Origin: a virus
IMG/VR virus record: IMGVR_UViG_3300046512_000168
Location: 1 to 64,000 of that record
DNA: 64,000 nucleotides
Direction: 5' to 3' (one strand)
This document shows positions 1 through 64,000 of this stretch, piece by piece. Within the stretch, counting starts at the first letter, position 1, and the number at the start of each line of letters is the position of its first letter. A program made the translations under genes and the position numbers. Below the pieces are notes generated by a model. The model saw nothing but the letters and a program-made list of their open reading frames with translations. It did not search any database and was not told the origin of the DNA.

Positions 1-753
1 ATCGAGATGTGGCGCCTGCTTTCTCACTTCAAGCGCGCGATCGACGATGAGGCATGGGCCTATTCCGAAGAGCTTGGCGTCACCGTCCCGCACACCAACA
101 CCACGTTCAAGCCGGCTGGCACGACCTCGAAGCTGTTCGGCCTGACAGAAGGCGCGCACCTGCCGTCCATGCGTGAATTCCTGCGCTGGGTCCAGTTCCG
201 CAATGACGACCCGCTCGTCGACGATTACGAGGCCAAGGGCTACCCGGTCATGAAGCTGAAGAGCTACGAAGGCACGACCGTCGTCGGCTTCCCGACCAAG
301 CCGACCATCTGCGCGCTGGGCGACGGCAAGTGGGTGGTGACCGCCGCCGAGGCGACCCCGGAAGAGCAGTACGAATTCCTGCGCCTGCTGGAGAAATACT
401 GGATACACGGCGTCGACGAGGACGGCCAGCCGCTCGAACACGAGACCGGCAACCAGGTCAGCTACACGCTGAAATACAAGCCGGATGTCGTCACCTTCGA
501 AGACTTCCTCGCCACGCTGATCGACGGCCAGTTCTCCATCCGCTGCTGCTCGGTCATGCCGCAGTCTGACACCTCGGCCTACGAGTATCAGCCGGAGCAG
601 CCCGTCACCAAGGAAGAGTTCGAGAAGATCGCCGTCCAGATCGAAGCCGCCGGCAAGATGAAGGAAGACATCGACTTCTCGCACATTGATTGCGGCTCTG
701 GCTCTTGCCCGGTTGACTTCCGCGAGGACGAGGAAGAAGGCGAAAACGCATGA
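1..753 (+). CDS. nrdJ: Class II (B12-dependent, RTPR-type) ribonucleotide reductase, C-terminal part (5' truncated by window)
   Basis: KPAGTTSKL motif, NQVSYT strand and C-terminal redox CGSGSCP; frame is open from base 1. Confidence 0.85.
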   Translation: MEMWRLLSHFKRAIDDEAWAYSEELGVTVPHTNTTFKPAGTTSKLFGLTEGAHLPSMREFLRWVQFRNDDPLVDDYEAKGYPVMKLKSYEGTTVVGFPTKPTICALGDGKWVVTAAEATPEEQYEFLRLLEKYWIHGVDEDGQPLEHETGNQVSYTLKYKPDVVTFEDFLATLIDGQFSIRCCSVMPQSDTSAYEYQPEQPVTKEEFEKIAVQIEAAGKMKEDIDFSHIDCGSGSCPVDFREDEEEGENA

Positions 754-1310
754 ATGAAGAATGGCGGGCAGTCGTAGGCTTTGAAGGCGAGTTCGAGGTG
801 TCAAACCTCGGACGCGTCCGACGCTTATTCAGCGGTGGCGCAGATGGCTGGCGCATAATGAAGCCGTCTGCGCACGGCAGCTCCGGCCAGTATCTCGTCG
901 TTAATCTGTCAAGGGAAGGCGCTCGGGCAACCGGGCGTCGGCATCAAAAGGGTGACTACATCCCCGGCAGCAAGAAATACTGCAAGGTCCATCGCCTGGT
1001 ACTCGAAGCTTTCGTAGGTCCGTGCCCGCCGGGCATGGAGTGCCGGCACCTCGACGACCACGGCGCAAACAACCGCCTCGACAACTTGGTCTGGGGCACG
1101 AAGCGCGAAAACGCCGATGACATGATCCGAAACGGCAAGCGCAAAGGAGAGCGCAATGGGCGAGCGAAGTTAACCAACGCACAGGCGGATGAAGTCGCCA
1201 AGCGCCGCCGAAAGGGCGAAGCCCTGGCCGACTTGTCGGCTGAATTCGGTATCACAAAGACACGCGTATCCCAGTTGGCAAAGGAACCTACGATGGGGAT
1301 TGACACATGA
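750..1310 (+). CDS. Free-standing NUMOD4-HNH homing endonuclease with C-terminal HTH
   Basis: EEWRAVVGFEGEFEVSNLGRVR (NUMOD4); VHRLVLEAFVGP..CRHLDD..NNRLDNLVWGT..EN (HNH); overlaps both neighbours by 4 nt. Confidence 0.9.
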   Translation: MNEEWRAVVGFEGEFEVSNLGRVRRLFSGGADGWRIMKPSAHGSSGQYLVVNLSREGARATGRRHQKGDYIPGSKKYCKVHRLVLEAFVGPCPPGMECRHLDDHGANNRLDNLVWGTKRENADDMIRNGKRKGERNGRAKLTNAQADEVAKRRRKGEALADLSAEFGITKTRVSQLAKEPTMGIDT

Positions 1311-1546
1311 GCCAGGCAATCGTCTACGGGCGGGTGGAACCGCCCTGCCCCTACTGCGAACGCGCCAAGGAGAAGTTGACCGAGTGCAACATCCCCTTCG
1401 AGTTCAAGGACGTGATGACGGACCTCGCCGCACGCCGCGAATTCAAGGCGCTCTTCAACGAGGGCGACAAGCAGACCGTGCCGCAGATCGTCTTAGGCGG
1501 CGTGCATATCGGGGGCTGTGACGCCCTTTTGGCGACGTTCGCCTAA
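1307..1546 (+). CDS. Glutaredoxin
   Basis: CPYC active site and TVPQI..IGG motif; next to RNR. Confidence 0.92.
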   Translation: MSQAIVYGRVEPPCPYCERAKEKLTECNIPFEFKDVMTDLAARREFKALFNEGDKQTVPQIVLGGVHIGGCDALLATFA

Positions 1547-1552
1547 TACAGA

Positions 1553-1575
1553 GGCCGGGGGAAACCCCGGTCTTT
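1553..1575 (+). terminator. Probable intrinsic terminator after glutaredoxin
   Basis: gccgggg-gaaa-ccccggt hairpin followed by a short T tract. Confidence 0.55.
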
Positions 1576-1604
1576 CCCATTGCAACGGGTTGCACCAGAA
1601 TGTA

Positions 1605-2894
1605 ATGTGCGCCCACATATGCAGCACCAGCGGGAGCAGCGATTTGGCGCGGTACGAGACAATGAGGGGGGCGTGGAGACCAAGCCAGCCCGTCCAGCAA
1701 GACGACTTTCATACCCGCGTCGAGATGACCGACGGCGCAGGGTCTTCGTTCATCTCACACGGTCTCGGCGCGTTTGTTCGCTCCGTCGACTTTGCCGGCC
1801 GCGCAAACAGCTTCCTCACCCTCAATGTGAGCCGCCCAGGAATGCACTCCCTGTGGTACGCAATCGACCCGATCGGCTGCGTGTACTGGGACGAGCATCG
1901 CTGGTCTTTGATGCGGCAATTGCGCGTGGATGGTGTCAACGCCAAGACGTCACGCGTCGAGGCCGGACATCTCGTCATCACTAACGGCGTGCAGACCAGA
2001 GACGTAACGATCCAGCCAGAGCATCTGCCTACAGCCAGACCGGGCCTGACGCTCGATGCGGCCATTGCCGAATTCTGGTCGATCTTCCTCGAAGCCACCC
2101 GTGAGATGTACGAGATCGCCGGCCGCCCAAGGGTGACCGCCCTCCTCTCAGCCGGCACTGACAGCACGCTCGGCACCATTGCCCTGCGCGAGATCGGCGC
2201 TGACGTGCACGCCGTCTGTGTCGGCCGCACCGAAGACGATTTCGACGCACGCTATGCCCGCAACTATGCTGCGCAGCTCGGTGTGCCCTACACCTTCCTG
2301 CCCCTGCCGGCAGATACACCGGCCCTCAATCAGCTAGCCTACGACGCCGTCGCCGCCTCAGAGTATTCTGAGATGTCGAACACACTGATGGCCATGTGCA
2401 CGACACTTGTTAGGCGCTGGGCGATCGAACAGAAGCGTCCGTGCCTTTGGAAGGGTCACTATGCTGATGACCTGCTCGGCACCAGCAACGCGACATACGG
2501 CACCTTCAAGAAGAAGTTCCCAGCGCAGACCGATCAGGAATGGTCCGAGTACCGCGCCTCGCTCTACCAGCACATCATCCCGAACGACATGCAGGTCGCC
2601 CAGGTCTGCCGGCGAGACGGCGCAATCTGGCGCTCGACGTTCACCCACCCGAAGGTCGCTGAATTCGTCTGGTCGATGCCGAAGGCCGTCGTGCCGCTGC
2701 GCCTGATCAAGCCGCTGTTTGCCGGCGCGTGCGAGCTATTCCTAGACCCGACAACCTGCTCGTGGAATGTCGACGAGAAGAAGGTCGGCTACTACACCGG
2801 CTCGGGTATCGGGAAAATTCGCCTCGAAAACCCAGTGCTCGGGGACGACAACTTTAGACGCCTCTACAAACTCGCCAAGGAACGGCTGACATGA
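1605..2894 (+). CDS. Asparagine synthetase B-like ATP-dependent amidoligase/amidotransferase
   Basis: ATG at 1605 gives Ntn-type MCAHI; HTRVEMTD resembles HxRLSIxD; PP-loop LLSAGTDS; KGHYADDLLG resembles SGEGADELFG. Confidence 0.8.
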   Translation: MCAHICSTSGSSDLARYETMRGAWRPSQPVQQDDFHTRVEMTDGAGSSFISHGLGAFVRSVDFAGRANSFLTLNVSRPGMHSLWYAIDPIGCVYWDEHRWSLMRQLRVDGVNAKTSRVEAGHLVITNGVQTRDVTIQPEHLPTARPGLTLDAAIAEFWSIFLEATREMYEIAGRPRVTALLSAGTDSTLGTIALREIGADVHAVCVGRTEDDFDARYARNYAAQLGVPYTFLPLPADTPALNQLAYDAVAASEYSEMSNTLMAMCTTLVRRWAIEQKRPCLWKGHYADDLLGTSNATYGTFKKKFPAQTDQEWSEYRASLYQHIIPNDMQVAQVCRRDGAIWRSTFTHPKVAEFVWSMPKAVVPLRLIKPLFAGACELFLDPTTCSWNVDEKKVGYYTGSGIGKIRLENPVLGDDNFRRLYKLAKERLT

Positions 2895-3349
2895 GCCTCT
2901 ACCCCGCCTACATCCCGCCGCACCCGAAACACCCCTCATCCTTCGACTTCCAGGTCGTCGAATGCGGCGACATCGGAAAGGCCCTCATCACCCACCGTCC
3001 CTGGAAGCGCGGCGAGTTTATGGCCCGCTTTGACGGGGTCACCGTCGGACACGTTTACCAGCACACGCTGCAGAAGACGCCGTCGGTCCATATTCTCGAT
3101 ACGCACTTCATCGGCATGCTGGCGCATTCGTGCGATCCGAACATCATGCTCGATATGGAGCAGCAAGAGATGTACGCGCTGAAGGACATCGCCGAGGGCT
3201 CGACGCTGTCGATGGACTACGCGTCAACCGAGGATGTGCTCTTCGTCACGTTCGGCTGCGGCTGCGGGTCGATAAACTGCCGTGGCTGGATTACCGGCCG
3301 CAAGCAGGCGGCGCCGGCCGATTTCCGCTGCCTGACACCCATCGTTTGA
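2891..3349 (+). CDS. SET-domain (plus post-SET) methyltransferase
   Basis: LAHSCDPN, ALKDIAEGSTLSMDY and post-SET CGCGSINCRG. Confidence 0.88.
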   Translation: MSLYPAYIPPHPKHPSSFDFQVVECGDIGKALITHRPWKRGEFMARFDGVTVGHVYQHTLQKTPSVHILDTHFIGMLAHSCDPNIMLDMEQQEMYALKDIAEGSTLSMDYASTEDVLFVTFGCGCGSINCRGWITGRKQAAPADFRCLTPIV

Positions 3350-3372
3350 AACCCGTTGCACCAGAGAGAACC

Positions 3373-3759
3373 ATGACTGCTCCAGAATATCGCTGCATCA
3401 CCCGCCATGGCCGCAAGGTCTACGGCCAGCACATGCTCATCAACGCCAAGGGCTGCATCCCGTCGCTGAAAGACATCCCTTACATGAAGGACTTCCTTGT
3501 CCGCCTGGCCGACGACATCGACATGGTGCGGTTCGGCGAGGCACACGTACACCGTTTCGGCTCCGGCATAGAGATCGGCCTGTCCGGCTTCCAGCTCATC
3601 GAGACCAGCCAGGTCAGTTTCCACTCGAACGACGCCGCCCGTGACATCTATCTCGACGTGTTTTCGTGCAAGGAATACGACGAGAATGCTGTCGTCGCCT
3701 TCCTGCAGAAATGGCTGGAACCCAAGACGATCGAGACGCAGGTGATCTGGCGCAGCTAA
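3373..3759 (+). CDS. speD: Pyruvoyl-dependent S-adenosylmethionine decarboxylase family protein
   Basis: GQHMLIN, GLSGFQLIETSQVSFH (self-cleavage Ser and catalytic His), YLDVFSCK; ATG at 3373. Confidence 0.82.
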   Translation: MTAPEYRCITRHGRKVYGQHMLINAKGCIPSLKDIPYMKDFLVRLADDIDMVRFGEAHVHRFGSGIEIGLSGFQLIETSQVSFHSNDAARDIYLDVFSCKEYDENAVVAFLQKWLEPKTIETQVIWRS

Positions 3760-3821
3760 ATTTAGTTGACGAACACTTTGACATGTGGTAGTGTGTAACT
3801 ATAAATCAAACGGGGCTTATA

Positions 3822-4913
3822 GTGACACGCTACCAGGACATTCGCCTATCCCGGCATTTCACCCTGCTGGACTTCATGCAGGACCGTGATCTCTACATGA
3901 GCGGGCAACCGATCCCGCTCTCCGAGACAATCAACGAGGACCATATCTATCTCGGCAAGCGCCTCTGCGAGGAGCTGCTGGAGCCGATGATCAAGATTGG
4001 CGGCCCCTGCTCGATGGCGGCCGGATGGTGCCCCTCCAACGCAGGCCATGCGCCAACCACGCCGCACATCTGGGGCGCTAAGGGCGTGGCTTGCGACGCG
4101 GCTTTCCACGACTGGGTCAACCAGGACCGCTCGCCGATCAAGATGCTGGAAGAGGTGATCAAGGCCGGCATCCCCTTCGAGCGGCTTATTACCTATGCCG
4201 GCTCCGAGTACATGTGCATCGCGTGGAAAGAGCGCCCGCGCTACGCCCTCTACGAGAACATGCGCATTCCAGGCCAGGTCAAGCCGGCCTACATGCAGCA
4301 CACCCGCACCATGGGCCGCCCCGATAGCCTGCCGCAGACCCTGATGCACCGAGCCGACTGGAGACGCGGCCCCAACGAAACGATCTACCACACGCGCAGA
4401 TCGCTCCGGCCGCAGCATGTGCGCCTGTCTCGCTACTTCACCCTCCTGGACTTCTGCCGAAGCGAGATCGGCATGGAGATCGGCGAGTGCTGGGTGCTGC
4501 CGATCGAGGCCGCCAAGCAGGCCTATTACGGCCGGATGTTCGGGGAGATCATTGACCCTGTCGTGGCCGAGATGGGCCGCGTGTCTGTCACCCAAGGCGT
4601 CGTCCCTCCAGGTCTCGCAAGGCGCATGGGCAAGGATGCGGAACTGTTCACCTGGACCAAAGGGCCTGCCCAGGTGCGCTTCCTCCTGCCGCTAGGTGCG
4701 GACTGGGAGCGCGCGCTCGATATCATTTCGCAGCACGACAACCTGCTTGGCGTCGACGCAACCGATCACCCGTCAGGCGCGGCGGAGATCACCGTCACCA
4801 TAAACCCGTTCCAGGTCCGCACTATCTACTCCGGCGGCTACCCGTTCGGTTACTACGACGGCGAGGTGCCGGACTACATCCCAGCAAGGGCGCGCGCCAA
4901 GCTCGGCATATAA
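3822..4913 (+). CDS. Protein with two tandem peptidase M15A-like (DD-peptidase/endolysin-like) domains, degenerate
   Basis: Internal duplication IRLSRHFTLLDF / VRLSRYFTLLDF; first copy has TPHIWGAKGVACD resembling SxHxxGxAxD. Confidence 0.55.
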   Translation: MTRYQDIRLSRHFTLLDFMQDRDLYMSGQPIPLSETINEDHIYLGKRLCEELLEPMIKIGGPCSMAAGWCPSNAGHAPTTPHIWGAKGVACDAAFHDWVNQDRSPIKMLEEVIKAGIPFERLITYAGSEYMCIAWKERPRYALYENMRIPGQVKPAYMQHTRTMGRPDSLPQTLMHRADWRRGPNETIYHTRRSLRPQHVRLSRYFTLLDFCRSEIGMEIGECWVLPIEAAKQAYYGRMFGEIIDPVVAEMGRVSVTQGVVPPGLARRMGKDAELFTWTKGPAQVRFLLPLGADWERALDIISQHDNLLGVDATDHPSGAAEITVTINPFQVRTIYSGGYPFGYYDGEVPDYIPARARAKLGI

Positions 4914-5008
4914 AATTGCAACGCGTTGCATTTAATTGTTGACGAACACTTAGACATATGTCACTATCAAAGCATAGGAAATGAGCAAGCCATAGAGGAG
5001 ATAGCCAA

Positions 5009-5356
5009 ATGTCTGCAGGTAAGTTCCAGAGCTTCAACGCCACTTTCGCCGCCAAGTATGCAGCCCTCACCGCCCCGATCGAATACCGGGTCGACAGCAA
5101 GGGCCGTAAGGTCCGCATGCCGAACGCAGACCGCCCGGTCACGACCGAAGAGACGGTCCTGCTGCTGAAGTACATGCGCGCGATCGAAGAGGAAGAAGTG
5201 TTGGAAGCACTCGGCAAGGGCGCGATGGAATACATGGTCAAGGCCGGCCAGCTCGTCCGTGACGCCGCCTGCCCCACCCGCCTGTGGATCAGCAAGAAGT
5301 GCGCCGAAGCCTACCGCCTGCCGGCGTACCTCGGCCCCCGGACGTTCATCTTCTAA
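5009..5356 (+). CDS. Hypothetical protein
   Basis: GAGGAG RBS; first gene after the promoter at 4939. Confidence 0.7.
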   Translation: MSAGKFQSFNATFAAKYAALTAPIEYRVDSKGRKVRMPNADRPVTTEETVLLLKYMRAIEEEEVLEALGKGAMEYMVKAGQLVRDAACPTRLWISKKCAEAYRLPAYLGPRTFIF

Positions 5357-5912
5357 ACAACAAAAGAAGGAGTGCTTAACCGTGAATAACGAAGCGTTAT
5401 ACCGGGCCGATAGTGCCTGGAGCCTCGCAATCCTCGTCACGGCGACCTTGGTCGTTGCCGCGATCTTCATCTACCACCTGCAGGCCGGCCGCAGCCGCCC
5501 TGTCTCGCGCGGAGTATTCTGAGATGCACGGCTTCGTCGCCATCTACGGCTCGCGTCAGATCGACGTCTACGCCGACAGCCTCTACCAGGCCAAGCAGAA
5601 GGCTATCGCACAGCTCAAGGTGCGCAAGTCGCAGGAACACATGGTCAGCGTCATGCTGGCCGAAAAAGACATCGACCCGGCGACCATGAAGGGCGCGCAG
5701 GTCTACCATTCAACAGCGGGGCTCTAACATGGACTGCACCATCTGCGGCAAGCCGATCGTCTTGATGCCATCCGCCCAGGAGCGGGCGCGGAAGTTCGGC
5801 GGCAAGCCATCGGACTACACCAAGCTCTTCACTGAGCACGCGACCTGCACGGTCGAGAAGCGTTCTGCGTCCGCCATCGCGTTGACGCGGCGCCTGGCTA
5901 AGGAGAGCTGAA

Positions 5913-6515
5913 ATGGCGACGCGCTCGGGCATTCACGTGCAGATGACGAACGGCCAGTGGGCGGGCATCTACTGCCACTCGGACGGTTATTGGTCGTGGA
6001 ACGGCCAGAAGCTGCACGAATTCTATAATTCGCAGGCGCTCGCCGAGGCGCTAATCAGGCTTGGTGATATTTCGATCATTAACGAGGAGATCGGCGAGAA
6101 GCACGACTTCGACTACCGCAACAAGCTCTACAAGAAGTACACCAAGAATTTCGACACAGACTACGTCGCCATGCACAACGACCCCGAGTACGTGCGTCTG
6201 TCGCGCATGTGCAACGTCTATGGCCGCGATCGAGGAGAAAAGAATACCCAGGCACGTAGAGGTCCGACGCTGGCAAGCGTCTTGGTAGACGAGAGCTACG
6301 TCTACGTTTGGCGTGACGGGCAGTGGTTTGGCACCAACGAATACATAGAGAATGACGATGCCATTCACTCCGCCCTGATCGCCAGCCTGCGCCCGCTGAA
6401 GGACATCCTTTTCCTGGAAAACATCAAAAGGGACGAGAGCGGCTGGCCAGAGACCATCCGCCGCCGGACATCCTACCGACCGCCTCCCCCGACGAAGCGC
6501 GCCATCGCCCTTTAA
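5913..6515 (+). CDS. Conserved phage hypothetical protein (MxTRS..IYCHxDGY family), ends KRAIAL
   Basis: MATRSGI..IYCHSDGY..G..L..Y pattern; AAGGAG RBS. Confidence 0.7.
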   Translation: MATRSGIHVQMTNGQWAGIYCHSDGYWSWNGQKLHEFYNSQALAEALIRLGDISIINEEIGEKHDFDYRNKLYKKYTKNFDTDYVAMHNDPEYVRLSRMCNVYGRDRGEKNTQARRGPTLASVLVDESYVYVWRDGQWFGTNEYIENDDAIHSALIASLRPLKDILFLENIKRDESGWPETIRRRTSYRPPPPTKRAIAL

Positions 6516-6626
6516 ATTTTGCAACCCGTTGCAATTTCTGACGCTTCCGCTGTTGTCACGTCGGGGGCGTTTACGATATGGTGCGCGCAACTGCATCCTA
6601 CATATTTAGCATTCGAGGAAATCCCG

Positions 6627-7436
6627 ATGTCCGCGCCGTCCAATCAGTACAAGGTTGACATGCTCGCACTGGATGAGATCATCCCTTACGAGAACAACCC
6701 ACGGAACAACGAGCCGGCCGTCGACGCGGTGATCGCCTCGATCGTGTCGTTCGGCTTTCGCGTCCCGCTGCTCGTCGATCGCAACAATGTCCTGGTCGCT
6801 GGCCATACCCGGCTCGAAGCGGTCAAGCGCATCATCCAGCGCGACCCGACGCGTGCGGCCGATCTCGGCCAGCTCCCCTGCTTCCGCGCTGACGATCTGA
6901 CAGAGGATCAGGTCCGCGCCTTCCGCCTCGTCGACAACAAGACCTCCGAGCTGGCCGAATGGAACTTCGACATGCTCGCGACCGAAGTCGAGCTGCTGAC
7001 CGAGGCCGGCATCAACCTCACCGAATTCGGCTGGGCGCAGGAAGAAATCGACTGCCTGAAGTCTGTTGTCGCCGAAGACTGCCTGGACCCGTCGACGTGG
7101 GAACGTCCGGCCGAGGAGGCAGACGGCGTCAATGGTGCGATGACCGCAGCCCGCTCCCTGTCTCACTCGGCCGACGGCTCGTCCGTCCGCGTCACCATCG
7201 GCACGTTCGGCTTCATGATCCTGCGCGACGACTATGAGAAGTGGGCAGAGGCTGTCATGGCCGAAAACTCCTTCGACTTCGAGCGCGTCAACGATGAGGC
7301 GGCCCGCCGCCTTGGTCTGCTCGAAGCCAAGCAGGCTCGCACGAATTTCTTGAGCAGCGTCTACTCGACGAACGCCGCCGCGCCGGTGACTGTCGCCGAG
7401 CAGAAGGACGAAGAGACGGCAAACCTGGAGGCCTAA
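6627..7436 (+). CDS. ParB/Sulfiredoxin N-domain protein
   Basis: PYENNPRNN..SIVSFGFRVPLLVD..AGHTRLEA..AFRLVDNKTSELAEW; GAGG RBS before ATG 6627. Confidence 0.88.
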   Translation: MSAPSNQYKVDMLALDEIIPYENNPRNNEPAVDAVIASIVSFGFRVPLLVDRNNVLVAGHTRLEAVKRIIQRDPTRAADLGQLPCFRADDLTEDQVRAFRLVDNKTSELAEWNFDMLATEVELLTEAGINLTEFGWAQEEIDCLKSVVAEDCLDPSTWERPAEEADGVNGAMTAARSLSHSADGSSVRVTIGTFGFMILRDDYEKWAEAVMAENSFDFERVNDEAARRLGLLEAKQARTNFLSSVYSTNAAAPVTVAEQKDEETANLEA

Positions 7437-7443
7437 GCCGACC

Positions 7444-9054
7444 ATGAACAAAATAGACCTTGTGGCACTTAGCCAACTGGAGCCAGCGGTCTACAACCCC
7501 CGAGAGACGGACCCCTTCCGTCTCCGGCTCCTCCAGCTCTCCCTGACCAAGCTCGGTTTCATCCTGCCGCTCTACGCGACGCCGAACGGCCATCTGCTGT
7601 CCGGCCATCAGCGTCTGCTCTGCGCCGAGCTGCTGCAGTCCAACCACGCGCCGATCGTCTACGTGGACACCAAGATCGAAGCCTCGCGCAATATCAACCT
7701 GGTCTTCAATCGCGCCACCAACGACATGAAGACGAGCGACACGTCCGATCGGCTATTGGCGTCGATGAACCTCGACAAGGTGACGGAGCTGGCCGCCTCG
7801 ATCTCCGACAAGAAGGTCAACACGCCGGAATTCTACCGCTGCATGTCGGCCGAGCTGCAGCCGATCGACGACCTCTTGAAGATGGATAAGGCCGGCTACG
7901 AGAGCCCGGCTGTCTCGATGGCCGCAAAGCTGTTTCGCTGGAATTTGTTCATGCCGCTTGTCGTCACCGACACTGGCCGCATCATCAACGGTTCGTTCCG
8001 CCTCTACGCCGCAGCCGACCGCCAGTCTAACTGGGAGTTCGAAAAGCACATTCCGAAGGGCATGTACCCGGTCGTGACCATTCCAGACGCCGAGGGCGAT
8101 CTCGCCGTTACCCTCCTGAACATGATCTCGATGCGCTTCACGCTGGAAAAGCAGTACGCCGACCAGCTCCGCTTCGGTGCCTTCCGCCGACCGACCAACA
8201 TCGTCAAGGACATCCTGCCGCCTCTGCGCGTCTGGGTAGACGGCCGGCCGAAAGCAGCGCACGAAAGCCTGAAGGACCCGGAGAAGTTCTGGCACGGTTT
8301 CCGCAAGGAGCACGGCGAAAATCTCCTCGACTTCGGCGCCGGTCAACGCCGGCAGGAAGACATCCTCGCCAAGAAGGGCATCGACTGCCTGTCCTGGGAG
8401 CCTTACCCCTGCCCGCAGGAAAAGGACCCCGAGCGCCTGGACGAGAGCACACCCAACGGAGAGCCGAGCCTCACACTGGTTCGCCGTCTGACGGACAAGT
8501 TCCTGGACGAGATCGCTGCGGGCCGTTCGTTCTCGGCGATCACGCTCGCCGCCGTGCTCAACTCTGTGCCGTTCGAGATCGACCGCCGTTACGTGCTGCT
8601 GATCACATCGGCGCTCTGCTCCTACGGCACCCGTCTTGTCGGCTCGGTGCGCCATGTGCGCTCGCAAGACAGCGTTCACATTGCGAGGACACGTGTGTCC
8701 AGCGACGGCAAGGCACACATGGCGATGTCCATGTTCCCGCTAGACTATGAGCCAAACCTGACGCTTGGCGACATCTCGGTCATGCCGAAGGTGCAGCGCT
8801 TCCACACACCGGAAGAAATCGACGCACTGCTGAAGCTGTTCTTCATGAAGACAGAGATCATTGACGGCGGCCAATACATCTTCTTCCGCTGCACAGCGCC
8901 GCGTCGGCCGAAGCCGGAGCTGCTGAAGAAAGCGCTGCTGCACGAATTCAATCTGCCGTACCGCGATGGCGAGACGATCAACAGGGGCAAGGAAGCATTG
9001 CAGGCGTTCGGGCAGCGCCTCAGTATCAATTTCGATGAGGTCCCCGATGTCTGA
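7444..9054 (+). CDS. ParB-N domain(s) fused to a SAM-dependent (amino-type-like) transferase
   Basis: PAVYNPR..GFILP..LSGHQRL; second ParB-like IINGSFRL; LLDFGAG (motif I) and AAVLNSVP. Confidence 0.8.
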   Translation: MNKIDLVALSQLEPAVYNPRETDPFRLRLLQLSLTKLGFILPLYATPNGHLLSGHQRLLCAELLQSNHAPIVYVDTKIEASRNINLVFNRATNDMKTSDTSDRLLASMNLDKVTELAASISDKKVNTPEFYRCMSAELQPIDDLLKMDKAGYESPAVSMAAKLFRWNLFMPLVVTDTGRIINGSFRLYAAADRQSNWEFEKHIPKGMYPVVTIPDAEGDLAVTLLNMISMRFTLEKQYADQLRFGAFRRPTNIVKDILPPLRVWVDGRPKAAHESLKDPEKFWHGFRKEHGENLLDFGAGQRRQEDILAKKGIDCLSWEPYPCPQEKDPERLDESTPNGEPSLTLVRRLTDKFLDEIAAGRSFSAITLAAVLNSVPFEIDRRYVLLITSALCSYGTRLVGSVRHVRSQDSVHIARTRVSSDGKAHMAMSMFPLDYEPNLTLGDISVMPKVQRFHTPEEIDALLKLFFMKTEIIDGGQYIFFRCTAPRRPKPELLKKALLHEFNLPYRDGETINRGKEALQAFGQRLSINFDEVPDV

Positions 9055-9805
9055 TCTGGCGAACGTCCAGCCCGCACCGTCACTGCAACCCGTTGCAACG
9101 CCACGCCACTTCCCAGCCGACCCGAACCGTTTTGTCTTCGACGCGTCTGTCGCGGCGATCTTCGACAACATGGCGCTGCGCTCTATCCCCGGCTACGGTG
9201 GATACTTCGAGCGCGTCAGTGAGATCGTTTCGCGCAAGCGCCTGCCGAAATACAGCCAGGTCTGGGATATGGGCGTGTCGACGGGTGCCGGCCTCGACGC
9301 CGTCAAGCGCGCCACCTTCCATCCGTTCGTCGAGTATTTCGGTATCGACATCTCCGAGCCGATGCTCGCCAAGGCCTCCGAGCGTTGCCCCTACGCCACG
9401 ATGCAGGTGCACGATCTGGAGAAGGGGCTGCCCGACGTCGAGATCGGGAATGTGTCCGTGTTCCTCTGGAGCTGGACGCTGCAGTTCCTGCCGTCCAAGG
9501 AGCTGCGCCGCGAGCTGCTGCTCAAGTCGGCCGAGGCCCTGCATCCGGAAGGCTGCATCTTCATCGGCGAGAAGTTCGTCAACTCAGACCCTGTCCTGCA
9601 GGAGGTGCTGGAAGACGGCTACTACAAGTTCCGTCTGGAAAACGGCTACACGATCGCCGAGATCAAGGCCAAGTCGAAGGCGCTCGAAGGCTCCATGTGG
9701 CCTTGGACGCACGAGGAGTTGCTGGAAACCGCCGAGACTGCCGGCCTGCGTGCTCGCCCGCTCTACCGTCATTTCAACTTTGGGGGCTACGTCCTTAGCC
9801 GCTGA
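9047..9805 (+). CDS. cmoA: CmoA-like carboxy-SAM synthase / SAM-dependent methyltransferase
   Basis: FDASVAAIFDNMALRSIPGY, DMGVSTG, WTLQFL, GEKF, ENGY..EI..K..LE, FNF are collinear with CmoA motifs. Confidence 0.8.
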   Translation: MSDLANVQPAPSLQPVATPRHFPADPNRFVFDASVAAIFDNMALRSIPGYGGYFERVSEIVSRKRLPKYSQVWDMGVSTGAGLDAVKRATFHPFVEYFGIDISEPMLAKASERCPYATMQVHDLEKGLPDVEIGNVSVFLWSWTLQFLPSKELRRELLLKSAEALHPEGCIFIGEKFVNSDPVLQEVLEDGYYKFRLENGYTIAEIKAKSKALEGSMWPWTHEELLETAETAGLRARPLYRHFNFGGYVLSR

Positions 9806-9840
9806 CATGCCGGCAACGGAGCAGCGGAAAGGCGGCACCG

Positions 9841-10728
9841 ATGACCAACAATAACGACGAGTTTCCCCGCATTCGACGCCGGACGCGCCTCCCGATCAGA
9901 GGGATGCCGCCTGGTAGTGCGTCTGTCGTCCAGCTCCCCGAGCCCATGCGCCCGCCGCCGCACGACGAGATCGACCGCGAGATCGACGACGCGCTGCGCT
10001 CCGGCCGACGCATCGATATGTCACGCGCCTTCCCAGAGCCGCCGCCGGCTGCGCCAGGTGAGAACCTGCGTGCCCATCAGCCCGTGCCAGGCGTAGACGC
10101 GCCGGACATCGACCTAGACCAAATCCCGACTATCACCGACCAGAACATGACGCCGGCCGCGCGCCTGCGCCACGTCGCGACGATATCGCCGACCTACCTC
10201 GACGAATACAAATCGCGCCTTGTCCATCGCCTGCTGATGCGCCGCTTGCCGCTCGATACGATCGCGGCCCAGCTCGGCTGCTCGGTGCGCATGGTGCAGG
10301 TGATCAAGACCAAGCTGAACAAGCGAGCCCAGCGTCAGGCCAAGATGCTGAACGTCTATGACGTCGCGGCCGAAAGCCTGCGCTTCTACAACGAAGTGCG
10401 CGGTCTCGCTCTGCGCCAGGCAGACAGCACGTCCAACAATATCAAGGACCGCCAGGTCGCGCTGCGCATCGCGCTCGAAGCCGAAAACGACAAGGTCCGC
10501 TTCCTGTCCGCATCCGGCTATTTCGAGCATATGCCGTTCGTCCCGGATCAGTCGAAGACAGCCGACCCCGAGCAGGAGAAGGTCGACACGACCCTGTCCA
10601 TGATGGCGGCCATCGTATCCGGCGAGACATCTGTCGAGGACATCGACGCATTCTTCGAGAGCGACGAGCTTGGCGCCGAAGAAGGCACCGATTACGACGG
10701 CCTCGACCCGAGCACGGACCTGCTCTAA
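9841..10728 (+). CDS. Probable terminase small subunit / HTH protein
   Basis: HTH-like LDTIAAQLGCSVRMVQ; abuts the large terminase gene. Confidence 0.5.
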   Translation: MTNNNDEFPRIRRRTRLPIRGMPPGSASVVQLPEPMRPPPHDEIDREIDDALRSGRRIDMSRAFPEPPPAAPGENLRAHQPVPGVDAPDIDLDQIPTITDQNMTPAARLRHVATISPTYLDEYKSRLVHRLLMRRLPLDTIAAQLGCSVRMVQVIKTKLNKRAQRQAKMLNVYDVAAESLRFYNEVRGLALRQADSTSNNIKDRQVALRIALEAENDKVRFLSASGYFEHMPFVPDQSKTADPEQEKVDTTLSMMAAIVSGETSVEDIDAFFESDELGAEEGTDYDGLDPSTDLL

Positions 10729-12732
10729 ATGGCCAATCTCGCGAGCAACGACAAGCTGATGGAATGGGTGCGCAAGTCCGAGCGGATGTGCGCGGTCGCC
10801 GAGGCCTATGGCGAGAAGCGCAGCGCCCGGATCATCAACCATGCGCTGGTCCAGTTTGCCGACAAGGACAACAAGGGCTTTCTGCACGCCCTATCACGCA
10901 TGAAGCGCACCCCGTGGACGATCGACGAGTTTCTGCACTCGAAGGAGTTCATGGCGTCCGATACCGAAAACTCGCTGATGGACATCTGGCCGGCGCTGAA
11001 GGATGACATTCGTCTCCTCAATCCAGATGTCATGGCCGGCGAGAAGCCCGTCGGCGAAGCCTTGCTCGGCGGTGCGACCGGTACGGGCAAATCCGTCACG
11101 GCCATCGTCACGACGCTAAACCAGGCGCTGCTGATGAGCTGCTTCAAGGAGCCGCAGCGCCTCTTCAAGCTGTCGATCACCACGCAGGCCATGTTCTTGC
11201 TGATGTCCGTCTCGCTGACGGTCACCAAGCGCGCGATCTACACGCCGCTCCGGCAGATTTTCGTGAACATGCCGTACGTGAAAAAGCACGTGCCGTATGA
11301 CCGCTACAAGGAGAGTGAAATCTCCATGGAGGGCAACGTCATCATTGCCCCTGTCCTCGCCAGCCTGCAGGCCATGGTCGGTCAGGCCGTCGCCGGCGGC
11401 GCGATCGACGAAATCAACTTCTTCTCGATCGTCGAGAACTCGAAGATGACCATGGGGCCGTCTGGCCAGGGCGGACGCTGGGACCAGGCAGAAGAAGTCG
11501 AAACCACGCTCGCCCGTCGTAAGAAGAGCCGTTTCCCTACGACCATGGGCATGTCGTTCGGCGTCCTCGTCGTCTCGTCGTCGACCCGCTACGAAGGTGA
11601 TTACCTCGACCGCCGCATCGATCAGGTACGCGAGTTCGAGGAAGAAGGCGTCATCTCGTTGCGCCACAAGCAGTATGAGGTTCAGCCGCAGGACAAGTAC
11701 CGGCAGCATCCGCCGATGCGCGTCCTGGTCGGCTCCGATACCTACTCCACCCGCATCCTCAAGGGCATGAACGAAGGCGACGAAGGTTACGAGCGCCCCG
11801 GCCTCGACTATCCTGAGAACGCCCAGGTCGAGATCGTTCCTGGCCTCTACAAGCCAGACTTCCAGAAGGACCCTGAGAACGCACTGCGCGACGTCATCGG
11901 CATTGCCACCAAGGCGATCAAACCGTTCATCTCGCAGCGCCACAAGGTCATCGACGCTGTGCTGGCGGCCAAGGAAGCCGGGATGCAGCCGCTTGTCCTC
12001 AAGCAGAACGTCGACCTTGCCGACGACGGAATGCCGCAGATCGACGAGGATGCTCTGCCGGATGATCTGGACACACCGCGCGCAATCCATGTCGATTTGT
12101 CGAAGACCAAGGACCGTTGCGGCATTGCCATGGTCAAGATCGTCGATTGGAAGGACGTGCTCACGGTCGACGACCGAGGCAATGAGATGGTCACCACCCT
12201 GCCCGTCTACGCGGTGGAAATGGCGATCTCGATCCAGCCCCATGTCATGAAGCCGCTCGACATCGCCGACGTGCGCACATGGATCACTCAGCTTTCGCGC
12301 TTCTGGGGCTTCAACATCGACAGCGTCACCTACGACGGCTTCCAGTCGGCCGAAAGTATCTCGATCTTGCGCAAGCAGGGTGTGCGCGCCGAGCTGATCT
12401 CTATGGACGAGACGCCGGAGCCCTACGAGTACCTGCGCCGCACGCTCTACGAAGACCGCATGCTGATGATCGACAACGACATCCTGCGCACCGAGCTGAT
12501 CTCGCTTGAATGGACCAAGGAGATGCAGAAGATCGACCACCCGCCGAAAGGCTCGAAGGATATCTCTGACGCTGTTGCCGGCGCCGTTTACGCACTGTCG
12601 AGGAAGCGCCGCACCCGCGCCCAGGTGCAGGTCAGCCAAGGCGAGCATCGTGAACGCGTCCGCGTCCGGCGTTCGCTTGAAGAACGGCCAGAAGGCCGAC
12701 AGAGGCCAGCAGGAAAGGTGGCACGCCGATGA
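10729..12732 (+). CDS. terL: Terminase large subunit
   Basis: Walker A GGATGTGKS, Walker B AIDE, SS coupling motif, RNase H-like HVDLSKTKD, YDGFQS, DHPPKGSKDISDAVAG. Confidence 0.92.
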   Translation: MANLASNDKLMEWVRKSERMCAVAEAYGEKRSARIINHALVQFADKDNKGFLHALSRMKRTPWTIDEFLHSKEFMASDTENSLMDIWPALKDDIRLLNPDVMAGEKPVGEALLGGATGTGKSVTAIVTTLNQALLMSCFKEPQRLFKLSITTQAMFLLMSVSLTVTKRAIYTPLRQIFVNMPYVKKHVPYDRYKESEISMEGNVIIAPVLASLQAMVGQAVAGGAIDEINFFSIVENSKMTMGPSGQGGRWDQAEEVETTLARRKKSRFPTTMGMSFGVLVVSSSTRYEGDYLDRRIDQVREFEEEGVISLRHKQYEVQPQDKYRQHPPMRVLVGSDTYSTRILKGMNEGDEGYERPGLDYPENAQVEIVPGLYKPDFQKDPENALRDVIGIATKAIKPFISQRHKVIDAVLAAKEAGMQPLVLKQNVDLADDGMPQIDEDALPDDLDTPRAIHVDLSKTKDRCGIAMVKIVDWKDVLTVDDRGNEMVTTLPVYAVEMAISIQPHVMKPLDIADVRTWITQLSRFWGFNIDSVTYDGFQSAESISILRKQGVRAELISMDETPEPYEYLRRTLYEDRMLMIDNDILRTELISLEWTKEMQKIDHPPKGSKDISDAVAGAVYALSRKRRTRAQVQVSQGEHRERVRVRRSLEERPEGRQRPAGKVARR

Positions 12733-13277
12733 CACGCGCAATTCAGATCGACGACGAGGAAGTGGCCCCGAGCGTCAGCGTCCGGCAAGAGCTGATGTCA
12801 ATGGAGAAGCACGAGCTTGTATCCCTGCTCGAAGAGGCGACAGGCGCAGAGATTGGCGCGCGCCGCATACAGGGCCGTCTTTTGCAACGGGTTGCAGCCG
12901 CAGAAGAGATCGGAAAGCATATCGAGCGTCGTGCCAAGTTGATGATCGAGACAGTCGAGCTGGAGGCATGGGACGCGGCCACGGGCGGCAGTACCACGGC
13001 GCTCAACCTCGTCACGCTGATGTTGCGCAATGCCGTGGCCGACCTTGTCGCGCGATCAGGCAAGGAACGCCTCTACATGGCGCGCTTCCAGAGCGAGATC
13101 ATGAGCCGCGCCTTCCAGGAAATGGAGACGGACCCGAACGACGCCCAGCGCGGCGGATGCGAGGACGAGACTGCCTTGCAGTTCTACATCATCTGCCAGC
13201 TCGGCAATGTCACGCCGAAAGGCTGGTTTGCGACGGCGTGGTTCGATCTGGGGAAAGAATTGTACAAGCCGGGCTAG
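12729..13277 (+). CDS. Hypothetical protein, begins MTRAIQI
   Basis: ATGA overlap with terL. Confidence 0.7.
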   Translation: MTRAIQIDDEEVAPSVSVRQELMSMEKHELVSLLEEATGAEIGARRIQGRLLQRVAAAEEIGKHIERRAKLMIETVELEAWDAATGGSTTALNLVTLMLRNAVADLVARSGKERLYMARFQSEIMSRAFQEMETDPNDAQRGGCEDETALQFYIICQLGNVTPKGWFATAWFDLGKELYKPG

Positions 13278-13309
13278 ACTTAATCCTACATCTGTGAGAC
13301 GATCAATTT

Positions 13310-13416
13310 CGTCGCCCATCCAGGTGATGTTCCCCTCGTCGACGTCGGTCCTCCCCCTCCTCTCCGACAGTCGGCTCATTGGCCCGCTAGCGATCCTCCC
13401 CGCTAGCGGGTTTTTT
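13310..13416 (+). ncRNA. Candidate small RNA with CCUCC-rich (anti-SD) hairpin loops
   Basis: Promoter-like TAGACT-N17-GACGAT at 13275-13303, no ORF, two hairpins with CCTCCC loops, ends in a T-tract terminator. Confidence 0.5.
13383..13416 (+). terminator. Intrinsic terminator
   Basis: cccgctagcg / cgctagcggg 10-bp stem followed by tttttt. Confidence 0.85.
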
Positions 13417-14015
13417 CTTGTTTTTATTTGACAAACACTTAAACATGTGGGATATTTAATTATCAACAGGAGACAAGGACATGGAAAAGCAGATCGTCAA
13501 GTACCAGTTGGGCGCCTTCAATGGCCTTACTGCAGACATCATGCTTGCCGCCGACACCGGCAACGAGCTGGGCGTGGCGGTCAAGAGTGGCAGATGCTGG
13601 GACGCATATGTCGCCGGCGATCTGGTCAGCGAAGGTCACAAGCACGCCTATCTCGCGCACTTCGCGATCAAGCGTCACTACGCATCCATGGCCGACGTCC
13701 GGCTGACAGAGAAGTAATTGCAACGGGTTGCAAAAGGGTTGGGCAAATGACTGAGAAAATGAACTGGCATAAGTGGAAGGCAGCGGCGCTGAAATATGCG
13801 CGGGAGACCTACGCTCTGGATGAAAACGCGATCGATGACGACTGGCACATGCCCAGCTACCACTTCGGTCTGGCGCCCGCAGAAAGCGTTGACGCCTTCG
13901 CGGAGAAATACGATCTGACGAAGCGCGAGAACTTCACGCTCGCGGACGCAACGCGGGTGCTGGCAGACCGCAACTACGGCCTCGAAAACATGTTGGTCGG
14001 GCAGGAGTACGCAGA

Positions 14016-14504
14016 ATGAGCGATCTGCGCTTCAACCCCATCTCCCCGCTCTTGAATTGCGCCGTCGCGCTCATGTGCGCTCGCGTATGGCCGCAGGGTT
14101 TCGACGTGTCGGCCGATTGCGCCCCGGACAGCTATAAGCGGCTGAAAGCCGAGCACGACGCACGCGGCAAGATCACCGTCTTCAGCGGCGGCAGTGACCG
14201 GACCATCTTCGACGATGCAGGCACCAACCATAAATTCCGCGCCTGGCATGACTGGGCCCATTTGCAACTGGGTGCAACTTTCTCCCTCTCTGGCGAGACG
14301 GCAGCATGCGAGCTGCAGTGCACACAGATCGAAAAGGCTTACGGGCAAGGGGAGACCGGACAAGAGTTGGCGGCACTTATCCGTGCCGAAGTGATCGGGC
14401 AGGCGACCTATTGGCACCGCCACCGGAAATTCGTTGTTGACCAGGTCGCGTTCGTGAAAGCCTACCTGGCAGATCGCGAAACAACATTGGCGAGGGAATG
14501 GTAA
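14016..14504 (+). CDS. Conserved phage hypothetical protein (FRAWHDxxH motif)
   Basis: NHKFRAWHDWAH motif; coupled to neighbours. Confidence 0.6.
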   Translation: MSDLRFNPISPLLNCAVALMCARVWPQGFDVSADCAPDSYKRLKAEHDARGKITVFSGGSDRTIFDDAGTNHKFRAWHDWAHLQLGATFSLSGETAACELQCTQIEKAYGQGETGQELAALIRAEVIGQATYWHRHRKFVVDQVAFVKAYLADRETTLAREW

Positions 14505-15493
14505 TGCGCCCTACTGACGACGATTTCACCAAGACCTTTCTCGTGCATGCGCCGGCACTAAAGCGCGCGGCTGTGGATGGCGACGAAGGCGCACGCCTCG
14601 TTATGAATTTTGCGATACTGTGCGTCGTGCAGCCGGACGAGGAAGAGGACAAACTGTGTCTCGAAGCGCTGGACTGCTGGCTGAAACGAAGGGAGTTGGT
14701 CGCATGCTGACCGTTGCGCAACTGATCGAGAAGCTTGGTACCCTGCCGCAGGACCAGGAAGTCATCGTCTGGACGCCTGGCACCAAGATGGAGCTGTCCG
14801 AGGTGTTCGAGGTGTTCGACTATCCGCGCGAGAAATTCGTCGTGATGATCGAGGGCAACGTGATCGGCGACACGCTGTCGAAGGAGAGCTGACATGGGCA
14901 CGACTTACACGGTCATGAAGAAGGGCAAGCTCACGGTAGAGCTGGACGAGATGAGCAATCTGTTCGCGCTTCACGTAACCGGTACGTCTGGCGTCAGCAA
15001 TGAGCAGGTGATGGTCGACATGGAGCCGACCGAAAACTGGGCTCGCACGTCGACGAGCCTTGCGCCCGACGACGTCATTAAGATGGCGCTCGAAATGCTG
15101 AAGGTCGCCAGCTACTGGTGCGATAGCGACGACTTCGACAAAGCGGTGCGCGACTGGCGCGGCAGTGAGGTGTCCTACGAGGCGACAATGCTACGCTCGA
15201 TCGGCAAGGTAGGCGCAGAATGACCGAGGAGATAAAGCATGCGCGCTCGTGGTGGTGCCCGATGCGCCTGCGCTACGTCAACCAGGCCTATGTCGTGCGC
15301 GACGGCAAGGTCGTGATCCTGGAAACCGACGAATGATCCAGAAGATCGTAGAGACCGAAGATCGCGCCCCCGACGAGCCGTACGATCGGCCGGTAAACGA
15401 CAACGCGCCCCGGAACAAGGAACACGACTTCATGGACACATTCGACACGTACCGTGATCGTTGGTTCTTCGTCCTGACAGGAGAGAAAAGCGC

Positions 15494-16156
15494 ATGAACA
15501 TGTCCCGCAGACAATTCCTCGGGGCCGCCGTTGCAACCAGTTGCAGCGCCCTCTTACCAGAGATCGCCCTCCCCGCACCTGCGGTCCAGCATGAGATGAT
15601 CGCGCCGGCCACGACGATATGGGTAGGCGGCCATAATGGCGAATTCGACTGGCAGCCGTTCAATGCACCGACCTGGCGCGACGCGGTCAAGCAGATGCTC
15701 GAATACCACGGCCACGGCAACGACGAAGAGATCGCGGCCACGATGACCATGACGGACGAGGAATTGCGCGCCGAGCTGAAGCACATGGGGATGGACACCG
15801 AGCGCGTGACCAAGATGGACGGACTGCAGCCGAACGAAGTCAAAGCGCACCACTGGATAAGAGCTGGCCTTGGCGCATCGTGCTCGCGCTGTGACAACGA
15901 ATGCTATGCGGATAACGGCGCGCGGGCGATCGGCACAGAAGCAGTGTGCGAAGAGTGCATCACGTTGACAGACCTGCTCAAGACGGGAAACAAGTGGGAC
16001 CTGTCGAACGCAGAAGAGCAGATCGTCGAGATCATGATCGATCAGAACTGCGACGAAGGCGAGGTGCTGGCCGTCTTGGCGCGCGATAACGACATAAGCG
16101 CGATCACACCCGAACTATGGGCGAAGTGCCTGGGCGAAGCGAGGAAGTGGATATGA
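15494..16156 (+). CDS. Hypothetical protein with Tat-like N-terminus and CxxC..CxxC
   Basis: MSRRQFLGAAVA; CSRC and CEEC. Confidence 0.6.
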   Translation: MNMSRRQFLGAAVATSCSALLPEIALPAPAVQHEMIAPATTIWVGGHNGEFDWQPFNAPTWRDAVKQMLEYHGHGNDEEIAATMTMTDEELRAELKHMGMDTERVTKMDGLQPNEVKAHHWIRAGLGASCSRCDNECYADNGARAIGTEAVCEECITLTDLLKTGNKWDLSNAEEQIVEIMIDQNCDEGEVLAVLARDNDISAITPELWAKCLGEARKWI

Positions 16157-17402
16157 GCGAACTGAAAGTCGGCGATCGGTTTCACGGACAATTGCCGTGG
16201 ATCGGATACCGAGAAATCGAAGTCGTGCGCCGAGGCATTCCGAAGGAAGGCGAATACTTCCTCGGACGGGGTACGCATGTGCTGCAGGCAAAGGGCACAC
16301 AATTCGCGCCACATCGAAAAGACCGCTGGATAGTGCAACTGGTTACAGAGGAGAGGACTGATACCTTGAGCGAAATGCTGAGCGCCTTGCGACGAGTTGC
16401 AGAATTGGAAGCGGCACTGCGGGAAGTGCGAGACGCTATTGTGCGCGCCGACCCAGACGTCCTAACAGACACACTCTGGATGCCCGAAGACGTTCTCATG
16501 GGCGCTACCGTCGTCGACCGCATCGACATTGCGCTCGAAGAAAAATTGCACCCAGTTGCACCGAACAGCAGACAATCGGTATCGCCACGCACCACAGGGT
16601 CAGTCGGCAAACCGACGCCACCGAGAAGATAATAGGACGCCCGATGACGGAATACCTATATCGCTATCTGCCTAGCGGTAATGCGCACCAATTCGACGCG
16701 CTCGATGCAGACCTTATAAAGCGCGGTGTCGATGCAGAGGTATCAGACATCAACAAGGGCAGACTTTACCGCGTGCCCGTCGCCGATCTACCAAAGATGC
16801 CCAGAGACGAAAGTGGCCCCTACTTCGGAACTGACGAGGAAGGATGGCCTTTTCATCAGGGAGACTGGGAAGAAGATCGCATCGACTGGGGCGGGACGGC
16901 CTGGAGAAAATTGCAACAAGTTGCACGGGGACAGATATGACAGACTCGTTACAGCCACGCATCCATATGTGGTGGAGCGATCTCCTGAAGCAGTATGCGC
17001 AGGGACGATTGATCGCGGTGGCGCACACACCAGACGAAGCACGCAGGAAGATCAGGGAGCAGTTCCCCGCATGGCTTGCCGAACGCTATAGCTGGCTGAG
17101 CCCATTAGACGAGGACGATATCGAACAGGTCGAAGAGCTGAAGGGCAAGCTAGAAGCCGATCTAGCCAAAGAGCCCGAAGTGCATGGTGTCATCTATGTG
17201 AGCGGGAGCGAGTAATGGCTAAGGGCGATCTAGGACCACCGAGCGGCGAGCCGTGCCGCGTCTGCGGGAAGCACCTGGCAAACCAGATGGAGCCGCGCTT
17301 CAGCTATACCGTCTGCTGGACACATCGCGACGTGCCGCCGGCATCCCTGACATTCGCCAGCGGGCAGTACAGGAAGCTCGGCAAGACGCAATGGGACAGG
17401 AA

Positions 17403-17633
17403 ATGATCACGATCGAGAAAGCGCGCAACTACCTGCTCATCTGCTGCGCACTCATCCTCATGCTGACGTTGGCCTCGCTCTTCACAGGTTCATGGGGCTG
17501 GCTGATCTCACTGCCTGTCTGGACGTGGACGGCTTACACATGGGGCAAGATGTATAAGCGGCTCCGAGACGACGAATTGCAACGCGTTGCAGCCGAGCGC
17601 GAGAAGCGCCGCCGCAAGATTGACCTCGACTGA
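17403..17633 (+). CDS. Small membrane protein ending RRKIDLD
   Basis: Two hydrophobic segments; ATG overlaps the upstream stop. Confidence 0.65.
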   Translation: MITIEKARNYLLICCALILMLTLASLFTGSWGWLISLPVWTWTAYTWGKMYKRLRDDELQRVAAEREKRRRKIDLD

Positions 17634-17692
17634 TTGCGCACGACAAGCCAATGCCCTAAATACGTTGCGGTTATTTCCGCAGCCAAGGGAGC

Positions 17693-18079
17693 ATGGCATT
17701 GGAACGAAGGACAATCGTAGCGCTGACAATGGCCGCCACAATACTGTGTCAGGCAGCGCCGAGTGAGGGAGCGCAGGTCAAAGTGCCGCAGACCATCCCA
17801 GCAAACTATAAAGCGCAGATCAAAGAGCGCCTGAAGACCACGCTCGTCGACCCCTATTCGTTGCGCGATCTGGAGATCACCGACCCGCAGGCCATCCCGC
17901 TGTTCGGCGGCCCGGCTCCCGGCGTCTGCCTGCGCTTCAATCCCAAGAACAACTACGGTGCCTATTCCGGCCTGCAGACCTATATCGTCTACTTCCGCAG
18001 CGGCAAGATGGGCGTCATCGACCACCCCAAGACGACGGTATGCGGCGCATGGAGGCCCGCCCCAGAGCTGGCCGGATAA
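17693..18079 (+). CDS. Exported protein
   Basis: Signal-peptide-like N-terminus; LVDPYS..C..N.KN.YG.Y.G pattern seen in proteobacterial periplasmic proteins. Confidence 0.6.
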   Translation: MALERRTIVALTMAATILCQAAPSEGAQVKVPQTIPANYKAQIKERLKTTLVDPYSLRDLEITDPQAIPLFGGPAPGVCLRFNPKNNYGAYSGLQTYIVYFRSGKMGVIDHPKTTVCGAWRPAPELAG

Positions 18080-19892
18080 AGAAAGCCCGCCAGGCTACCA
18101 CACCTTGCGGGCTCTCCACTGTGAACGCTCATCTGAGCTCCAGAAGCACGAGTAGTATCGGCTCCGGTTTTCGTCACGTCAAGCAGGCAAAAAAAATTGC
18201 AACTTGTTGCACTTCGTTTGTCGATTTAAGTTGACGAACACTTAGACATATGGCATATTTAAAGCATAGAGAAACACAGAGATGGAGACGGAAATGTTCA
18301 AGGTAGTTCAGATGATCAGCGGCCACGAAGTCAAGATGAGCGGCAAGGTCTCGGCTGAGCGCGCTCACCAGATCATGATCAACTACAACCGTGGCCTGAA
18401 CCGCTCCGACCGCGCTGCTCTGGCCTGGGCCAAGAAGCAGGGCTTCAAGATCGTCGCTGCTTAAGGATTGGACATATGTCGCCGACCATCGCATTGCGCG
18501 CCCGCCCGACCAAGATCAGCAAGCCGGCGCCCCGTCTGTCCATCCTGTCGAAGTTGCAACCCGTTGCAATGACCGAAGACGAAGTCGCGCACGACGCCGC
18601 CGTTCCAGCGCTGGATCGAAAACACTTGTAGGAGGAATGCACGATGACGAAGGACGAAATCCTCGCGCAGTATCAGAAGGGGATGAGCTTCAACGAGGCC
18701 TATGCCGCCCTGTCCAAGCTGGGCTATGGTCATTGGCAGATCGGCCGCATGCTAGGAGAGGGATGATGGCAACTCACGTCATAGACGCAAGCGAGCACCG
18801 TGTCGCCCAGAGCTTCGACATCACGCAGAACGCAGACGGGTCATGGCACGTGGTTGACGATGTCGGTCATGTCCAGACGATGAAGGCGATCTTCACCACC
18901 GAAGAACAGGTGGTCCTGGTGCTCGACCTCATCGCACGCAACTGGGACGCCGGCTACGAACAGGGCCGTTTCGAACGCACACGCACAGGAGGGCAAAGAC
19001 CATGAGCAAGTACGCTAAACTCGACGACATCTGCAAGCGCCTCGGCTATCACGGCATCTGCCCTGAAGCCCTGGAGGAGCTGATCAACATCCGACCCATG
19101 GTCGACGACTTCATGGCCGGCATGCGCCAGATGTTCGCGCCCCGCGAAGAAGGCCCTATCGAGTTCGTCGACGAGTACCAGAACGGCAATATCGAGGTGC
19201 TGGAGACGATCGACTCTGCCGACATTCACCCGACCGATGATGGCGTTACCGGCCAACGGCACGCGATCGCCAAGCAGCTCCGTAGCGGCGCGATCGATAG
19301 AGATGCTGCGCTCACGCAATTCCGCGCTACCGGCATGACGCTTCAGAGGGCACAAGAGCGTGTCCTGCGCATCCTGTTGGAGCGCGCCAAGTCCGGCGAG
19401 GTCGTCAACATGCCGGCCGGCACGTCCGTCCTGGGCAACAGGGAAGACTGACATGTACAAGACCGTCATCAAGATCGAGGTGCAGACGGCCGAGAAGCCT
19501 ACCCCCGGCCAGCTCAAGGACATCCGCTGGGCCGTCCAGGCAAAGATCAAAGAGCTGGAACACGACGACGAGCTCGGCGAGCCCTTCGACCCTCTCGTCA
19601 AGGGCGCCTTCGTCATGGGGGAGGACGAGTAGTATGGCGACCTTCAACGCCAAGGACTACACCTGGCCATACAGCCCGAAATACCTCGAAGAGCAGCACG
19701 GCTTCTTTGCCGACTGGATGGTGTTCGGCAGATCGAGCGATGACCCGAGCGTTGGTGACATCGTCGATTGCACGCTGTCGAATAGCGACGTCGCGCTCAA
19801 TGTCCCGCTTGCCAAGGCAGAGCAGATTGTCGAGCTGCGGCGCGAATTCGTGCGTCGTGTCATCGCGATCATGAACGATAGGGAAGGCTGAC

Positions 19893-20552
19893 ATGCAGGA
19901 CAAAACCATACCGATGAAGGGCGGCTGGGTCATGTGCACCATGGTCCCGCCGACCCAGATCAAGCCTGCCTACCTTGGTGTCTACTATGCCCGCCCGGAG
20001 AGGGTCTTCGAGCAGGGCGCGTTCACCAATCTGCTGCACAGCGCCTATTCCGACAGCCAGCTTCGGGTGATCTACAAGCATCGCCAGCGCGCTAAGCTTA
20101 GCGTCTCCGAACAGGAAGAACTGCAGCGCATCGGCAAGACCAAGCGTCTGAAGCGCGCGATGGCCGACGTGCCACTGTGGCATGACACGGATGAAGTCGA
20201 ACCGCCAGAGGAGATCGACCTGCCGGACCTTTCCGACCTGGTGCTGGAAATGCGTGTGCGCATCCTGACGCCCGACGGCGAAGTCTGCCTCGAACCACAC
20301 GAGTATTCGATCATCGACGATCTGCAGCCATACCTGGACGAGATCGGCGATGGCTATTTCATGCGCGAGCTGGGCGGCATCAAGTCGGCCAAGAAGCTGC
20401 AGGAACAGCTCTTCTACGTCATGCAGCGCGGCATCCCCAGAACGACCGCTTACAAGCTACTCCTCGGCGAGATCGAGCGACCGAACGTCTTCTGGCTTGA
20501 GCCACACCCCGGCCTGCAGGCATACTTCTCTCGCGGTGCCTTCAGCCGTTGA
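19893..20552 (+). CDS. Hypothetical protein
   Basis: 219-aa ORF in operon context with typical codon usage. Confidence 0.65.
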   Translation: MQDKTIPMKGGWVMCTMVPPTQIKPAYLGVYYARPERVFEQGAFTNLLHSAYSDSQLRVIYKHRQRAKLSVSEQEELQRIGKTKRLKRAMADVPLWHDTDEVEPPEEIDLPDLSDLVLEMRVRILTPDGEVCLEPHEYSIIDDLQPYLDEIGDGYFMRELGGIKSAKKLQEQLFYVMQRGIPRTTAYKLLLGEIERPNVFWLEPHPGLQAYFSRGAFSR

Positions 20553-22802
20553 GCTAAAATTGCAACCCGTTGCATTCATTTGTTGACGAACACTTGAACA
20601 TATGCGATAGTAAATAATAGACAGATGGAGGGGCAGATGCCCAAGCTAATTCGAGACGTCCAGTGCAATCTGTGGGGCAGCGATGTCACCCTGCCGGCGG
20701 GCACGCGTGTAATGCTGGTCAAGGGCGCGAGCGGTACAAAGGGCGATCTCTACGCCGTCGCTGACGCAAAGCTGCTGGTCGATCTCACGGGCAATTCGCA
20801 TGACCCGAAATACCGGTATGCGTTCGTCGATCACGCTGACGTAGGGGAATAGGACATGACAGACGAAGCGAAGCAGAAAGTCAGCTTTCTCGACGATGTA
20901 AAACCAGCGTGGACCTACGTGGCGCAGGTTTGCCTCATAGCTCTAGAAGATGGGACGGACGCTGGCATTACCGAAGCCAAGAGCACGGTAATGCACATGG
21001 CGCAGGTCGCCGATAAGGCTGTCTTCTACAGGAGCCTCCTGCAGAAATATATCGAGCACGTCGGCAGCCGCGAAGGCTTCACCTTCCTCGACGATCTTGA
21101 CGTCGACACGTCATTTACCAACGAAGAGAAGGCCGAGTTGCTTAAGCTCAATGCGGAGCGTCAGTCATGAGCGAAGCAGTCAGCGAAAAGGGCGTGCCCC
21201 TCGACGGCAAGCGCGCCGCAGAGACCGGCTGGGGCGAACGGGACAATCCATTTCCGAAGGGACGCCGGGACCATGAAGCCTGGGCCAACGCGCACAAGGC
21301 GCAGCTCGGCGAGATGTGGAAGGACTGGAGGCACGTCCCTGACGCGCTCGTCGAGGCGGTCTCGCGCATCGACCCAGCAACCATAGACGCTCGCGTCGAG
21401 GAAGATCGCTACCTGCGCGCCGGCCGCCACCTCTTCGATACCGCGAAGTCGCTCGGCTGGAAGGACGACGGCGAGGGCGCTTACGAATTCATCCAACGCA
21501 TCAGCTACGAGCAGGGCCTGGACGACGCGAAAAGAGGAAACAGGGAATGACTGACAAGACCAAAGAAGCCTTGGAAAAGGTGATGTCCTATGCGCGCGTG
21601 GCGGCCATCCTGCCATTGGACGCGCAGAAGCAGGCGTTCGATGCGCTGAAAGCTGCGGACGATGACGAGCCGACGGCTGAAGACCGCATCGACAACGCGG
21701 TGCAGGCCATGTCGGAGACGCACTCCTCCTGGGAGAGCCGCTGCCACGCGATCATGGCGGCCATCGGCAAAGACTTCGGCCGGTTGCAACCCGTTGCAGA
21801 CGAGGACACGCGCATCGTCTTCGATCAGGAATGGACCCCGAACTACCTCAGTGTCGAGGACAGCGGCGCAGCGCGCATCTACTGCGTCGAGCCCGTCGAC
21901 GAAAACCTGCGCATGGAGGTACGTCTGCACGGCTATGACGAAGACTGCAACCATGAGACCTTCAAGCAGTTCGAAGGCAAGCGCATCCGCGTTACAGTCG
22001 AGGCGATCGAAGAATGACCCGCGCTCAGATTGAGGCGAGACTTATGGTTTTCCGGGAGCGCCTGTCAAAAGTGCGAGAGGTCCTGCGCAACCCATTAAGC
22101 CACTCCCCGGAGCAGCGCCTCGCGATGCGGGCAGAAGGGAACGTGTACGCGACAGAGATCATTGCGCTAGAAGCCATGTTGGAGGTGACGGAATGAGCGT
22201 CCATACGATCTTCGCGCACAAGAGCTATATCGTCGACGCGTTCATCAGCGTGGTGCAGGAGGGCGAGTATCGACCTTACTATGCCTTCCTGACGGACAGC
22301 CTGATGACATCCGAGCGCTGCCAGGCGCAGGCGCGCTTCGAAGGCCGTAAGGTGCTCTACCGCGTTCGCGTCAAGATGCGCAAAGACTTCCCGATCATCG
22401 GACGAAAGGGTAGATCATGATAGACTGGTCAACCGTCATCGGCATGTGGATAGGCATGGCCATAGGCGGGCTCATCCTCGGTGCCCTGATGCTCATCGGC
22501 TTCCATGTCGCAAGGCGTTTCAGGGTGCACCACAACAGACGCCTCTGGAGACAGGTATTCGGGCCGACACTGGCCGAAGCCAAAGTGCTCGCCGAGCAGA
22601 AGCGTAAGGCGACGCTGATACAGAACTGCGCCATGGCCTACCAGCACCACACCGGTACTGACACGATGGTCATCCACCCGACTAAGCGTGACCGTCTGTC
22701 GTGCATGTACTGCCCCTTCGATCTTCCCTTGCCGACGCGCTACCGTGAAATCCGTGGCGGCTCGATCGGCGGTGGCTGGAGCACAGTCGAGGTCATAGAG
22801 CC

Positions 22803-23075
22803 ATGAGCGGACCAGCAGGCGAATACCACCGCAACTTCCTCAAGACGCGTCTGCGCGAGGAATTCAAAAAGGGCGGCTTCTCAATGCAGGACATCATGGA
22901 CAAGACCGGCTTTACCGAACTGGCCGTGCGCCGCGCCTTCAACTACGATGAAGCGACCACGCTCCACAAGCTGGGGGAGCTGGCGAACGCCATGGGTTTC
23001 AAAGTCGACCTCGTTCGGGCGCACCCCAGAGGTGGCAAAATCGATATTGTGCACATAGAGGAAAGACATGACTGA
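22803..23075 (+). CDS. XRE-like HTH DNA-binding protein
   Basis: SMQDIMDKTGFTELAVRR..TLHKLGELANAMG. Confidence 0.65.
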   Translation: MSGPAGEYHRNFLKTRLREEFKKGGFSMQDIMDKTGFTELAVRRAFNYDEATTLHKLGELANAMGFKVDLVRAHPRGGKIDIVHIEERHD

Positions 23076-23649
23076 CGACAGCAAACCAGACGGCATGCGC
23101 ATGGAATACGGCTCGGCGATCTACCGCCATCGCGGCTTCGACATCGCCTACCGTGAGAACAACGAAGTCTGGAGCTGCCATGCGCTGAATGTCGAGCACG
23201 TCCAGCTCTCTCGCGTCAAGGAGATGATCAACAAGATCGACAAGCAGGCGCGTGAGCTGGGCGAGGACGGCGTGCGCGTGCTGATCGTTCACGACTACGG
23301 CTCGGTCGAGATGAAGGAGGCCTACGCCTACGCGATCGACGCCAACCGTGAGGACGTCTGGGTCACCACGACCAAGGAACACTACGCCCGCCACGGCGGC
23401 AAGAGTATCGTCGATACCCGCAAGAAGGCGAAGATCGATACCCTCGTCCTTGACACACCCGAGACGCGCGCCGCCATCCAGGCCTATCTCGACGCAGAGA
23501 AGGAAGTGCAACGGGTTGCACGCGAGAGGCGCGAATACCTCAAGACCCTGCCGCGCCTGACCATGCCGGAGCTGAAACCAGTCGAAGCCTTGTCCGAGGA
23601 CGACAGCCAGAAGCTGGCAGCCAGGCCGGTACGCAAGAGGACGAGATGA
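23068..23649 (+). CDS. Hypothetical protein ending PVRKRTR
   Basis: GAGG RBS; overlaps neighbours. Confidence 0.7.
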   Translation: MTDDSKPDGMRMEYGSAIYRHRGFDIAYRENNEVWSCHALNVEHVQLSRVKEMINKIDKQARELGEDGVRVLIVHDYGSVEMKEAYAYAIDANREDVWVTTTKEHYARHGGKSIVDTRKKAKIDTLVLDTPETRAAIQAYLDAEKEVQRVARERREYLKTLPRLTMPELKPVEALSEDDSQKLAARPVRKRTR

Positions 23650-23980
23650 ATAACGATCCGAACTACGCTGAATTCGACGACTGCATCTGGGTCAGCCTGT
23701 ACTGTTCCAGCAAGAAGGCGCGCGCCGAGATTATCCGCCTCAAAACGCTTAATGGACTGGGCTTCCTATTCAATCCAGGGGGCGGCCAGTTTGTCGGACA
23801 CGAGCCCTATTTCAACTGTCAGATTACTACATTCGATGACGTGCTCGATCTGACCACGCTGCGGAAGGCGCTCACTGCTGCCGGCCGGTCCACAGAATAA
23901 TTGCAACGCGTTGCAACGAGTATTTGACAAACACTTAGATATGTAGGATTATAAATGAAACCTACAAAGGAGGCGCGGTT

Positions 23981-24745
23981 TTGAAATACACATATTGCCT
24001 GTCTGATATTCACGGCATGGTCGATCACCTCGGCCAGGCCATGCGCTGGATCGCCAATGACTGCGCCGAGACCATGACCAGCCTCGAAGATGTCACGATC
24101 GTCTTCATGGGCGACTATATCGATCGCGGCCCCGCGTCACGCGCCGTCCTCGACATGCTGATGCTCATGAGGGACACCAGCCCTCCGACGATCGTCATTC
24201 TGCGCGGCAACCACGACGAGATGATGCTGCAGGCGCTGCGCTACCGATCGAAAACGCACGAGGTATGCTGGCTGCAGAACGGCGGCCTGGAGACGCTGAA
24301 GAACTACGAAAAGCCGGTCGCGGCCCGTGGCTTCGAACGCAGTCTCTATGACGACGCGGTCTACGCGCATCTCGACTTCATCGAGAGCATGGACCTGTTC
24401 TACGAGGACGAGCACCGCGTCTATGTTCATGCCGGCGTGCGCGGCTCGTTCCAGCGCATGGGCCTGCAGCAACCCTTTGACCTCTTGTGGATCAGGCCGA
24501 GCGAAATGGACGAAGCCTGGCCGGCCGGTATGCCGGTCGAGCCGAAGCTTGTCGTGCATGGGCACACGCCTGGTCATCCTGGCATCCCCGAAAAGACCTT
24601 CGGTATCGACGGCGGCGCCTGCTTCGACACTGGACATCTGAAGGTGGTCAAGTTTGACGATCAGCATCGCGATCCGATCCATATCCAGGAGATCAGACCG
24701 ATCAAGATGGCAGGCGTCAACGACAACAAGGTAAAGGCAGCATGA
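23981..24745 (+). CDS. Metallophosphoesterase (Ser/Thr protein phosphatase family)
   Basis: DIHG, GDYIDRG, GNHD, HAG and HGHT motifs; TTG start after AGGAGG. Confidence 0.9.
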   Translation: MKYTYCLSDIHGMVDHLGQAMRWIANDCAETMTSLEDVTIVFMGDYIDRGPASRAVLDMLMLMRDTSPPTIVILRGNHDEMMLQALRYRSKTHEVCWLQNGGLETLKNYEKPVAARGFERSLYDDAVYAHLDFIESMDLFYEDEHRVYVHAGVRGSFQRMGLQQPFDLLWIRPSEMDEAWPAGMPVEPKLVVHGHTPGHPGIPEKTFGIDGGACFDTGHLKVVKFDDQHRDPIHIQEIRPIKMAGVNDNKVKAA

Positions 24746-25128
24746 CCGGCATATTCCTTCATGATTTCTCCTGCGAGGAGGACGTCTTCTCGCAGTTCGA
24801 AACAAAGGACGAGGACAGGGAAGGCGTGCGCATCTTATTCGCGACCTACACCTACGAGAACTATTCGGGGAGTGCATTCGTGCTGCTCGAAAAGGATGGA
24901 AAGCTGTTCGAAGTCAATGGATCGCACTGCTCGTGCTACGGTCTCGAAGGTCAGTGGGCACTGGAAGAGGCTGACAAGGACGCGCTCTTGCACCGCTTGC
25001 GCAAGGGAGACATGGGCGGTGAATACGAGGGCAACTGGTCGCAGGCGCTCATCGATCTGCTCGACCCGCCATCTCCGCCGACGGTAGCAAACCTCATCGT
25101 CGCCAGGAGGAGGGCGATCGATCTATGA
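24742..25128 (+). CDS. Conserved phage hypothetical protein ending RRRAIDL
   Basis: Y.G.AFVL..DGKLFEVNGSHCSCYGLEGQW pattern. Confidence 0.75.
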   Translation: MTGIFLHDFSCEEDVFSQFETKDEDREGVRILFATYTYENYSGSAFVLLEKDGKLFEVNGSHCSCYGLEGQWALEEADKDALLHRLRKGDMGGEYEGNWSQALIDLLDPPSPPTVANLIVARRRAIDL

Positions 25129-26282
25129 CCCCTAAAGTCGAGCTGCTTACGCGAGACGGAGGGCGGGCTTGGCTTCGCATGCCGTCGGCCCAGCCGTCGC
25201 AGGGGATGGTGTCGTCAGAAGCACTCACGCGTGACGACCTCGTGCATCTTTATGCCCAGCTTAGCGCACATCTTCGCGAGACGAGTGGCCAACCCACTGT
25301 CGCGATCGCCGGCCGCGCCATTCAGCTCGAAGACGCACCTGTAGCCGCCCCGACTTTGCAACCCGTTGCACTATCCACATCTGTCGCAGTGCCGTCGAAC
25401 TTTCGCGCCATTGATCGGACCCCTGCCGTAGGAGACTGGTTCCTCATCTTACGCCGCGAAGGCTCGACGTCGGACTGCACAGTCGGCCGTCTCTACCAGG
25501 TCACACGGGTTGACGTCGAGGGCCGCTCAATTCCAGCTATCTCTTTCGTCGACGATGTCGGTGATCGCGTGTCGATGTTCTCTGGACGTGGCGTTAGCTG
25601 GGAGTTAGTCGAGCCGGCGCTGGTCGAGCCGGCGCCCCTGACGTTCAACTGGGACGCCGTAAACGATCTGAGGCCGAGACCAGAGCATTACCCGCCTCCC
25701 GCAGAGACGTTCCCGGTCGAAGGGTCTACTTGGCCGTGGCGCGTCGTCACCGATCGGCCGCCTGTCGTGGGAGACTGGGTGCGCATCACGCATGTCCCTG
25801 ATGAATATAGCGATTTCACTGCCGAGGTTGGCGGCGTCGTGCAGCTAATCGACGTCGACACAGACGAGTGGAGCAGAAACGGGGCATGGGATGGCAGCCA
25901 TCACGCAGACGACTACATGGTATGGCATGATGGGGACATGAGCTGTGTCCAGGCCGAGCTGGTCGAGCGCGTTACCAATCCGATCGTCTATCGCGCCGTG
26001 GCTACGACGACAGACACGATGGTCGAGCCTTTGGCGGAGAGCCGCGTTGTCCCCGGAAGCCTGCGCATCAACGAGCTGACACTAGACGGCTATGATAGCG
26101 TCCCCATGCCGGTGCTTGTGCAGAGCCTTGCCGAAACGATTACAGGCGTCACCCGAGAGACATTCCGCGCGCTCTTCCTGGAGCATGTCGAGGAACTGAG
26201 CCACGCTATAGACGCAGCGGTAACCGAGCTGGATGATGACCAATGGTTAGGCGCCATCCGCAGGATGCGGGAGAGGTCATGA
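25125..26282 (+). CDS. Mosaic hypothetical protein with two VGDW beta-modules
   Basis: RAIDRTPAVGDWFLI and RVVTDRPPVVGDWVRI repeats. Confidence 0.65.
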   Translation: MTPKVELLTRDGGRAWLRMPSAQPSQGMVSSEALTRDDLVHLYAQLSAHLRETSGQPTVAIAGRAIQLEDAPVAAPTLQPVALSTSVAVPSNFRAIDRTPAVGDWFLILRREGSTSDCTVGRLYQVTRVDVEGRSIPAISFVDDVGDRVSMFSGRGVSWELVEPALVEPAPLTFNWDAVNDLRPRPEHYPPPAETFPVEGSTWPWRVVTDRPPVVGDWVRITHVPDEYSDFTAEVGGVVQLIDVDTDEWSRNGAWDGSHHADDYMVWHDGDMSCVQAELVERVTNPIVYRAVATTTDTMVEPLAESRVVPGSLRINELTLDGYDSVPMPVLVQSLAETITGVTRETFRALFLEHVEELSHAIDAAVTELDDDQWLGAIRRMRERS

Positions 26283-27118
26283 ACGGGCAGGGCGCTAGAC
26301 ATATAATTTGACAAACACTCATACATATGAGATAGTCAAAGGAGATGAAAGGGCAGGGCATGAGCAGGGCAATCGATTTCACACCGGAAGAGCACCACGA
26401 GGAAAAAGAGTTCGGCCCTCTGTGGCTCCCGCCGCATACCTGCGACGACTTCAATGACCACGAGTGCGGCATCTGCAGAATGCGCTCCCAGATGCGCGCC
26501 TATTACGAAAAGTGCCGGCAGGAATATAAGATCGCCTGCGCGGCTGATCGCGGCGAATGGACGCCGCGCGAGACGAGGGCAACGGCATTATGACACGCGC
26601 ACTCGAACTGGAAGAATTGCAACGCGTTGCACCATCGGAGGCGCCGCCCGAGCCGATACCTGAATTCACCCATATAAGGCATGACGGCTATACGTGGTGC
26701 GGCTATGCCAAGGGCAAGTACGGCGACCATGAGCGCGGCCATCTCTACTCAACAGTCACCAACAGGGCCCAGCGCGTCGCTATGTGGCAGAGCAACCAAC
26801 TCTACGGAGACGGGTCGCTGACCATCGACTGGGTCGAGAACGGCTGGAAAGTCTGCCCGCACTGCGAACGTGATAAGTGGAGCGAGGAGAACAAGGACGC
26901 CCTGGCTGCGCAGCGCAGGTACGCGGCCGAGGAGATAGCGATCGCCAAGGCCGAGGCCGGCGAATGGACGCCCAAGAAGAAGCGCGCTGTCATCCTACGC
27001 GAGCATGGTCAGCCAGAGACAGTGCTGCGCGCCAGGCCATTTTCCGACTTCAAGACAACGGAAGAACTGATCGAGGCGTGGAAATGAAAGCTACTCCAGG
27101 ACAACGAGAGCAGTTGCT

Positions 27119-27469
27119 ATGAAGAAAAGCTGCCACATCACCGTGGACTACGAAGGCGGGACTGCCTGCGCCTGGGCGATCGAGCGCACGGCCAAGGGTG
27201 TCGAAGAGCGGATAGAAGAACTGTGCCGGCCCGAGATGCGCGGCAGCCAGCAGATCACCCCGAGAAGAATGCCTACGAAGATAACACTTCACGTCGACGT
27301 GGAAAGCCAAGGCTTCAAGGTATGGGCCGTGGGCACTGACGGCTACGAGAAGGTGGAGGAGCGCGCCCTAGCCCTGCTCGCCGCCACGAGCAGAGAATTC
27401 AACCGTCTGCACGGCATCGAGCCCGCCGTCGACGAGTACGCGATAGAGAAGAGGGCGATCCAGTTATGA
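27119..27469 (+). CDS. Hypothetical protein ending KRAIQL
   Basis: ORF coupled to the downstream gene. Confidence 0.6.
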   Translation: MKKSCHITVDYEGGTACAWAIERTAKGVEERIEELCRPEMRGSQQITPRRMPTKITLHVDVESQGFKVWAVGTDGYEKVEERALALLAATSREFNRLHGIEPAVDEYAIEKRAIQL

Positions 27470-27774
27470 GCCAGCCCAATGCGATAAGCTGCGCAACCTG
27501 CGTTTACCGACACACATATACCATCAACTCGGTCTGCCGGCGAAACCCGCCGACGGCGCTCCCAGGCGGCAACGTCTGGCCGAAGGTCGGGGAGTTGGAT
27601 TGGTGCGGCGAGTGGCAGCCGAAGAGCGAGCCCATGCCCATCCAGCCGAGGCGATCGCTTAGCCTCTGAAGAAAATACTTGACATCAACTAATTTAGGCT
27701 TTGACAAACACTTAAACATATGTAAAAGTCAAAAATGAAGGCTACAGGTTTTTGCAACGCGTTGCAGACAGGAG

Positions 27775-28335
27775 ATGGGCATGGCCGAGAATTTCGACAA
27801 GATGTGCGAGGCAGTCATCGATAAGTGCGGGCTCGATGGCGCAATCCCTTGGATCATGATGGCCTCGCTCCTCTACTACCACGCGGACATTTCCATCCTC
27901 ACCGATCCATTCTACGACAAGCTTACGCGCGAGCTGCACGGCAACTGGGCCGAGCTGAAACACCCACACAAAGCGCTGATCGACAAGGACGGCCTGAAAA
28001 CGGGCAGCCTCTATAACCTGAAGATCGAGAACTATCCGAAGAGCGTGCGCGGCGCGGCCTTCTCTCTCATCACCGGCAAGGGCTTCGGCCTCGACGTCAA
28101 GAAGCGCGACGCCATCTATTACGCCGACTTCGAGCCACCTGAATATGCCTTCGACACCTATGTCTATGGCGAGCGCAAGGAGACCTGGCGCCAGTACCAG
28201 GCCCGCCTCAATCCGCCGAGCGAGATCGAGCTCGCCGAAGCCGTGATGGCAGCCATCATTCCGCCACCCGAGCCTGAGCCTGTCTTCAATATTCGCAAGC
28301 GCGTCCGGCCGACTAATGAAGGAGTAAGTGCATGA
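27775..28335 (+). CDS. Stand-alone NAD-dependent DNA ligase subdomain Ia-like protein
   Basis: LYYHADISILTDPFYDKL matches YY..D...I.D..YD.L of ligase domain Ia; no adenylation KxDG motif. Confidence 0.6.
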   Translation: MGMAENFDKMCEAVIDKCGLDGAIPWIMMASLLYYHADISILTDPFYDKLTRELHGNWAELKHPHKALIDKDGLKTGSLYNLKIENYPKSVRGAAFSLITGKGFGLDVKKRDAIYYADFEPPEYAFDTYVYGERKETWRQYQARLNPPSEIELAEAVMAAIIPPPEPEPVFNIRKRVRPTNEGVSA

Positions 28336-28502
28336 GCGTATTCGCCAAGGACCCCTGGGTTCTGTTCTGGATCGTCCTTGTCATCGTGCTGCTGATCCGA
28401 TCCATGTGGAAGAGCAGGGAGCGCACGATCAGGATCAAGGAGCGGGGCTGGCCGCCGAACCATCTCGATGCCAACGGCGACTTCAGGGAAATCGACGAGT
28501 AA
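28332..28502 (+). CDS. Small membrane protein (GWPPxHLDAxGD)
   Basis: 56-aa ORF not in the track; AAGGAG RBS; one TM segment. Confidence 0.6.
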   Translation: MSVFAKDPWVLFWIVLVIVLLIRSMWKSRERTIRIKERGWPPNHLDANGDFREIDE

Positions 28503-28533
28503 TCCATCCAACCCAGAGAGGGGCAGACGCCAC

Positions 28534-29850
28534 ATGAAACGCGTCAGACACTTTAAGAACCAGAAAACCTACCGGCGGCTCGGCGAAGCACTCTTCCAGG
28601 TGAGCACGACAGATGTACGCCGCGCTCCGCACTTAGCCAGCAGTGAGCACTATGACGGCGAGACCGGCAACTACGTCAAGCAGCGCATCGTCCGTGACGG
28701 CGACCCGGTCGAAGTCTATCAGTCCGAGGAAGAAGGCAAATTCTTCGTGCGCTTCCCCGATGAGATGAACGACGAGGCGCGCTTCATCTCCGACGGAGAG
28801 ACGAACGACAGCGCCCTCTGGGACATGCTCGAAAACCTCTTGCGCGAGGAGGCCATCTCCGATTGGATGAACGACTGCAGGCCTTACGTCGAGGGCACCC
28901 ATCTGGCGCGCGACGAGAGACGCGGTCGCATCCGTGCGCTCAAGACCATCCTGCAGACGCAGCGCACCGCCATCCACGCGCCGACTGATATGCAACCCGT
29001 TGCAAGCAAGACCCTCGTGCCGATCAGTGCCGACGGCAAATACGTCTTCATCGACGGGCGCGGCGACGTGCCGATCCTCTACGACTGCGAAGGCGAGATG
29101 ACCGACAGCGAGGCGGTCGATCTGATCAACCAGCTCTTTCGTGAAAACGACGTCCGTGATGGAAGCACGTTCACGCATGGGGCGGCGCGCGCCATGCTGC
29201 AGGGGATGGCCGTTCGGGCTTACAGAGCCGGCCGAGACGACGGCTTCACAAAAGGCTGGAACGCCGCACCGAAGACAGAGGACACTATCCCCAAGCTGGA
29301 GAACTGCGGGCAGTACCTGGCGCGGGACAACACAGGCCAGTGGCATTACATCAATCACGCGAACACCTGGCAGGGATGCCCTGACCCACTCCCTGACGTG
29401 CGCATCGACGACAACCCCGATCACGACGGCACGGATGGGGCGCATCCCGCATGGTGGCGCGGCAATGACCATGGCCTCCATCGCGTCGCGGACCTCGTGA
29501 CCTTCTGGATCACCGAACCTGACATGGGCAAAGTGATGGCCGGCGCCTTCGGTGAGCCGCAGCTCGAACGCCTGCGCGCCTCTGTTATCGATCTGCGCCA
29601 TAAGGTGGGTGGATCAGACGAGCGTGCACAGGCAGCATTCGAGCGGGGCTTCGAGGCAGGGGCTACCCGCATCATGAACGCCCGTCCCGACCCGCTCACT
29701 AAGACTGACCTGCGCGACGCGCTGGATTGCTTCTGGAACGCTGCGATCGGCGAGGCCCATCACAAGCAGGACAGCACGGCCTTCGCCGTCGCATCGATCA
29801 TGGCAAGCGGCATACAGGCTATTTCGAACAGCCTGAAGGAGGGCAAATGA
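28534..29850 (+). CDS. Mosaic hypothetical protein (DUF1653-like N-terminus; DGTDGAHPAWWRG module)
   Basis: RHFKNQKTY..VYQS..FFVR; likely start at ATG 28534. Confidence 0.6.
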   Translation: MKRVRHFKNQKTYRRLGEALFQVSTTDVRRAPHLASSEHYDGETGNYVKQRIVRDGDPVEVYQSEEEGKFFVRFPDEMNDEARFISDGETNDSALWDMLENLLREEAISDWMNDCRPYVEGTHLARDERRGRIRALKTILQTQRTAIHAPTDMQPVASKTLVPISADGKYVFIDGRGDVPILYDCEGEMTDSEAVDLINQLFRENDVRDGSTFTHGAARAMLQGMAVRAYRAGRDDGFTKGWNAAPKTEDTIPKLENCGQYLARDNTGQWHYINHANTWQGCPDPLPDVRIDDNPDHDGTDGAHPAWWRGNDHGLHRVADLVTFWITEPDMGKVMAGAFGEPQLERLRASVIDLRHKVGGSDERAQAAFERGFEAGATRIMNARPDPLTKTDLRDALDCFWNAAIGEAHHKQDSTAFAVASIMASGIQAISNSLKEGK

Positions 29851-30077
29851 CAGAGTGGAACCGAGACATCAGCAGCGCCCCTAGGGTCGGGAAAATCTGG
29901 CTAGCTGTCCAGAACTTCCAAGTCGTCGGCCCGTCCTACTGGGTGGAAAGCCGCCAAGCCTGGGCCGGCCTCGGCAGCAAGGAAGAGCCGATCGCCTGGT
30001 ATCCCTACTTCAAGCCGGAGCATCCGGACGCTAAGCCGGTTGAAGAGCCGGCTGTCAGGAAGCGGGTGCGCGCATGA
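29847..30077 (+). CDS. Small hypothetical protein ending VRKRVRA
   Basis: W..ISSAP..PIAW pattern; AAGGAGG RBS. Confidence 0.65.
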   Translation: MTEWNRDISSAPRVGKIWLAVQNFQVVGPSYWVESRQAWAGLGSKEEPIAWYPYFKPEHPDAKPVEEPAVRKRVRA

Positions 30078-31025
30078 CTATGCCCCTGGAACGGATTTAC
30101 GAGCTTGGCGAGGAGATCGTCATGCTTAGCCTGGGCGGCGCGCAGGTCATGCTCATGCTGTCCGACGGCAACGAGACATTCCACGATGCTCGTTTCGTCG
30201 GCTTCCAGCCAGGCGCGATTGTCATCATGCACGCCACGCAGCCGAAGGTCATTCCGTTCCAGGTCATCACCGAACTGGAGATCATGTACGTATGAGGCTC
30301 GGCGATATCGATGTGCGGGACCTCGCCAACAGGCTCATGAAGAAGGGCGACAACGTCGAGGCCAGGCGCAGGCAGAAGCGAGACGCAGACAGCCTAGCAT
30401 TCGACGCGTCTGCCGGAATGATGGCATCGTCCTTCGTATTCTGGGGGCTATCGCAGGTGCTGACAGACATGGCCGACGCGCATGACGCCGTGCCACCAGT
30501 CAACGGCCGGGCCTTGGACCTTGCAGATGACTAGGCGTGAGGTGCACCTGACCCAGGACGAGGTCGTCATGCTGCGCGACGGTATCGTGCCGACCAGCCT
30601 GCGTGATCGCCTCGCACCGGAGAACAGGCGCACCAAGCGCTGCGAGGCGTGCGGTGGTCATTCCGGGAATGCGTCGGCCACCTGCAAACACTGCGGCAAG
30701 TCCTTCGAGTTGGTGGCGAAACCGTGGCATTGCAGGGTCAAGCGCAAGTGATTTTGCAACGCGTTGCAACGTATATTTGTTGACAAACACTTAGATATGT
30801 AGGATATTTTATTATCAACAAGGGGAGACGGGAAATGCGGACGATGGCGAAAATGACCTTCCAGAAGGGCGACGAGACCTTCTCCAGCGAGGGTAACTTT
30901 AACGAGCAGTGCAACGCGGCCGAGGAGCACTTTGGCGTCTCTCGTCGCGAAGGCGAATGGAACATGCTGGGCCTGCTTATGGTCTGGTACTTCATGGACG
31001 AAATCGAAGACTGCATGGCGGATTG

Positions 31026-31646
31026 ATGAACCAGCGCGTCCAGCCCCATGTCTTGTCAGTCACCCCGCTGGAGCAGGAGCCCCGGCGGGCGATGGACCTC
31101 TGCGAAGAGGAGCTGGTGCGGGACGGGCGCGAAAAGCTGCTTGACCTCACCAAGCGCGAGCTGATCCTCATGATCGAGGCGCTGGAGGGGCAGAACGAAC
31201 GCTTCAAGCAATACATCGCGCAGTACGAGGCGATCCAGGTCAATGACCGTGAGGAGAAGCACAATCTCCGGACGGCGGGCGTCGCGCTCAAGCACAAGAT
31301 CGAAGAGCTGGAGCGCACCACGGTTGACACGGCAGACGCACGTTTCATTCTCAGGAACCTAATCTATTCGCTGCTGCACACCGTCCATGTTCTGCCAGAG
31401 GGCGAGCGAACGCGGCCGGCAATGCTGGCTATTAGGCGCATCGAGCATCAGGTCTACAAGACGGCCTTCGTGCTGCGGTGGCTCGAAAGCGATATGGACC
31501 TTGCCTGCGCCATATGGCAACTCTGCAAGTGGGCCTGCTACCTGCCGCGCGAGACGTCCAATATCTACCGGGCATGGGCGCGCGCCGACGAGGACTGCAT
31601 GCCGACCCTTCTCACCGAGATCATTCTACGGGACACAAAAGTATGA
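31026..31646 (+). CDS. Coiled-coil hypothetical protein with N-proximal RRAMDL
   Basis: TGATG overlap start. Confidence 0.6.
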   Translation: MNQRVQPHVLSVTPLEQEPRRAMDLCEEELVRDGREKLLDLTKRELILMIEALEGQNERFKQYIAQYEAIQVNDREEKHNLRTAGVALKHKIEELERTTVDTADARFILRNLIYSLLHTVHVLPEGERTRPAMLAIRRIEHQVYKTAFVLRWLESDMDLACAIWQLCKWACYLPRETSNIYRAWARADEDCMPTLLTEIILRDTKV

Positions 31647-32425
31647 CTGACCCGCGCAGCCTTTGGAAACGCCTCAAGGACTTTCTGTTCAAGGAACCGA
31701 ACATCATAGCCGGAAGCACGATGCAACGGGTTATCGGAGGCTTGCGCGACGGCGAAGTCGCAGTCCATCTGTCGCGGCCAGACCAGCGTATAAAGGGCGA
31801 GCCCGGTCATCGCATCAAGGACAGCGATTTGCGGCCTTTCGGGACACCTGGGCATTTATACTATGACCCAGCCGCTATGCAGTGGATGGTCTTCATGCGC
31901 GATGGCAGCACGCGTGAGTTCGAATGGGACGATGCCAGCAGCGCCTGGAACTGCGTCGTGGCCGAGCGAGAGGCCATAGATCGCCAGCCTGCGGTAGCGG
32001 CCGAACCAGTCGCGCCAGCCGTCGGCACGGTTTACGCGGTAGCGGGACCTAACAGCTCCGTTGCGTGGGAGCTTGTCAATTCCGACAGGACGGTCACTCG
32101 GTACCAGAACCAGATCGACGCGCTGAATGCGAGGAACCAGCAACGCGTAGCTGACCCAAGGCATAGCCATTCTGTCTTCGACCCAGGGCATAGCCACGCC
32201 ATAACCCCTATAATCCACGTAGGCGTCGACGTAGGCACCCGAGACGAGAGCGTCGTTATAGAGAACATGAACACCATGCTCGACGCAGAAATGCGCCGCT
32301 ACCTGACGACACGGGCGCGCAACATGGCCGGCAGGCAGGTCGAGACGGTGACCGTGAACGTGCCCGCTCCATCAGAGCCGAACATCCTGGCCGGTAGGAA
32401 GCGCGTGCTCGATCTCGGAGAATAA
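31643..32425 (+). CDS. Mosaic hypothetical protein ending RKRVLDLGE
   Basis: ATGA overlap; internal DPRHSH/DPGHSH repeat. Confidence 0.65.
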   Translation: MTDPRSLWKRLKDFLFKEPNIIAGSTMQRVIGGLRDGEVAVHLSRPDQRIKGEPGHRIKDSDLRPFGTPGHLYYDPAAMQWMVFMRDGSTREFEWDDASSAWNCVVAEREAIDRQPAVAAEPVAPAVGTVYAVAGPNSSVAWELVNSDRTVTRYQNQIDALNARNQQRVADPRHSHSVFDPGHSHAITPIIHVGVDVGTRDESVVIENMNTMLDAEMRRYLTTRARNMAGRQVETVTVNVPAPSEPNILAGRKRVLDLGE

Positions 32426-32504
32426 TTTGCAACGCGTTGCATTTTGATTGACAAACACTTGTATATGTACAACAGTACATTATGAGAATTGCGGAGAGCT
32501 GAAC

Positions 32505-33866
32505 GTGCTGCGACTGGAAGTGGGCAAATACTACTGGAACAAAGAAGGGCACGTCCGGGGCCCAATATCGCGTGGCGATGACCCGATGTACCCATTCGCA
32601 GACCCGGCCGGTTACTCCTACACCGGCGACGGGAAATTCGTCATCGGTCTCGACGACGAGGATGACAATCTTGTGGAGGAGGTCACGCATTTCAGACTCC
32701 TCTCGACGAACGGTTTCCTCTATCGAACGGCCGGAGCGATCTACAGGACCGTGAGCCACGGCTTGAGCCCGGACGATCTGCCTGCGGTAAACTTTCATGG
32801 CGAGCAGACTGCGCAGCTCCTGTGGGCCTACCTCACGGATATCGAATGGTGCAAGGCTCCAGCGGAACGCGCCAGGGTAGGCGACACCGTCATGTGCACG
32901 CAGACCAACGACGTAGGCGCGCTCGTTCTGCAGGGCGAATACACAGTCAAAGAAGCGGTAGCGACACCAGACATGACGCGCGTCCTGGTCGAGGACTGGC
33001 GGGGCTCGCGATGGTGGCTGTTTAACGATGGCCATCCGCACACTCCGCAATACGAGCTCCTGGTAAACCGGCGCCGCCCACCAAACCCGACGTTGCCGGC
33101 ATCGGTGGCGATCAAGCGCGGTGACATGGTGCGTGCCCTTTCGACACGGTACGACTTTACGGCAGGTATGCTCTATGAAGTGATACGCTTCAGCAAGGAC
33201 GGTCTCAAGGTCCGCGTGCTTAACGACAAGGGCGAAGACGACTGGCTGTACATCGGCGCCGACACGGGGGCGAGCTTCGTCGGCTGCGAGCTGGCACAGA
33301 GTTTAGCAGGGCCACCAACATTCTCGCCGTCCCGCACATACGACGAATACCTGCAGGAAGGCTGCACCTGCCATCATCCTCCACACATTGCTCCGTGCTC
33401 GTCCTGCACCAACAAGCTGTCCGAGGAAGAATGGCTAGCCGAAGAGAAGGCGGAACACGAGGCTGCCGAGCAGAAGAGCACCCGCGAGGCCGAGCTGCTG
33501 AAGGCGTATAAGCACGAAAGGACCGCCGAGCTGCTGCGCGACGTCATGTTCTCGGACGACATGAAAATGGTCAGCCAGACGATTAAGGACAAGATCGAGG
33601 CCGTCTTCGATCGGCTCATCCACGATCAGGAATTCGAGAAGAAGCGCAAGGACTACGACAATGCGCGCGCCGTCTACACCCAGCACCTCAACCAGGCGAA
33701 CACGTTGCAGGAGAAGAAGCGCGAGCTGACGGCCGAGATCGAAATCCTCTCCAATCGCAAGTCTCAGTTCGAGAAGGAGGTCATAGACCTACAGAACCGC
33801 ATCCTTATGCTGCGCGATGAGCTGCCGATCGAGACGACGTCCAACGGAAGGAAAATTCAGCTATGA
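32505..33866 (+). CDS. Mosaic hypothetical protein (beta-modules, Cys cluster, coiled coil) ending GRKIQL
   Basis: GTG start after GGAG; the track start at 32448 is the promoter -35; CTCHHPPHIAPCSSC. Confidence 0.7.
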   Translation: MLRLEVGKYYWNKEGHVRGPISRGDDPMYPFADPAGYSYTGDGKFVIGLDDEDDNLVEEVTHFRLLSTNGFLYRTAGAIYRTVSHGLSPDDLPAVNFHGEQTAQLLWAYLTDIEWCKAPAERARVGDTVMCTQTNDVGALVLQGEYTVKEAVATPDMTRVLVEDWRGSRWWLFNDGHPHTPQYELLVNRRRPPNPTLPASVAIKRGDMVRALSTRYDFTAGMLYEVIRFSKDGLKVRVLNDKGEDDWLYIGADTGASFVGCELAQSLAGPPTFSPSRTYDEYLQEGCTCHHPPHIAPCSSCTNKLSEEEWLAEEKAEHEAAEQKSTREAELLKAYKHERTAELLRDVMFSDDMKMVSQTIKDKIEAVFDRLIHDQEFEKKRKDYDNARAVYTQHLNQANTLQEKKRELTAEIEILSNRKSQFEKEVIDLQNRILMLRDELPIETTSNGRKIQL

Positions 33867-34171
33867 GCGTCTATGTCGATCGAACGCGCTACAGGCTCGG
33901 CCGTATGAAGACATGCCACATGATGGCAGACACGGTCGAGGAGCTGCACGATATGGCCCGTAAAGTCGGATCGAAGCGCGACTGGTTTCAGGTGTCGCGC
34001 ACCGGCGTCCCGCATTACGACTTGCCGATCTTCCGCCGCATCCAGGCAGTGCAACTGGGTGCAATCGAAATATCGGGGAAAGAATGCGCGATCCTGCAGA
34101 AGCGTCTAAGAGGTCTCGACGCCAACGCGAAACCTACATATGATGCCGGCGTTAAAAAGGAACTGGAATGA
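33863..34171 (+). CDS. DUF4031-family protein
   Basis: VYVD..CHMMADTVEELH..G.KR.WFQ..PHYDL. Confidence 0.8.
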   Translation: MSVYVDRTRYRLGRMKTCHMMADTVEELHDMARKVGSKRDWFQVSRTGVPHYDLPIFRRIQAVQLGAIEISGKECAILQKRLRGLDANAKPTYDAGVKKELE

Positions 34172-34832
34172 CCGATCACCCGAAAGACTTGTGCGAGTGC
34201 GACCACAGACGCTCGCTGCATAAGGCCGGCACAGGCCCGTGCGCGCATCGCCATACGCCGCCTTGCACAGGCTTTCGGCTGAAGGAGGCCCACGTCATCT
34301 TGTCACGGCCGGCGCTCGTGCTGCTGCACGACCTAGTCGAGACCAACGAACCGCTGGCCGCCGTGGACCAGGCTGTCGTGACGGAGCTGATCGAGGAGGG
34401 GTACATCACCTATTACACCACCCATGCCGCAACGTGGCTGGCGATCACCAAGGTCGGGCTCGCCTACGCCAAGGACAACGCAATCAACGGAGAGACCCAT
34501 GACTGACGAAAATGAACAGGCCGTGCGTCCGCGCACGAAGGTAACCAGACCGGAAGGCGCGACCGACGCCCCGGCCGGCAAGCAGGTCCTGCTGCTCGCG
34601 CTCGGTCATCTCTACCTCGGAATGTCCAAGGAGAACGTCGAGCTCCTGGTGGCCGATCGATACAAAATCGAAGTGCCTGACGCGCCGGAGCTGGAGCACC
34701 GCTGGATGCGCCCGGACGATCTCGACAAGAACATCTATTGCGAGGCAAACGACAAGGCCGCGACCCCGGTCACCGCACTGATCATCTAATTAGAACTGCT
34801 GCCGGGTGCCTCGTACCGGCAGTCGTAGGGGA

Positions 34833-34865
34833 GGGTGTCCGCCGCATGCACCCTCCCCATTTTTG
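34833..34865 (+). terminator. Intrinsic terminator (preceded by a second hairpin)
   Basis: ggggagggtg / caccctcccc stem followed by atttttg. Confidence 0.7.
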
Positions 34866-34958
34866 TGTCTTTTGCAACGCGTTGCAACGGAATGTATTTG
34901 ACAAACACTTAGATATGTAGGATAGTAAATAGAAGGCAGCACCAGTAGGGGCAGAAAA

Positions 34959-35165
34959 ATGGAGCAGAAAGTCTACGATCCACGCGATCCGACCCAGAAG
35001 GTCGATGATCCCGCGACATGGAAAGTCACACGCAACCCAGCACTAATAGCCGCGCATTTTGGGCGAGGCATGGCGCACAGCCTGGCACCACTCAGCGCCA
35101 GGTTCTGGAAGGATGTCGAGGCGTCGGCCAATTATTGCGACCAGCCGACGACGATGGTGTTCTGA
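34959..35165 (+). CDS. 68-aa protein resembling a fragment of a tail-tip (J-like) protein
   Basis: KVYDPRDPTQ..DDPATW..RNPALI...ASANYCD. Confidence 0.55.
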   Translation: MEQKVYDPRDPTQKVDDPATWKVTRNPALIAAHFGRGMAHSLAPLSARFWKDVEASANYCDQPTTMVF

Positions 35166-35685
35166 TGACGGCAACAGTTGTGCAGGCCATGCAGCATCGG
35201 TGCCCGACATGCGGCGCGAAGCCAAGCAAATGCTGCTCTGGGAGTGGCTACCACCGGCGCGATAAGGCGCACCCAGAACGCATCGCCGTTGCCCAGGCCC
35301 AAATGGACAGGCCGTCCGTCAGGAGAACCGTGTTCGGCAAGGCGACCAACCTGCGCATCGACGCGCAGTACCTTGCCGACCGTGCTATCGCGCTGGAGCG
35401 GGCAGGCTACCCGAAATCGAAGTGGATTGGCTTCTGCGAATTGATGCTGACCTATGACCTCACGGTGGAATTATACGAGGCCCGCCAGACTGTTTCCAAA
35501 TACGTCACGTTGACGAACGGAAACGGCCGGCGATACAAGGTCCGCTTCTCGAACCATAGGCCCATTCACGCACGAGAGCTGGGCGGCGATTGCGACTTCT
35601 TCGTGGGGGTGACCAATCTCCGCGTCACCACGACAGAGCACGCCGTTGCGGCGGCATTGGCGCATTTTGGGCTGAGAGAGGCGGC

Positions 35686-36333
35686 ATGAGCAGCGATAAC
35701 CCAGACTACATGAACGCCGTCCATACGTATCAGCTCTCTGACGGCCGATCAGTAACGCTTACGGAAGGACAGCACACGCTGCTGCACATGATCGTCGACG
35801 GCAGAGGGCCGAAAGGTTGGGCCGGCCGGCAGGACGCCGACACGCTTCTGCGCAACTACCTGACCTACGGCGCATTCGAGCCGACGCCTGAGCAGTTCAA
35901 GGCCTACCGCGAGAAGCGGGACGCGTTGGTGACCTCAATCGAGGTGGAGGACGCGCAGACGGGATACGCCAACGTCTCCTTGCCAAAGTTGTTTGGCGAT
36001 ATGCGCAGCCAGGTGCTGGAACTGTGTGCAGATGCCCGCATGAACCCTAGCGCGCTGAAGCTGATGTTTGAGGAGCTGCGGCGCAGGCTAGCAGTCGTGC
36101 ACAGCCAGGACGTGATCGCGACAATGACGGCGCAGAGGGAGCTGGAAGCGGCACAGCAGGAAAAGGTGTTCGCGCAGAACGAAACGGAAAAGGCACGCCG
36201 AGCACAGGCTGAATACCGTACGCGCGCGCTTGAAGACCAGGCGCTGATCGAGGTCCTGGAACGGCGCATTGCAGCCTTGCGGGAAGAACTGCCGGAGGAA
36301 GTCTCCGCTGGCGGAAGGGCGATCCAGCTATGA
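35686..36333 (+). CDS. Coiled-coil hypothetical protein ending GRAIQL
   Basis: ATGA overlap; GAGG RBS. Confidence 0.7.
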   Translation: MSSDNPDYMNAVHTYQLSDGRSVTLTEGQHTLLHMIVDGRGPKGWAGRQDADTLLRNYLTYGAFEPTPEQFKAYREKRDALVTSIEVEDAQTGYANVSLPKLFGDMRSQVLELCADARMNPSALKLMFEELRRRLAVVHSQDVIATMTAQRELEAAQQEKVFAQNETEKARRAQAEYRTRALEDQALIEVLERRIAALREELPEEVSAGGRAIQL

Positions 36334-36731
36334 GCGATTTCTTTTACCGGACGCACCCACAGGCCTCGGTGCGCGCGGCTGCGCTGGCGCGCTGGACGAT
36401 CGGCAAGAAGACGATCCAGTCACAGCTACCGGTTAACTTCCCAGGCTACGAAAAGGTTGGTATCGACAGTCTGCAGTACCGCTGCAGCTCATGCAACGAG
36501 CTGCAGGAGGATAGATACTTCGCCGGCGAGGTGACGCTCATGGAGAATGGCGACTTTCGCGTTCTGGCTGTAGGAGCCTGCCCGGACTGCGAGCAGGGCG
36601 CTTGGTGCGCCTGGAAGGTCCGTTACGAAGCCGACACCGGAGAGCTTGTCATGCTCGACGCGCTGAAGGATTATCCCATGCCGGTACGCGAGGACGGGAC
36701 GAGAGTGAGGGCGATCGATGTCGGCGACTGA
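36330..36731 (+). CDS. Zn-ribbon hypothetical protein ending RAIDVGD
   Basis: CSSC and CPDC. Confidence 0.65.
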   Translation: MSDFFYRTHPQASVRAAALARWTIGKKTIQSQLPVNFPGYEKVGIDSLQYRCSSCNELQEDRYFAGEVTLMENGDFRVLAVGACPDCEQGAWCAWKVRYEADTGELVMLDALKDYPMPVREDGTRVRAIDVGD

Positions 36732-37188
36732 TGAGCCCGTCTGCATCCGCAACTGGCGCACAAGCTGGGAAGCGCACGAAGCCAAGGTCAAAAGCCAGAA
36801 ATCCTGGCGCGTGATCGAGCTCGACTTCATGACGGCAGCGCGCATTGTGTGCCGCTCTGGGTTAGGCATTTCTGCGCAGGCAAGTCCGAGCCACTACTGC
36901 AACCTCCGTAGCTCGTTCCTGGGCGGGGCTATGGAAGACGAGTGGCATATGGACGGCACACTGCCGACGAGCTTCGAAGTCATGGTGTTTCTGCCGGAAG
37001 GTGTCTCAAATCTGTGGATACACCATGACCTGATACCTGACGGACTCGATCAGCCCGGAGGGTGGGTATCGATCGAGGCTATCGAGGAGACGATCCGCCG
37101 AAATGGCGGATGGGTGGCCGACCCGGAACCGCCGAAGCCAACCACGTCGAACATCCTGGTGTTAAGGCCGAGAAGGCTCGATCTCTGA
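36718..37188 (+). CDS. Hypothetical protein ending RPRRLDL
   Basis: Overlapping operon gene. Confidence 0.6.
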   Translation: MSATDEPVCIRNWRTSWEAHEAKVKSQKSWRVIELDFMTAARIVCRSGLGISAQASPSHYCNLRSSFLGGAMEDEWHMDGTLPTSFEVMVFLPEGVSNLWIHHDLIPDGLDQPGGWVSIEAIEETIRRNGGWVADPEPPKPTTSNILVLRPRRLDL

Positions 37189-37565
37189 TGGTTTCCGATA
37201 AGATGTATCGACGCATGTGCATGAGCGGATGGCAGGCCCAGCAGGAACGGCGGAAGATGAACGCGAAGAATTCCTTGGCCGCGCTCGATCGGCGCACCAA
37301 GCTCATGCTGGAGATCGAGCATACGCTCGCCGGCCGGTCCTGGATGCTGCCGGAACCGCTCAAATTTGCCCTGCACCCAGGCAAGAAGGCCGTCATTCTT
37401 CTGTCTGGAAAGCTGACGCCTATCCTGCGGGAATTTGTGGACAATGGGAAAATCTTCGTAGAGGAGGAATTTTTTCCTAGACAGCGAATTCATAATATCC
37501 TACTTCTGCTCCCACAGCAGATAACTGAGGAGCCCAAAAGGCCGCCTCGGGCAGTCGATCTTTGA
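37188..37565 (+). CDS. Hypothetical protein ending PRAVDL
   Basis: TGATG overlap start. Confidence 0.6.
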   Translation: MVSDKMYRRMCMSGWQAQQERRKMNAKNSLAALDRRTKLMLEIEHTLAGRSWMLPEPLKFALHPGKKAVILLSGKLTPILREFVDNGKIFVEEEFFPRQRIHNILLLLPQQITEEPKRPPRAVDL

Positions 37566-37717
37566 CTTTGCAACTGGGTGCAAAATGAGCTAACTTGCGG
37601 CCACAGTTTTAGCGGTGCTCTGTGCTGCGGGTGATAAGCCCGCTCCGTCCAGAACCGCAGGGGTAAACAAGTATTGAGCGAGTAGTGGCGGGCCGTGATC
37701 CGCGTCAATCCCAATAT

Positions 37718-37732
37718 TTAACCATTGCTTAA
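37718..37732. promoter_or_regulatory. CtrA-type box TTAA-CCATTGC-TTAA
   Basis: Exact TTAA-N7-TTAA in a 350-bp non-coding gap upstream of dut. Confidence 0.55.
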
Positions 37733-37919
37733 TTCAACCGGGAAGAGCAATAGAGGGGGTAAAATGGTAGGGTTTCCAGTCAATGCAGTCATTTCCGTGC
37801 TCGTAGAGCAACGGTCAGGTAAGAATTAACCTCACGATAGGTTGTGGCTTGCTGCACGGCCGGCCTTTCTGCTAACCAAATACTACAAGTCGAGTAGCTG
37901 GCTTGGAAATGGACCTGAC

Positions 37920-38414
37920 ATGACGTTGCCTGCCGAAAATAAGCCTTCAATTCGTGTGAAGCGCACAGAGACCGCAAAGCGCTTCAGCCTTCCGTCTTAC
38001 GCGACCGATGGCGCTGCTGGCTTTGATCTTATCGCCGACATTCCTGAAGACAGAACACTGCAGCCGGGAGAGCATGCCATCATCTCAACCGGCCTGTCCG
38101 TAGAGCTTCCATCGAACATGGAACTGCAGGTCCGCCCACGTTCTGGCCTAGCCGCCAAGAACGGCGTCACCGTACTCAATGCCCCCGGCACGATCGACGC
38201 CGACTTCCGGGGTATCATAGGCGTTATCCTGATCAACCTTGGTCAGGAGCCGTACACGGTCCAGCCGGGGGCGCGTATCGCGCAGGCTGTCATCGCGCCG
38301 GTTATCCAGGTCGCACTGGAGGAGGTAGCAGCACTTTCCGAAACCACCAGGGGGGAGGGCGGCTATGGAAGCACTGGGGTCACTTCTATCGAGGCCAAGA
38401 AATACCGTGGATGA
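37920..38414 (+). CDS. dut: Trimeric dUTPase
   Basis: AAGFDL, RPRSGLA, PGTIDADFRG, RIAQ, RGEGGYGSTG. Confidence 0.95.
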   Translation: MTLPAENKPSIRVKRTETAKRFSLPSYATDGAAGFDLIADIPEDRTLQPGEHAIISTGLSVELPSNMELQVRPRSGLAAKNGVTVLNAPGTIDADFRGIIGVILINLGQEPYTVQPGARIAQAVIAPVIQVALEEVAALSETTRGEGGYGSTGVTSIEAKKYRG

Positions 38415-38806
38415 TATTTACAATGCCGCATACATGCTGCTGCCTTGGGCGGTAGCTCTCTACTTCTACCTGGAAGCCGGAAGATGTCGATGGCAGGTCA
38501 TGTTCCTGACTCTTCCGGAGCGTTCGCGAGAACCGCTGGCCATCCTCGTCAAGAACAATCAGGTACCGCGTGCGCTGATCCTGTTCTGGATCGTCTTCTG
38601 GGCACCGCTCGCCGTCGTCTTCTGGGTGCTGGCCCGTTACCGCGAATTTACCGCCAGCCGGCCGAGCACACTCGACCTGAAGTGAAAGACAGCATGTCGA
38701 ACATAGGGGGCACTTGCCCCCTTTTTCATTTGACAAACACTTAGATATGTAGGATAAAGAAACTAGATTGCAACGCGTTGCAGCAGCACCTAACGGAGCA
38801 GAACAT

Positions 38807-39586
38807 ATGCAGGTTACAGACAAGCAGCTTGAGACGATAATCCGCGCCATCGTCCGGCAGAACAAGGAGATGGACCAGGATGCCTTCTGGACCCTTCTCG
38901 CCAGTGCACTCAAGCAGAACTTCTCCATCCAGCAGCGCGGCGAGGACATAGACAATTATGTCGTTCCGCAATGGCTTGGCGATCTAGCCTACCAGCAGCA
39001 GTCCGTCGTCCTGCTCGCCCTGCGCGGCCCTGACGGCATCCGCAAGCACCATCCAGCCAAGACCGTGCATATCGCCTATCGTGCCACCATCCTGCGCGCG
39101 GCCGAGCGCCAGCGCTTCCTCGAATGGGGCGAAGAGGCAGACAGCTTCATGTCGATGCATGTGATTGCCGACGACACTCTCTGGGAGGCCGCAGTCAAGG
39201 CCTTCTTCGACCACGTCGACGAGCTGCCGCACCACTACGTCTCGCACCTGGCGCACGCCGCGCAGATCATCGGCTACAAGCATCCTGACGATCGCATGCG
39301 CCGCGCGTGGGGCTATTTCTACTACCGTTGGGTGGACGACGCGCACCTGGAGCCGGAACCTGAAACCGTCATGGACCGCCGTCTCGGCGACTGGGGAACG
39401 GCTCAGGCCCGCCTCGGTCTGCGCGGTATTCCGTTCGCTGTCGATTTCGGTATTGAGGCAACCGGCCTACCCGAGAAATGTGGCTGCAGCTCCTGCCGCG
39501 ACGAGCAGATCGAGTGCATTGCGGTTAGCGACCCCGCTTACCCGACCGAATTCGCAAGCCAGGCTGACGGGGTAGCAGGCGAATGA
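38807..39586 (+). CDS. Conserved phage hypothetical protein
   Basis: QQSVVLLALRGPDG..LPHHY..HAAQIIGYKHPD; GGAG RBS. Confidence 0.65.
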   Translation: MQVTDKQLETIIRAIVRQNKEMDQDAFWTLLASALKQNFSIQQRGEDIDNYVVPQWLGDLAYQQQSVVLLALRGPDGIRKHHPAKTVHIAYRATILRAAERQRFLEWGEEADSFMSMHVIADDTLWEAAVKAFFDHVDELPHHYVSHLAHAAQIIGYKHPDDRMRRAWGYFYYRWVDDAHLEPEPETVMDRRLGDWGTAQARLGLRGIPFAVDFGIEATGLPEKCGCSSCRDEQIECIAVSDPAYPTEFASQADGVAGE

Positions 39587-40164
39587 TCCGCACCGCGATC
39601 ATCGACGACGTATGCCGCTGGGAGCTTCGCCGCATCTGGAACGACGTCCCCGAGCCCCGTCTGCTCGTCTGGCTGATGCTCAATCCGTCGACTGCTGACG
39701 CGGAGAAGGACGATCCGACCCTGCTGCGCATCATCAAATGGGGCAAGGCGTGGGGCTACGATGGCGTGATCGTCGTCAATCTCTATCCGTTCCGCTCGCC
39801 GTCGCCGCTCGATCTCGCCGCGTGGCACAAGGCCGGCGGCCTCACCGTCGAGGTGTTCCAGCGCAACATGGAGATCACGCTCGCCGCTATGGCAGAGTGC
39901 GACTGGATGGTCATGGCCGGCTGGGGCGGTTCTCTGCCGAAGCCGGAAGGAGTCCTTCCGTATATCCGCATGCTGAATACGATCGGCCTGACAAAGCACG
40001 GAGCCTGGCCTGTCTGGCGCTGCCTCGGCGTCTCGCAGGGCGGCATGCCGATCCACCCCATGGCGCGAGGCAAAAACCGCATCCCCGACGATGCGACGCC
40101 GATGGTCTACGATTTCGTCAAGCATCTCGACCCTAGCTATAAGGAGCACGCAAATGCCGTTTAA
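39583..40164 (+). CDS. DUF1643-family protein
   Basis: MLNPSTADAEKDDPT, VNLY, GWG, PIHP. Confidence 0.85.
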   Translation: MIRTAIIDDVCRWELRRIWNDVPEPRLLVWLMLNPSTADAEKDDPTLLRIIKWGKAWGYDGVIVVNLYPFRSPSPLDLAAWHKAGGLTVEVFQRNMEITLAAMAECDWMVMAGWGGSLPKPEGVLPYIRMLNTIGLTKHGAWPVWRCLGVSQGGMPIHPMARGKNRIPDDATPMVYDFVKHLDPSYKEHANAV

Positions 40165-41718
40165 CATGCTCATGCCCCAGCCGAAGAAGACGGCTGCAGT
40201 TTCGCTCAGCAGCGGCTGCGGCCGAGGCAAGAACGATGCCTACCGGCTGACGGTATCCATCCCGACGACGATCTACACGCTCGCCTTCAATGACGCGGAC
40301 AAGGTCAATATCTCGCTCGGTACGGGCACCGACGAAGGCAAGCTCCTGATCGTGCCGAGCGAAGCCGGTCACTTCGAGACGAAGCACCTGATGCACACCG
40401 TCCTGATCAAGCTGCCGGCCAACCCGGACATCACTCCGGATTTCGACATGAAGGACGACAATGTCGAGCGGCGCGAATGGCCGGAAGGAGGCCTGGTCCT
40501 CACCCTGCCGACCTGGGCCAACAAGACGACCTACGAGGGCATCAAGAAAGCCCGCGCCGAAGCCGCTAAGCCTCTGGAGCAGAAGCGCGTCGTCCCTATG
40601 AGCCTGAGATAGGAGAACACCTGTGGGCTATATGAAACCGATCGAAGGCGAAAGCGCCATGCTCGTAGAGAAGGGCGTCTATAAGCCGGCCGATCTCTAC
40701 GAGATGGACGATTACCTGTTCGCGAAAGTCGGGTCCGGCTTCGTCCGCCTCGACGCCAATGGCGGCACCTCGAAGCCGTCCGCCAAGCTGCACAAGCTGA
40801 TGTACGAAGGCCCGCTGTACAAGGATCAGCTCGGCCGGCTGTGCGTCTCGCCAGGTGCAAAGCGGGCAGCCTTGGAAAGCAACGTTCAACAGAAACTGCT
40901 CGGCGTCGCCGAGACAACGGAGTAAGGGCATATGAACGACAGACTTGCACAGCGCGCCCGCGAGGACGAACGTCGTAGTAACGATCTTCAGCGCGAAGTC
41001 GAAAATATCTACGCGGACGAAAGCCTCACGCAGGAGGCCAAGCAGCGCGAAGAGCGCAACGCAAAAGACCGGTTCAACAGAGGGTCAGCCCGCATCGCTG
41101 CACAACGGTCGTTCGAAGACACAGATGACGAGGGGCGTGCAAAGCTCCTTACGGCAGCGGTCGACGACCTGAACCGGCTGATCGGCTGGGCGCACGAAGA
41201 CCGAATGCGCGTCGAGCTGACAGTCAAGGTTGAGCCGCACAGCTTCCGTCAGCCGAAGCCGGAGCTACGCCACTCGCTGCTGCGGGTCCTCTGATGAAGA
41301 GCAACCTCGCAGATGTCATGGTCGTAAAGCATCACGAGACGCCGGCCGCTGTCCTGGTCTCCAGTGACGGGCACCGCGACAAGGCGGTATGGCTGCCGAA
41401 AGGCGCTGTCGAGGAGGCAGATACCGGACGCTCGCAAATGGAGACGATCGACCCGCCGTCGCGCTTCAGTCCCAAGCGCTGCCCCATCGTCGAGATAACC
41501 GCGCCGCAGCGCCTCCTCGAAGACAAGGGCCTGGTATGATCGGCCTCCTCCAGATCGTGGCTGTCGTGGCGCTCACCACGGCGGCCAGCCTCGCAGTCGC
41601 CTTCGGCGTCGGGCTGCTTCACACCGCCATTCTCCTGTCATTCTAATTGCAACGCGTTGCAGAAAATCCGTCTTTCCTGTACTAGTTCCCTACACTTATA
41701 GGCTACAGGAGACGGTAA

Positions 41719-44700
41719 ATGGCAAAGCGCCCAACTGACCTCGGCATCCGCACACCGGGCGGTCTGAATATCCGCACCACGCTCGGGCGCAATAACGTCC
41801 AGCCGCGCACCGCAAGCGGCGGGGGAGGCGGCAGTCCTCCTGGCGGCCCGCTGCAAACGCTCACGCTCGACAACGTCAATTTCTCCCAGTCTGCTATCCC
41901 TGGTACGCCCGTCGGCACCATTTCTGGCAAGACCTCTGGCACCAAGCTGGAACTTACCGGCACGGGCGGAAAGCTGATGCTGAATAGCAGCCGCAATCAG
42001 GTCGTTGTCGGCCTGCTGGCATCCAAGGCTGAAACGATCGCAGGCACGCTAACGGAATACAATGAAACAACTGGCGAGACCAAATCTACCAACGTCTCGT
42101 TCACGTGTGGCGGTCTTTCGGCTCTCACCCTCGGGCAGGCATCGCAGGTACCGGTTGCCGTCTGGTCAGTGGAGCGCCCGCCCGGCATTACCAGCGGCGT
42201 GACCAATGCCTTCATCATCCGCAACAGCGCCAACGCCCAAAGCACGCTCGTCTACGACAACACGACGGGCAAGTTGGTTATCACCGGCTTCCCCGGAACT
42301 GGCGACGGTGTTTCCTTCCATTGCACTCGCGTCTACGACACGTCCGGCGTCGCCCACGACCTGACCACGGCAGTCGGCCCGAAGCTCGTGTTCGAAGGCA
42401 ACTACGCGACCCTGGTCAACCTCCCAGGCCTCGTGGCTGCAGGGTCTGGCTTCACTCCGAATGACGTCCTCACCGAGGCAGGTACCAATGGCGTTTTGCT
42501 GGAAGACGGTGTTCGAGCCCAAATCCGCGTACTCACAGTAAGCGGTGGCGGCGGGACTGGCCCTATTGCCACTTACCAGATCGAACGAGCCGGCAAATAC
42601 TACTATGGCCCCGGCGGCACCAACGCAGGTAGCATCGCAGTCTCGTTCACGGGCGGCACCGGTACCGGCGCAACCTTCACCGTCCCGCTCACACCGGCCG
42701 CGACCAACACCTACACCAACGACAAGCTCGCTCTGGAGTTCGTCAACCTCGGCGGCACCAACCTGAAGTCCGCAGGCTTCTTGAATGTGGGCGGCACGAA
42801 CAACCTCGCTATCCTCGGCGTCGTTTCTCGCAAGGGTTACTCTGGCGGTGCGGTTAATCCACAGCCACGCCCAGGTGCCCCGACGACATCGGCAAAATCG
42901 GTGTTCATGGGTTACGGCACGCTGCCTACGCAAATCCTGGTGACCAGCTCGGCCATCTCTGCCCAAGGCGTCACGTCGCAGGCTGACCCGACGGGTTACC
43001 CTGCCAACTTCAATCGCGACAGCCTCATGGGTAAGACCATGTGCGCTTACGATCTGCCGGACGACCTGCCGATTGACGAGAGCGCGCCCGATCCGACCAA
43101 CGGCTATATCAACTTCTGGATCAATCAGCGTGGCGACAAACTCTCTGCAGGTGGAGACACGCGCAGGCATTATGCTGATCGGGACCATGGTGTTGCCGAA
43201 ACGCTCGCTGCCCCCATCACCCTAGGTGCTGCAGGTAACTCCGGTGCGCAGTTCAATGGGCGCTTCAAGGAGGTAATCATCTTCCAGTCGGCCACTCCGA
43301 TGACGAACGATGAGGTCCAGCGTCTCAGTATCGGACAACGTAATCGCTTCGGCCTTACCGCCGATACGATCTGCCGCGACCGCTTCGCGATCCTATACCT
43401 CGGCCAATCCAACGCCGTGTCACACCTGTCGCACACCACATCCGGCGACAACGTGGACGCCACGACGATGTCTGCTCAGCGCCGTATCGCCGCCAAGATC
43501 GTCGAAGGCCTCGGCACCACTGCCGATCGCGTGACTTTTGGCCTGGCTGCACGTTCATGTGTGGGCGGTACCTGGATGTTGAAGCACGGCAAGGCCGGCG
43601 TCGACCCAGATAATCCGACTTCTTGGTGGAACGAGGATATCGACGATTGGGGTCAGCTCGCTCTCGGCCTTGCCATGTCGAGCCCTGATGTCGCCAAGGT
43701 CTCGAACAACCCTGTCCCCGGCTCAGGCTACGCAGTCAACGATCTTGTGTCGCCCCCAGGTGGCACGCTGATCTCAGGCGGCGAGGCTACCCAGCTTCGC
43801 GTGACGGCGATCGACGGCAACGGCGGTATCGTCACAGTCGCCCTGGTCAAGGCAGGCGCATACAGCGTCGCGCCGACGGTACCGTTCACTCCGGTCGGAG
43901 GCTCCGGTACCGGAGCATCTCTGACAGGCACGTATTCGGGCGGACTTGTGCCGTACCTGGATGTAGTCAAGCAGTTCAGGAACCGCCGTCTTATTATCAT
44001 CCACGCACAGGGCGAGGCGGACTCCGCCAACTCGCTCGATGACGCACTGCAGCTTCTGTGGGCGCAGAAGACATATCTGTTCCTCAATAAGGTTCGCATA
44101 TACTGCGGACAGCCTGACGCACCTATCATCATTCAGCCTCTGGCGCGCTATGGCGGAAGCCCTGGCAGCGATCGCAGGAACCGCGTCAACAATATGCGTC
44201 GTCTGCAGAACAGCTATCTCGGCGCGCAGTATAACGTCTTCATCGCTGCCGATACCGGTGTTGCAGCCCGTGCGGCCGGTGCGGGCGCAAGTGACGCTCC
44301 GCAGTTCGATGCGCACCTTGGCTCCATGTTCCTGCCGTACGGTTACAACCCGGCAACGGGCGGCCCAGAAGACGGCTACCAGAATGTCGGCTGGCGCAAC
44401 GCAAAGGCCGCCCTTCACGCCCTGAAGGTGGTTTACGGCCGCGACCTGACGCTGGCCGACGTCTGGCGTGGACCACGTATCGTTGCTGCGACCCGCGTCA
44501 GCGGTACAGTCTTCGACCTCGAAGTGCAGTTCCCTGTCGGTAGCGGAGGCAACGATCTAAGCTCGTTCTCCGGAACGATGAGCGGCATCCGTGCATGGAA
44601 CGGCTCAACGGAGTATTACCCGACAAGCATCGTGACACGGCAGGCGAATGGCAAGTTCTACCTGCGCTGCACGTTCGGTACGGCGCTTCCGGCAAACAGC

Positions 44701-44823
44701 AACATCGCGCACGAGCCGAACTATGCCGGTGGCGAATACGCGGCACCCGTGCGCAACCATATTGTCGACAACAATGCCGAGATCGCCATGCCGCTTGAAG
44801 CGTCCCCGGCGCTGGCGGCATAA
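41719..44823 (+). CDS. Large probable virion-associated protein with lectin-like domain and SGNH/acetylesterase (SASA-type) domain
   Basis: Gly/Thr-rich; GQSN (about 43402), QGEAD (about 44008), DxH near the C-terminus; ACAGGAG RBS. Confidence 0.7.
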   Translation: MAKRPTDLGIRTPGGLNIRTTLGRNNVQPRTASGGGGGSPPGGPLQTLTLDNVNFSQSAIPGTPVGTISGKTSGTKLELTGTGGKLMLNSSRNQVVVGLLASKAETIAGTLTEYNETTGETKSTNVSFTCGGLSALTLGQASQVPVAVWSVERPPGITSGVTNAFIIRNSANAQSTLVYDNTTGKLVITGFPGTGDGVSFHCTRVYDTSGVAHDLTTAVGPKLVFEGNYATLVNLPGLVAAGSGFTPNDVLTEAGTNGVLLEDGVRAQIRVLTVSGGGGTGPIATYQIERAGKYYYGPGGTNAGSIAVSFTGGTGTGATFTVPLTPAATNTYTNDKLALEFVNLGGTNLKSAGFLNVGGTNNLAILGVVSRKGYSGGAVNPQPRPGAPTTSAKSVFMGYGTLPTQILVTSSAISAQGVTSQADPTGYPANFNRDSLMGKTMCAYDLPDDLPIDESAPDPTNGYINFWINQRGDKLSAGGDTRRHYADRDHGVAETLAAPITLGAAGNSGAQFNGRFKEVIIFQSATPMTNDEVQRLSIGQRNRFGLTADTICRDRFAILYLGQSNAVSHLSHTTSGDNVDATTMSAQRRIAAKIVEGLGTTADRVTFGLAARSCVGGTWMLKHGKAGVDPDNPTSWWNEDIDDWGQLALGLAMSSPDVAKVSNNPVPGSGYAVNDLVSPPGGTLISGGEATQLRVTAIDGNGGIVTVALVKAGAYSVAPTVPFTPVGGSGTGASLTGTYSGGLVPYLDVVKQFRNRRLIIIHAQGEADSANSLDDALQLLWAQKTYLFLNKVRIYCGQPDAPIIIQPLARYGGSPGSDRRNRVNNMRRLQNSYLGAQYNVFIAADTGVAARAAGAGASDAPQFDAHLGSMFLPYGYNPATGGPEDGYQNVGWRNAKAALHALKVVYGRDLTLADVWRGPRIVAATRVSGTVFDLEVQFPVGSGGNDLSSFSGTMSGIRAWNGSTEYYPTSIVTRQANGKFYLRCTFGTALPANSNIAHEPNYAGGEYAAPVRNHIVDNNAEIAMPLEASPALAA

Positions 44824-45147
44824 GGAGATCAATCATGACAGGCCAAGATACTCTCGACGCATTTCGTGGGCGACTACGAGCACTAAAGGAGGCTGGTGAA
44901 GGCCAGCTTTCCGCAGGCATAGCGAAAGCCGAGACGGTCGCTCAGCTCCTGCTCGATCCGGACCTGACACCGGAAATAGCGGAAGTCGCGACCTACCGCA
45001 TCATGGAGGAAGAAGGCTTCGCATAATCCGGCGCTCCCAATAAGGGCGGGCGCTTCGGCGCCCGCTTTACGTTGCAACGCGTTGCAACACCTACAGATGT
45101 AAGATATAAAACCGTAAATCTTTCACGCCAAGCAGAGGATTAAGCCC

Positions 45148-45474
45148 ATGGCCACCACATTCGTCGGAGTTCACATCGTCTGCGCTTTCGCGGGCGCAAA
45201 CCAGAACCAGCTCGATATCCTGCGCAAGCCCATCTGGTCGGACGCCCAGTCCGTCGCCGGCCCAACGCAGAACACGGCACCTGCAGCCAACCCGAAATAC
45301 GGCGAGCCGACGATCAAGGTCCGCGCCATCGGGCTTGATGCCTGGGTCACTGTCGGCGCTTCCCCGGATGATCCGACCAGCAACAATTCCGCTCGCGAAT
45401 TCGTCGAGGCCGGTACGGAGAAGCTCTTCGCCGTCGACCAGAACGACAAGGTCCGCTGGGCTCCCGCCACGTAA
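45148..45474 (+). CDS. Small beta-rich probable virion protein
   Basis: GAGG RBS; TTGCAA-N17-TATAAA promoter upstream. Confidence 0.6.
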   Translation: MATTFVGVHIVCAFAGANQNQLDILRKPIWSDAQSVAGPTQNTAPAANPKYGEPTIKVRAIGLDAWVTVGASPDDPTSNNSAREFVEAGTEKLFAVDQNDKVRWAPAT

Positions 45475-45503
45475 TTGAAACCAGTTGCAAATAGGAGAGC
45501 GCC

Positions 45504-45854
45504 ATGCCCACGCTTCGCATCGAGTTTATCAAAGGCAGCGAGCTGCAGTCTGGTGTGCCAGGCATCGCTGACGCACGCGTCCGCAAGGAAAGCGAAATCG
45601 CCATTGGTGCATCCGCAACCGTGGTAGGCTCGCAACCAGACGCTCCGGCCGACTGCAGCCACGCTGTTCTCTTCGCCGTCGGCGGAGCATGTTACGTCGA
45701 CTGGGATGGTCAAAAAGGCCTGACCAGCGGCAACCCGACGCCTGCCGATCCGACCACAGGAAAGCGCATCTACGTACCGGCGGGCGGCATGCGCACGGTG
45801 ACCAGTTTCAAGACTGGCGCCAAATTCTCCTGCGTCCAGGCAGCACTGTCCTAA
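45504..45854 (+). CDS. Small beta-rich probable virion protein
   Basis: AGGAG RBS; size and composition similar to the upstream gene. Confidence 0.6.
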   Translation: MPTLRIEFIKGSELQSGVPGIADARVRKESEIAIGASATVVGSQPDAPADCSHAVLFAVGGACYVDWDGQKGLTSGNPTPADPTTGKRIYVPAGGMRTVTSFKTGAKFSCVQAALS

Positions 45855-45934
45855 GCAAATCTACCTAGATGCTTGAAGCCCGCAGTCTATAAATGTAGGT
45901 TGCGGGCGTCGTTCATTGTAGAAGGAACCGAGCC

Positions 45935-46318
45935 ATGAAGCTCATCGCTGGACTAGTCCTAACCCTCACTGTCGTCATCACCGCGCTCCTGCTGGTCGCT
46001 GTCGTCTACTGCACGCCTGCCTCTGCCGCAGAAACCAACGCCTCCTGGTACGGCTACGAGACCTGCCAAGCTCACCGCGCCTGCAAGACGGCCAATGGCG
46101 AGCACTTCAAGCCCGCAGGCCTCACAGCCGCACACAAGACGCTACCCTTCGGCACCCGCGTCAGGGTCACCAATCCGCATAATGGCCGATCTGTCATCGT
46201 CCGGGTTAACGACCGAGGCCCATTCGTTCGAGGCAGGGGGCTCGATCTGTCCCGTGGCGCGGCGCAAACGATTGGCATGTTGGGGACGCAGCGCGTCCAC
46301 TACACCGTCATAAAATAA
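45935..46318 (+). CDS. rlpA: RlpA-like (DPBB) lytic transglycosylase with N-terminal signal/anchor
   Basis: [39 protein letters not shown]. Confidence 0.92.
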
Positions 46319-46416
46319 TCACACGTGCTGCGTTGCAACGCGTTGCAAAATACCTTCCGCTCCTATAGCGTCCAAAGTTGTCGGCTACAGTTATTGCCGA
46401 CCGAAGCGAGGACCAA

Positions 46417-47157
46417 ATGGAGCGGAAGCGCCAGAAACCCCGCCGCAAGGCATCCCAGGAAGACCATTTCGAGGCTGCTGCCCTCGACGCGCAAGCCCGC
46501 CAGCAGCCCAGGCCGAAGAAGAACGGCGTCAAACCCTTCCGTCCACTCACCGAAGCCCAGGCTGATTACTCCGACGCGATCGACTTCGCGACATATACTT
46601 TCGGTGTCGGCCCGGCCGGTACGGGCAAGACCTATGTCGCCGCCTGCAAGGCCTGCGATCATCTCAAATCATCCGATCAGGCTCGTGTCATCCTGACCCG
46701 CCCAGTCATAGAAGCGGCCGGCGAAAAGCTCGGCTTCCTGCCAGGGACGCTTGCGGAGAAGTTCGGGCCATACCTGAAGCCCTTCATGCGCATCCTCATC
46801 GATCGCCTGGGTGAGAGCTTCGTCGAGACGCTGGTGCGCTACGAGCGTTTGCAGATGATCCCGCTGGCCTTCATGCGCGGTGAGAGCTACGCGGATACGC
46901 TGATCATCGCCGACGAGGCGCAGAATATGACGCCGCTGATGTTCAAACTCCTGCTCACGCGCATAGGCGAGGGGAGCCGCATGGTGATCGACGGCGACCC
47001 GACCCAGGTCGACCCCGGCGTGCAGAGCGGTCTGGAGGATGCGATCTATCGGCTGCGCTTGCGCAACGTCAAGAATGTCGAGGTGGTGCGCTTCACTAAA
47101 GCCGACATCGTCCGTCACGACATTATCCAGCACGTGCTCGAAGCCTACGAGGTGTAA
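46417..47157 (+). CDS. phoH: PhoH-like ATPase
   Basis: GPAGTGKT, LGFLPG, FMRG, DEAQN, LLTRIG, GDPTQVD, DIVRH. Confidence 0.95.
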   Translation: MERKRQKPRRKASQEDHFEAAALDAQARQQPRPKKNGVKPFRPLTEAQADYSDAIDFATYTFGVGPAGTGKTYVAACKACDHLKSSDQARVILTRPVIEAAGEKLGFLPGTLAEKFGPYLKPFMRILIDRLGESFVETLVRYERLQMIPLAFMRGESYADTLIIADEAQNMTPLMFKLLLTRIGEGSRMVIDGDPTQVDPGVQSGLEDAIYRLRLRNVKNVEVVRFTKADIVRHDIIQHVLEAYEV

Positions 47158-47463
47158 AATGGACATGCTCAAGGAAGTCTTCGTCATCGTCGTGTTCATC
47201 CTCGGCTATTATTTCGGCAACCACAACGCCACCAACATCAACGCCGTGCACGAGCTGTTCCGCAAACGGGAAGACCATGCCCGCCGCAACGCGCTCAAGA
47301 CGTTCAACGAGGGGCGATACGCCGGCATCTCCCACGGGCAGAGTGCCCTGAACGGATATCAGGCTGGGCAGAGCAGCGTATTAGACGGGGGAGGCGGCAT
47401 GGACGAAGACTACGACGGGTCCGCGCCTCTGCCGGACGACGATCCCCCCACCAAGCACTGACC

Positions 47464-47489
47464 GGCGGCCCTTCGGGGCCGTTTTCTTT
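47464..47489 (+). terminator. Intrinsic terminator
   Basis: cggccc-ttcg-gggccg followed by ttttctttt. Confidence 0.8.
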
Positions 47490-47587
47490 TGCAACGGGTT
47501 GCAACGGAAAGTTATTGACAAACACTTAGATATGTAGGATAACAAATATAGAAGTTTAGGCAGCGCCTTGAAGGAGACCACTGAATT

Positions 47588-48064
47588 ATGCGCTTCGTTC
47601 TCACCGGCCGGTGCACCGTCCAGGGCTCGTTTATCGAGCGGGACGGACTTACCCAGAACCTTTCTGACATCGGCGATCGCGTCGTCGACAGCTTCAACCA
47701 GGGCGCCGACGTCCTGGTAGCCTCCCGCACCGATACGCAGAAAGCCGTGCAGGCCCGTGCGCTCGGCAAGCCAGTCTGGACTTATGATCAGCTCTTTCGG
47801 TACTGGAGCCTGCGCAAGGACGGGCAGGGCGAGATCGCCGCACGCGAGGCCATCAGGGGCTCAGTTCTGCCCCGTGAGCCGGTCGCCGCACGGGTGCCCG
47901 TGACGCCGCAGGGCCGGTACGCGATGACCGCCAGGGAGGCTATCCGCGCCCGCTTAGAGCAGAACGCACGCGAGCTCCGCGCTGCGCAAGAGGCACCCAA
48001 GACGGTTGCGCCGCACCCCAGCGCTCACCCGCTGTCAAACGGCCGGAGGGCCATCGACCTGTGA
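47588..48064 (+). CDS. BRCT-like hypothetical protein ending GRRAIDL
   Basis: FVLTG...R..L...G..V......DVLV....K...ARALG..V pattern. Confidence 0.55.
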   Translation: MRFVLTGRCTVQGSFIERDGLTQNLSDIGDRVVDSFNQGADVLVASRTDTQKAVQARALGKPVWTYDQLFRYWSLRKDGQGEIAAREAIRGSVLPREPVAARVPVTPQGRYAMTAREAIRARLEQNARELRAAQEAPKTVAPHPSAHPLSNGRRAIDL

Positions 48065-48369
48065 AGACGCGCCTGCAGGTCGAGACGGAGAGGGACCTTC
48101 ACTCCGACACGCACGATTTCGTCATCCGTGTGAAGATGCCGCGATCGGCGCTGGAAGCACTGACGTCTTTTGAGCGGCAGATGATCGTGCAGGTCATCAA
48201 GAGCACGCGCAGCACCAATGCAGCCATCCTGGCCTATATCGCGGACTTCATCGCGCGGCTGGACGGGGAGGGTGAGGAGGCACCATATACGGGAGGCCGC
48301 ATCCTGGTCGACGAAACGTTGGTCGGGGGCAGGGCTCTCGATCTCGGGGACGAAAAAGAAAAGCTTTGA
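48061..48369 (+). CDS. Hypothetical protein with GRALDL near the C-terminus
   Basis: GTGA overlap. Confidence 0.6.
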   Translation: MKTRLQVETERDLHSDTHDFVIRVKMPRSALEALTSFERQMIVQVIKSTRSTNAAILAYIADFIARLDGEGEEAPYTGGRILVDETLVGGRALDLGDEKEKL

Positions 48370-48424
48370 CAAACACTTAGACATATGCAAGTATGATGTG
48401 CATATGAAGAACAGGAGCCACATT

Positions 48425-48628
48425 ATGGCACTTATGATTGGATCGCTCTACGACGCGCTGAAGGCAGCGGGAGCATCGGACGAAGCCGCCCGCAAGGCCG
48501 CCGAGGAAGTCGCAACCTATGACGGCAAGGTCCAGAAGACCGAGGGCGACCTGACGTTGCTCAAGTGGATGGTCGGCACGAATATCGCACTCACCATCGC
48601 CATTCTGTTCAAGGTGTTTTCGCCATGA
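48425..48628 (+). CDS. Small DUF1640-like coiled-coil/TM protein
   Basis: LYDALKAAGASDEAARKAAEEVA..LLKWMVG; AGGAG RBS. Confidence 0.7.
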   Translation: MALMIGSLYDALKAAGASDEAARKAAEEVATYDGKVQKTEGDLTLLKWMVGTNIALTIAILFKVFSP

Positions 48629-48915
48629 GCCATCTGGGCCAGGAAGCAGCGGCAACATCGCCGGAGATCGTAGAGCGAAAGCTCTGTATCGTGACCTACA
48701 CATTCGGGGCCAACGGTCCCTGGAATTACTTTTTCGAGCAGCCGCCGGAAGGTGTCAAATTCGTCCACATGGTCGGCGTGTATGTCGGTGAGACCGAACG
48801 GCATCACCTCGTTACGAGCGACTTTTGCTCGCTGGCGGACGGTAAAGTTATGTCCATACACCCAAAGCACTTCGACAAAGGTTCAGTGACTATCGAATTC
48901 CTATAGGAGGTTGCC

Positions 48916-49887
48916 ATGGGGCGGCAGTACAGAGATCGGCGGGACACCGCCAAGAACAGCGTCGCGGAGTGGTGCGGAAAGCATGTGGTGCGCGAGGAGC
49001 CGGTGCGCTCTTTCCGCTTCCACGACGTCAAGGTCAAGGCGTCCTACGACAAAGGTAGGAGCGACCTGCGGCCCGGCTTCATCGTCTATTCGCCAAAGGA
49101 AGGGGCTGGCTTTAGCTACACCTCCTTTTACGCGTTCACGCTGACCTGGACGCCAGGCCACATGACCATCGTCGGAGACCTCGGCGAGCTGACCATTGTC
49201 CACTACCACGCCATGCCGACCTTCGAGGAGGCGTGCAACTGGTTGCAAACCTCGGACTACGACTATCTGCTCGGCAAGGCCAATGTGCAGCGCGAGTTTG
49301 TGCGCGACGACACAATCGAAGACATCTGGCGCGTGATCTCCGAAGAGGCGCTGCAGGCTATCGAGGAAATCAATAAGGAAGTCGCCGGCTGGGAGAAGGA
49401 CAAGCCCAAATGGAACAAGCGCGCTGGCATGACGAAAGCCGAGTTTGACGACGAGATGGGTTATTGGGAGCGCAGCAGCCCGCGCAACGACTACCGCTTC
49501 GAAAGCGTCGATGCGCCCAGGGACCTCAATCGCAATCTGTGGCGCCAGCACGAGGTCGATGGCTGGCGGGTGCCGGATGGTTTTTACTGGGCCTTCCGCG
49601 CCTGGAAGGACCTGCGCCATAGCTTTCATTTCAACGGCACGGATGATCCGGGCGTGCTGATGACGGCCGACGGCATGGCAAGGTTGCGCCGAGCGCTCGA
49701 CGAACGCCTGGACGATCAGCTCGAAGACGAAATCGTTGGCTGGGTCTACCGCGATCTCGGCTACGATGATTATTCCCCCTGCCGTGAGTACCCGCAGCAG
49801 GCCTTCTTCCAGATCGCCGCGATGCAGCACGGCATCAATATGCTTCTTGCCCAGCAGCCACAAAAGAAGGAAAAATCAGCCGCGTAG
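48916..49887 (+). CDS. Hypothetical protein
   Basis: AGGAGG RBS; LTWTPGHMTIVGDLG..DYLLGK pattern. Confidence 0.7.
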   Translation: MGRQYRDRRDTAKNSVAEWCGKHVVREEPVRSFRFHDVKVKASYDKGRSDLRPGFIVYSPKEGAGFSYTSFYAFTLTWTPGHMTIVGDLGELTIVHYHAMPTFEEACNWLQTSDYDYLLGKANVQREFVRDDTIEDIWRVISEEALQAIEEINKEVAGWEKDKPKWNKRAGMTKAEFDDEMGYWERSSPRNDYRFESVDAPRDLNRNLWRQHEVDGWRVPDGFYWAFRAWKDLRHSFHFNGTDDPGVLMTADGMARLRRALDERLDDQLEDEIVGWVYRDLGYDDYSPCREYPQQAFFQIAAMQHGINMLLAQQPQKKEKSAA

Positions 49888-50898
49888 CTTCACGGCATCC
49901 GGTCCCACGACCGGATATCGGGCAGTTGCCCAGGTTAACCTCCCAAGGAAGGAATGAAACATGATCCGCAAGTTCTATGCTATCTGCGCCCTCTTCGCAT
50001 CCATCGCGGTTATCTCCGCGTTGTCCGTCGCTACGCCTGCATTTGCAGCCGGCGCTGGCACCTGCGAGAAGCCGATGAACGGCACCGAAGTCCAAAAGGG
50101 GCAGTGCAAGTTCTATCTGTCCCGCAACGAAGACACCCAGCAGAAGGCCCAGTTCGACAATAAGAGACAGCGCGAAGCCGCCAAGGCGGCCTCTCGTCCG
50201 GCACGGAAATAACACGGAGCTTTCCGGTTTCCTGCCCTTCAGTGGGGCAGGTTTCCCGAACGTTTCAAGCAGCTAATGAAAGGACAAGGCAGCATGAGAT
50301 CAGACAGTAGATCACGTATAGCCCTGATGGGCAGCGGCGCAGCGCTCGCCATCGCTATGATGGCCCCTATGCGCGCGGTCAGCGAGAGCATCATCACTGA
50401 GACAGAGGAAGTGCCGCGCGTGCGCACCGTCTCGCACCCGTACGACGAGGTCAAGGACGACGCCGATATGCGGGAATGGGCCACGAAGGTTGGCGCGCTG
50501 ACAGAGGCGCAGGCGCATATCTTCCGCGCCTTCAGGCAGGCCGGCGTCGGCCGTCAGGAGGCCTATGACCAGGCCCTGCAGATCGACCCGGCGCTGTCTC
50601 TGGACGACCTCCAGGCCACGGCCAAGCAGAACCTCATGGAGCGCGCGCCGCGCTATGCCGCAGCCGAGGCGAAGCGCCAGCGCAAGGCCGCCAAGCTTGC
50701 CCGCCAGGCCGCCGGCAATGAGCTGACCGACATCCTTGCTAAGGCGCAGCCTCTGTTCGGCCTCGAAGCGCAGGGGCACATCCCAACGATCGAGAAGATG
50801 CTTGCCGACGGCAAGACCTGGGCGGAGATCGGCGAAGCCATCCACTGGGACGGAGACACCGCTTGGGGATACTATGAGCGATATAAGGCGAGGGGCTG

Positions 50899-51594
50899 AT
50901 GGGAATTCGTATTAGACGCGCCATGGGCTGGGGTATGGAGTGGAATGCCTTTGAGGAGGCAACCACTCTCGACTGCCAGACGCACGAGACCTGGGATGCC
51001 GTCGACGAGGCCATGTGCAAGGCGACCGACGCCGACCTGACGATGACCATGAAGGAGCGAAAGGAGAGCTGGAATACGCGTGGTATCACCGTCGTCCACG
51101 ATAATCGTCTGCTGGCGCTCGACATGACATTCGACGACGAAAAGCCTTCTATGGCAGACGGTTACCGTCACCGTGTCGAGCCGAAGCTTGCCGTGGCTGA
51201 CGATCTCTGGACGACAGTCTGGAACGGCGACGACATCACGCACGTCATTTTCTGGCCGAACGCGCGGACGGCAAAGAAATGGTTCCGTCGCGACGACGAT
51301 CTCGACTACGCCTTCGAGGCGCAGCGCGACGGGTATGGAGGCGACCCTGCGGCGCGCGATTTCGTCCAGTTCATGAAATTCAATCCGTATCCATACTCGA
51401 ACTACATCATGGAGCCGGATAGCGGAAATCCGCTGGAATGGGTGGCCTTCTTCGAGCTCGATCGCGAATACGAGAAGACGGGTTGGGCACCGGCTCCGGC
51501 AACGGAGCTGCGCTGGTGGCTGCCGAAGCTCAGCATCCTTGATCTGGCTGGCGTCAACAAACTGCGCCCAATGATCGCGCAGTGGTGGTCCTGA
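50899..51594 (+). CDS. Hypothetical protein
   Basis: TGATG overlap; 231 aa. Confidence 0.65.
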   Translation: MGIRIRRAMGWGMEWNAFEEATTLDCQTHETWDAVDEAMCKATDADLTMTMKERKESWNTRGITVVHDNRLLALDMTFDDEKPSMADGYRHRVEPKLAVADDLWTTVWNGDDITHVIFWPNARTAKKWFRRDDDLDYAFEAQRDGYGGDPAARDFVQFMKFNPYPYSNYIMEPDSGNPLEWVAFFELDREYEKTGWAPAPATELRWWLPKLSILDLAGVNKLRPMIAQWWS

Positions 51595-52318
51595 TGAAGA
51601 AGTTCGGCTTCAAACTCAGCATCGACGCCCGCGTGTTCGTCGAAGCACCTGACGCAGAGACGGCTCGCGCCTGGCTGCAGGAAGAGCTGACGGCAGCGGT
51701 CGTGCAGACCCCGACGGAGCTGCCGAACCGCAAGAGGATCACGCTCGAAGTCGCGCTGCAGGGTGCGATAGGGAGGCTGTGATGCAGAACCAGATCATCA
51801 GAGCCCTCATCAATGGCCTGGCTTGGAACGTCACACGACGTTTGCCCGTATGGGTTTGCGTTGCTATCCTGGCGGCGCTTTATATTTTCGGAGGACACAA
51901 ATGAACTACGATTATACCTCAAAGCGCGACATGAGTGCGCTCGCGGACGAAATCCGTAACACGCCGAAGCTCCGCCGTTCGGTCTTCTATGCGGCCATCC
52001 TCGGCAACCAGATCATGCGCACGCGCTGGTCGCTACACGTGTCGGCATGGATCATCCGCAAGGCGCGCGGCTTGTCGAGAGCCGAGGCATGGTACCTCCT
52101 CCTGCAGAAGCTGCGAGACTTTGACCCCGACATGATGGCCGGCGCTATCACCGATCTCGCAGATCACGTGGAGAACGGCCACGACAAGGTCGACCCGAAA
52201 TCGGCGGCCGGTCTCAACGGCCCGGAGCTGACCATCGTGTTGCACGCCATGAGCGTCTGTGGCTGGCGTGATCCGCGCGCTGAAATGAACCCTGTTGCAA
52301 ACTTGAAGGAGGCATAAG

Positions 52319-52585
52319 ATGAAGACCATCCCGCAAATCCGCGCCCGCATGCATGAACTGGCCGACATCCTAAAGTGCAAGGAGCTGCACGAGCTGGCCG
52401 ACGCCACCAAGCGCCGCAAGCCGGTGCGTAGGGCTCCGCCTGTCCATGCCGTCGTCACGACCAAGCTCGCTCAGGAAGTCCGAGACTATGCCGCTCGCTA
52501 CCCGTCGGCACACCTGTCCGAGATCGGCTTGAAGTTCGACCTCAATCAAGGCAGGGTTTCAGAAATCTTGGCTGGAAAGCGTTAG
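52319..52585 (+). CDS. Small HTH protein
   Basis: LSEIGLKFDLNQGRVSEIL. Confidence 0.7.
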   Translation: MKTIPQIRARMHELADILKCKELHELADATKRRKPVRRAPPVHAVVTTKLAQEVRDYAARYPSAHLSEIGLKFDLNQGRVSEILAGKR

Positions 52586-53363
52586 CCTACAACTGTTAGT
52601 TGTTCCATAACGTATGTTATGCGCTCTTTACGAGCGCACTGAAGGGGCCGGGGTGACCGGCTCTTTTCGAGCTGTTTGGGGAGAAGCCGAACCATAGCAC
52701 GATCGCAGCGGATTGCAACCCGTTGCGTTTTATTAGTTGACAAACACTCATACATATGACAGTATGAAACATAGGAAAAGGAGGCGGGAATGAACCTTTA
52801 CAACGCAGACATACTGATCAAGGCAACGGTCTACGTGAAGGCCGAGAGCGAGGAAGAGGCGCAAGAAAAGGTCCTCAAGCTCAATGGGCTCTGCCTGGAG
52901 CTGTCCGAGGACGAGCACGCCGAGCTGCCGATCACCGGCATGACCTACAACAACCCCGATCTGCCAGACATCAGCCTCTCACCGGCCGTGACGGTCGGTT
53001 ACGCGGACCCTATCCAGGTGGTCGAGGAAGATATCGACGCTGACCCGGAGGATCGCACCCTCCCCGGCGACGACAATGAGCCGGAGGACGCTTGATGCGC
53101 GAATATACCTTTGACCTGACACTGAAAGCAGCCGTCACCGTGAAGGCGGAGAACGCCGACCAGGCGCTGGCGATGGTGCAGACCGTGTTCGAATGTGCCG
53201 ACTGCAACGGCGGTGCCTGGCCGAATGGCGAGCCCGTCTTATTCGAGGCGTCCCTCGATCAGCGGCCAGACATCGGCATGATCGACGGCGAAGACGCCAG
53301 CATCCAGACCTTACGCGAGTGGGACGAGTTGCGCGAAGAGGAACAAGGCAGGATTGGTGACTG

Positions 53364-53753
53364 ATGGACAACCTAATCGTTCGAAAGCGTGTGCTAATGA
53401 ACAACGAGAACGTGCCACCTCCGAAACCGGAACAAGACTGGTACATGCGCTGGCCGAACGGATCGGAAGTCTACGCGGCCGGCGGCACGGGGCAGATCGA
53501 GCAGCAGCTCGGATGGGTTATCCGACGCGGAGCCGAGCACCTGGCTTTCCAGCGCACGGGCCCAGGTGAGGACGACATAAAATTCGCCGGCAGTGCGCCG
53601 GATGCGTCCTCGGCTATAGTCAAGCTGGGCGGCAAACTCTGGACTATCGGCTACAAGCCGCCTAGTCCCGCGCCCGCAAAGTCCCCTTCCCAGACAGCAT
53701 CTTCCGAACATCTGCCGGCGATAAGGAAAAGAGTTCGCCAGCCTTCTCAATAG
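53364..53753 (+). CDS. Hypothetical protein with IVRKRV at the N-terminus and IRKRVR at the C-terminus
   Basis: TGATG overlap start. Confidence 0.65.
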   Translation: MDNLIVRKRVLMNNENVPPPKPEQDWYMRWPNGSEVYAAGGTGQIEQQLGWVIRRGAEHLAFQRTGPGEDDIKFAGSAPDASSAIVKLGGKLWTIGYKPPSPAPAKSPSQTASSEHLPAIRKRVRQPSQ

Positions 53754-54024
53754 ACATGCCGTATTCAACGTATGTCTTCATCTTCTGGTACTCGGACGCG
53801 GTCATCAGGGGGCCGATTTCATCTATGAAAGTCTCGGCGATCTTTTCCTTTACCGCGCCCAGATGTTCGTCTGGGTTGTTGAAGCCCATGCGCTCGAAGG
53901 CGCTGCGCAACACCCGGTCAAGCATCATCGGCCGCTTGTATCCCAGAGGCACGATGGTCGAAGATAGCGCGCCAGCGAGGCGCTGCACGAGTCTCGGTTT
54001 TTCGGTCATCACCATACTGTTCAT
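53662..54024 (-). CDS. Lone minus-strand gene, C-terminal HTH (candidate regulator)
   Basis: AAGGA RBS before ATG 54024; GMSIEKAGELFSLSPADVRKML; fills a gap with no credible + strand gene. Confidence 0.6.
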   Translation of the reverse strand: MNSMVMTEKPRLVQRLAGALSSTIVPLGYKRPMMLDRVLRSAFERMGFNNPDEHLGAVKEKIAETFIDEIGPLMTASEYQKMKTYVEYGMSIEKAGELFSLSPADVRKMLSGKGTLRARD

Positions 54025-54448
54025 CTTGTTTTCTTCCTTCAATACAGTCCGATTTACTGTTCGTCCACTCTAAAGCGCCCACGGTTAACAGTTTGATAAC
54101 GCTAGATTTTACAGATGTAGGGGACAATTCCAGTGCAACGCGTTGCAGTATATTTGACAAACACTTTAATATATGGGATAGTGATCTTATCAAAGGAGGG
54201 CTACATATGCTAAGCATCACTAGCAGGGCAACCAAGAGAGACGTGCTTCTCGAAATAGATAAGGATTACAGTCGTCGCGGCTGCAGCTACGTGGTCTTCG
54301 CCAACGGCATTCCCGTCGACGGCGCGGCCACGATCATCAAGGCCAAGCGCGCCGCTAATGCTTTCGTCGGGGAACACGTGTTCGATCTCAAAGAGGCCCG
54401 CGTCCACGCATAAAATTGAAACCCGTTGCAACAGAAAGGTAACAACCA

Positions 54449-54922
54449 ATGACCACCATCTCCCCTGCCCCGCCCAGCAAATGGGCACTCTTTCGCCACT
54501 CGGTGGTCGCGGGGTTCAGGCGCGCCTCGGCCTGGCTCTGGCGGGGCTTTAAAGATTTGTGGGAATTTTTCGCACCCTACGCGCTAGTCCTCGGCGCCAT
54601 TCTTCTTTTCGCCCTGCTCTCGCATCTCGACGATCCGGAGCTGAAGACGCCGCTCAGCATCGTCCGCGTTGTCGTCATAATGACCGGGCTCTGGGGTGTG
54701 GACCTGGCCGCCAAGCGGGCGCAGGCAAAAGCCAATGCCAATTACGCCGATAAGCTCTTCGACTTCGTCATCGAAGATCGGGACGCCTCGATCAGCGTGG
54801 TCACCACCACGTCGCCGGAACTGCTGGCGCTCAAGGACGCCATCCCTGGCTTTCTGGCAGGCCACGCAGCGCTGCAGAAGGAAGTCATAGAGCTGCGGGC
54901 GAAGGTCAAAGCAGATGAGTAA
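54449..54922 (+). CDS. Membrane protein (2 TM)
   Basis: Two hydrophobic segments; AAAGG RBS. Confidence 0.65.
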   Translation: MTTISPAPPSKWALFRHSVVAGFRRASAWLWRGFKDLWEFFAPYALVLGAILLFALLSHLDDPELKTPLSIVRVVVIMTGLWGVDLAAKRAQAKANANYADKLFDFVIEDRDASISVVTTTSPELLALKDAIPGFLAGHAALQKEVIELRAKVKADE

Positions 54923-55240
54923 CGAGCGCGCTATCCAGATCGAGGAGCGGCGCGTAGAGGCCCTGGCCGCTAAATACGCCCCGCCCAAATCCCCCGAATA
55001 CGAAACGTCGACGCCTCGCCTGAAGAAGTTCGGTGGCGACATGCTGAATATCTCCTACCCGGAGATGGTGCAGCTCTCCGAAACGCTTGCGTTTCATCTG
55101 CACGCCGTTGCCGGTGTCACCGTCGGCCCCCACGACCTGGCCTCGGCCTTCTTCAAGACCGTCGAGACTATGAACTCCCTTCCAACTGAGAAGCCTGCCG
55201 AGAACACCTCTTCGGACAGGCGTAGCAAAGGAAATACCTG

Positions 55241-56149
55241 GTGACTATTGAACTCGTAACCAAGCCCTGGGTGGGCGTCCTGGCGCAGCCGCAGCTCAAT
55301 CTCGGCGTGATGGAGGCTTTCGCGGAAGAGCACGGCCTCGAAGAATTCGCCGGTGACTTCGGCGACCGCCCTGACACGCCGATCGGCCGCATCTTTCAGG
55401 CGCTCGAACGCGACGACGAAGCTTCGCACGCCGACCTCTTAACGGAATTCTCCGGCCGCTTCTGCTACCGCGCTTGGGACAAGGGCCGCTCAACCGGCGA
55501 ATACCTGAAGAACATCATCAGCGAGCGCCACGGAAGCGTACTTGCCCACTCGAACGTCTCCTTCATCATCACCGGCGTCTCGCGTTCCCTCACCCACGAG
55601 CTGGTCCGCCACCACGTCGGTACCAACCCGTCGCAGGAAAGCCAGCGCTACGTCACGGCCGAGGGTGGCGAGATCGAGATCGTCGGCTTCAAGGCCAATC
55701 GCGCCGTGGTACCACCGCTGATCATGAAGATGGCGGAGAACCCAGAGCTGATGACGCCTCGCGGCGAGAGCGTTGTCCTCACAGACTTCCTGGCGCACTA
55801 CGAGAACGCGCTGGACAGTTATCAGATTTGGCTTGACCGGCTGAAGGGCTCGATGTCTGCGCGCTTCGAAGACAACAAGACAATCGTCAAGAAGCGAGCC
55901 CAGGAAGCCGCCCGCTGCTTCCTTCCGAATGCGTCCGAGACGCGACTTGTGTGGACGATGAACCTGCGCGCCGCACGCAACGTCATCGAGCAGCGCGGCA
56001 ATCCAGGGGCCGATCTCGAAATTCGGCGCCTGGCCGTCGCGTTCACCCCGGAATTGAAACGCGTTGCACCGGAGACGTTCTTCGATTGCGAAGTCTACAC
56101 CGCCGCCGACGGCTTCGAGGCCGTGCGGGTGGAATACTCGAAGGTCTAA
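55241..56149 (+). CDS. thyX: Flavin-dependent thymidylate synthase
   Basis: GRFCY, HGSVL.H, SRSLTHELVRH..SQESQRY, EAAR..LPN, N.R, EIR. Confidence 0.95.
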   Translation: MTIELVTKPWVGVLAQPQLNLGVMEAFAEEHGLEEFAGDFGDRPDTPIGRIFQALERDDEASHADLLTEFSGRFCYRAWDKGRSTGEYLKNIISERHGSVLAHSNVSFIITGVSRSLTHELVRHHVGTNPSQESQRYVTAEGGEIEIVGFKANRAVVPPLIMKMAENPELMTPRGESVVLTDFLAHYENALDSYQIWLDRLKGSMSARFEDNKTIVKKRAQEAARCFLPNASETRLVWTMNLRAARNVIEQRGNPGADLEIRRLAVAFTPELKRVAPETFFDCEVYTAADGFEAVRVEYSKV

Positions 56150-56464
56150 GACGATGCAGCTTGGCGACAACACGAATTTTACATCGTTCTATGATACGGC
56201 ACAGAATTTCGTGAAGTTGGCGCAGTGTGGCGACGTGATGACGGGCACAGTCCTCTATCACCAAGGCCACGCAGTCGCCCGCATCGTCGACGATCGGCAC
56301 ATGCAGATCACGACGCGGAAGGACCTGCCGGCAGCAACGCATGGTCTGGCTGGCGTCGTCGGGCACGTCGCCAAGCGCAGCGGTATGCTTTTGATAAACA
56401 AAGACTTAAAGGAGCAAGCGACGCACATCTAAGACGCAAATTCTTGGTGCAACGCGTTGCAGGA

Positions 56465-56508
56465 AAACCTCGGCCGGGCCCATCCACCCCTGCCGGGGTT
56501 TTCTTTTT
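56465..56508 (+). terminator. Probable intrinsic terminator
   Basis: aaaacctcggc / gccggggtttt stem plus T tract. Confidence 0.6.
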
Positions 56509-56742
56509 GTGCACCGCACATTTTTTCTTAAAATCGCTGGAACCAAATTTATCGGCGTGCGTTTATAGCCCGTTATGCCTGCACTTGAGGGACGCACTGA
56601 TCCAAAATAGCTAGGTAAAACATAGTTGTAGACTCAACAGGTCTAAGTTATATTCACCGCGTCCACTTTTGCGCGTAGCATGCGAGTGGCAGGCATTCGG
56701 ACAGTCCCATTGGGAGGGCTGCTCCCGGAAGAAGGGGTTTAA

Positions 56743-57204
56743 ATGCTAATGATCAAGTACCATCGTCAGCCCGCAAAGGGCGATGAGAATGACTTGCAGA
56801 CCATCCTGAAAGACCCGGAGACGAAGGACTACCAGGACCTGCGCGACCGCGCAGCCTATGTCTACATCACCGGCACATTTCCGACGCATCTCCGCTCGTA
56901 CATGATGAGCCTGCTGCGCATAGGGACTGCGTACAGTTTGAAACCCGTTGCACTGGATGGCAGATCGGGTTCCATGGAGCTGACGCCTGAAGTGCGGAAG
57001 GCCCTCGACCTCGAAGATCACCCGATGGTTTCGCGCACGCGCGACTTCGTCAACGAAGGATACAAGATTTTCTTTCAGCGCGACGTAAACGAGCGCCGAC
57101 CATACTCCAAGGTCCTGCTTTACAAGAAGGACGGCGGGGTCATGCACAAGCTCGTCGTCCAGGCCGACGGCTCCATACTCGAAGGCTGGCCAACTCGTTC
57201 GTAA
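56743..57204 (+). CDS. Hypothetical protein
   Basis: 153-aa ORF after a 310-bp non-coding leader. Confidence 0.65.
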   Translation: MLMIKYHRQPAKGDENDLQTILKDPETKDYQDLRDRAAYVYITGTFPTHLRSYMMSLLRIGTAYSLKPVALDGRSGSMELTPEVRKALDLEDHPMVSRTRDFVNEGYKIFFQRDVNERRPYSKVLLYKKDGGVMHKLVVQADGSILEGWPTRS

Positions 57205-57270
57205 TATTATTTGACAAACACTTACACTTGTGGCACTGTATAAGTATAACAAACCACAGGTGTCAGAACC

Positions 57271-57660
57271 ATGTCAAATTCGGTCGTAACGACCAAGATA
57301 GGGGTGCGGACAGACGCACCCCATATTCCCGCACGCGGCTCGAAGGCGTATAAGCTACTCTCGCATCTTCTGAGGGGAGTCGAGATCGATGCCGGGTACG
57401 CTTACCTGGAGCTCAATCTTCCGACCTTACAGGCCAGAGCATCCGAATTGCGCAAACTCGGCTGGCCTGTGCGTGCACTCGAACGCCCCCATCCCAGGTT
57501 GATTAACGAAAAGACTGTGTACTATCTTCTCGATGCAACTTTTCGCCAATGGATTGCGGAAAATTCTGATAAGCATCCGAACGAGTACCCAGGGCTAGAG
57601 GGTCGAGGCAAGTACATTCCGCAGCGTGACGAAGGCACCGGAAATGGGGGTGGGCCTTGA
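57271..57660 (+). CDS. Winged-HTH DNA-binding protein
   Basis: LQARASELRKLGW.V..YYL; first gene after the promoter at 57211. Confidence 0.65.
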   Translation: MSNSVVTTKIGVRTDAPHIPARGSKAYKLLSHLLRGVEIDAGYAYLELNLPTLQARASELRKLGWPVRALERPHPRLINEKTVYYLLDATFRQWIAENSDKHPNEYPGLEGRGKYIPQRDEGTGNGGGP

Positions 57661-58271
57661 TTGAGTGGATAGCAAGCATAGTACCAAATACACCACAAAC
57701 GAGATGGGCATTGGACGAGTTCATTACCTTGACTGCATTATTCGCCAGCGCCGCATTCGGTATATGGTACATTGTTCGAGCGATAGAGCGGCACACGCGC
57801 CGCATCATGACCGCCAATATTGAAAATCCGAGCAGACCATTTACTGTATCATTTTCGCCCGATGCCCCCGGTCTGCAGGACGCTTACCGCGTCGACGCCT
57901 GGGTCCGTTGCACCCCGCTTGAGGCACTATTTTTCAACCCCTCCTCTAAGAGGTGGCAGGGTTACCGGCAGATCGCCGGTCTCGGCTCTGCCTTCGTCAA
58001 CGGCGCCCTGGTCACATTCCGAGCAGTACCGACCGGCGTGTCGGAAGACTTCCTGGCCGAACTGACCGAGGCCGCCGAGGATGGCTTAATCCCTCCCGAT
58101 CTCCTCTCTCGCCTGGCAGACATGGACCCTAATGAGGTCTTCTCTCTTGTCGAGGCGATGGGCCTTGTCCGACAATTCAACACTGCACTTGAGGCGGCTG
58201 CCCAGCCAGAGACTCCGGAGCCGATACTGTCGGCCTTCCGCATCCAGCGTCGCGCCATCGATCTCGACTGA
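57657..58271 (+). CDS. Membrane-anchored hypothetical protein ending RRAIDLD
   Basis: One TM segment; TTGA overlap. Confidence 0.6.
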   Translation: MIEWIASIVPNTPQTRWALDEFITLTALFASAAFGIWYIVRAIERHTRRIMTANIENPSRPFTVSFSPDAPGLQDAYRVDAWVRCTPLEALFFNPSSKRWQGYRQIAGLGSAFVNGALVTFRAVPTGVSEDFLAELTEAAEDGLIPPDLLSRLADMDPNEVFSLVEAMGLVRQFNTALEAAAQPETPEPILSAFRIQRRAIDLD

Positions 58272-58386
58272 GAAAATTGCAACGCGTTGCAAACTGTAGC
58301 CGCGTAAACGCTACAGACACTTGTGGGTTTCAGCTTCGCGGAGTATGGTGCGCCAGTTTTCAGCATCAAAGTAGCGAGGCCCGATC

Positions 58387-60162
58387 GTGGCAGATGAGCC
58401 GAACATCCGCAAACGGACCCGAACCGAAACGCGCCGCGTGCCTCCGTCTAGGGACGTAAAGGGCAGCGTCGAAGTCCGGATGAAGGAATTCGTCAATACC
58501 CAGTCGCTCGCAGACCCGTTTGACGGCTATTATTCGACCGGCGTTGGGCATGCAAACGACGTGCTGCAGCCGCCGTATAATCCGTACTCACTGGCCCGCC
58601 TCCCCTACGAGAATTCCGCCCTGCTCGGCTGCATCGACGCTATGGTGCGCAATTGCCACGGCCACGGCTGGCAGCTCGAATATATCGGGCCCGACGGCCA
58701 GGAAAAAAGCTCCGGCGCAGAGGCCGAGAAGAAAATTCTCGAAAAGCTGCTGAAGTTCCCGAACGACCAGTATTCCCTGCAGGAGCTGGCCGAGCGTGCC
58801 CGCTTCGACAAGGAAAGCATGGGCTATTTCTGCATCGAGGCACCGCGCGATCGCAAGGGACGCGTAACGTCGCTCTTCCACATCCCGGCGCAGACCATGC
58901 GCATCACCACCCGTGACGTCGAAGAGACAGAAGTCGAGGTCAAGCTTCCGCGTGACGGGGCCGACACTTCTAAGATCAAGCGCCGCTTCCGCCGTTTTGT
59001 GCAGATCGTCAACGAGAAGAAGGTCTACTTCAAGGAATTTGGCGACCCGCGCCGGATCGACCCGGCAACCGGTAAGGTCAATGACGCGCTAAGCATCGAT
59101 CAGCAGGCGACCGAGATCATCTATTCCGGCGTCTATTTCCCGACGTCCCCCTACGGCGTGCCGCGCTGGATAAACCAGCTCCCGTCGATCATGGGCGCAC
59201 GCCAGGCCGAGCTGACGAACTACGACTTCTTCAAGGACAACGCGATCCCGGCCTTGGCCGTGCTTGTCTCGGGCGGCGTGCTGACGCAGCAGTCGATGGA
59301 AATGATCGAGGATCAGTTGACCTCTATCAAGGGCCGGCAGGCCACGCACCGTATGGTCATCCTCGAAGCGCGCGGCGACGAAGACCTCGCATCCCAGGAC
59401 GGCCAGGTGCCAATCCCGCGCATCGAGCTCAAGCCGCTTCGCGATGCCCAGCAGAAAGACGCTTTGTTCGCCGAGTACGAAGTTGCCTCCGAGCAAAAGG
59501 TTCGTTCTGCTTTCCGGCTACCGCCGCTCTTCGTCGGCCGCTCCCAGGACATCACCTTCGCGTCCGCGCAGACCTCCTATGAGGTTGCCGAGGGCCAGGT
59601 GTTCGGTCCCGAGCGCAGGCAGTTCGACAGCATGATGGACCTGCACGTCCTCGGCTCCTATGACGCCAAGTTCTGGGCATTCCGCTCGCAGCAGGCGAAG
59701 ATCACCGACCCGTCGGCTGTCGTCAACGCGATGACGGCGTTCAACGATCTTGGCGCGATGACCCCGAATATCGCTATCGCCCTCGCCAACGAGTATTTCG
59801 ATCTTGAGCTGGAGAAGATCAAGGAAGACTGGGGCAACTGGCCGTTCGAGATCGTCAAGAACCTCGCCAGCGCCGGCAAGCTCGAAGGCTCTCAGGTTAT
59901 CGAACGGAAGATCACGGTCAACGCAGACGGCTCGAAGACGGATGCCAACGGCAATCTTATCGAGGCTGCCCCGCAGCCGAAGGGCGGTTTCGCGCAGGAC
60001 AATGGCAAGACGCCGGCAAACGACGACACCCCGAAAGACAAGGCTCCGCCCAAGGCCAAAAAAGTCGCCGATGAGGCAACTCTTGTTGCCGTCAGCGTCG
60101 CCATGAGGGACCTGCACGACATCTTGCGGACCAATGCCGATGCTCAGCCTGCTACCGCTTGA
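58387..60162 (+). CDS. Portal protein (PBSX-like)
   Basis: YGVPRW..FFKDNAIP..V.GG..KDALF..VRSAFRLPP..FASA. Confidence 0.9.
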   Translation: MADEPNIRKRTRTETRRVPPSRDVKGSVEVRMKEFVNTQSLADPFDGYYSTGVGHANDVLQPPYNPYSLARLPYENSALLGCIDAMVRNCHGHGWQLEYIGPDGQEKSSGAEAEKKILEKLLKFPNDQYSLQELAERARFDKESMGYFCIEAPRDRKGRVTSLFHIPAQTMRITTRDVEETEVEVKLPRDGADTSKIKRRFRRFVQIVNEKKVYFKEFGDPRRIDPATGKVNDALSIDQQATEIIYSGVYFPTSPYGVPRWINQLPSIMGARQAELTNYDFFKDNAIPALAVLVSGGVLTQQSMEMIEDQLTSIKGRQATHRMVILEARGDEDLASQDGQVPIPRIELKPLRDAQQKDALFAEYEVASEQKVRSAFRLPPLFVGRSQDITFASAQTSYEVAEGQVFGPERRQFDSMMDLHVLGSYDAKFWAFRSQQAKITDPSAVVNAMTAFNDLGAMTPNIAIALANEYFDLELEKIKEDWGNWPFEIVKNLASAGKLEGSQVIERKITVNADGSKTDANGNLIEAAPQPKGGFAQDNGKTPANDDTPKDKAPPKAKKVADEATLVAVSVAMRDLHDILRTNADAQPATA

Positions 60163-61123
60163 GGCGCCGGAAAATTGCAACTGTTGCAGCGACCCGCTTC
60201 TCCTGCGGTGGCACGGCATTGCCCGGACGATGGATTTTCCTGTCACGCTGCAGGTGATGCGCGACGACGGCATATACGACGAGGATGGCGAAGACGCCTT
60301 TCTCGACGATGAGCTGTCCATCGCCGCCGCGCTGTCGGCCGCCTGGTCTACCGCCGTCGCCAAAGTAAGGCCGCTCTTTACGCGCGTCTTCGATGTTGCC
60401 TTCTCGACCGGCAATCTGCAGGCTGCAGTCGACGAGGCCGCTCCGATCATGAACAACCTCTACGCGGGCGCTGCTCCGGAGGTGGAGAAGGCCATCCGCA
60501 ATACGCTGGTCACAGGCGTCAATGCGCTAGGCTCCGGCCATAACGCGCCAGGCGGTGGTGGCGGTGGTGGCGACATCCCAATTATCGACACGCCGTCGGC
60601 ACGCCAGTTCGAGGCCGCCATTCGTGCGGCAACCCGCTACTCGACGAACAACTTCTTCAACACGCAGATCGTGCCAGGCATCATGCGGTCGATCGACACG
60701 GCGTTCCATTCTCTGGACGCGCCGAGCCTTCCTGACCTACAGGCAGAGATCGCCCGCCATTTCCGCACGGTGCCCTACTGGCACCTGATCGCCAACGTCG
60801 CAGCCTCGCGCGGCTACCATTACGGTTACCTGCGCACGATGCAGGCCCGTGGCATTCTCGGCTATCGCTTCGTAGCCGTCATTGACGGGCGCACATCCGC
60901 CATCTGCCGGTCGATGAACGGGCGCGAATTCCTGGTAGCTGACGCGATCAACCTTCTCGACGGCCTCGCCAACGACCCGGACCCAATGGCCAGCAAGACG
61001 CGCACGCCCTGGGTTTCAGCCGAGACTGTCGAAGGCAAGTCCAGCCAGGAGCTGGCGAACATGGGGGTGATGATCCCTCCCCTGCACCCGCGCTGCCGAT
61101 CAACCATCTACCCGATCTATTGA
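60134..61123 (+). CDS. Head morphogenesis protein (SPP1 gp7 / Mu F family)
   Basis: AVIDGRTSAICRSMNG..PPLHPRCRS. Confidence 0.9.
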   Translation: MPMLSLLPLEAPENCNCCSDPLLLRWHGIARTMDFPVTLQVMRDDGIYDEDGEDAFLDDELSIAAALSAAWSTAVAKVRPLFTRVFDVAFSTGNLQAAVDEAAPIMNNLYAGAAPEVEKAIRNTLVTGVNALGSGHNAPGGGGGGGDIPIIDTPSARQFEAAIRAATRYSTNNFFNTQIVPGIMRSIDTAFHSLDAPSLPDLQAEIARHFRTVPYWHLIANVAASRGYHYGYLRTMQARGILGYRFVAVIDGRTSAICRSMNGREFLVADAINLLDGLANDPDPMASKTRTPWVSAETVEGKSSQELANMGVMIPPLHPRCRSTIYPIY

Positions 61124-61130
61124 GGACACC

Positions 61131-61637
61131 ATGACAGAGAAATTCGTCTGCGGTCGCTACGAGCAGGAAGTTCGTGGCGGACCCTGGAACTTCCCCGAGC
61201 CGACGCTGCGCGCGGACGGGACATGCTCGCATTGCGGCTCGTTATCCGAGGAGAAGTTCTTCGAGTGCGCCGACGCCGGCATGAAGATCACCCCGACCGA
61301 CAAGAGCTACAAGGCCTATGTCGACGTGCCGGACCCCGACGAAGGCAAGCCGCGCGTCATCTCGACCACTAATTTCGAGCGGGAGGGCTACACCCTCGTC
61401 ACCCCGGAAAACGTCGATAGCCTGCCGCTCGATGACTATGGTCGCCAGCACTACGTCAACGGGCGGACGTGGGTGCAGTTCGCACCGCGCGGGGCGACGA
61501 AGTTCGGGAAGTTCTACTTCCAGCACCTGTCCGAGGCCGGCCGCGACAAGTTCATCGAATATGCCAACGAAAAGAAGTTCAACCTGGCGGAGCCCGGCTA
61601 TTTCTACGCCCGCCCTTATTTCACGAGGCCAGCATGA
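61131..61637 (+). CDS. Hypothetical protein
   Basis: GAGG RBS; CSHCGS..PTDKSYK..KFYFQH. Confidence 0.65.
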   Translation: MTEKFVCGRYEQEVRGGPWNFPEPTLRADGTCSHCGSLSEEKFFECADAGMKITPTDKSYKAYVDVPDPDEGKPRVISTTNFEREGYTLVTPENVDSLPLDDYGRQHYVNGRTWVQFAPRGATKFGKFYFQHLSEAGRDKFIEYANEKKFNLAEPGYFYARPYFTRPA

Positions 61638-61992
61638 CCAAGACGCCCATCCTGATGTCCGCAGAAAATCCGACAGGCTGGAAGCTCGAAGACCTTCTGT
61701 CGCAGCTCCGCGACGAAGTCCTGGCGAAGACGAGCAAGATCAAGGATGACGATCGTCCCGTCGCCCAGCGCGTCACCCAGAACAATCGCACCATCCTGCA
61801 GTACCTGACGGCGGCAGAGACCCTGCAGCGAGACAGCCTTGCCGCGCTTGCAACAGTTGCACCGGACCCCGGCCCGCTCTTCAAGCCCCGCATCGGCGTT
61901 GGCTCGGATGGTTTCGACGTGGCAAGCGAACAGCCTGACCCTCTCGGACGATAAACCCCTTGCAAGCTAGGTAAATATCGCCTAGACATGTT

Positions 61993-62078
61993 GGTGACGA
62001 GTCCGGCAATGCCCCGCCCAGATTGGTCACCTCCCTAGACGCCCTCGACGCTGCCCTCGTCGGGGGCGTTTTCATTTT
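61993..62078 (+). ncRNA. Candidate small RNA with exposed CACCUCCC and terminator
   Basis: TTGCAA-N17-TAGACA upstream; ggtgac/gtcacc stem, cctccc, then acgccctcgacg/cgtcgggggcgt stem with T tract. Confidence 0.35.
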
Positions 62079-62156
62079 AGATTTTGCAACGCGTTGCAAT
62101 TTCCTCGCTGGACGCCGATTGACGCAGGCTACATTTCTAGCGTATTTAATCCAGCC

Positions 62157-62738
62157 ATGAGCAAGACGCCGAAGACATCGCTGACGAAGATCGTACGGTC
62201 GGATGACGACCGGCAGATCATCTATGGCGAAGTCTACGCTCCCAACCGGCTCGACACCTACGGCGAGATGATGGTCGCCGAAGACATCGAGCTGATGGCT
62301 CACCGCTTCATGCGGCTGGACCTGACGAAGTCCATCGACGTGAAGCACGACAACAAGCCGATCGAGGCTTACCCGGTCGAAAGTTTCATCGCTCGCGAGG
62401 GCGATCCGGATTACACCGCTGGCGCCTGGGTCATGGGCGTGAAGGTCGAAGACGCCGAGGTCTGGTCTGACATCAAGGCCGGCAACCTAAATGGCTTCTC
62501 CTTTCAGGCCATGGTCACCCCCGTCCAGCGCACGGTCGAGATCGAGGTCGTTCGCGACCAGGTCGGCAAGACCGAGCAGAATGACGATCACGAGCACTAC
62601 TATTTTGTGCAGCTCGACGAGAACGGCAAAGTGGTCAAAGGCAGAACCTCCAAGGCTGCTGACGGTCACTGGCATGAAATCAAGCGCGGCAGTGTGACCG
62701 AGAAGACGGACAGTCACAATCACCGCTTTTTTGTTTGA
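62157..62738 (+). CDS. XkdF-like prohead serine protease with His-rich C-terminal repeats
   Basis: IIYGEVYAP..DTYGE..IDVKH..VESFI..GAWV..W..IK.G.LNGFS; DHEH/GHWH/SHNH tail. Confidence 0.85.
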   Translation: MSKTPKTSLTKIVRSDDDRQIIYGEVYAPNRLDTYGEMMVAEDIELMAHRFMRLDLTKSIDVKHDNKPIEAYPVESFIAREGDPDYTAGAWVMGVKVEDAEVWSDIKAGNLNGFSFQAMVTPVQRTVEIEVVRDQVGKTEQNDDHEHYYFVQLDENGKVVKGRTSKAADGHWHEIKRGSVTEKTDSHNHRFFV

Positions 62739-62749
62739 GGACTGCACAT

Positions 62750-64000
62750 ATGAAGCGCGAAGCATCGAAGATCGTCAAAAAGGTCACCCTGCTCACCGAC
62801 CCTGAACCGCAGTTCAATTCCATCGTGAGGGCGGGCGCAAACGGCACGCCTCTCCGTGTCATCAAATCCGATGAACTCACTCAGGAGGCCGAGATGCCCA
62901 AGAACCTCAAGAACGGCACTGCCGATATTGCCAAGCTCACCTTCAAGGGTGACAACTTCAAGACCGAAGAGCAGGTCCAGGCCTGGCTCGATGCCGGCAA
63001 GTATGTCGAGACCACGATCAAGGCCGAGGATGACGGCTCCTTCACGGTCGAAGGCAATACCGAACTCGCCAATGTCCAGGAGATCGAAGTCGAAGACGGC
63101 GTCACCTCCTTCGTCGGCGAACTCGCCGAAAAGGCCAGCGAAACAAACGACACGCCGAACGCCGACGTGGTCGCGATCGAGGGTAAGAAGACGGAAGCAC
63201 CGACGACTGGCGCACAGAAGAGCGACGAAGAGCTGCGCGTCAAGGCCGAGGAAAAGGTCCGCACCGAAGCCGGCCTGTCCGAAGCTGACTGGGCCTCGCT
63301 GAACCAGTCCACGCGCGACAAGTTCACCGCCCCTGTCCTCGCCACCATGAAGGCTGAAGCCGGTACGCCGGAATTGCAACCCGTTGCAACGGATGCCACG
63401 GTCGAGGCTCCCGTGGTCACGGGCGAAGAGCCGGTCAAGCCGTCCGACGAAGTGCCGGAGCTGCTTGCCAAGTCCGAAGACGGCATCGTTTCCGTCCTCA
63501 CCAAGAAGGACTGCTACGACATCACCGAGATGGCTTCGATCATCCGCTCGCTGGCATGGCTGAAGGACAGCCTGGCTTACGACGCCTTCCAGGGCGGCGG
63601 CCTGTCTGCGGATGCGATTGCTTCCATGAAGACAGCGATCCAGACCCTCGGAAATATCCTCATTCAGATGGCATCCAACCACGTCGAGCTCGCCGTTAAG
63701 TCGGACGAAGCTCCGGTTGTCGATGCCACTGTCCCTGCTGCTGGGGAAACCCAGGAGAACGAAGTCAAGGCAGCTACAGCAGCCGAGACTAAGACCACTG
63801 CCAAGGAAGCGAGCAATTCGGACACGGTCGCTGACCCCGTTCTCGCCGCCCTCACTGCCCTGACTGCGAAGTTGGACGGCATGGAGACGGCGCTGAAGGA
63901 TGCCAACGAACGTGCAGAGCAGAGCGCAAAGAAGGCAGACACGCTGGCACAACGTCTGGAAAAGGTTGAAAGCACCTCCCAGACGCGCAAAAGCGCAGAT
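62750..64000 (+). CDS. Acidic probable capsid scaffold/assembly protein (3' truncated)
   Basis: ATG 62750 after GAGG; MKREASKIVKK..SIVRAGANGTPLRVIK; open to window end; follows the protease. Confidence 0.65.
   Translation, partial: MKREASKIVKKVTLLTDPEPQFNSIVRAGANGTPLRVIKSDELTQEAEMPKNLKNGTADIAKLTFKGDNFKTEEQVQAWLDAGKYVETTIKAEDDGSFTVEGNTELANVQEIEVEDGVTSFVGELAEKASETNDTPNADVVAIEGKKTEAPTTGAQKSDEELRVKAEEKVRTEAGLSEADWASLNQSTRDKFTAPVLATMKAEAGTPELQPVATDATVEAPVVTGEEPVKPSDEVPELLAKSEDGIVSVLTKKDCYDITEMASIIRSLAWLKDSLAYDAFQGGGLSADAIASMKTAIQTLGNILIQMASNHVELAVKSDEAPVVDATVPAAGETQENEVKAATAAETKTTAKEASNSDTVADPVLAALTALTAKLDGMETALKDANERAEQSAKKADTLAQRLEKVESTSQTRKSAD

Follow-up and report, generated by a model that had tools for sequence, protein, structure and literature searches.

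From its OB sites, KorB slides over distances of up to about 1.5 kb (PMC11790492). KorB/OB and the repeats of cluster O mycobacteriophages are the known systems closest to the locus described here, an array of short palindromes in a soil phage with a genome of 82,193 bp. We analyzed a 64-kb window of this genome (the whole stretch of 64,000 nucleotides presented) and observed 33 perfect and 13 one-mismatch copies of TGCAAC-NN-GTTGCA, with ~0 expected. None of 100 dinucleotide-preserving shuffles of the window contained a perfect copy. The whole phage carries 37 perfect and 17 one-mismatch copies. An initial annotation, made from sequence alone, had located all 33 perfect copies exactly and had correctly put the number expected at equal base frequencies at 0.004; its figure of about 10 one-mismatch copies was too low. 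Our data suggest, with a probability of about 0.5, that the palindromes are a genome-wide binding or loading array for a phage-encoded dimeric protein, for which the ParB/Noc/KorB-like protein encoded at 6627–7436 is the likeliest candidate.

Conservation of the array extends over a wide clade of phages and includes dialects. The identical word occurs in four relatives, among them Aeromonas phage HJ05, and also on four fragments; HJ05 has 16 copies, G004 29 and G006 48. More distant relatives carry the dialects TGCAAT, TGAAAT, TGAACC and GTGCAA-N4-TTGCAC, found in G007–G010 and in ~25 other loci where the ParB-like protein has a full-length homologue. We found no dialect in ~50 loci with a homologue of the ParB N-domain only. 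Eight array-bearing genomes, the source phage and seven relatives, are compared below.

The sites are spaced at roughly one per 1.5–3 kb in the phage and its relatives, genes included. In the window the spacing is evener than chance (CV 0.57 vs ~1, P = 1e-4), although the "near-evenly spaced" of the initial annotation is too strong a wording. Its upper limit of about 4 kb on any gap fails for perfect copies, which leave a gap of 4,900 bp (49234 to 54134), and holds once one-mismatch copies are included (largest gap 3,807 bp). Across the whole genome, copies with up to one mismatch gave a CV of 0.67 (P = 0.001), and their largest gap was 3.8 kb (P = 6e-4); a 9-kb gap in perfect copies over the tail genes, beyond the window, is filled by three one-mismatch copies. 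Counting copies with up to one mismatch, all eight genomes showed the same tendency (CV 0.42–0.72 vs ~0.96 for random placement, P ≤ 0.005), in agreement with the earlier description of the array as genome-wide.

Gene calls made independently of the initial annotation reproduced its division of the perfect copies into 20 intergenic and 13 intragenic. Eleven of the 13 intragenic copies lie in the frame xTG CAA CNN GTT GCA. These encode LQPVA at 9084–9097 (5′ end of ORF 9047–9805, 30 nt past the upstream stop), 18555–18568 (within 18476–18631), 21785–21798 (21547–22017), 25357–25370 (25125–26282) and 63375–63388 (62750–64132); LQRVA at 12883–12896 (12729–13277), 17578–17591 (17403–17633) and 26618–26631 (5′ end of 26590–27087); LQQVA at 16912–16925 (weak ORF 16644–16940); VQRVA at 23507–23520 (23068–23649); and MQPVA at 28991–29004 (28534–29850). 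The copies at 15532–15545 (5′ end of 15494–16156) and 49234–49247 (within 48916–49887, CNWLQ) use other reading frames, as had been reported. Three to four of these copies (9084, 15532, 26618 and 16912) belong to a weak ORF or lie at the very 5′ terminus of one, and may in truth be intergenic.

Peptides of the class [LVM]Q[LPHQR]VA are ~40-fold over-represented, and 12 of 12 are spelled with the rare codons of the motif, compared to 0.013 expected from codon usage. The same spelling was observed for 9/9 such peptides in HJ05 and 9/9 in G004. Comparison of orthologues showed that sites originate through in-place substitution, with no indels involved. The source phage and G004 share one orthologous intragenic site, and the gene at 62750–64132 has one site in each of four orthologues, every one at a different column. 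The palindromes are thus kept by selection on DNA and not on the peptide, as the initial annotation had proposed.

The best candidate reader is a 269-aa protein encoded on the plus strand at 6627–7436 (PHROG ParB-like, E 6e-44). Its predicted structure matched ParB, Noc and KorB structures with Z 10–12; residues 7–109 matched ParB CTP-binding domains (Z 11–12, rmsd ~2 Å), and residues 110–157 overlay part of the DNA-binding domains of ParB, Noc and KorB. The expected helix-turn-helix (HTH) part gave a short, partial overlay on ParB DNA-binding domains, and the C-terminal domain had no match among solved folds. The motif GHTRLEA aligns to GERRWRA of Noc (GxxRxxA), and CTP binding is not assured because the protein has GHTR instead of GERR. 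We found no ParA-type Walker A motif in the source phage, and the protein appears to be without a ParA partner. A ParB-like homologue accompanies the array in 8/8 genomes, a co-occurrence confounded by the common ancestry of these genomes. In 4/8 genomes a site lies 55–125 nt upstream of the ParB-like gene, with two there in G006; the source phage copy (6520–6533) is 4 nt past a stop codon and 93 nt upstream of the gene. The pan-core of the eight genomes comprises only the ParB-like protein, a terS-like protein, TerL, portal, protease and major capsid. The dimeric, genome-organising reader of the initial annotation therefore gains support to this extent: the ParB/Noc/KorB-like protein is one of the two non-structural proteins always found with the array, and may bind the sites and coat the DNA.

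Other proteins named in the initial annotation fared less well. A long paralogue on the plus strand (7444–9054) fuses a ParB N-domain to a methyltransferase-like domain and is present in 7/8 genomes. Loading of this ParB-fused modification enzyme had been suggested as a role of the sites; G004 lacks the gene and still has its 29 sites, which rules this out as the core function. The HTH proteins at 22803, 52319, 53662 and 57271 have no homologue in the relatives with the identical word, and are therefore unlikely readers.

A different phage dimeric regulator, diverged beyond detection, could instead read the array as a global transcription system, with operators at early promoters and roadblock or insulator sites past stop codons. 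We consider this rather unlikely. We identified a conserved sigma-70-type family of strong early promoters (17 copies), and 12 of the 46 window sites adjoin it. Ten sites lie 6–19 nt upstream of the −35 element of a plus-strand promoter (coordinates from −35 to −10): 4917–4930 (3 nt past a stop codon, 8 nt upstream; promoter 4939–4967), 18198–18211 (19 nt; 18231–18259), 20561–20574 (8 nt; 20583–20611), 23902–23915 (1 nt past a stop codon, 8 nt upstream; 23924–23952), 30755–30768 (11 nt; 30780–30808), 32428–32441 (6 nt; 32448–32476), 34873–34886 (11 nt; 34898–34926), 47490–47503 (between terminator and promoter, 11 nt upstream; 47515–47543), the one-mismatch copy at 52714–52727 (9 nt; 52737–52765) and 54134–54147 (6 nt, in the gap beside the only minus-strand gene of the window; 54154–54182). 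Two lie just downstream, at 27753–27766 (23 nt from the −10 of promoter 27701–27729) and 38769–38782 (10 nt from the −10 of 38730–38758), both promoters again on the plus strand. G004 repeats the layout, in that a conserved promoter is preceded by a site at a distance of 7 or 19 nt. About one site in four is thus near a strong early promoter, and with the ParB-like protein as reader, too, some are probably also operators.

Many sites lie 1–8 nt past a stop codon or between terminator and promoter, which also fits such a regulator. Perfect copies away from the promoter family are found 1 nt past a stop codon at 13719–13732 and 41648–41661 (the latter 57 nt before gene 41719), 6 nt past one at 58278–58291 (95 nt upstream of the portal gene), directly after terminator hairpins at 1581–1594 and 45073–45086, after a terminator and upstream of the head protease gene at 62085–62098, upstream of a PhoH-like gene at 46334–46347, and in intergenic DNA at 56448–56461. 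The one-mismatch copies include five with a TGAAAC left half (3347–3360, overlapping the stop codon of 2891–3349; 45476–45489 and 54417–54430, intergenic; 56055–56068 within 55241–56149; 56939–56952 within 56743–57204) and three with a GGTGCA right half (14263–14276 within 14016–14504; 34050–34063 within 33863–34171; 37569–37582, 3 nt past a stop codon). Three more (16334–16347, 16388–16401 and 16547–16560) share a 487-nt stretch with no called gene, and another is at 36492–36505 within 36330–36731.

The ParB-like residues do not visibly track the dialects, which counts against the ParB-like protein as reader and is a further point for a diverged regulator: G004 has the identical word, yet encodes two very divergent short ParB-like proteins without the C-terminal hairpin, and G009 has TGCAAT in common with other genomes, yet a different C-terminal strand. 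In addition, operators of the LacI/PadR type look similar to the skeleton TGxAA-N4-TTxCA; that of AphA, for instance, is TGCAA-N4-TTGCA. However, any protein that reads one and the same 14-bp word should stay recognisably conserved, and the identical-word genomes have no other non-structural protein in common, even by family HMMs. Furthermore, ~40% of the sites are intragenic and the majority are away from promoters, the spread of 6–19 nt loses a single helical face, and the even spacing is left unexplained. Because just 12/46 window sites adjoin the promoter family, the array is not an operator only, in line with the initial annotation.

A second, weaker candidate reader is the terS-like small terminase subunit (9841–10728, plus strand, directly upstream of TerL), for which the sites would be many pac-like positions that start or guide packaging. 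It has an HTH-like segment, it is the only other non-structural protein in 8/8 genomes, and its gene lies in a conserved block with those of the ParB-like protein and TerL. The word also outlives replacement of the replication module: the module common to the other seven genomes has been swapped in the source phage, and the word was retained. Small terminases, however, normally recognise one pac/cos region of repeats, not dimer-type palindromes all over a genome. The alignment showed that the putative recognition helix is not conserved among the identical-word genomes, and neither the even spacing nor the promoter-adjacent positions would be explained. We regard this reading as doubtful, less probable than a diverged regulator.

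Somewhat less probable again is a host transcription factor or nucleoid protein, with dialects that mirror different hosts. The hosts of the relatives do differ (Aeromonas, Pseudomonas and probably Paracoccus), as do the dialects between lineages, and the skeleton recalls known bacterial operator types. The search of host genomes proposed in the initial annotation was run on the Paracoccus sp. MKU1 assembly (5.4 Mb), in which G006 is a 96-kb contig with 48 perfect copies. The other 5.3 Mb contained 0 perfect and 2 one-mismatch copies, at or below chance. This result, from a single co-assembled contig, speaks against a host regulon in the only case examined that has a link to a host. In addition, the identical word is found in a gammaproteobacterial phage (HJ05) and in a probably alphaproteobacterial one (G006).

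Least probable of all are sites with no dedicated reader, acting as RNA hairpins or weak terminators or as short homology blocks through which promoter cassettes recombine and exchange modules: sites do lie at gene boundaries, and metagenome variants have joints at palindrome-promoter cassettes and a replaced spacer that retains a palindrome (a variant strain still has a site at 18198 despite a 150-nt replacement), but 6 bp of stem around a 2-nt loop make a poor hairpin, G-U wobble pairing is kept in just 1/17 one-mismatch variants, genuine G+C-rich terminators adjoin several sites, intragenic sites arise by point substitution with rare codons, and recombination scars predict neither even spacing nor clade-wide dialects.

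We found no paper describing a palindrome lattice of this kind, or such an array as docking sites for a phage ParB/KorB-like protein. For the ParB-like protein as reader, the comparison with KorB and Noc suggests how the array may work. A dimer would dock on every 14-bp site, close as a nucleotide-dependent clamp in the fashion of KorB or Noc, and slide or spread over 1–2 kb; with one site per 1.5–3 kb, the entire chromosome would stay covered. Such coverage may serve to time gene expression, to shield the phage DNA, or to organise it or mark it for modification or packaging. At the promoter-adjacent quarter of sites, the protein may also damp or insulate early promoters, like KorB at OB operators.

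Recounting the 14-bp palindrome TGCAAC-NN-GTTGCA in the window gave 33 perfect copies, compared to none in 100 dinucleotide-preserving shuffles. Both the number and the coordinates agree with the initial annotation. The window also holds 13 one-mismatch copies, among which TGAAAC left halves or GGTGCA right halves predominate. Over the whole phage genome (82,193 bp, ~60% G+C), whose first 64 kb make up the window, we observed 37 perfect and 17 one-mismatch sites. Genes were called with our own heuristic, a codon-usage model trained on the phage's own long ORFs, which yielded 140 genes (138 of the 140 on the + strand) that together take up 92% of the sequence. With these gene calls, the perfect copies in the window again divided into 20 intergenic and 13 intragenic, as had been reported. 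The frame xTG CAA CNN GTT GCA is used by 11 of the 13 intragenic copies, and the previously described placement of the copies at 15532 and 49234 in other frames was reproduced. Three or four of these "intragenic" copies may in fact be intergenic, because the ORF concerned is weak or the copy sits right at its 5' end.

Some stretches of the window are free of gene calls. One of these (16157-16643, 487 nt) contains three one-mismatch palindromes within 230 nt (16334, 16388 and 16547), and may hide an overlooked gene or consist of clustered sites in decay. Two others (37566-37919, 354 nt; 56433-56742, 310 nt) each open with a palindrome that closely follows a stop codon and could contain small RNAs or missed genes. 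No tRNA genes were found in the window.

The site array is clearly under-dispersed. Random placement gives a coefficient of variation (CV) of gap lengths of ~0.96. Perfect copies in the window had a gap CV of 0.57 (P = 1e-4; maximum gap 4.9 kb), and perfect copies over the whole genome 0.71 (P = 0.018; maximum gap 9.0 kb). When sites with up to one mismatch were counted over the whole genome, the CV was 0.67 (P = 0.001) and the maximum gap 3.8 kb (P = 6e-4). A null that kept the intergenic/coding split of the sites still gave P = 0.04. The other seven complete or near-complete related genomes had CVs of 0.42-0.72 (P ≤ 0.005, up to one mismatch). The comparison with random placement suggested by the initial annotation therefore shows gaps more even than chance in this phage and its relatives, although "near-evenly spaced" was too strong a wording, and the assertion that no gap exceeds ~4 kb fails for perfect copies.

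We did not find a close relative in the phage collection by megablast and tblastn of the window, or in IMG/VR searched with the conserved promoter word and TerL peptides. A metagenome scan with the gene at 23068-23649 returned matches of 27 residues only. The top TerL match was Aeromonas phage HJ05 (47% identity), which has the gene order ParB-like, ParB-methyltransferase, methyltransferase, terS, TerL in common with this phage (82 kb). HJ05 (79 kb) carries 16 perfect copies of TGCAAC-NN-GTTGCA. The related genomes G004 (85 kb) and G006 (96 kb) carry 29 and 48, and the fragments G001, G002, G003 and G005 carry 19, 6, 7 and 15. Four further genomes use a variant word, or dialect: TGAACC-NN-GGTTCA (G007, 19 perfect), TGAAAT-NN-ATTTCA (G008, 23), TGCAAT-NN-ATTGCA (G009, 50) and GTGCAA-N4-TTGCAC (G010, 93,191 bp, 15). 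Each genome has its own central two bases, such as CA/TG in 50 of 50 sites in G009, and the central dinucleotide showed no consistent bias relative to transcription direction across 7 genomes. Every genome has 45-65% of its sites within the non-coding 6-10% of its DNA, with the remainder intragenic. Using the short ParB-like protein, we gathered 80 IMG/VR loci. About 30 of the 80 encode a full-length homologue, and ~25 of these ~30 carry dialects; the other ~50 loci have a homologue of the ParB N-domain alone, and dialects were found in none of them. The cultured phages with the array are Aeromonas phage HJ05 and Pseudomonas phages SM1, PaMx31 and UF_RH6; cultured Samunavirus-type relatives are reported as lytic (PMC10281142).

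We assessed the position of the sites relative to promoters. A conserved sigma-70-type promoter (TTGAC[AG]AACAC, a fixed spacer and a GATAGT-like -10) has 17 copies in the genome. At ten of these promoters a site lies upstream, its end 6, 6, 8, 8, 8, 9, 11, 11, 11 and 19 nt from the -35; at two, a site lies 10 or 23 nt downstream of the -10; and 5 of 17 have no site. The layout recurs in G004 around a promoter consensus particular to that genome, with sites 7 or 19 nt upstream. Many intergenic sites start 1-8 nt past the upstream stop codon, and several have a G+C-rich terminator hairpin on one side and the next promoter on the other. The placement of about one site in four is thus operator-like, at about -50 of strong activator-independent promoters, and the rest lie elsewhere. 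Only 12 of the 46 window sites adjoin a conserved promoter (spacings 6-19 nt) and at least 16 are inside genes, so that the array does not consist of transcription-factor operators restricted to fixed positions at promoters. A sigma-54 promoter was rejected for a register mismatch with the consensus.

The promoter family itself (29 bp; 17 copies between 3766 and 57239 of the window) has a perfect -35 (TTGACA/G) and an almost invariant spacer of 17 nt (AACACTTAGAYATRTRG). This spacer conservation suggests a reader besides sigma-70 on the promoter family. The only minus-strand gene in the window (53662-54024, -, 120 aa) has no Pfam or PHROG matches; it is divergent from the promoter at 54154 with a palindrome in the gap, a repressor-like position, and has no homologue in the relatives. 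At 4890-4916, 6495-6519, 32400-32427 and 58250-58277, unrelated genes end in similar DNA (GCGCGCCATCG.TCTCG...) directly before a palindrome, giving a common C-terminal peptide like RAIDL. What recurs at these gene ends may be a cassette at the DNA level and not a protein tag. In a variant strain from rhizosphere run X7, 150 nt of the spacer at 18080-18229 are replaced by 22 nt, still with the TGCAACCCGTTGCA palindrome. Other metagenome contigs join palindrome-promoter cassettes of different loci, near 23915/18230 and 23949/17576. These junctions suggest that modules are shuffled by recombination at the cassettes. The sequencing runs listed as containing the phage are rhizosphere metagenomes, none of them RNA.

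G006 is a complete-looking 96-kb phage of the clade that is present as a separate contig in the genome assembly (5.4 Mb) of the isolate Paracoccus sp. MKU1, which suggests a carrier state, a plasmid-like state or phage contamination of the culture. This contig has 48 perfect and ~8 one-mismatch sites. The remaining 5.3 Mb have no perfect and 2 one-mismatch copies, at or below chance, in what is one co-assembled contig and a single host-linked case. The host-genome search proposed in the initial annotation was thus negative for the non-phage part of MKU1. A host factor is an unlikely reader because the word is missing outside the phage contig in MKU1 and because the identical word serves HJ05, a phage of a gammaproteobacterium. 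A Chi-like signal, an uptake-type signal and a host regulon operator were rejected because the word is not frequent in the host chromosome, again in this one case.

We also rejected a replication signal. A replication module of ~20 kb is common to HJ05, G004 and G006-G010 and is absent here, where its place is taken by ~45 kb of small early genes, hardly any of which has a detectable homologue. Because the word is nevertheless the same as in HJ05, G004 and G006, the reader is not a replication protein.

Selection acts on the DNA. The codons that spell the site are rare in this phage (TTG 7%, CAA 11%, GTT 10% and GCA 19% of their amino acid). The peptide class [LVM]Q[LPHQR]VA occurs 12 times in the proteome compared to 0.29 expected from amino-acid composition, and 12 of 12 occurrences are spelled by the motif codons, where codon usage predicts 0.013. 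The same codon spelling was observed in HJ05 (9 of 9) and G004 (9 of 9), and likewise in G001 and G003. The intragenic site at 67123, outside the window, is shared with G004: the two proteins are 45% identical, and the site falls in one and the same column of their alignment. For the gene at 62750-64132, four genomes have exactly one site each, in a different column in each, and orthologue alignments of the TerL, portal and major capsid genes contained no sites. An RNA hairpin is unlikely because pairing is kept by wobble in just 1 of 17 one-mismatch variants. Mobile-element scars were rejected because, in orthologue alignments, sites arise via substitution without indels.

To identify candidate readers, we compared the eight whole genomes by all-against-all phmmer. 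Six families were present in 8 of 8 genomes: ParB-like (short and long form), terS-like, TerL, portal, head protease and major capsid. HMMs of 24 more families common to the relatives gave one further match here, a small ORF in the structural-gene region (65895-66290). The initial annotation had read the palindrome as the binding site of an abundant dimeric protein and had named ParB-like and HTH proteins as candidates. The observation was confirmed and the interpretation held in part: the HTH candidates at 22803, 52319, 53662 and 57271 have no homologues in genomes with the same word, and are unlikely readers. A Pfam search of these HTH candidates and of the terS-like protein gave no matches.

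The short ParB-like protein (6627-7436, +, 269 aa) matched PHROG ParB-like families with E = 6e-44. Its GHTRLEA aligns with GERRWRA of Noc, and G59, H60, T61, R62 and A65 are invariant across 21 homologues. In an AlphaFold model (mean pLDDT 78), residues 7-109 match the CTP-binding domains of ParB, Noc and KorB (Z 11-12, rmsd ~2 A). The four helices of residues 110-157 superpose on part of the KorB, Noc and Caulobacter ParB DNA-binding domains (rmsd ~4 A), and this region is shorter than in those proteins. A disordered linker precedes a confidently modeled C-terminal domain, a beta-hairpin and three helices, which when folded alone (pLDDT 86) had no PDB match (best VIA Z 4.1, best Foldseek E 1). 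The protein is thus predicted to have a ParB/Srx N-terminal fold with a GxxRxxA nucleotide-binding motif, and in the model, N-domain, helical middle, linker and C-domain follow one another as they do in ParB, Noc and KorB. In 4 of 8 genomes, the ParB-like gene is preceded by a site at a distance of 55-125 nt (93 nt here, and two sites in G006). We did not detect a ParA-type ATPase: KGGxGK[ST] was in none of the called proteins, and the P-loop proteins were TerL, a PhoH-like protein and the tape measure only.

The second candidate, the terS-like protein (9841-10728, +, directly upstream of TerL), has an HTH-like segment whose putative recognition helix varies among genomes with the same word. 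We observed no clear covariation with the site dialects for residues of either protein. G004 has the same word, yet its ParB-like proteins are highly divergent and have no hairpin. For these reasons, we can only infer that the ParB-like protein reads the sites. In its conserved neighborhood, terS and TerL are always present; they are accompanied here by a ParB-fused transferase (7444-9054, +) and CmoA-like genes and in G004 by PAPS-reductase-like and IbrB-like ParB genes, which may indicate a connection with DNA modification or packaging. G004 keeps the array without a ParB-fused transferase, which is therefore not required for it. In G004 (77422-79135, between the ParB-like genes and terS), the PAPS-reductase-like gene has an SGGKDS motif, and next to it comes the IbrB-like gene, a third one with a ParB domain. 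The two are a putative ParB-linked DNA-modification pair unlike that of the window.

We propose that a phage-encoded dimer docks or loads at the sites, the short ParB-like protein being the most probable candidate. If it acts like KorB, this dimer would close as a nucleotide-dependent clamp and diffuse a kilobase or two, and sites every 1.5-3 kb would put the entire chromosome within its reach. Clamp spreading would account for the under-dispersed gaps, for sites having been created in tolerant parts of genes and for their fixed placement directly upstream of early promoters. In the full form of this reading, phages of an 80-110 kb clade that includes cultured Aeromonas and Pseudomonas phages load a partnerless ParB-type clamp at an even lattice of co-evolving palindromes, which would cover the whole chromosome as a self-marking, a role that no ParB protein is known to have. 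We regard this as tentative, with a probability of roughly 0.3. Possible purposes of self-marking would be to steer the neighboring ParB-fused modification enzymes or terminase to phage DNA only, or to shield the DNA from host defenses.

Read in this way, the feature would be a genome-wide lattice that lytic-type phages build from a multi-site array of the ParB type. If it is a ParB-type clamp loading array, this would be the first virus that tiles its whole chromosome with such sites, and the sliding-clamp principle of KorB would extend from plasmids to phages. The ParB-like genes beside phage terminase and DNA-modification genes, very common but so far unexplained, would gain a function, and the long-puzzling iterated palindromes of some mycobacteriophages could be accounted for as well. 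Because the array is present in the cultured phages, the idea is directly testable. The word is also a simple sequence signature for spotting clade members in metagenomes.

We found no paper on the TGCAAC-NN-GTTGCA word or on such an array in Samunavirus-type or HJ05-type phages, and the literature found on Samunavirus, SM1 and HJ05 consisted of genome announcements only. Among known systems, KorB of the IncP plasmid RK2 is a CTP-dependent clamp that slides up to ~1.5 kb from its OB sites, of which RK2 has 12, and silences promoters (PMC11790492; reviewed in PMC13768133). Both systems have a ParB-family reader (a candidate here) and a short palindrome (13 bp in RK2, 14 bp here) in many copies on one replicon, some beside promoters and others far off. 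The slide of ~1.5 kb fits the 1.5-3 kb spacing here, and the model of 6627-7436 overlays KorB (8qa9) with Z 11.4 over 133 residues. Unlike RK2, this phage has 54 sites, many of them intragenic, which tile a lytic-type genome more evenly than chance. A ParA/IncC partner and a KorA-like clamp-locking partner were not identified here. The candidate clamp, read from sequence and model, has GHTR in place of GERR and a shorter DNA-binding region.

The NBS sites of Bacillus subtilis Noc are likewise a 14-bp palindrome in many copies over the chromosome, served by a ParB paralogue without ParA that has a non-segregation function. The profile of the ParB-like family matches Noc (7nfu) by sequence, and over 139 residues the predicted structure matches it as well (Z 10.1). 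Noc tethers DNA to the membrane via an N-terminal amphipathic helix and thereby blocks division, whereas we observed no sign of membrane tethering here. The site sequences are unrelated, and the density here is far higher, at one site per 1.5 kb.

Among phages, the stoperators of Cluster A, bound by the L5 gp71 repressor (PMC9283540), are similar in having 20-35 sites genome-wide, mostly in short intergenic gaps near stop codons. They differ in being asymmetric, oriented with transcription and used for prophage silencing, whereas the sites here are palindromic with a central pair of no consistent orientation, ~40% are intragenic, and the cultured relatives are described as lytic (PMC10281142). 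Cluster O mycobacteriophages have a 17-bp palindrome, TGTTCGG-N3-CCGAACA, of unknown function; Corndog has 34 copies, one third of which are intragenic. The authors who described it predict a dimeric binder with a role other than transcription initiation (PMC4351075). In both cases >30 copies of one dyad-symmetric word are spread genome-wide, partly in coding sequence and mostly off promoters. Corndog is also not obviously temperate and encodes a protein with a ParB-like domain (PMC4351075). The phage lineage, word and genome organization differ. Corndog gp90 compared to 6627-7436 gave E = 0.47, which is not significant, and in our recount the 34 Corndog sites were clustered toward one end and no more even than random (CV 1.06). 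Overall, the closest mechanistic models for the array are KorB-OB and Noc-NBS, and the closest phage phenomenon is the Cluster O palindrome.

Follow-up and report, generated by a model that had tools for sequence, protein, structure and literature searches.

Why should unrelated proteins of one phage finish on the same five residues? The question is raised by a window of 64,000 nucleotides (positions 1 to 64,000 of IMG/VR record IMGVR_UViG_3300046512_000168) from a Rhizobium-type phage, about one-eighth of whose proteins share R-A-[I/L]-[D/Q]-L at their ends and, rarely, at their starts (Table). We scanned 137 called genes, some 24,900 residues, with the strict motif R-[AKRV]-[ILVM]-[DQ]-[LIVF] and obtained 18 matches, 13 of them C-terminal (no more than 10 residues from the end), three N-terminal and two internal. 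The C-terminal matches fall in 1,507 positions and the internal ones in 21,599 (Fisher, 3e-14), and N-terminal matches also exceed internal ones (2.5e-3). Composition-preserving shuffles gave a mean of 0.17 carriers and a maximum of 3, against the 13 C-terminal carriers observed. When C-terminal 5-mers were scanned without bias in a reduced alphabet, [RK][AG][hydrophobic][DE][hydrophobic] was the most enriched, and the generalised pattern finds 18 carriers where 1.7 are expected. An earlier sequence-only reading had counted about 16 carriers, a fair estimate, and had taken the peptide for one phage-wide signal, an idea that is strongly supported; the shuffled and internal controls it had called for bear out the terminal enrichment. 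All 16 of its C-terminal peptides lie at the stops it gave, RRSLSL (27669) and STLDLK (38685) being weak members. Its N-terminal peptides at 12729, 26360, 26590 and 54915 were recovered, that at 26590 only with the ATGA-overlap start, whereas the fifth, PRRAMDL (near 31026-31092), counts as N-terminal under one choice of start and as internal under another. Additional residues follow the Leu in six of the 13 C-terminal carriers.

Table. Copies of the main tag and of the second tag, [IV]-R-x-R-[VT]-R, in the window
Peptide	Positions	Strand	Placement	Remarks
RAIAL	6498..6512	+	C-terminal	directly followed by stop; operon end with 111-nt gap and downstream palindrome; p7 ortholog ends KRALLL
RKIDL-D	17613..17630	+	C-terminal	80-aa protein; of two hydrophobic stretches the scan accepts one, the other is judged by eye; operon end
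RAIDL	25111..25125	+	C-terminal	after ANLIVARR; next start overlaps (ATGA); AGG codons also form the Shine-Dalgarno site of the next gene
RAIQL	27452..27466	+	C-terminal	overlaps next start
RSLSL	27652..27666	+	weak	67-aa ORF; operon end
RALDL-ADD	30508..30531	+	C-terminal	
RKRVLDL-GE	32396..32422	+	merged tag	second tag RKRV fused to LDL; after PNILAG; operon end
RKIQL	33849..33863	+	C-terminal	453-aa protein; p7 ortholog (49% overall identity) keeps NGRKIQL
RAIQL	36316..36330	+	C-terminal	first gene of four consecutive tagged
RAIDV-GD	36708..36728	+	C-terminal	
RRLDL	37171..37185	+	C-terminal	after SNILVLRP
RAVDL	37548..37562	+	C-terminal	operon end
STLDL-K	38665..38682	+	weak	p7 ortholog has the identical tag
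RAIDL	48047..48061	+	C-terminal	SNGRRAIDL; next start overlaps (GTGA); carrier weakly matches the C-terminal end of a DNA-ligase profile
RALDL-GDEKEKL	48331..48366	+		scores highest of the whole proteome with the ATPase-tail matrix
RAIDL-D	58251..58268	+	C-terminal	carrier has an N-terminal hydrophobic helix; portal gene just downstream
M-T-RAIQI	12735..12749	+	N-terminal copy	acidic run follows
M-S-RAIDF	26366..26380	+	N-terminal copy	
M-T-RALEL	26596..26610	+	N-terminal copy	if the start is the ATGA overlap at 26590
MSNE-RAIQI	54927..54941	+	N-terminal copy	
AG-RAIQL-ED	25314..25328	+	internal copy	p7 ortholog keeps the copy
N-I-RKRTR	58408..58422	+	second tag	portal N-terminus; portal C-terminus in phage L338C
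IRRRTR	9871..9888	+	second tag	N-terminus of protein upstream of large terminase
(I)RKRVR	28294..28308	+	second tag	near C-terminus; protein has a below-cutoff match to ligase domain Ia
(V)RKRVR-A	30057..30071	+	second tag	C-terminus
(I)RKRVR	53724..53738	+	second tag	near C-terminus; protein begins MDNLIVRKRVL
(V)RKRTR	23632..23646	+	second tag	C-terminus

The codons point to selection on the peptide. In 12 ortholog pairs with the 109-kb relative p7, the tag core differs by 21 synonymous and 5 replacement changes, against 29 synonymous and 48 replacement changes in the 10 codons of linker upstream. Of 16 tags, eight overlap the start of the following gene, and only there is Arg encoded by AGG. 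The other eight lie ahead of gaps of 55-390 nt, whereas translational coupling would call for a start within about 15 nt; their Arg codons are ordinary ones, with CGC, CGG, CGT or CGA at operon ends and six different Arg codons in tags overall. Within 36 nt of gene ends, no off-frame copy of the tag was found. Asp is GAT in 8 of 11 tags and in 26% of cases genome-wide; GATC occurs genome-wide at twice its expected frequency, and this bias is therefore not specific to the tags. The exact DNA word AGGGCGATCSAKYTRTGA has only six matches in IMG/VR, a chance-level number, in unrelated contigs. Selection on the peptide rather than the DNA, which the sequence-only reading had argued from synonymous variation, is thus strongly supported by the codon differences and the lack of off-frame copies, and overlap with the ribosome-binding site or start of the next gene does not wholly explain the conservation, since half of the tags lie at operon ends, with no such overlap.

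The carriers have little else in common. As had been suspected from the letters, Pfam and PHROG scans of all carriers revealed no family common to them; just three fall into wider families, each by its body and never by its tail. Most are located among small accessory genes, and two, with predicted membrane helices, look membrane-anchored. The domain of the 24742-25125 carrier has 119 homologues that lack the tail, a comparison with orthologues that the earlier reading had called for. In the AF2 model of this carrier, the only one modelled, pLDDT is 84-97 over residues 1-107 and about 62-65 in the tail, and here the tail is an appended, modular element outside the folded domain. Comparison with p7 orthologs shows the tag to be more conserved than its flanks and to be gained or lost independently of the domain; in p7 it is present on the PhoH protein and one other protein, the orthologs of which in the present phage are without it.

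What, then, might read such a tail? A conserved phage AAA+ ATPase ends in [V/I]-R-x-R-x-R, about 10 residues and then G-G-R-A-[M/L/I/V]-x-L-D-[G/S]-COOH. Judged by sequence, the main and second tags copy the two parts of this disordered tail, a link that is new here. Among 120 ATPase homologues, 95 have an RxRxR-like element and 55 the terminal motif at exact spacing, with a median linker of 10 residues; the family has over 2,500 members, the majority on contigs of phage size (about 100 kb), and the bipartite tail is conserved. In many IMG/VR loci the gene directly downstream of the ATPase, which encodes a protein of roughly 220 aa, ends R-[AG]-[ILV]-x-[LI]; the module also contains DUF1257, DUF2997 and 113-aa proteins. 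We derived a matrix from 53 distant ATPase tails, with no information on position in the protein, and it placed 12 C-terminal tags in the top 20 of the proteome, the top five included. The ATPase gene itself is absent from the 82-kb contig, which is an estimated 77% complete with roughly 27 kb missing, and is known only from p7 and other relatives. Residues 303-428 match Pfam PF00004, and the top Foldseek matches are the D1-D2 regions of Cdc48, p97, Drg1 and Rix7 (E about 1e-21, TM up to 0.65, about 570 aligned columns), so that the fold is predicted to be a Cdc48/p97-like double ring of tandem AAA domains. The C-tail is undocked in the AF2 monomer, at pLDDT 50-65, a model that therefore does not single out the ring itself as the reader and is silent on docking in trans. 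Literature on DUF1257/DUF2997, phage Cdc48-like unfoldases and related Rhizobium phages contained nothing relevant, and searches with the peptide strings found no published description of the tag.

The tag varies in step with the ATPase tail across phage lineages. Phage p7 has 18 strict and 26 generalised carriers, among them the PhoH protein and a protein adjoining RecA. In RHph_I4 and the cultured phage L338C the ATPase tail reads KRAGMSLDS, and their tags include RKVSLD, RRKINLD and RRAVKL; in four relatives whose ATPase tails are degenerate, tags are not enriched. The ATPase is present in all eight phages compared, but expanded tags are present in only four, which counts against docking on the ATPase module, as does the absence of the ATPase gene from the present contig.

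We nevertheless favor, at roughly even odds (about 0.5), a model where the tag is a docking handle read by that module. On this view the tag is a short linear motif, with the core R-A-[I/L/V]-x-L and then a negative charge supplied by the chain carboxylate or by Asp or Glu within two residues; a flexible linker joins it to otherwise unrelated accessory proteins at their ends, and it copies the last residues of the disordered tail of the ATPase. One reader in the module, either the ring or a partner that holds the ATPase tail, would grip every carrier by its tag, making the tagged proteins clients, adaptors or substrates of one machine, and this Rhizobium-phage lineage has spread the handle to 13-18% of its own proteins. 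Enrichment at termini, selection on the peptide, the modular tail, the match to the ATPase tail and co-variation by lineage stand as results, whereas we infer both that the tag is bound and what might bind it; the option of docking on one hub, one of three that the sequence-only reading had offered, gains support from the same motif on the ATPase tail and its downstream neighbor. With so short a tag, some of the resemblance to the ATPase tail may reflect convergence on a reader in the host. It is tempting to speculate further, though we consider it doubtful, that the 16 to 26 accessory proteins bearing the motif of the unfoldase tail are interchangeable adaptors that bring host proteins to a phage Cdc48/p97-like machine for unfolding or extraction. 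We rejected the idea that tags pair with one another by an Arg-Asp bridge, since L338C variants have Lys or Arg at the Asp position.

Such a client system would resemble p97 with its cofactor motifs and engineered ClpX-tethering degraders. The p97 tail ends DDLYG and is bound by PUB/PUL cofactors, and the HbYX tails of archaeal Cdc48 and PAN dock on the 20S proteasome. The phage ATPase likewise combines a predicted double ring with a disordered tail and a conserved short terminal motif, although the sequence of that motif (R-A-hydrophobic-x-L-D-G, no aromatic) is unrelated and the motif is found also on 16-26 other phage proteins. Pfam scans restricted to neighbors of the ATPase module showed no PUB/PUL domain or 20S-like ring. 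Clamp-binding peptides offer another parallel: T4 gp43, gp33 and gp55 carry them at their C-termini, and bacterial clamp motifs read QL[SD]LF. There too one short terminal peptide is common to unrelated phage proteins and, in T4, the reader is a ring-shaped hub, but the present tag has neither the Gln at the first motif position nor the final aromatic, and no clamp gene is annotated in the p7 replication module.

Were every tagged protein gripped by one reader, the peptide alone would give access to a large set of phage genes with no assigned function; it would name the common partner of the carriers, assign all of them to one pathway and serve as a portable tag for work in rhizobia. The link also gives a widespread, unstudied family of phage AAA+ ATPases its first testable feature. 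More broadly, it suggests that large phages may commonly organize their accessory proteins by address peptides specific to each lineage, a means so far undescribed.

A host protease could instead be the reader, which we regard as unlikely. Here ClpX or another host AAA+ protease would recognize the tag, as a tether like the XB peptide of SspB or a degron like that of MuA, either to time removal of the carriers or to deliver the targets bound to them. RRKKAI, the C-terminus of MuA, is a ClpX signal, and the L338C variants RRAVKL and KRNVKL recall it. The architecture is that of SspB, namely a folded domain, a flexible linker and a short basic-hydrophobic terminal peptide, and the XB peptide is reported to function at any chain position (PMC12373786), a freedom that suits tags placed at either terminus or trailed by further residues. 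However, the SspB tail of Rhizobium, VVSLDSFRKKQ, places hydrophobic before basic residues, the reverse of the tag, though it shares with the tag an aliphatic-Asp core; the many phage carriers are a further difference from SspB. Agrobacterium phage JP1 shows no tag enrichment, despite a host ClpX that we expect to be almost the same as that of Rhizobium. A protease handle also leaves unexplained the motif on the phage ATPase and its neighbor across phages of several proteobacterial hosts. Complex prediction with two copies of the Rhizobium aethiopicum ClpX zinc-binding domain and the last 40 residues of the 47588-48061 protein scored 0.02, which supports neither side.

Sorting into the procapsid for delivery into the next host, also among the earlier proposals, has been weakened by the two membrane-anchored-looking carriers and is now improbable. 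Encapsulin cargo-loading peptides and the T4 capsid-targeting sequence are terminal peptides on unrelated cargo, and the present tags are likewise terminal, behind Pro-rich or Pro/Ala-rich linkers. The portal bears the second tag, at its N-terminus here and its C-terminus in L338C, and the gene immediately upstream of the portal bears the main one. Unlike the known cargo, the carriers include replication-module proteins as well as those that seem to lie in membranes; the oldest carriers are in fact of the replication module, namely the AAA+ ATPase, its neighbor and the RecA-adjoining protein, and the small accessory genes account for most carriers. A slightly less probable role is that of an Arg-rich tail binding nucleic acid and holding carriers on phage DNA. 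It would suit the second tag, which reads R-x-R-x-R and is borne by the portal and by the protein encoded upstream of the large terminase, as well as two carriers with weak or below-cutoff matches to parts of DNA ligase and the tagged PhoH and RecA-adjoining proteins of p7. Yet in the main tag conservation is highest at one Arg, two aliphatics and a negative charge, which is not a DNA-binding pattern.

Mimicry of a host protein is more improbable still. In Rhizobium an SDHAF4-family (DUF1674) protein ends EINGRAIDF, so that the host NGRAIDF comes close to the phage NGRRAIDL and NGRALDL, near-identical over 6-7 residues; the C-terminus of the family reads G-R-[AC]-I-D-F-COOH. R-A-x-[DEQH]-[LF]-stop has five DNA matches in the host genome, against seven for a control pattern, and the sole clear gene end among the five is this homologue. 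The terminal peptide of SDHAF4 has a known docking role: in the human complex it plugs the active site of the succinate dehydrogenase flavoprotein, where its last Asp and Phe are located and reported to be strictly conserved (PMC10784507). Phage tags do not keep this defining end. They finish on Leu and never Phe, the Asp gives way to Gln in 3 of 13 carriers of the present phage and in 8 of 18 of p7, residues trail past the Leu as noted above, and Arg, which varies least among the tag residues, is Ile in the Rhodobacter SDHAF4 homologue. Finally, a by-product at the level of DNA or RNA, whether a ribosome-binding site with its spacer for the following gene or a word that serves recombination or regulation where genes meet, could draw on the overlapping starts with their AGG codons and on the GAT preference, but is largely refuted by the codon comparison and the off-frame scan; the tags with long gaps and the same peptide at N-termini and on the ATPase of distant phages also speak against it.

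The second tags on the portal and on the terminase side are a poor fit to carriers serving as clients of the ATPase, and the second tag may have another reader or bind nucleic acid. The N-terminal copies of the main tag might be strands of ribbon-helix-helix proteins; a Pfam scan of the proteins that bear them matched no family. DNA searches of the phage collection gave no matches, nor did the 453-aa carrier when compared as protein with viral contigs, and a search with the portal returned one 4-kb relative, in which the gene upstream of the portal ends KRAMML.

The main tag, R-[AKRV]-[ILVM]-[DQ]-[LIVF] in its strict form, is concentrated at protein ends. Each C-terminal peptide listed in the sequence-only reading is present at its stop codon, and in our own gene calls the strict motif occurs 13 times within 10 residues of a C-terminus, three times within 10 residues of an N-terminus and twice internally. 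The terminal enrichment expected of an addressing tag was borne out against internal and shuffled controls, with matches at 13 of 1,507 C-terminal versus 2 of 21,599 internal positions (Fisher 3e-14) and a mean of 0.17 carriers (tagged proteins) after shuffling. The top C-terminally enriched reduced-alphabet 5-mer in a blind scan is the same word, and a generalised pattern (basic residue, hydrophobic residue, any residue, L/I/V, then chain end or acidic residue) finds 18 carriers where 1.7 are expected. As had been claimed, the carriers are otherwise unrelated: Pfam and PHROG scans found no family common to them. In a host-type genome, Rhizobium aethiopicum (6.5 Mb), R-A-x-[DEQH]-[LF]-stop has five DNA matches versus seven for a control pattern. 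Tagged genes lie side by side in groups of two to four (table; five in p7, a related phage genome), which hints that carriers act together.

The phage contig measures 82,193 bp (G+C 60%), of which the window is the initial 64 kb; nearly all genes lie on the + strand. Its closest complete relative, NZ_CP071625.1 (109,431 bp), is catalogued as 'plasmid p7' from Rhizobium bangladeshense and is a syntenic, complete 109-kb phage genome with portal, capsid, tail, lysis and replication genes (median protein identity to the contig 75%); p7 represents a phage-plasmid or else a phage that was co-assembled. Remoter relatives are Rhizobium phages L338C and RHph_I4, Agrobacterium phage JP1, Rhodobacter phage RcTiptonus, Pseudomonas phage SM1 and Aeromonas phage HJ05. 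The window's phage is incomplete (CheckV estimate 77%), since the contig lacks ~27 kb found in p7 that carry the lysis genes and those for an AAA+ ATPase, DnaB-like helicase, DNA polymerase, primase, RecA and RuvC.

The tag signal is carried by the peptide. For eight of the 16 tags the start codon of the following gene overlaps, and here Arg is encoded by AGG, which doubles as that gene's Shine-Dalgarno site. The other eight are separated from the next gene by 55-390 nt and have CGC, CGG, CGT or CGA instead, so conservation is not explained wholly by overlap with the next gene's ribosome-binding site or start. When 12 tagged proteins are paired with their p7 orthologs, differences affect 26 of 60 core codons, 21 of them synonymous and 5 replacement, as against 29 and 48 in the ten codons upstream, which upholds the earlier proposal of selection on the peptide. 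NGRKIQL and EPNIL..RKR..DLGE are preserved in p7 orthologs despite overall identities of 49% and 40%. That the tag is a DNA-level by-product is largely refuted, both by this prevalence of synonymous change and by the other two + frames, where all six motif occurrences lie more than 36 nt from any gene end. The Asp codon is GAT in 8 of 11 tags, above expectation, but this bias is not tag-specific because GATC is two-fold over-represented across the contig (587 observed versus 292 expected from base composition).

The tail is an add-on to the protein body. One tagged protein (table) has a body belonging to a large family, yet the tail is absent from all 119 homologues found elsewhere, as the sequence-only reading would predict; in its AF2 model residues 1-107 have pLDDT 84-97 and the tail ~62-65. 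Conversely, the p7 PhoH protein and one more p7 protein are tagged, whereas their window-phage orthologs end just short of the tag. There are 18 strict carriers in p7 and fewer in L338C and RHph_I4, with variant ends such as RRAVKL, KRNVKL, RKVSLD, RRKINLD and RRHVNLDD; no tag enrichment was found in JP1, RcTiptonus, SM1 or HJ05.

Tagged features and neighbouring elements (window coordinates unless another genome is named)
Feature	Genome	Coordinates	Observation
Run of tagged neighbours	window	27119-27669	
Run of tagged neighbours	window	35686-37565	
Run of tagged neighbours	window	47588-48369	
Large-family protein with tag tail	window	24742-25125	
Ligase-like protein	window	27781-28335	Pfam ligase domain Ia just under cutoff (26.7 vs 27 bits); second tag
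Ligase-like protein	window	47588-48064	C-terminal end of PHROG ligase profile (E 5e-4), taken to be the BRCT region; main tag
Palindrome copies	window	6520, 32428, 58278	
Conserved gene string	p7 and relatives	28253-32234 (p7)	ATPase (predicted Cdc48-like), tagged ~220-aa protein, DUF1257, DUF2997, 113-aa protein
AAA+ ATPase, 570 aa	p7		tail ends ...GGRAMALDAPKSALDS
~220-aa protein directly downstream of ATPase	p7; L338C, RHph_I4; HJ05		ends RRRALDL; RRAVKL; RNRKLKL, respectively
138-aa protein adjoining RecA	L338C, RHph_I4		starts V-R-T-R-N-R-V, Pro-rich linker, P-R-R-A-V-[ND]-L

The motif also appears in the conserved replication module, on three proteins that include the AAA+ ATPase. A database search returned >2,500 ATPase relatives, most on phage-sized contigs. 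The last 40 residues of 120 homologues have a common plan: a conserved N-A-R-P-A, an R-x-R-x-R word (95 of 120), a linker of median 10 residues and a chain end G-G-R-A-[M/V/L/I]-x-L-D-[G/S]-COOH, exactly spaced in 55 of 120 and slightly shifted in many others. The main tag thus corresponds to one half of this ATPase tail and the second tag, [IV]-R-[KR]-R-[VT]-R, to the other. A position matrix from 53 ATPase tails, built without the p7 ATPase or the one closest to it and holding no positional information, placed 12 C-terminal tags in the top 20 sequence windows of the window phage's proteome, including the top five. At many ATPase loci in IMG/VR, the gene that follows also ends R-[AG]-[ILV]-x-[LI]; in a remoter ATPase group its place is taken by a ~410-aa DUF3150 protein ending F-M-R-G-L-D-L. 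The ATPase and the 113-aa protein of the gene string occur in seven of seven relatives, and the DUF genes are absent from one to three. Some ATPase homologues (P0125, P0177) have intein or homing-endonuclease insertions, which are often found in proteins important to phage replication.

Pfam recognises a single classic AAA domain in the ATPase (residues 303-428). Its AF2 model (mean pLDDT 92.5) shows a pair of alpha/beta domains together with a disordered tail, undocked in the monomer, and Foldseek aligns nearly the whole chain to D1-D2 of Cdc48, p97, Drg1 and Rix7 (E ~1e-21, TM up to 0.65), which makes it a double-ring ATPase of the Cdc48 type, lacking the usual N domain. In ATPases of this kind, the conserved motifs of the C-terminal tail act as peptides on which partners dock.

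We consider the most likely mechanism, at a probability of about one half, to be that the shared tag is a handle for one reader in the ATPase module. This putative reader, either the ring itself or a partner holding the ATPase tail, would grip that tail, the protein encoded next to the ATPase and every tagged accessory protein, and the window-phage lineage would have multiplied the handle. The proposal draws on motifs that are identical, alike in position behind flexible linkers and changing together from lineage to lineage: tags occur in phages whose ATPase tail is canonical, and no tag enrichment is seen where that tail is degenerate (four versus four). Aligned on Arg, the ATPase tail reads R-A-hydrophobic-x-L-D-G and the tags R-A-[I/L]-[D/Q]-L, followed by a stop or by D, GD, GE or ADD, so that the chain's own carboxylate may substitute for the Asp, a reading consistent with each of the 13 strict carriers. 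The second tag, on the portal N-terminus and the protein upstream of the large terminase, may have a different reader. Literature searches found no description of the tag or of the ATPase tail.

Reading by host ClpX, the degron option, is improbable: the architecture resembles that of ClpX-docking SspB and would suit the XB peptide, which is reported to act irrespective of its position (PMC12373786), but in the SspB tail of the host itself the order is reversed. Capsid loading, also raised from the sequence, is more doubtful still, weakened by two carriers predicted to be membrane-anchored and by carriers in the replication module. Very unlikely is mimicry of host SDHAF4, whose DUF1674 homologue in R. 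aethiopicum ends EINGRAIDF, strikingly like the tag and alone among clear host gene ends in fitting its pattern, since the phage tags lack the defining Asp-Phe end (PMC10784507).

Two stand-alone proteins weakly match opposite ends of NAD-dependent DNA ligase (table). A palindrome, TGCAAC-N2-3-GTTGCA, occurs 37 times in the 82 kb, with three copies directly after tagged operon-end genes, and probably serves as a site for a regulator or as a terminator-like boundary between units.
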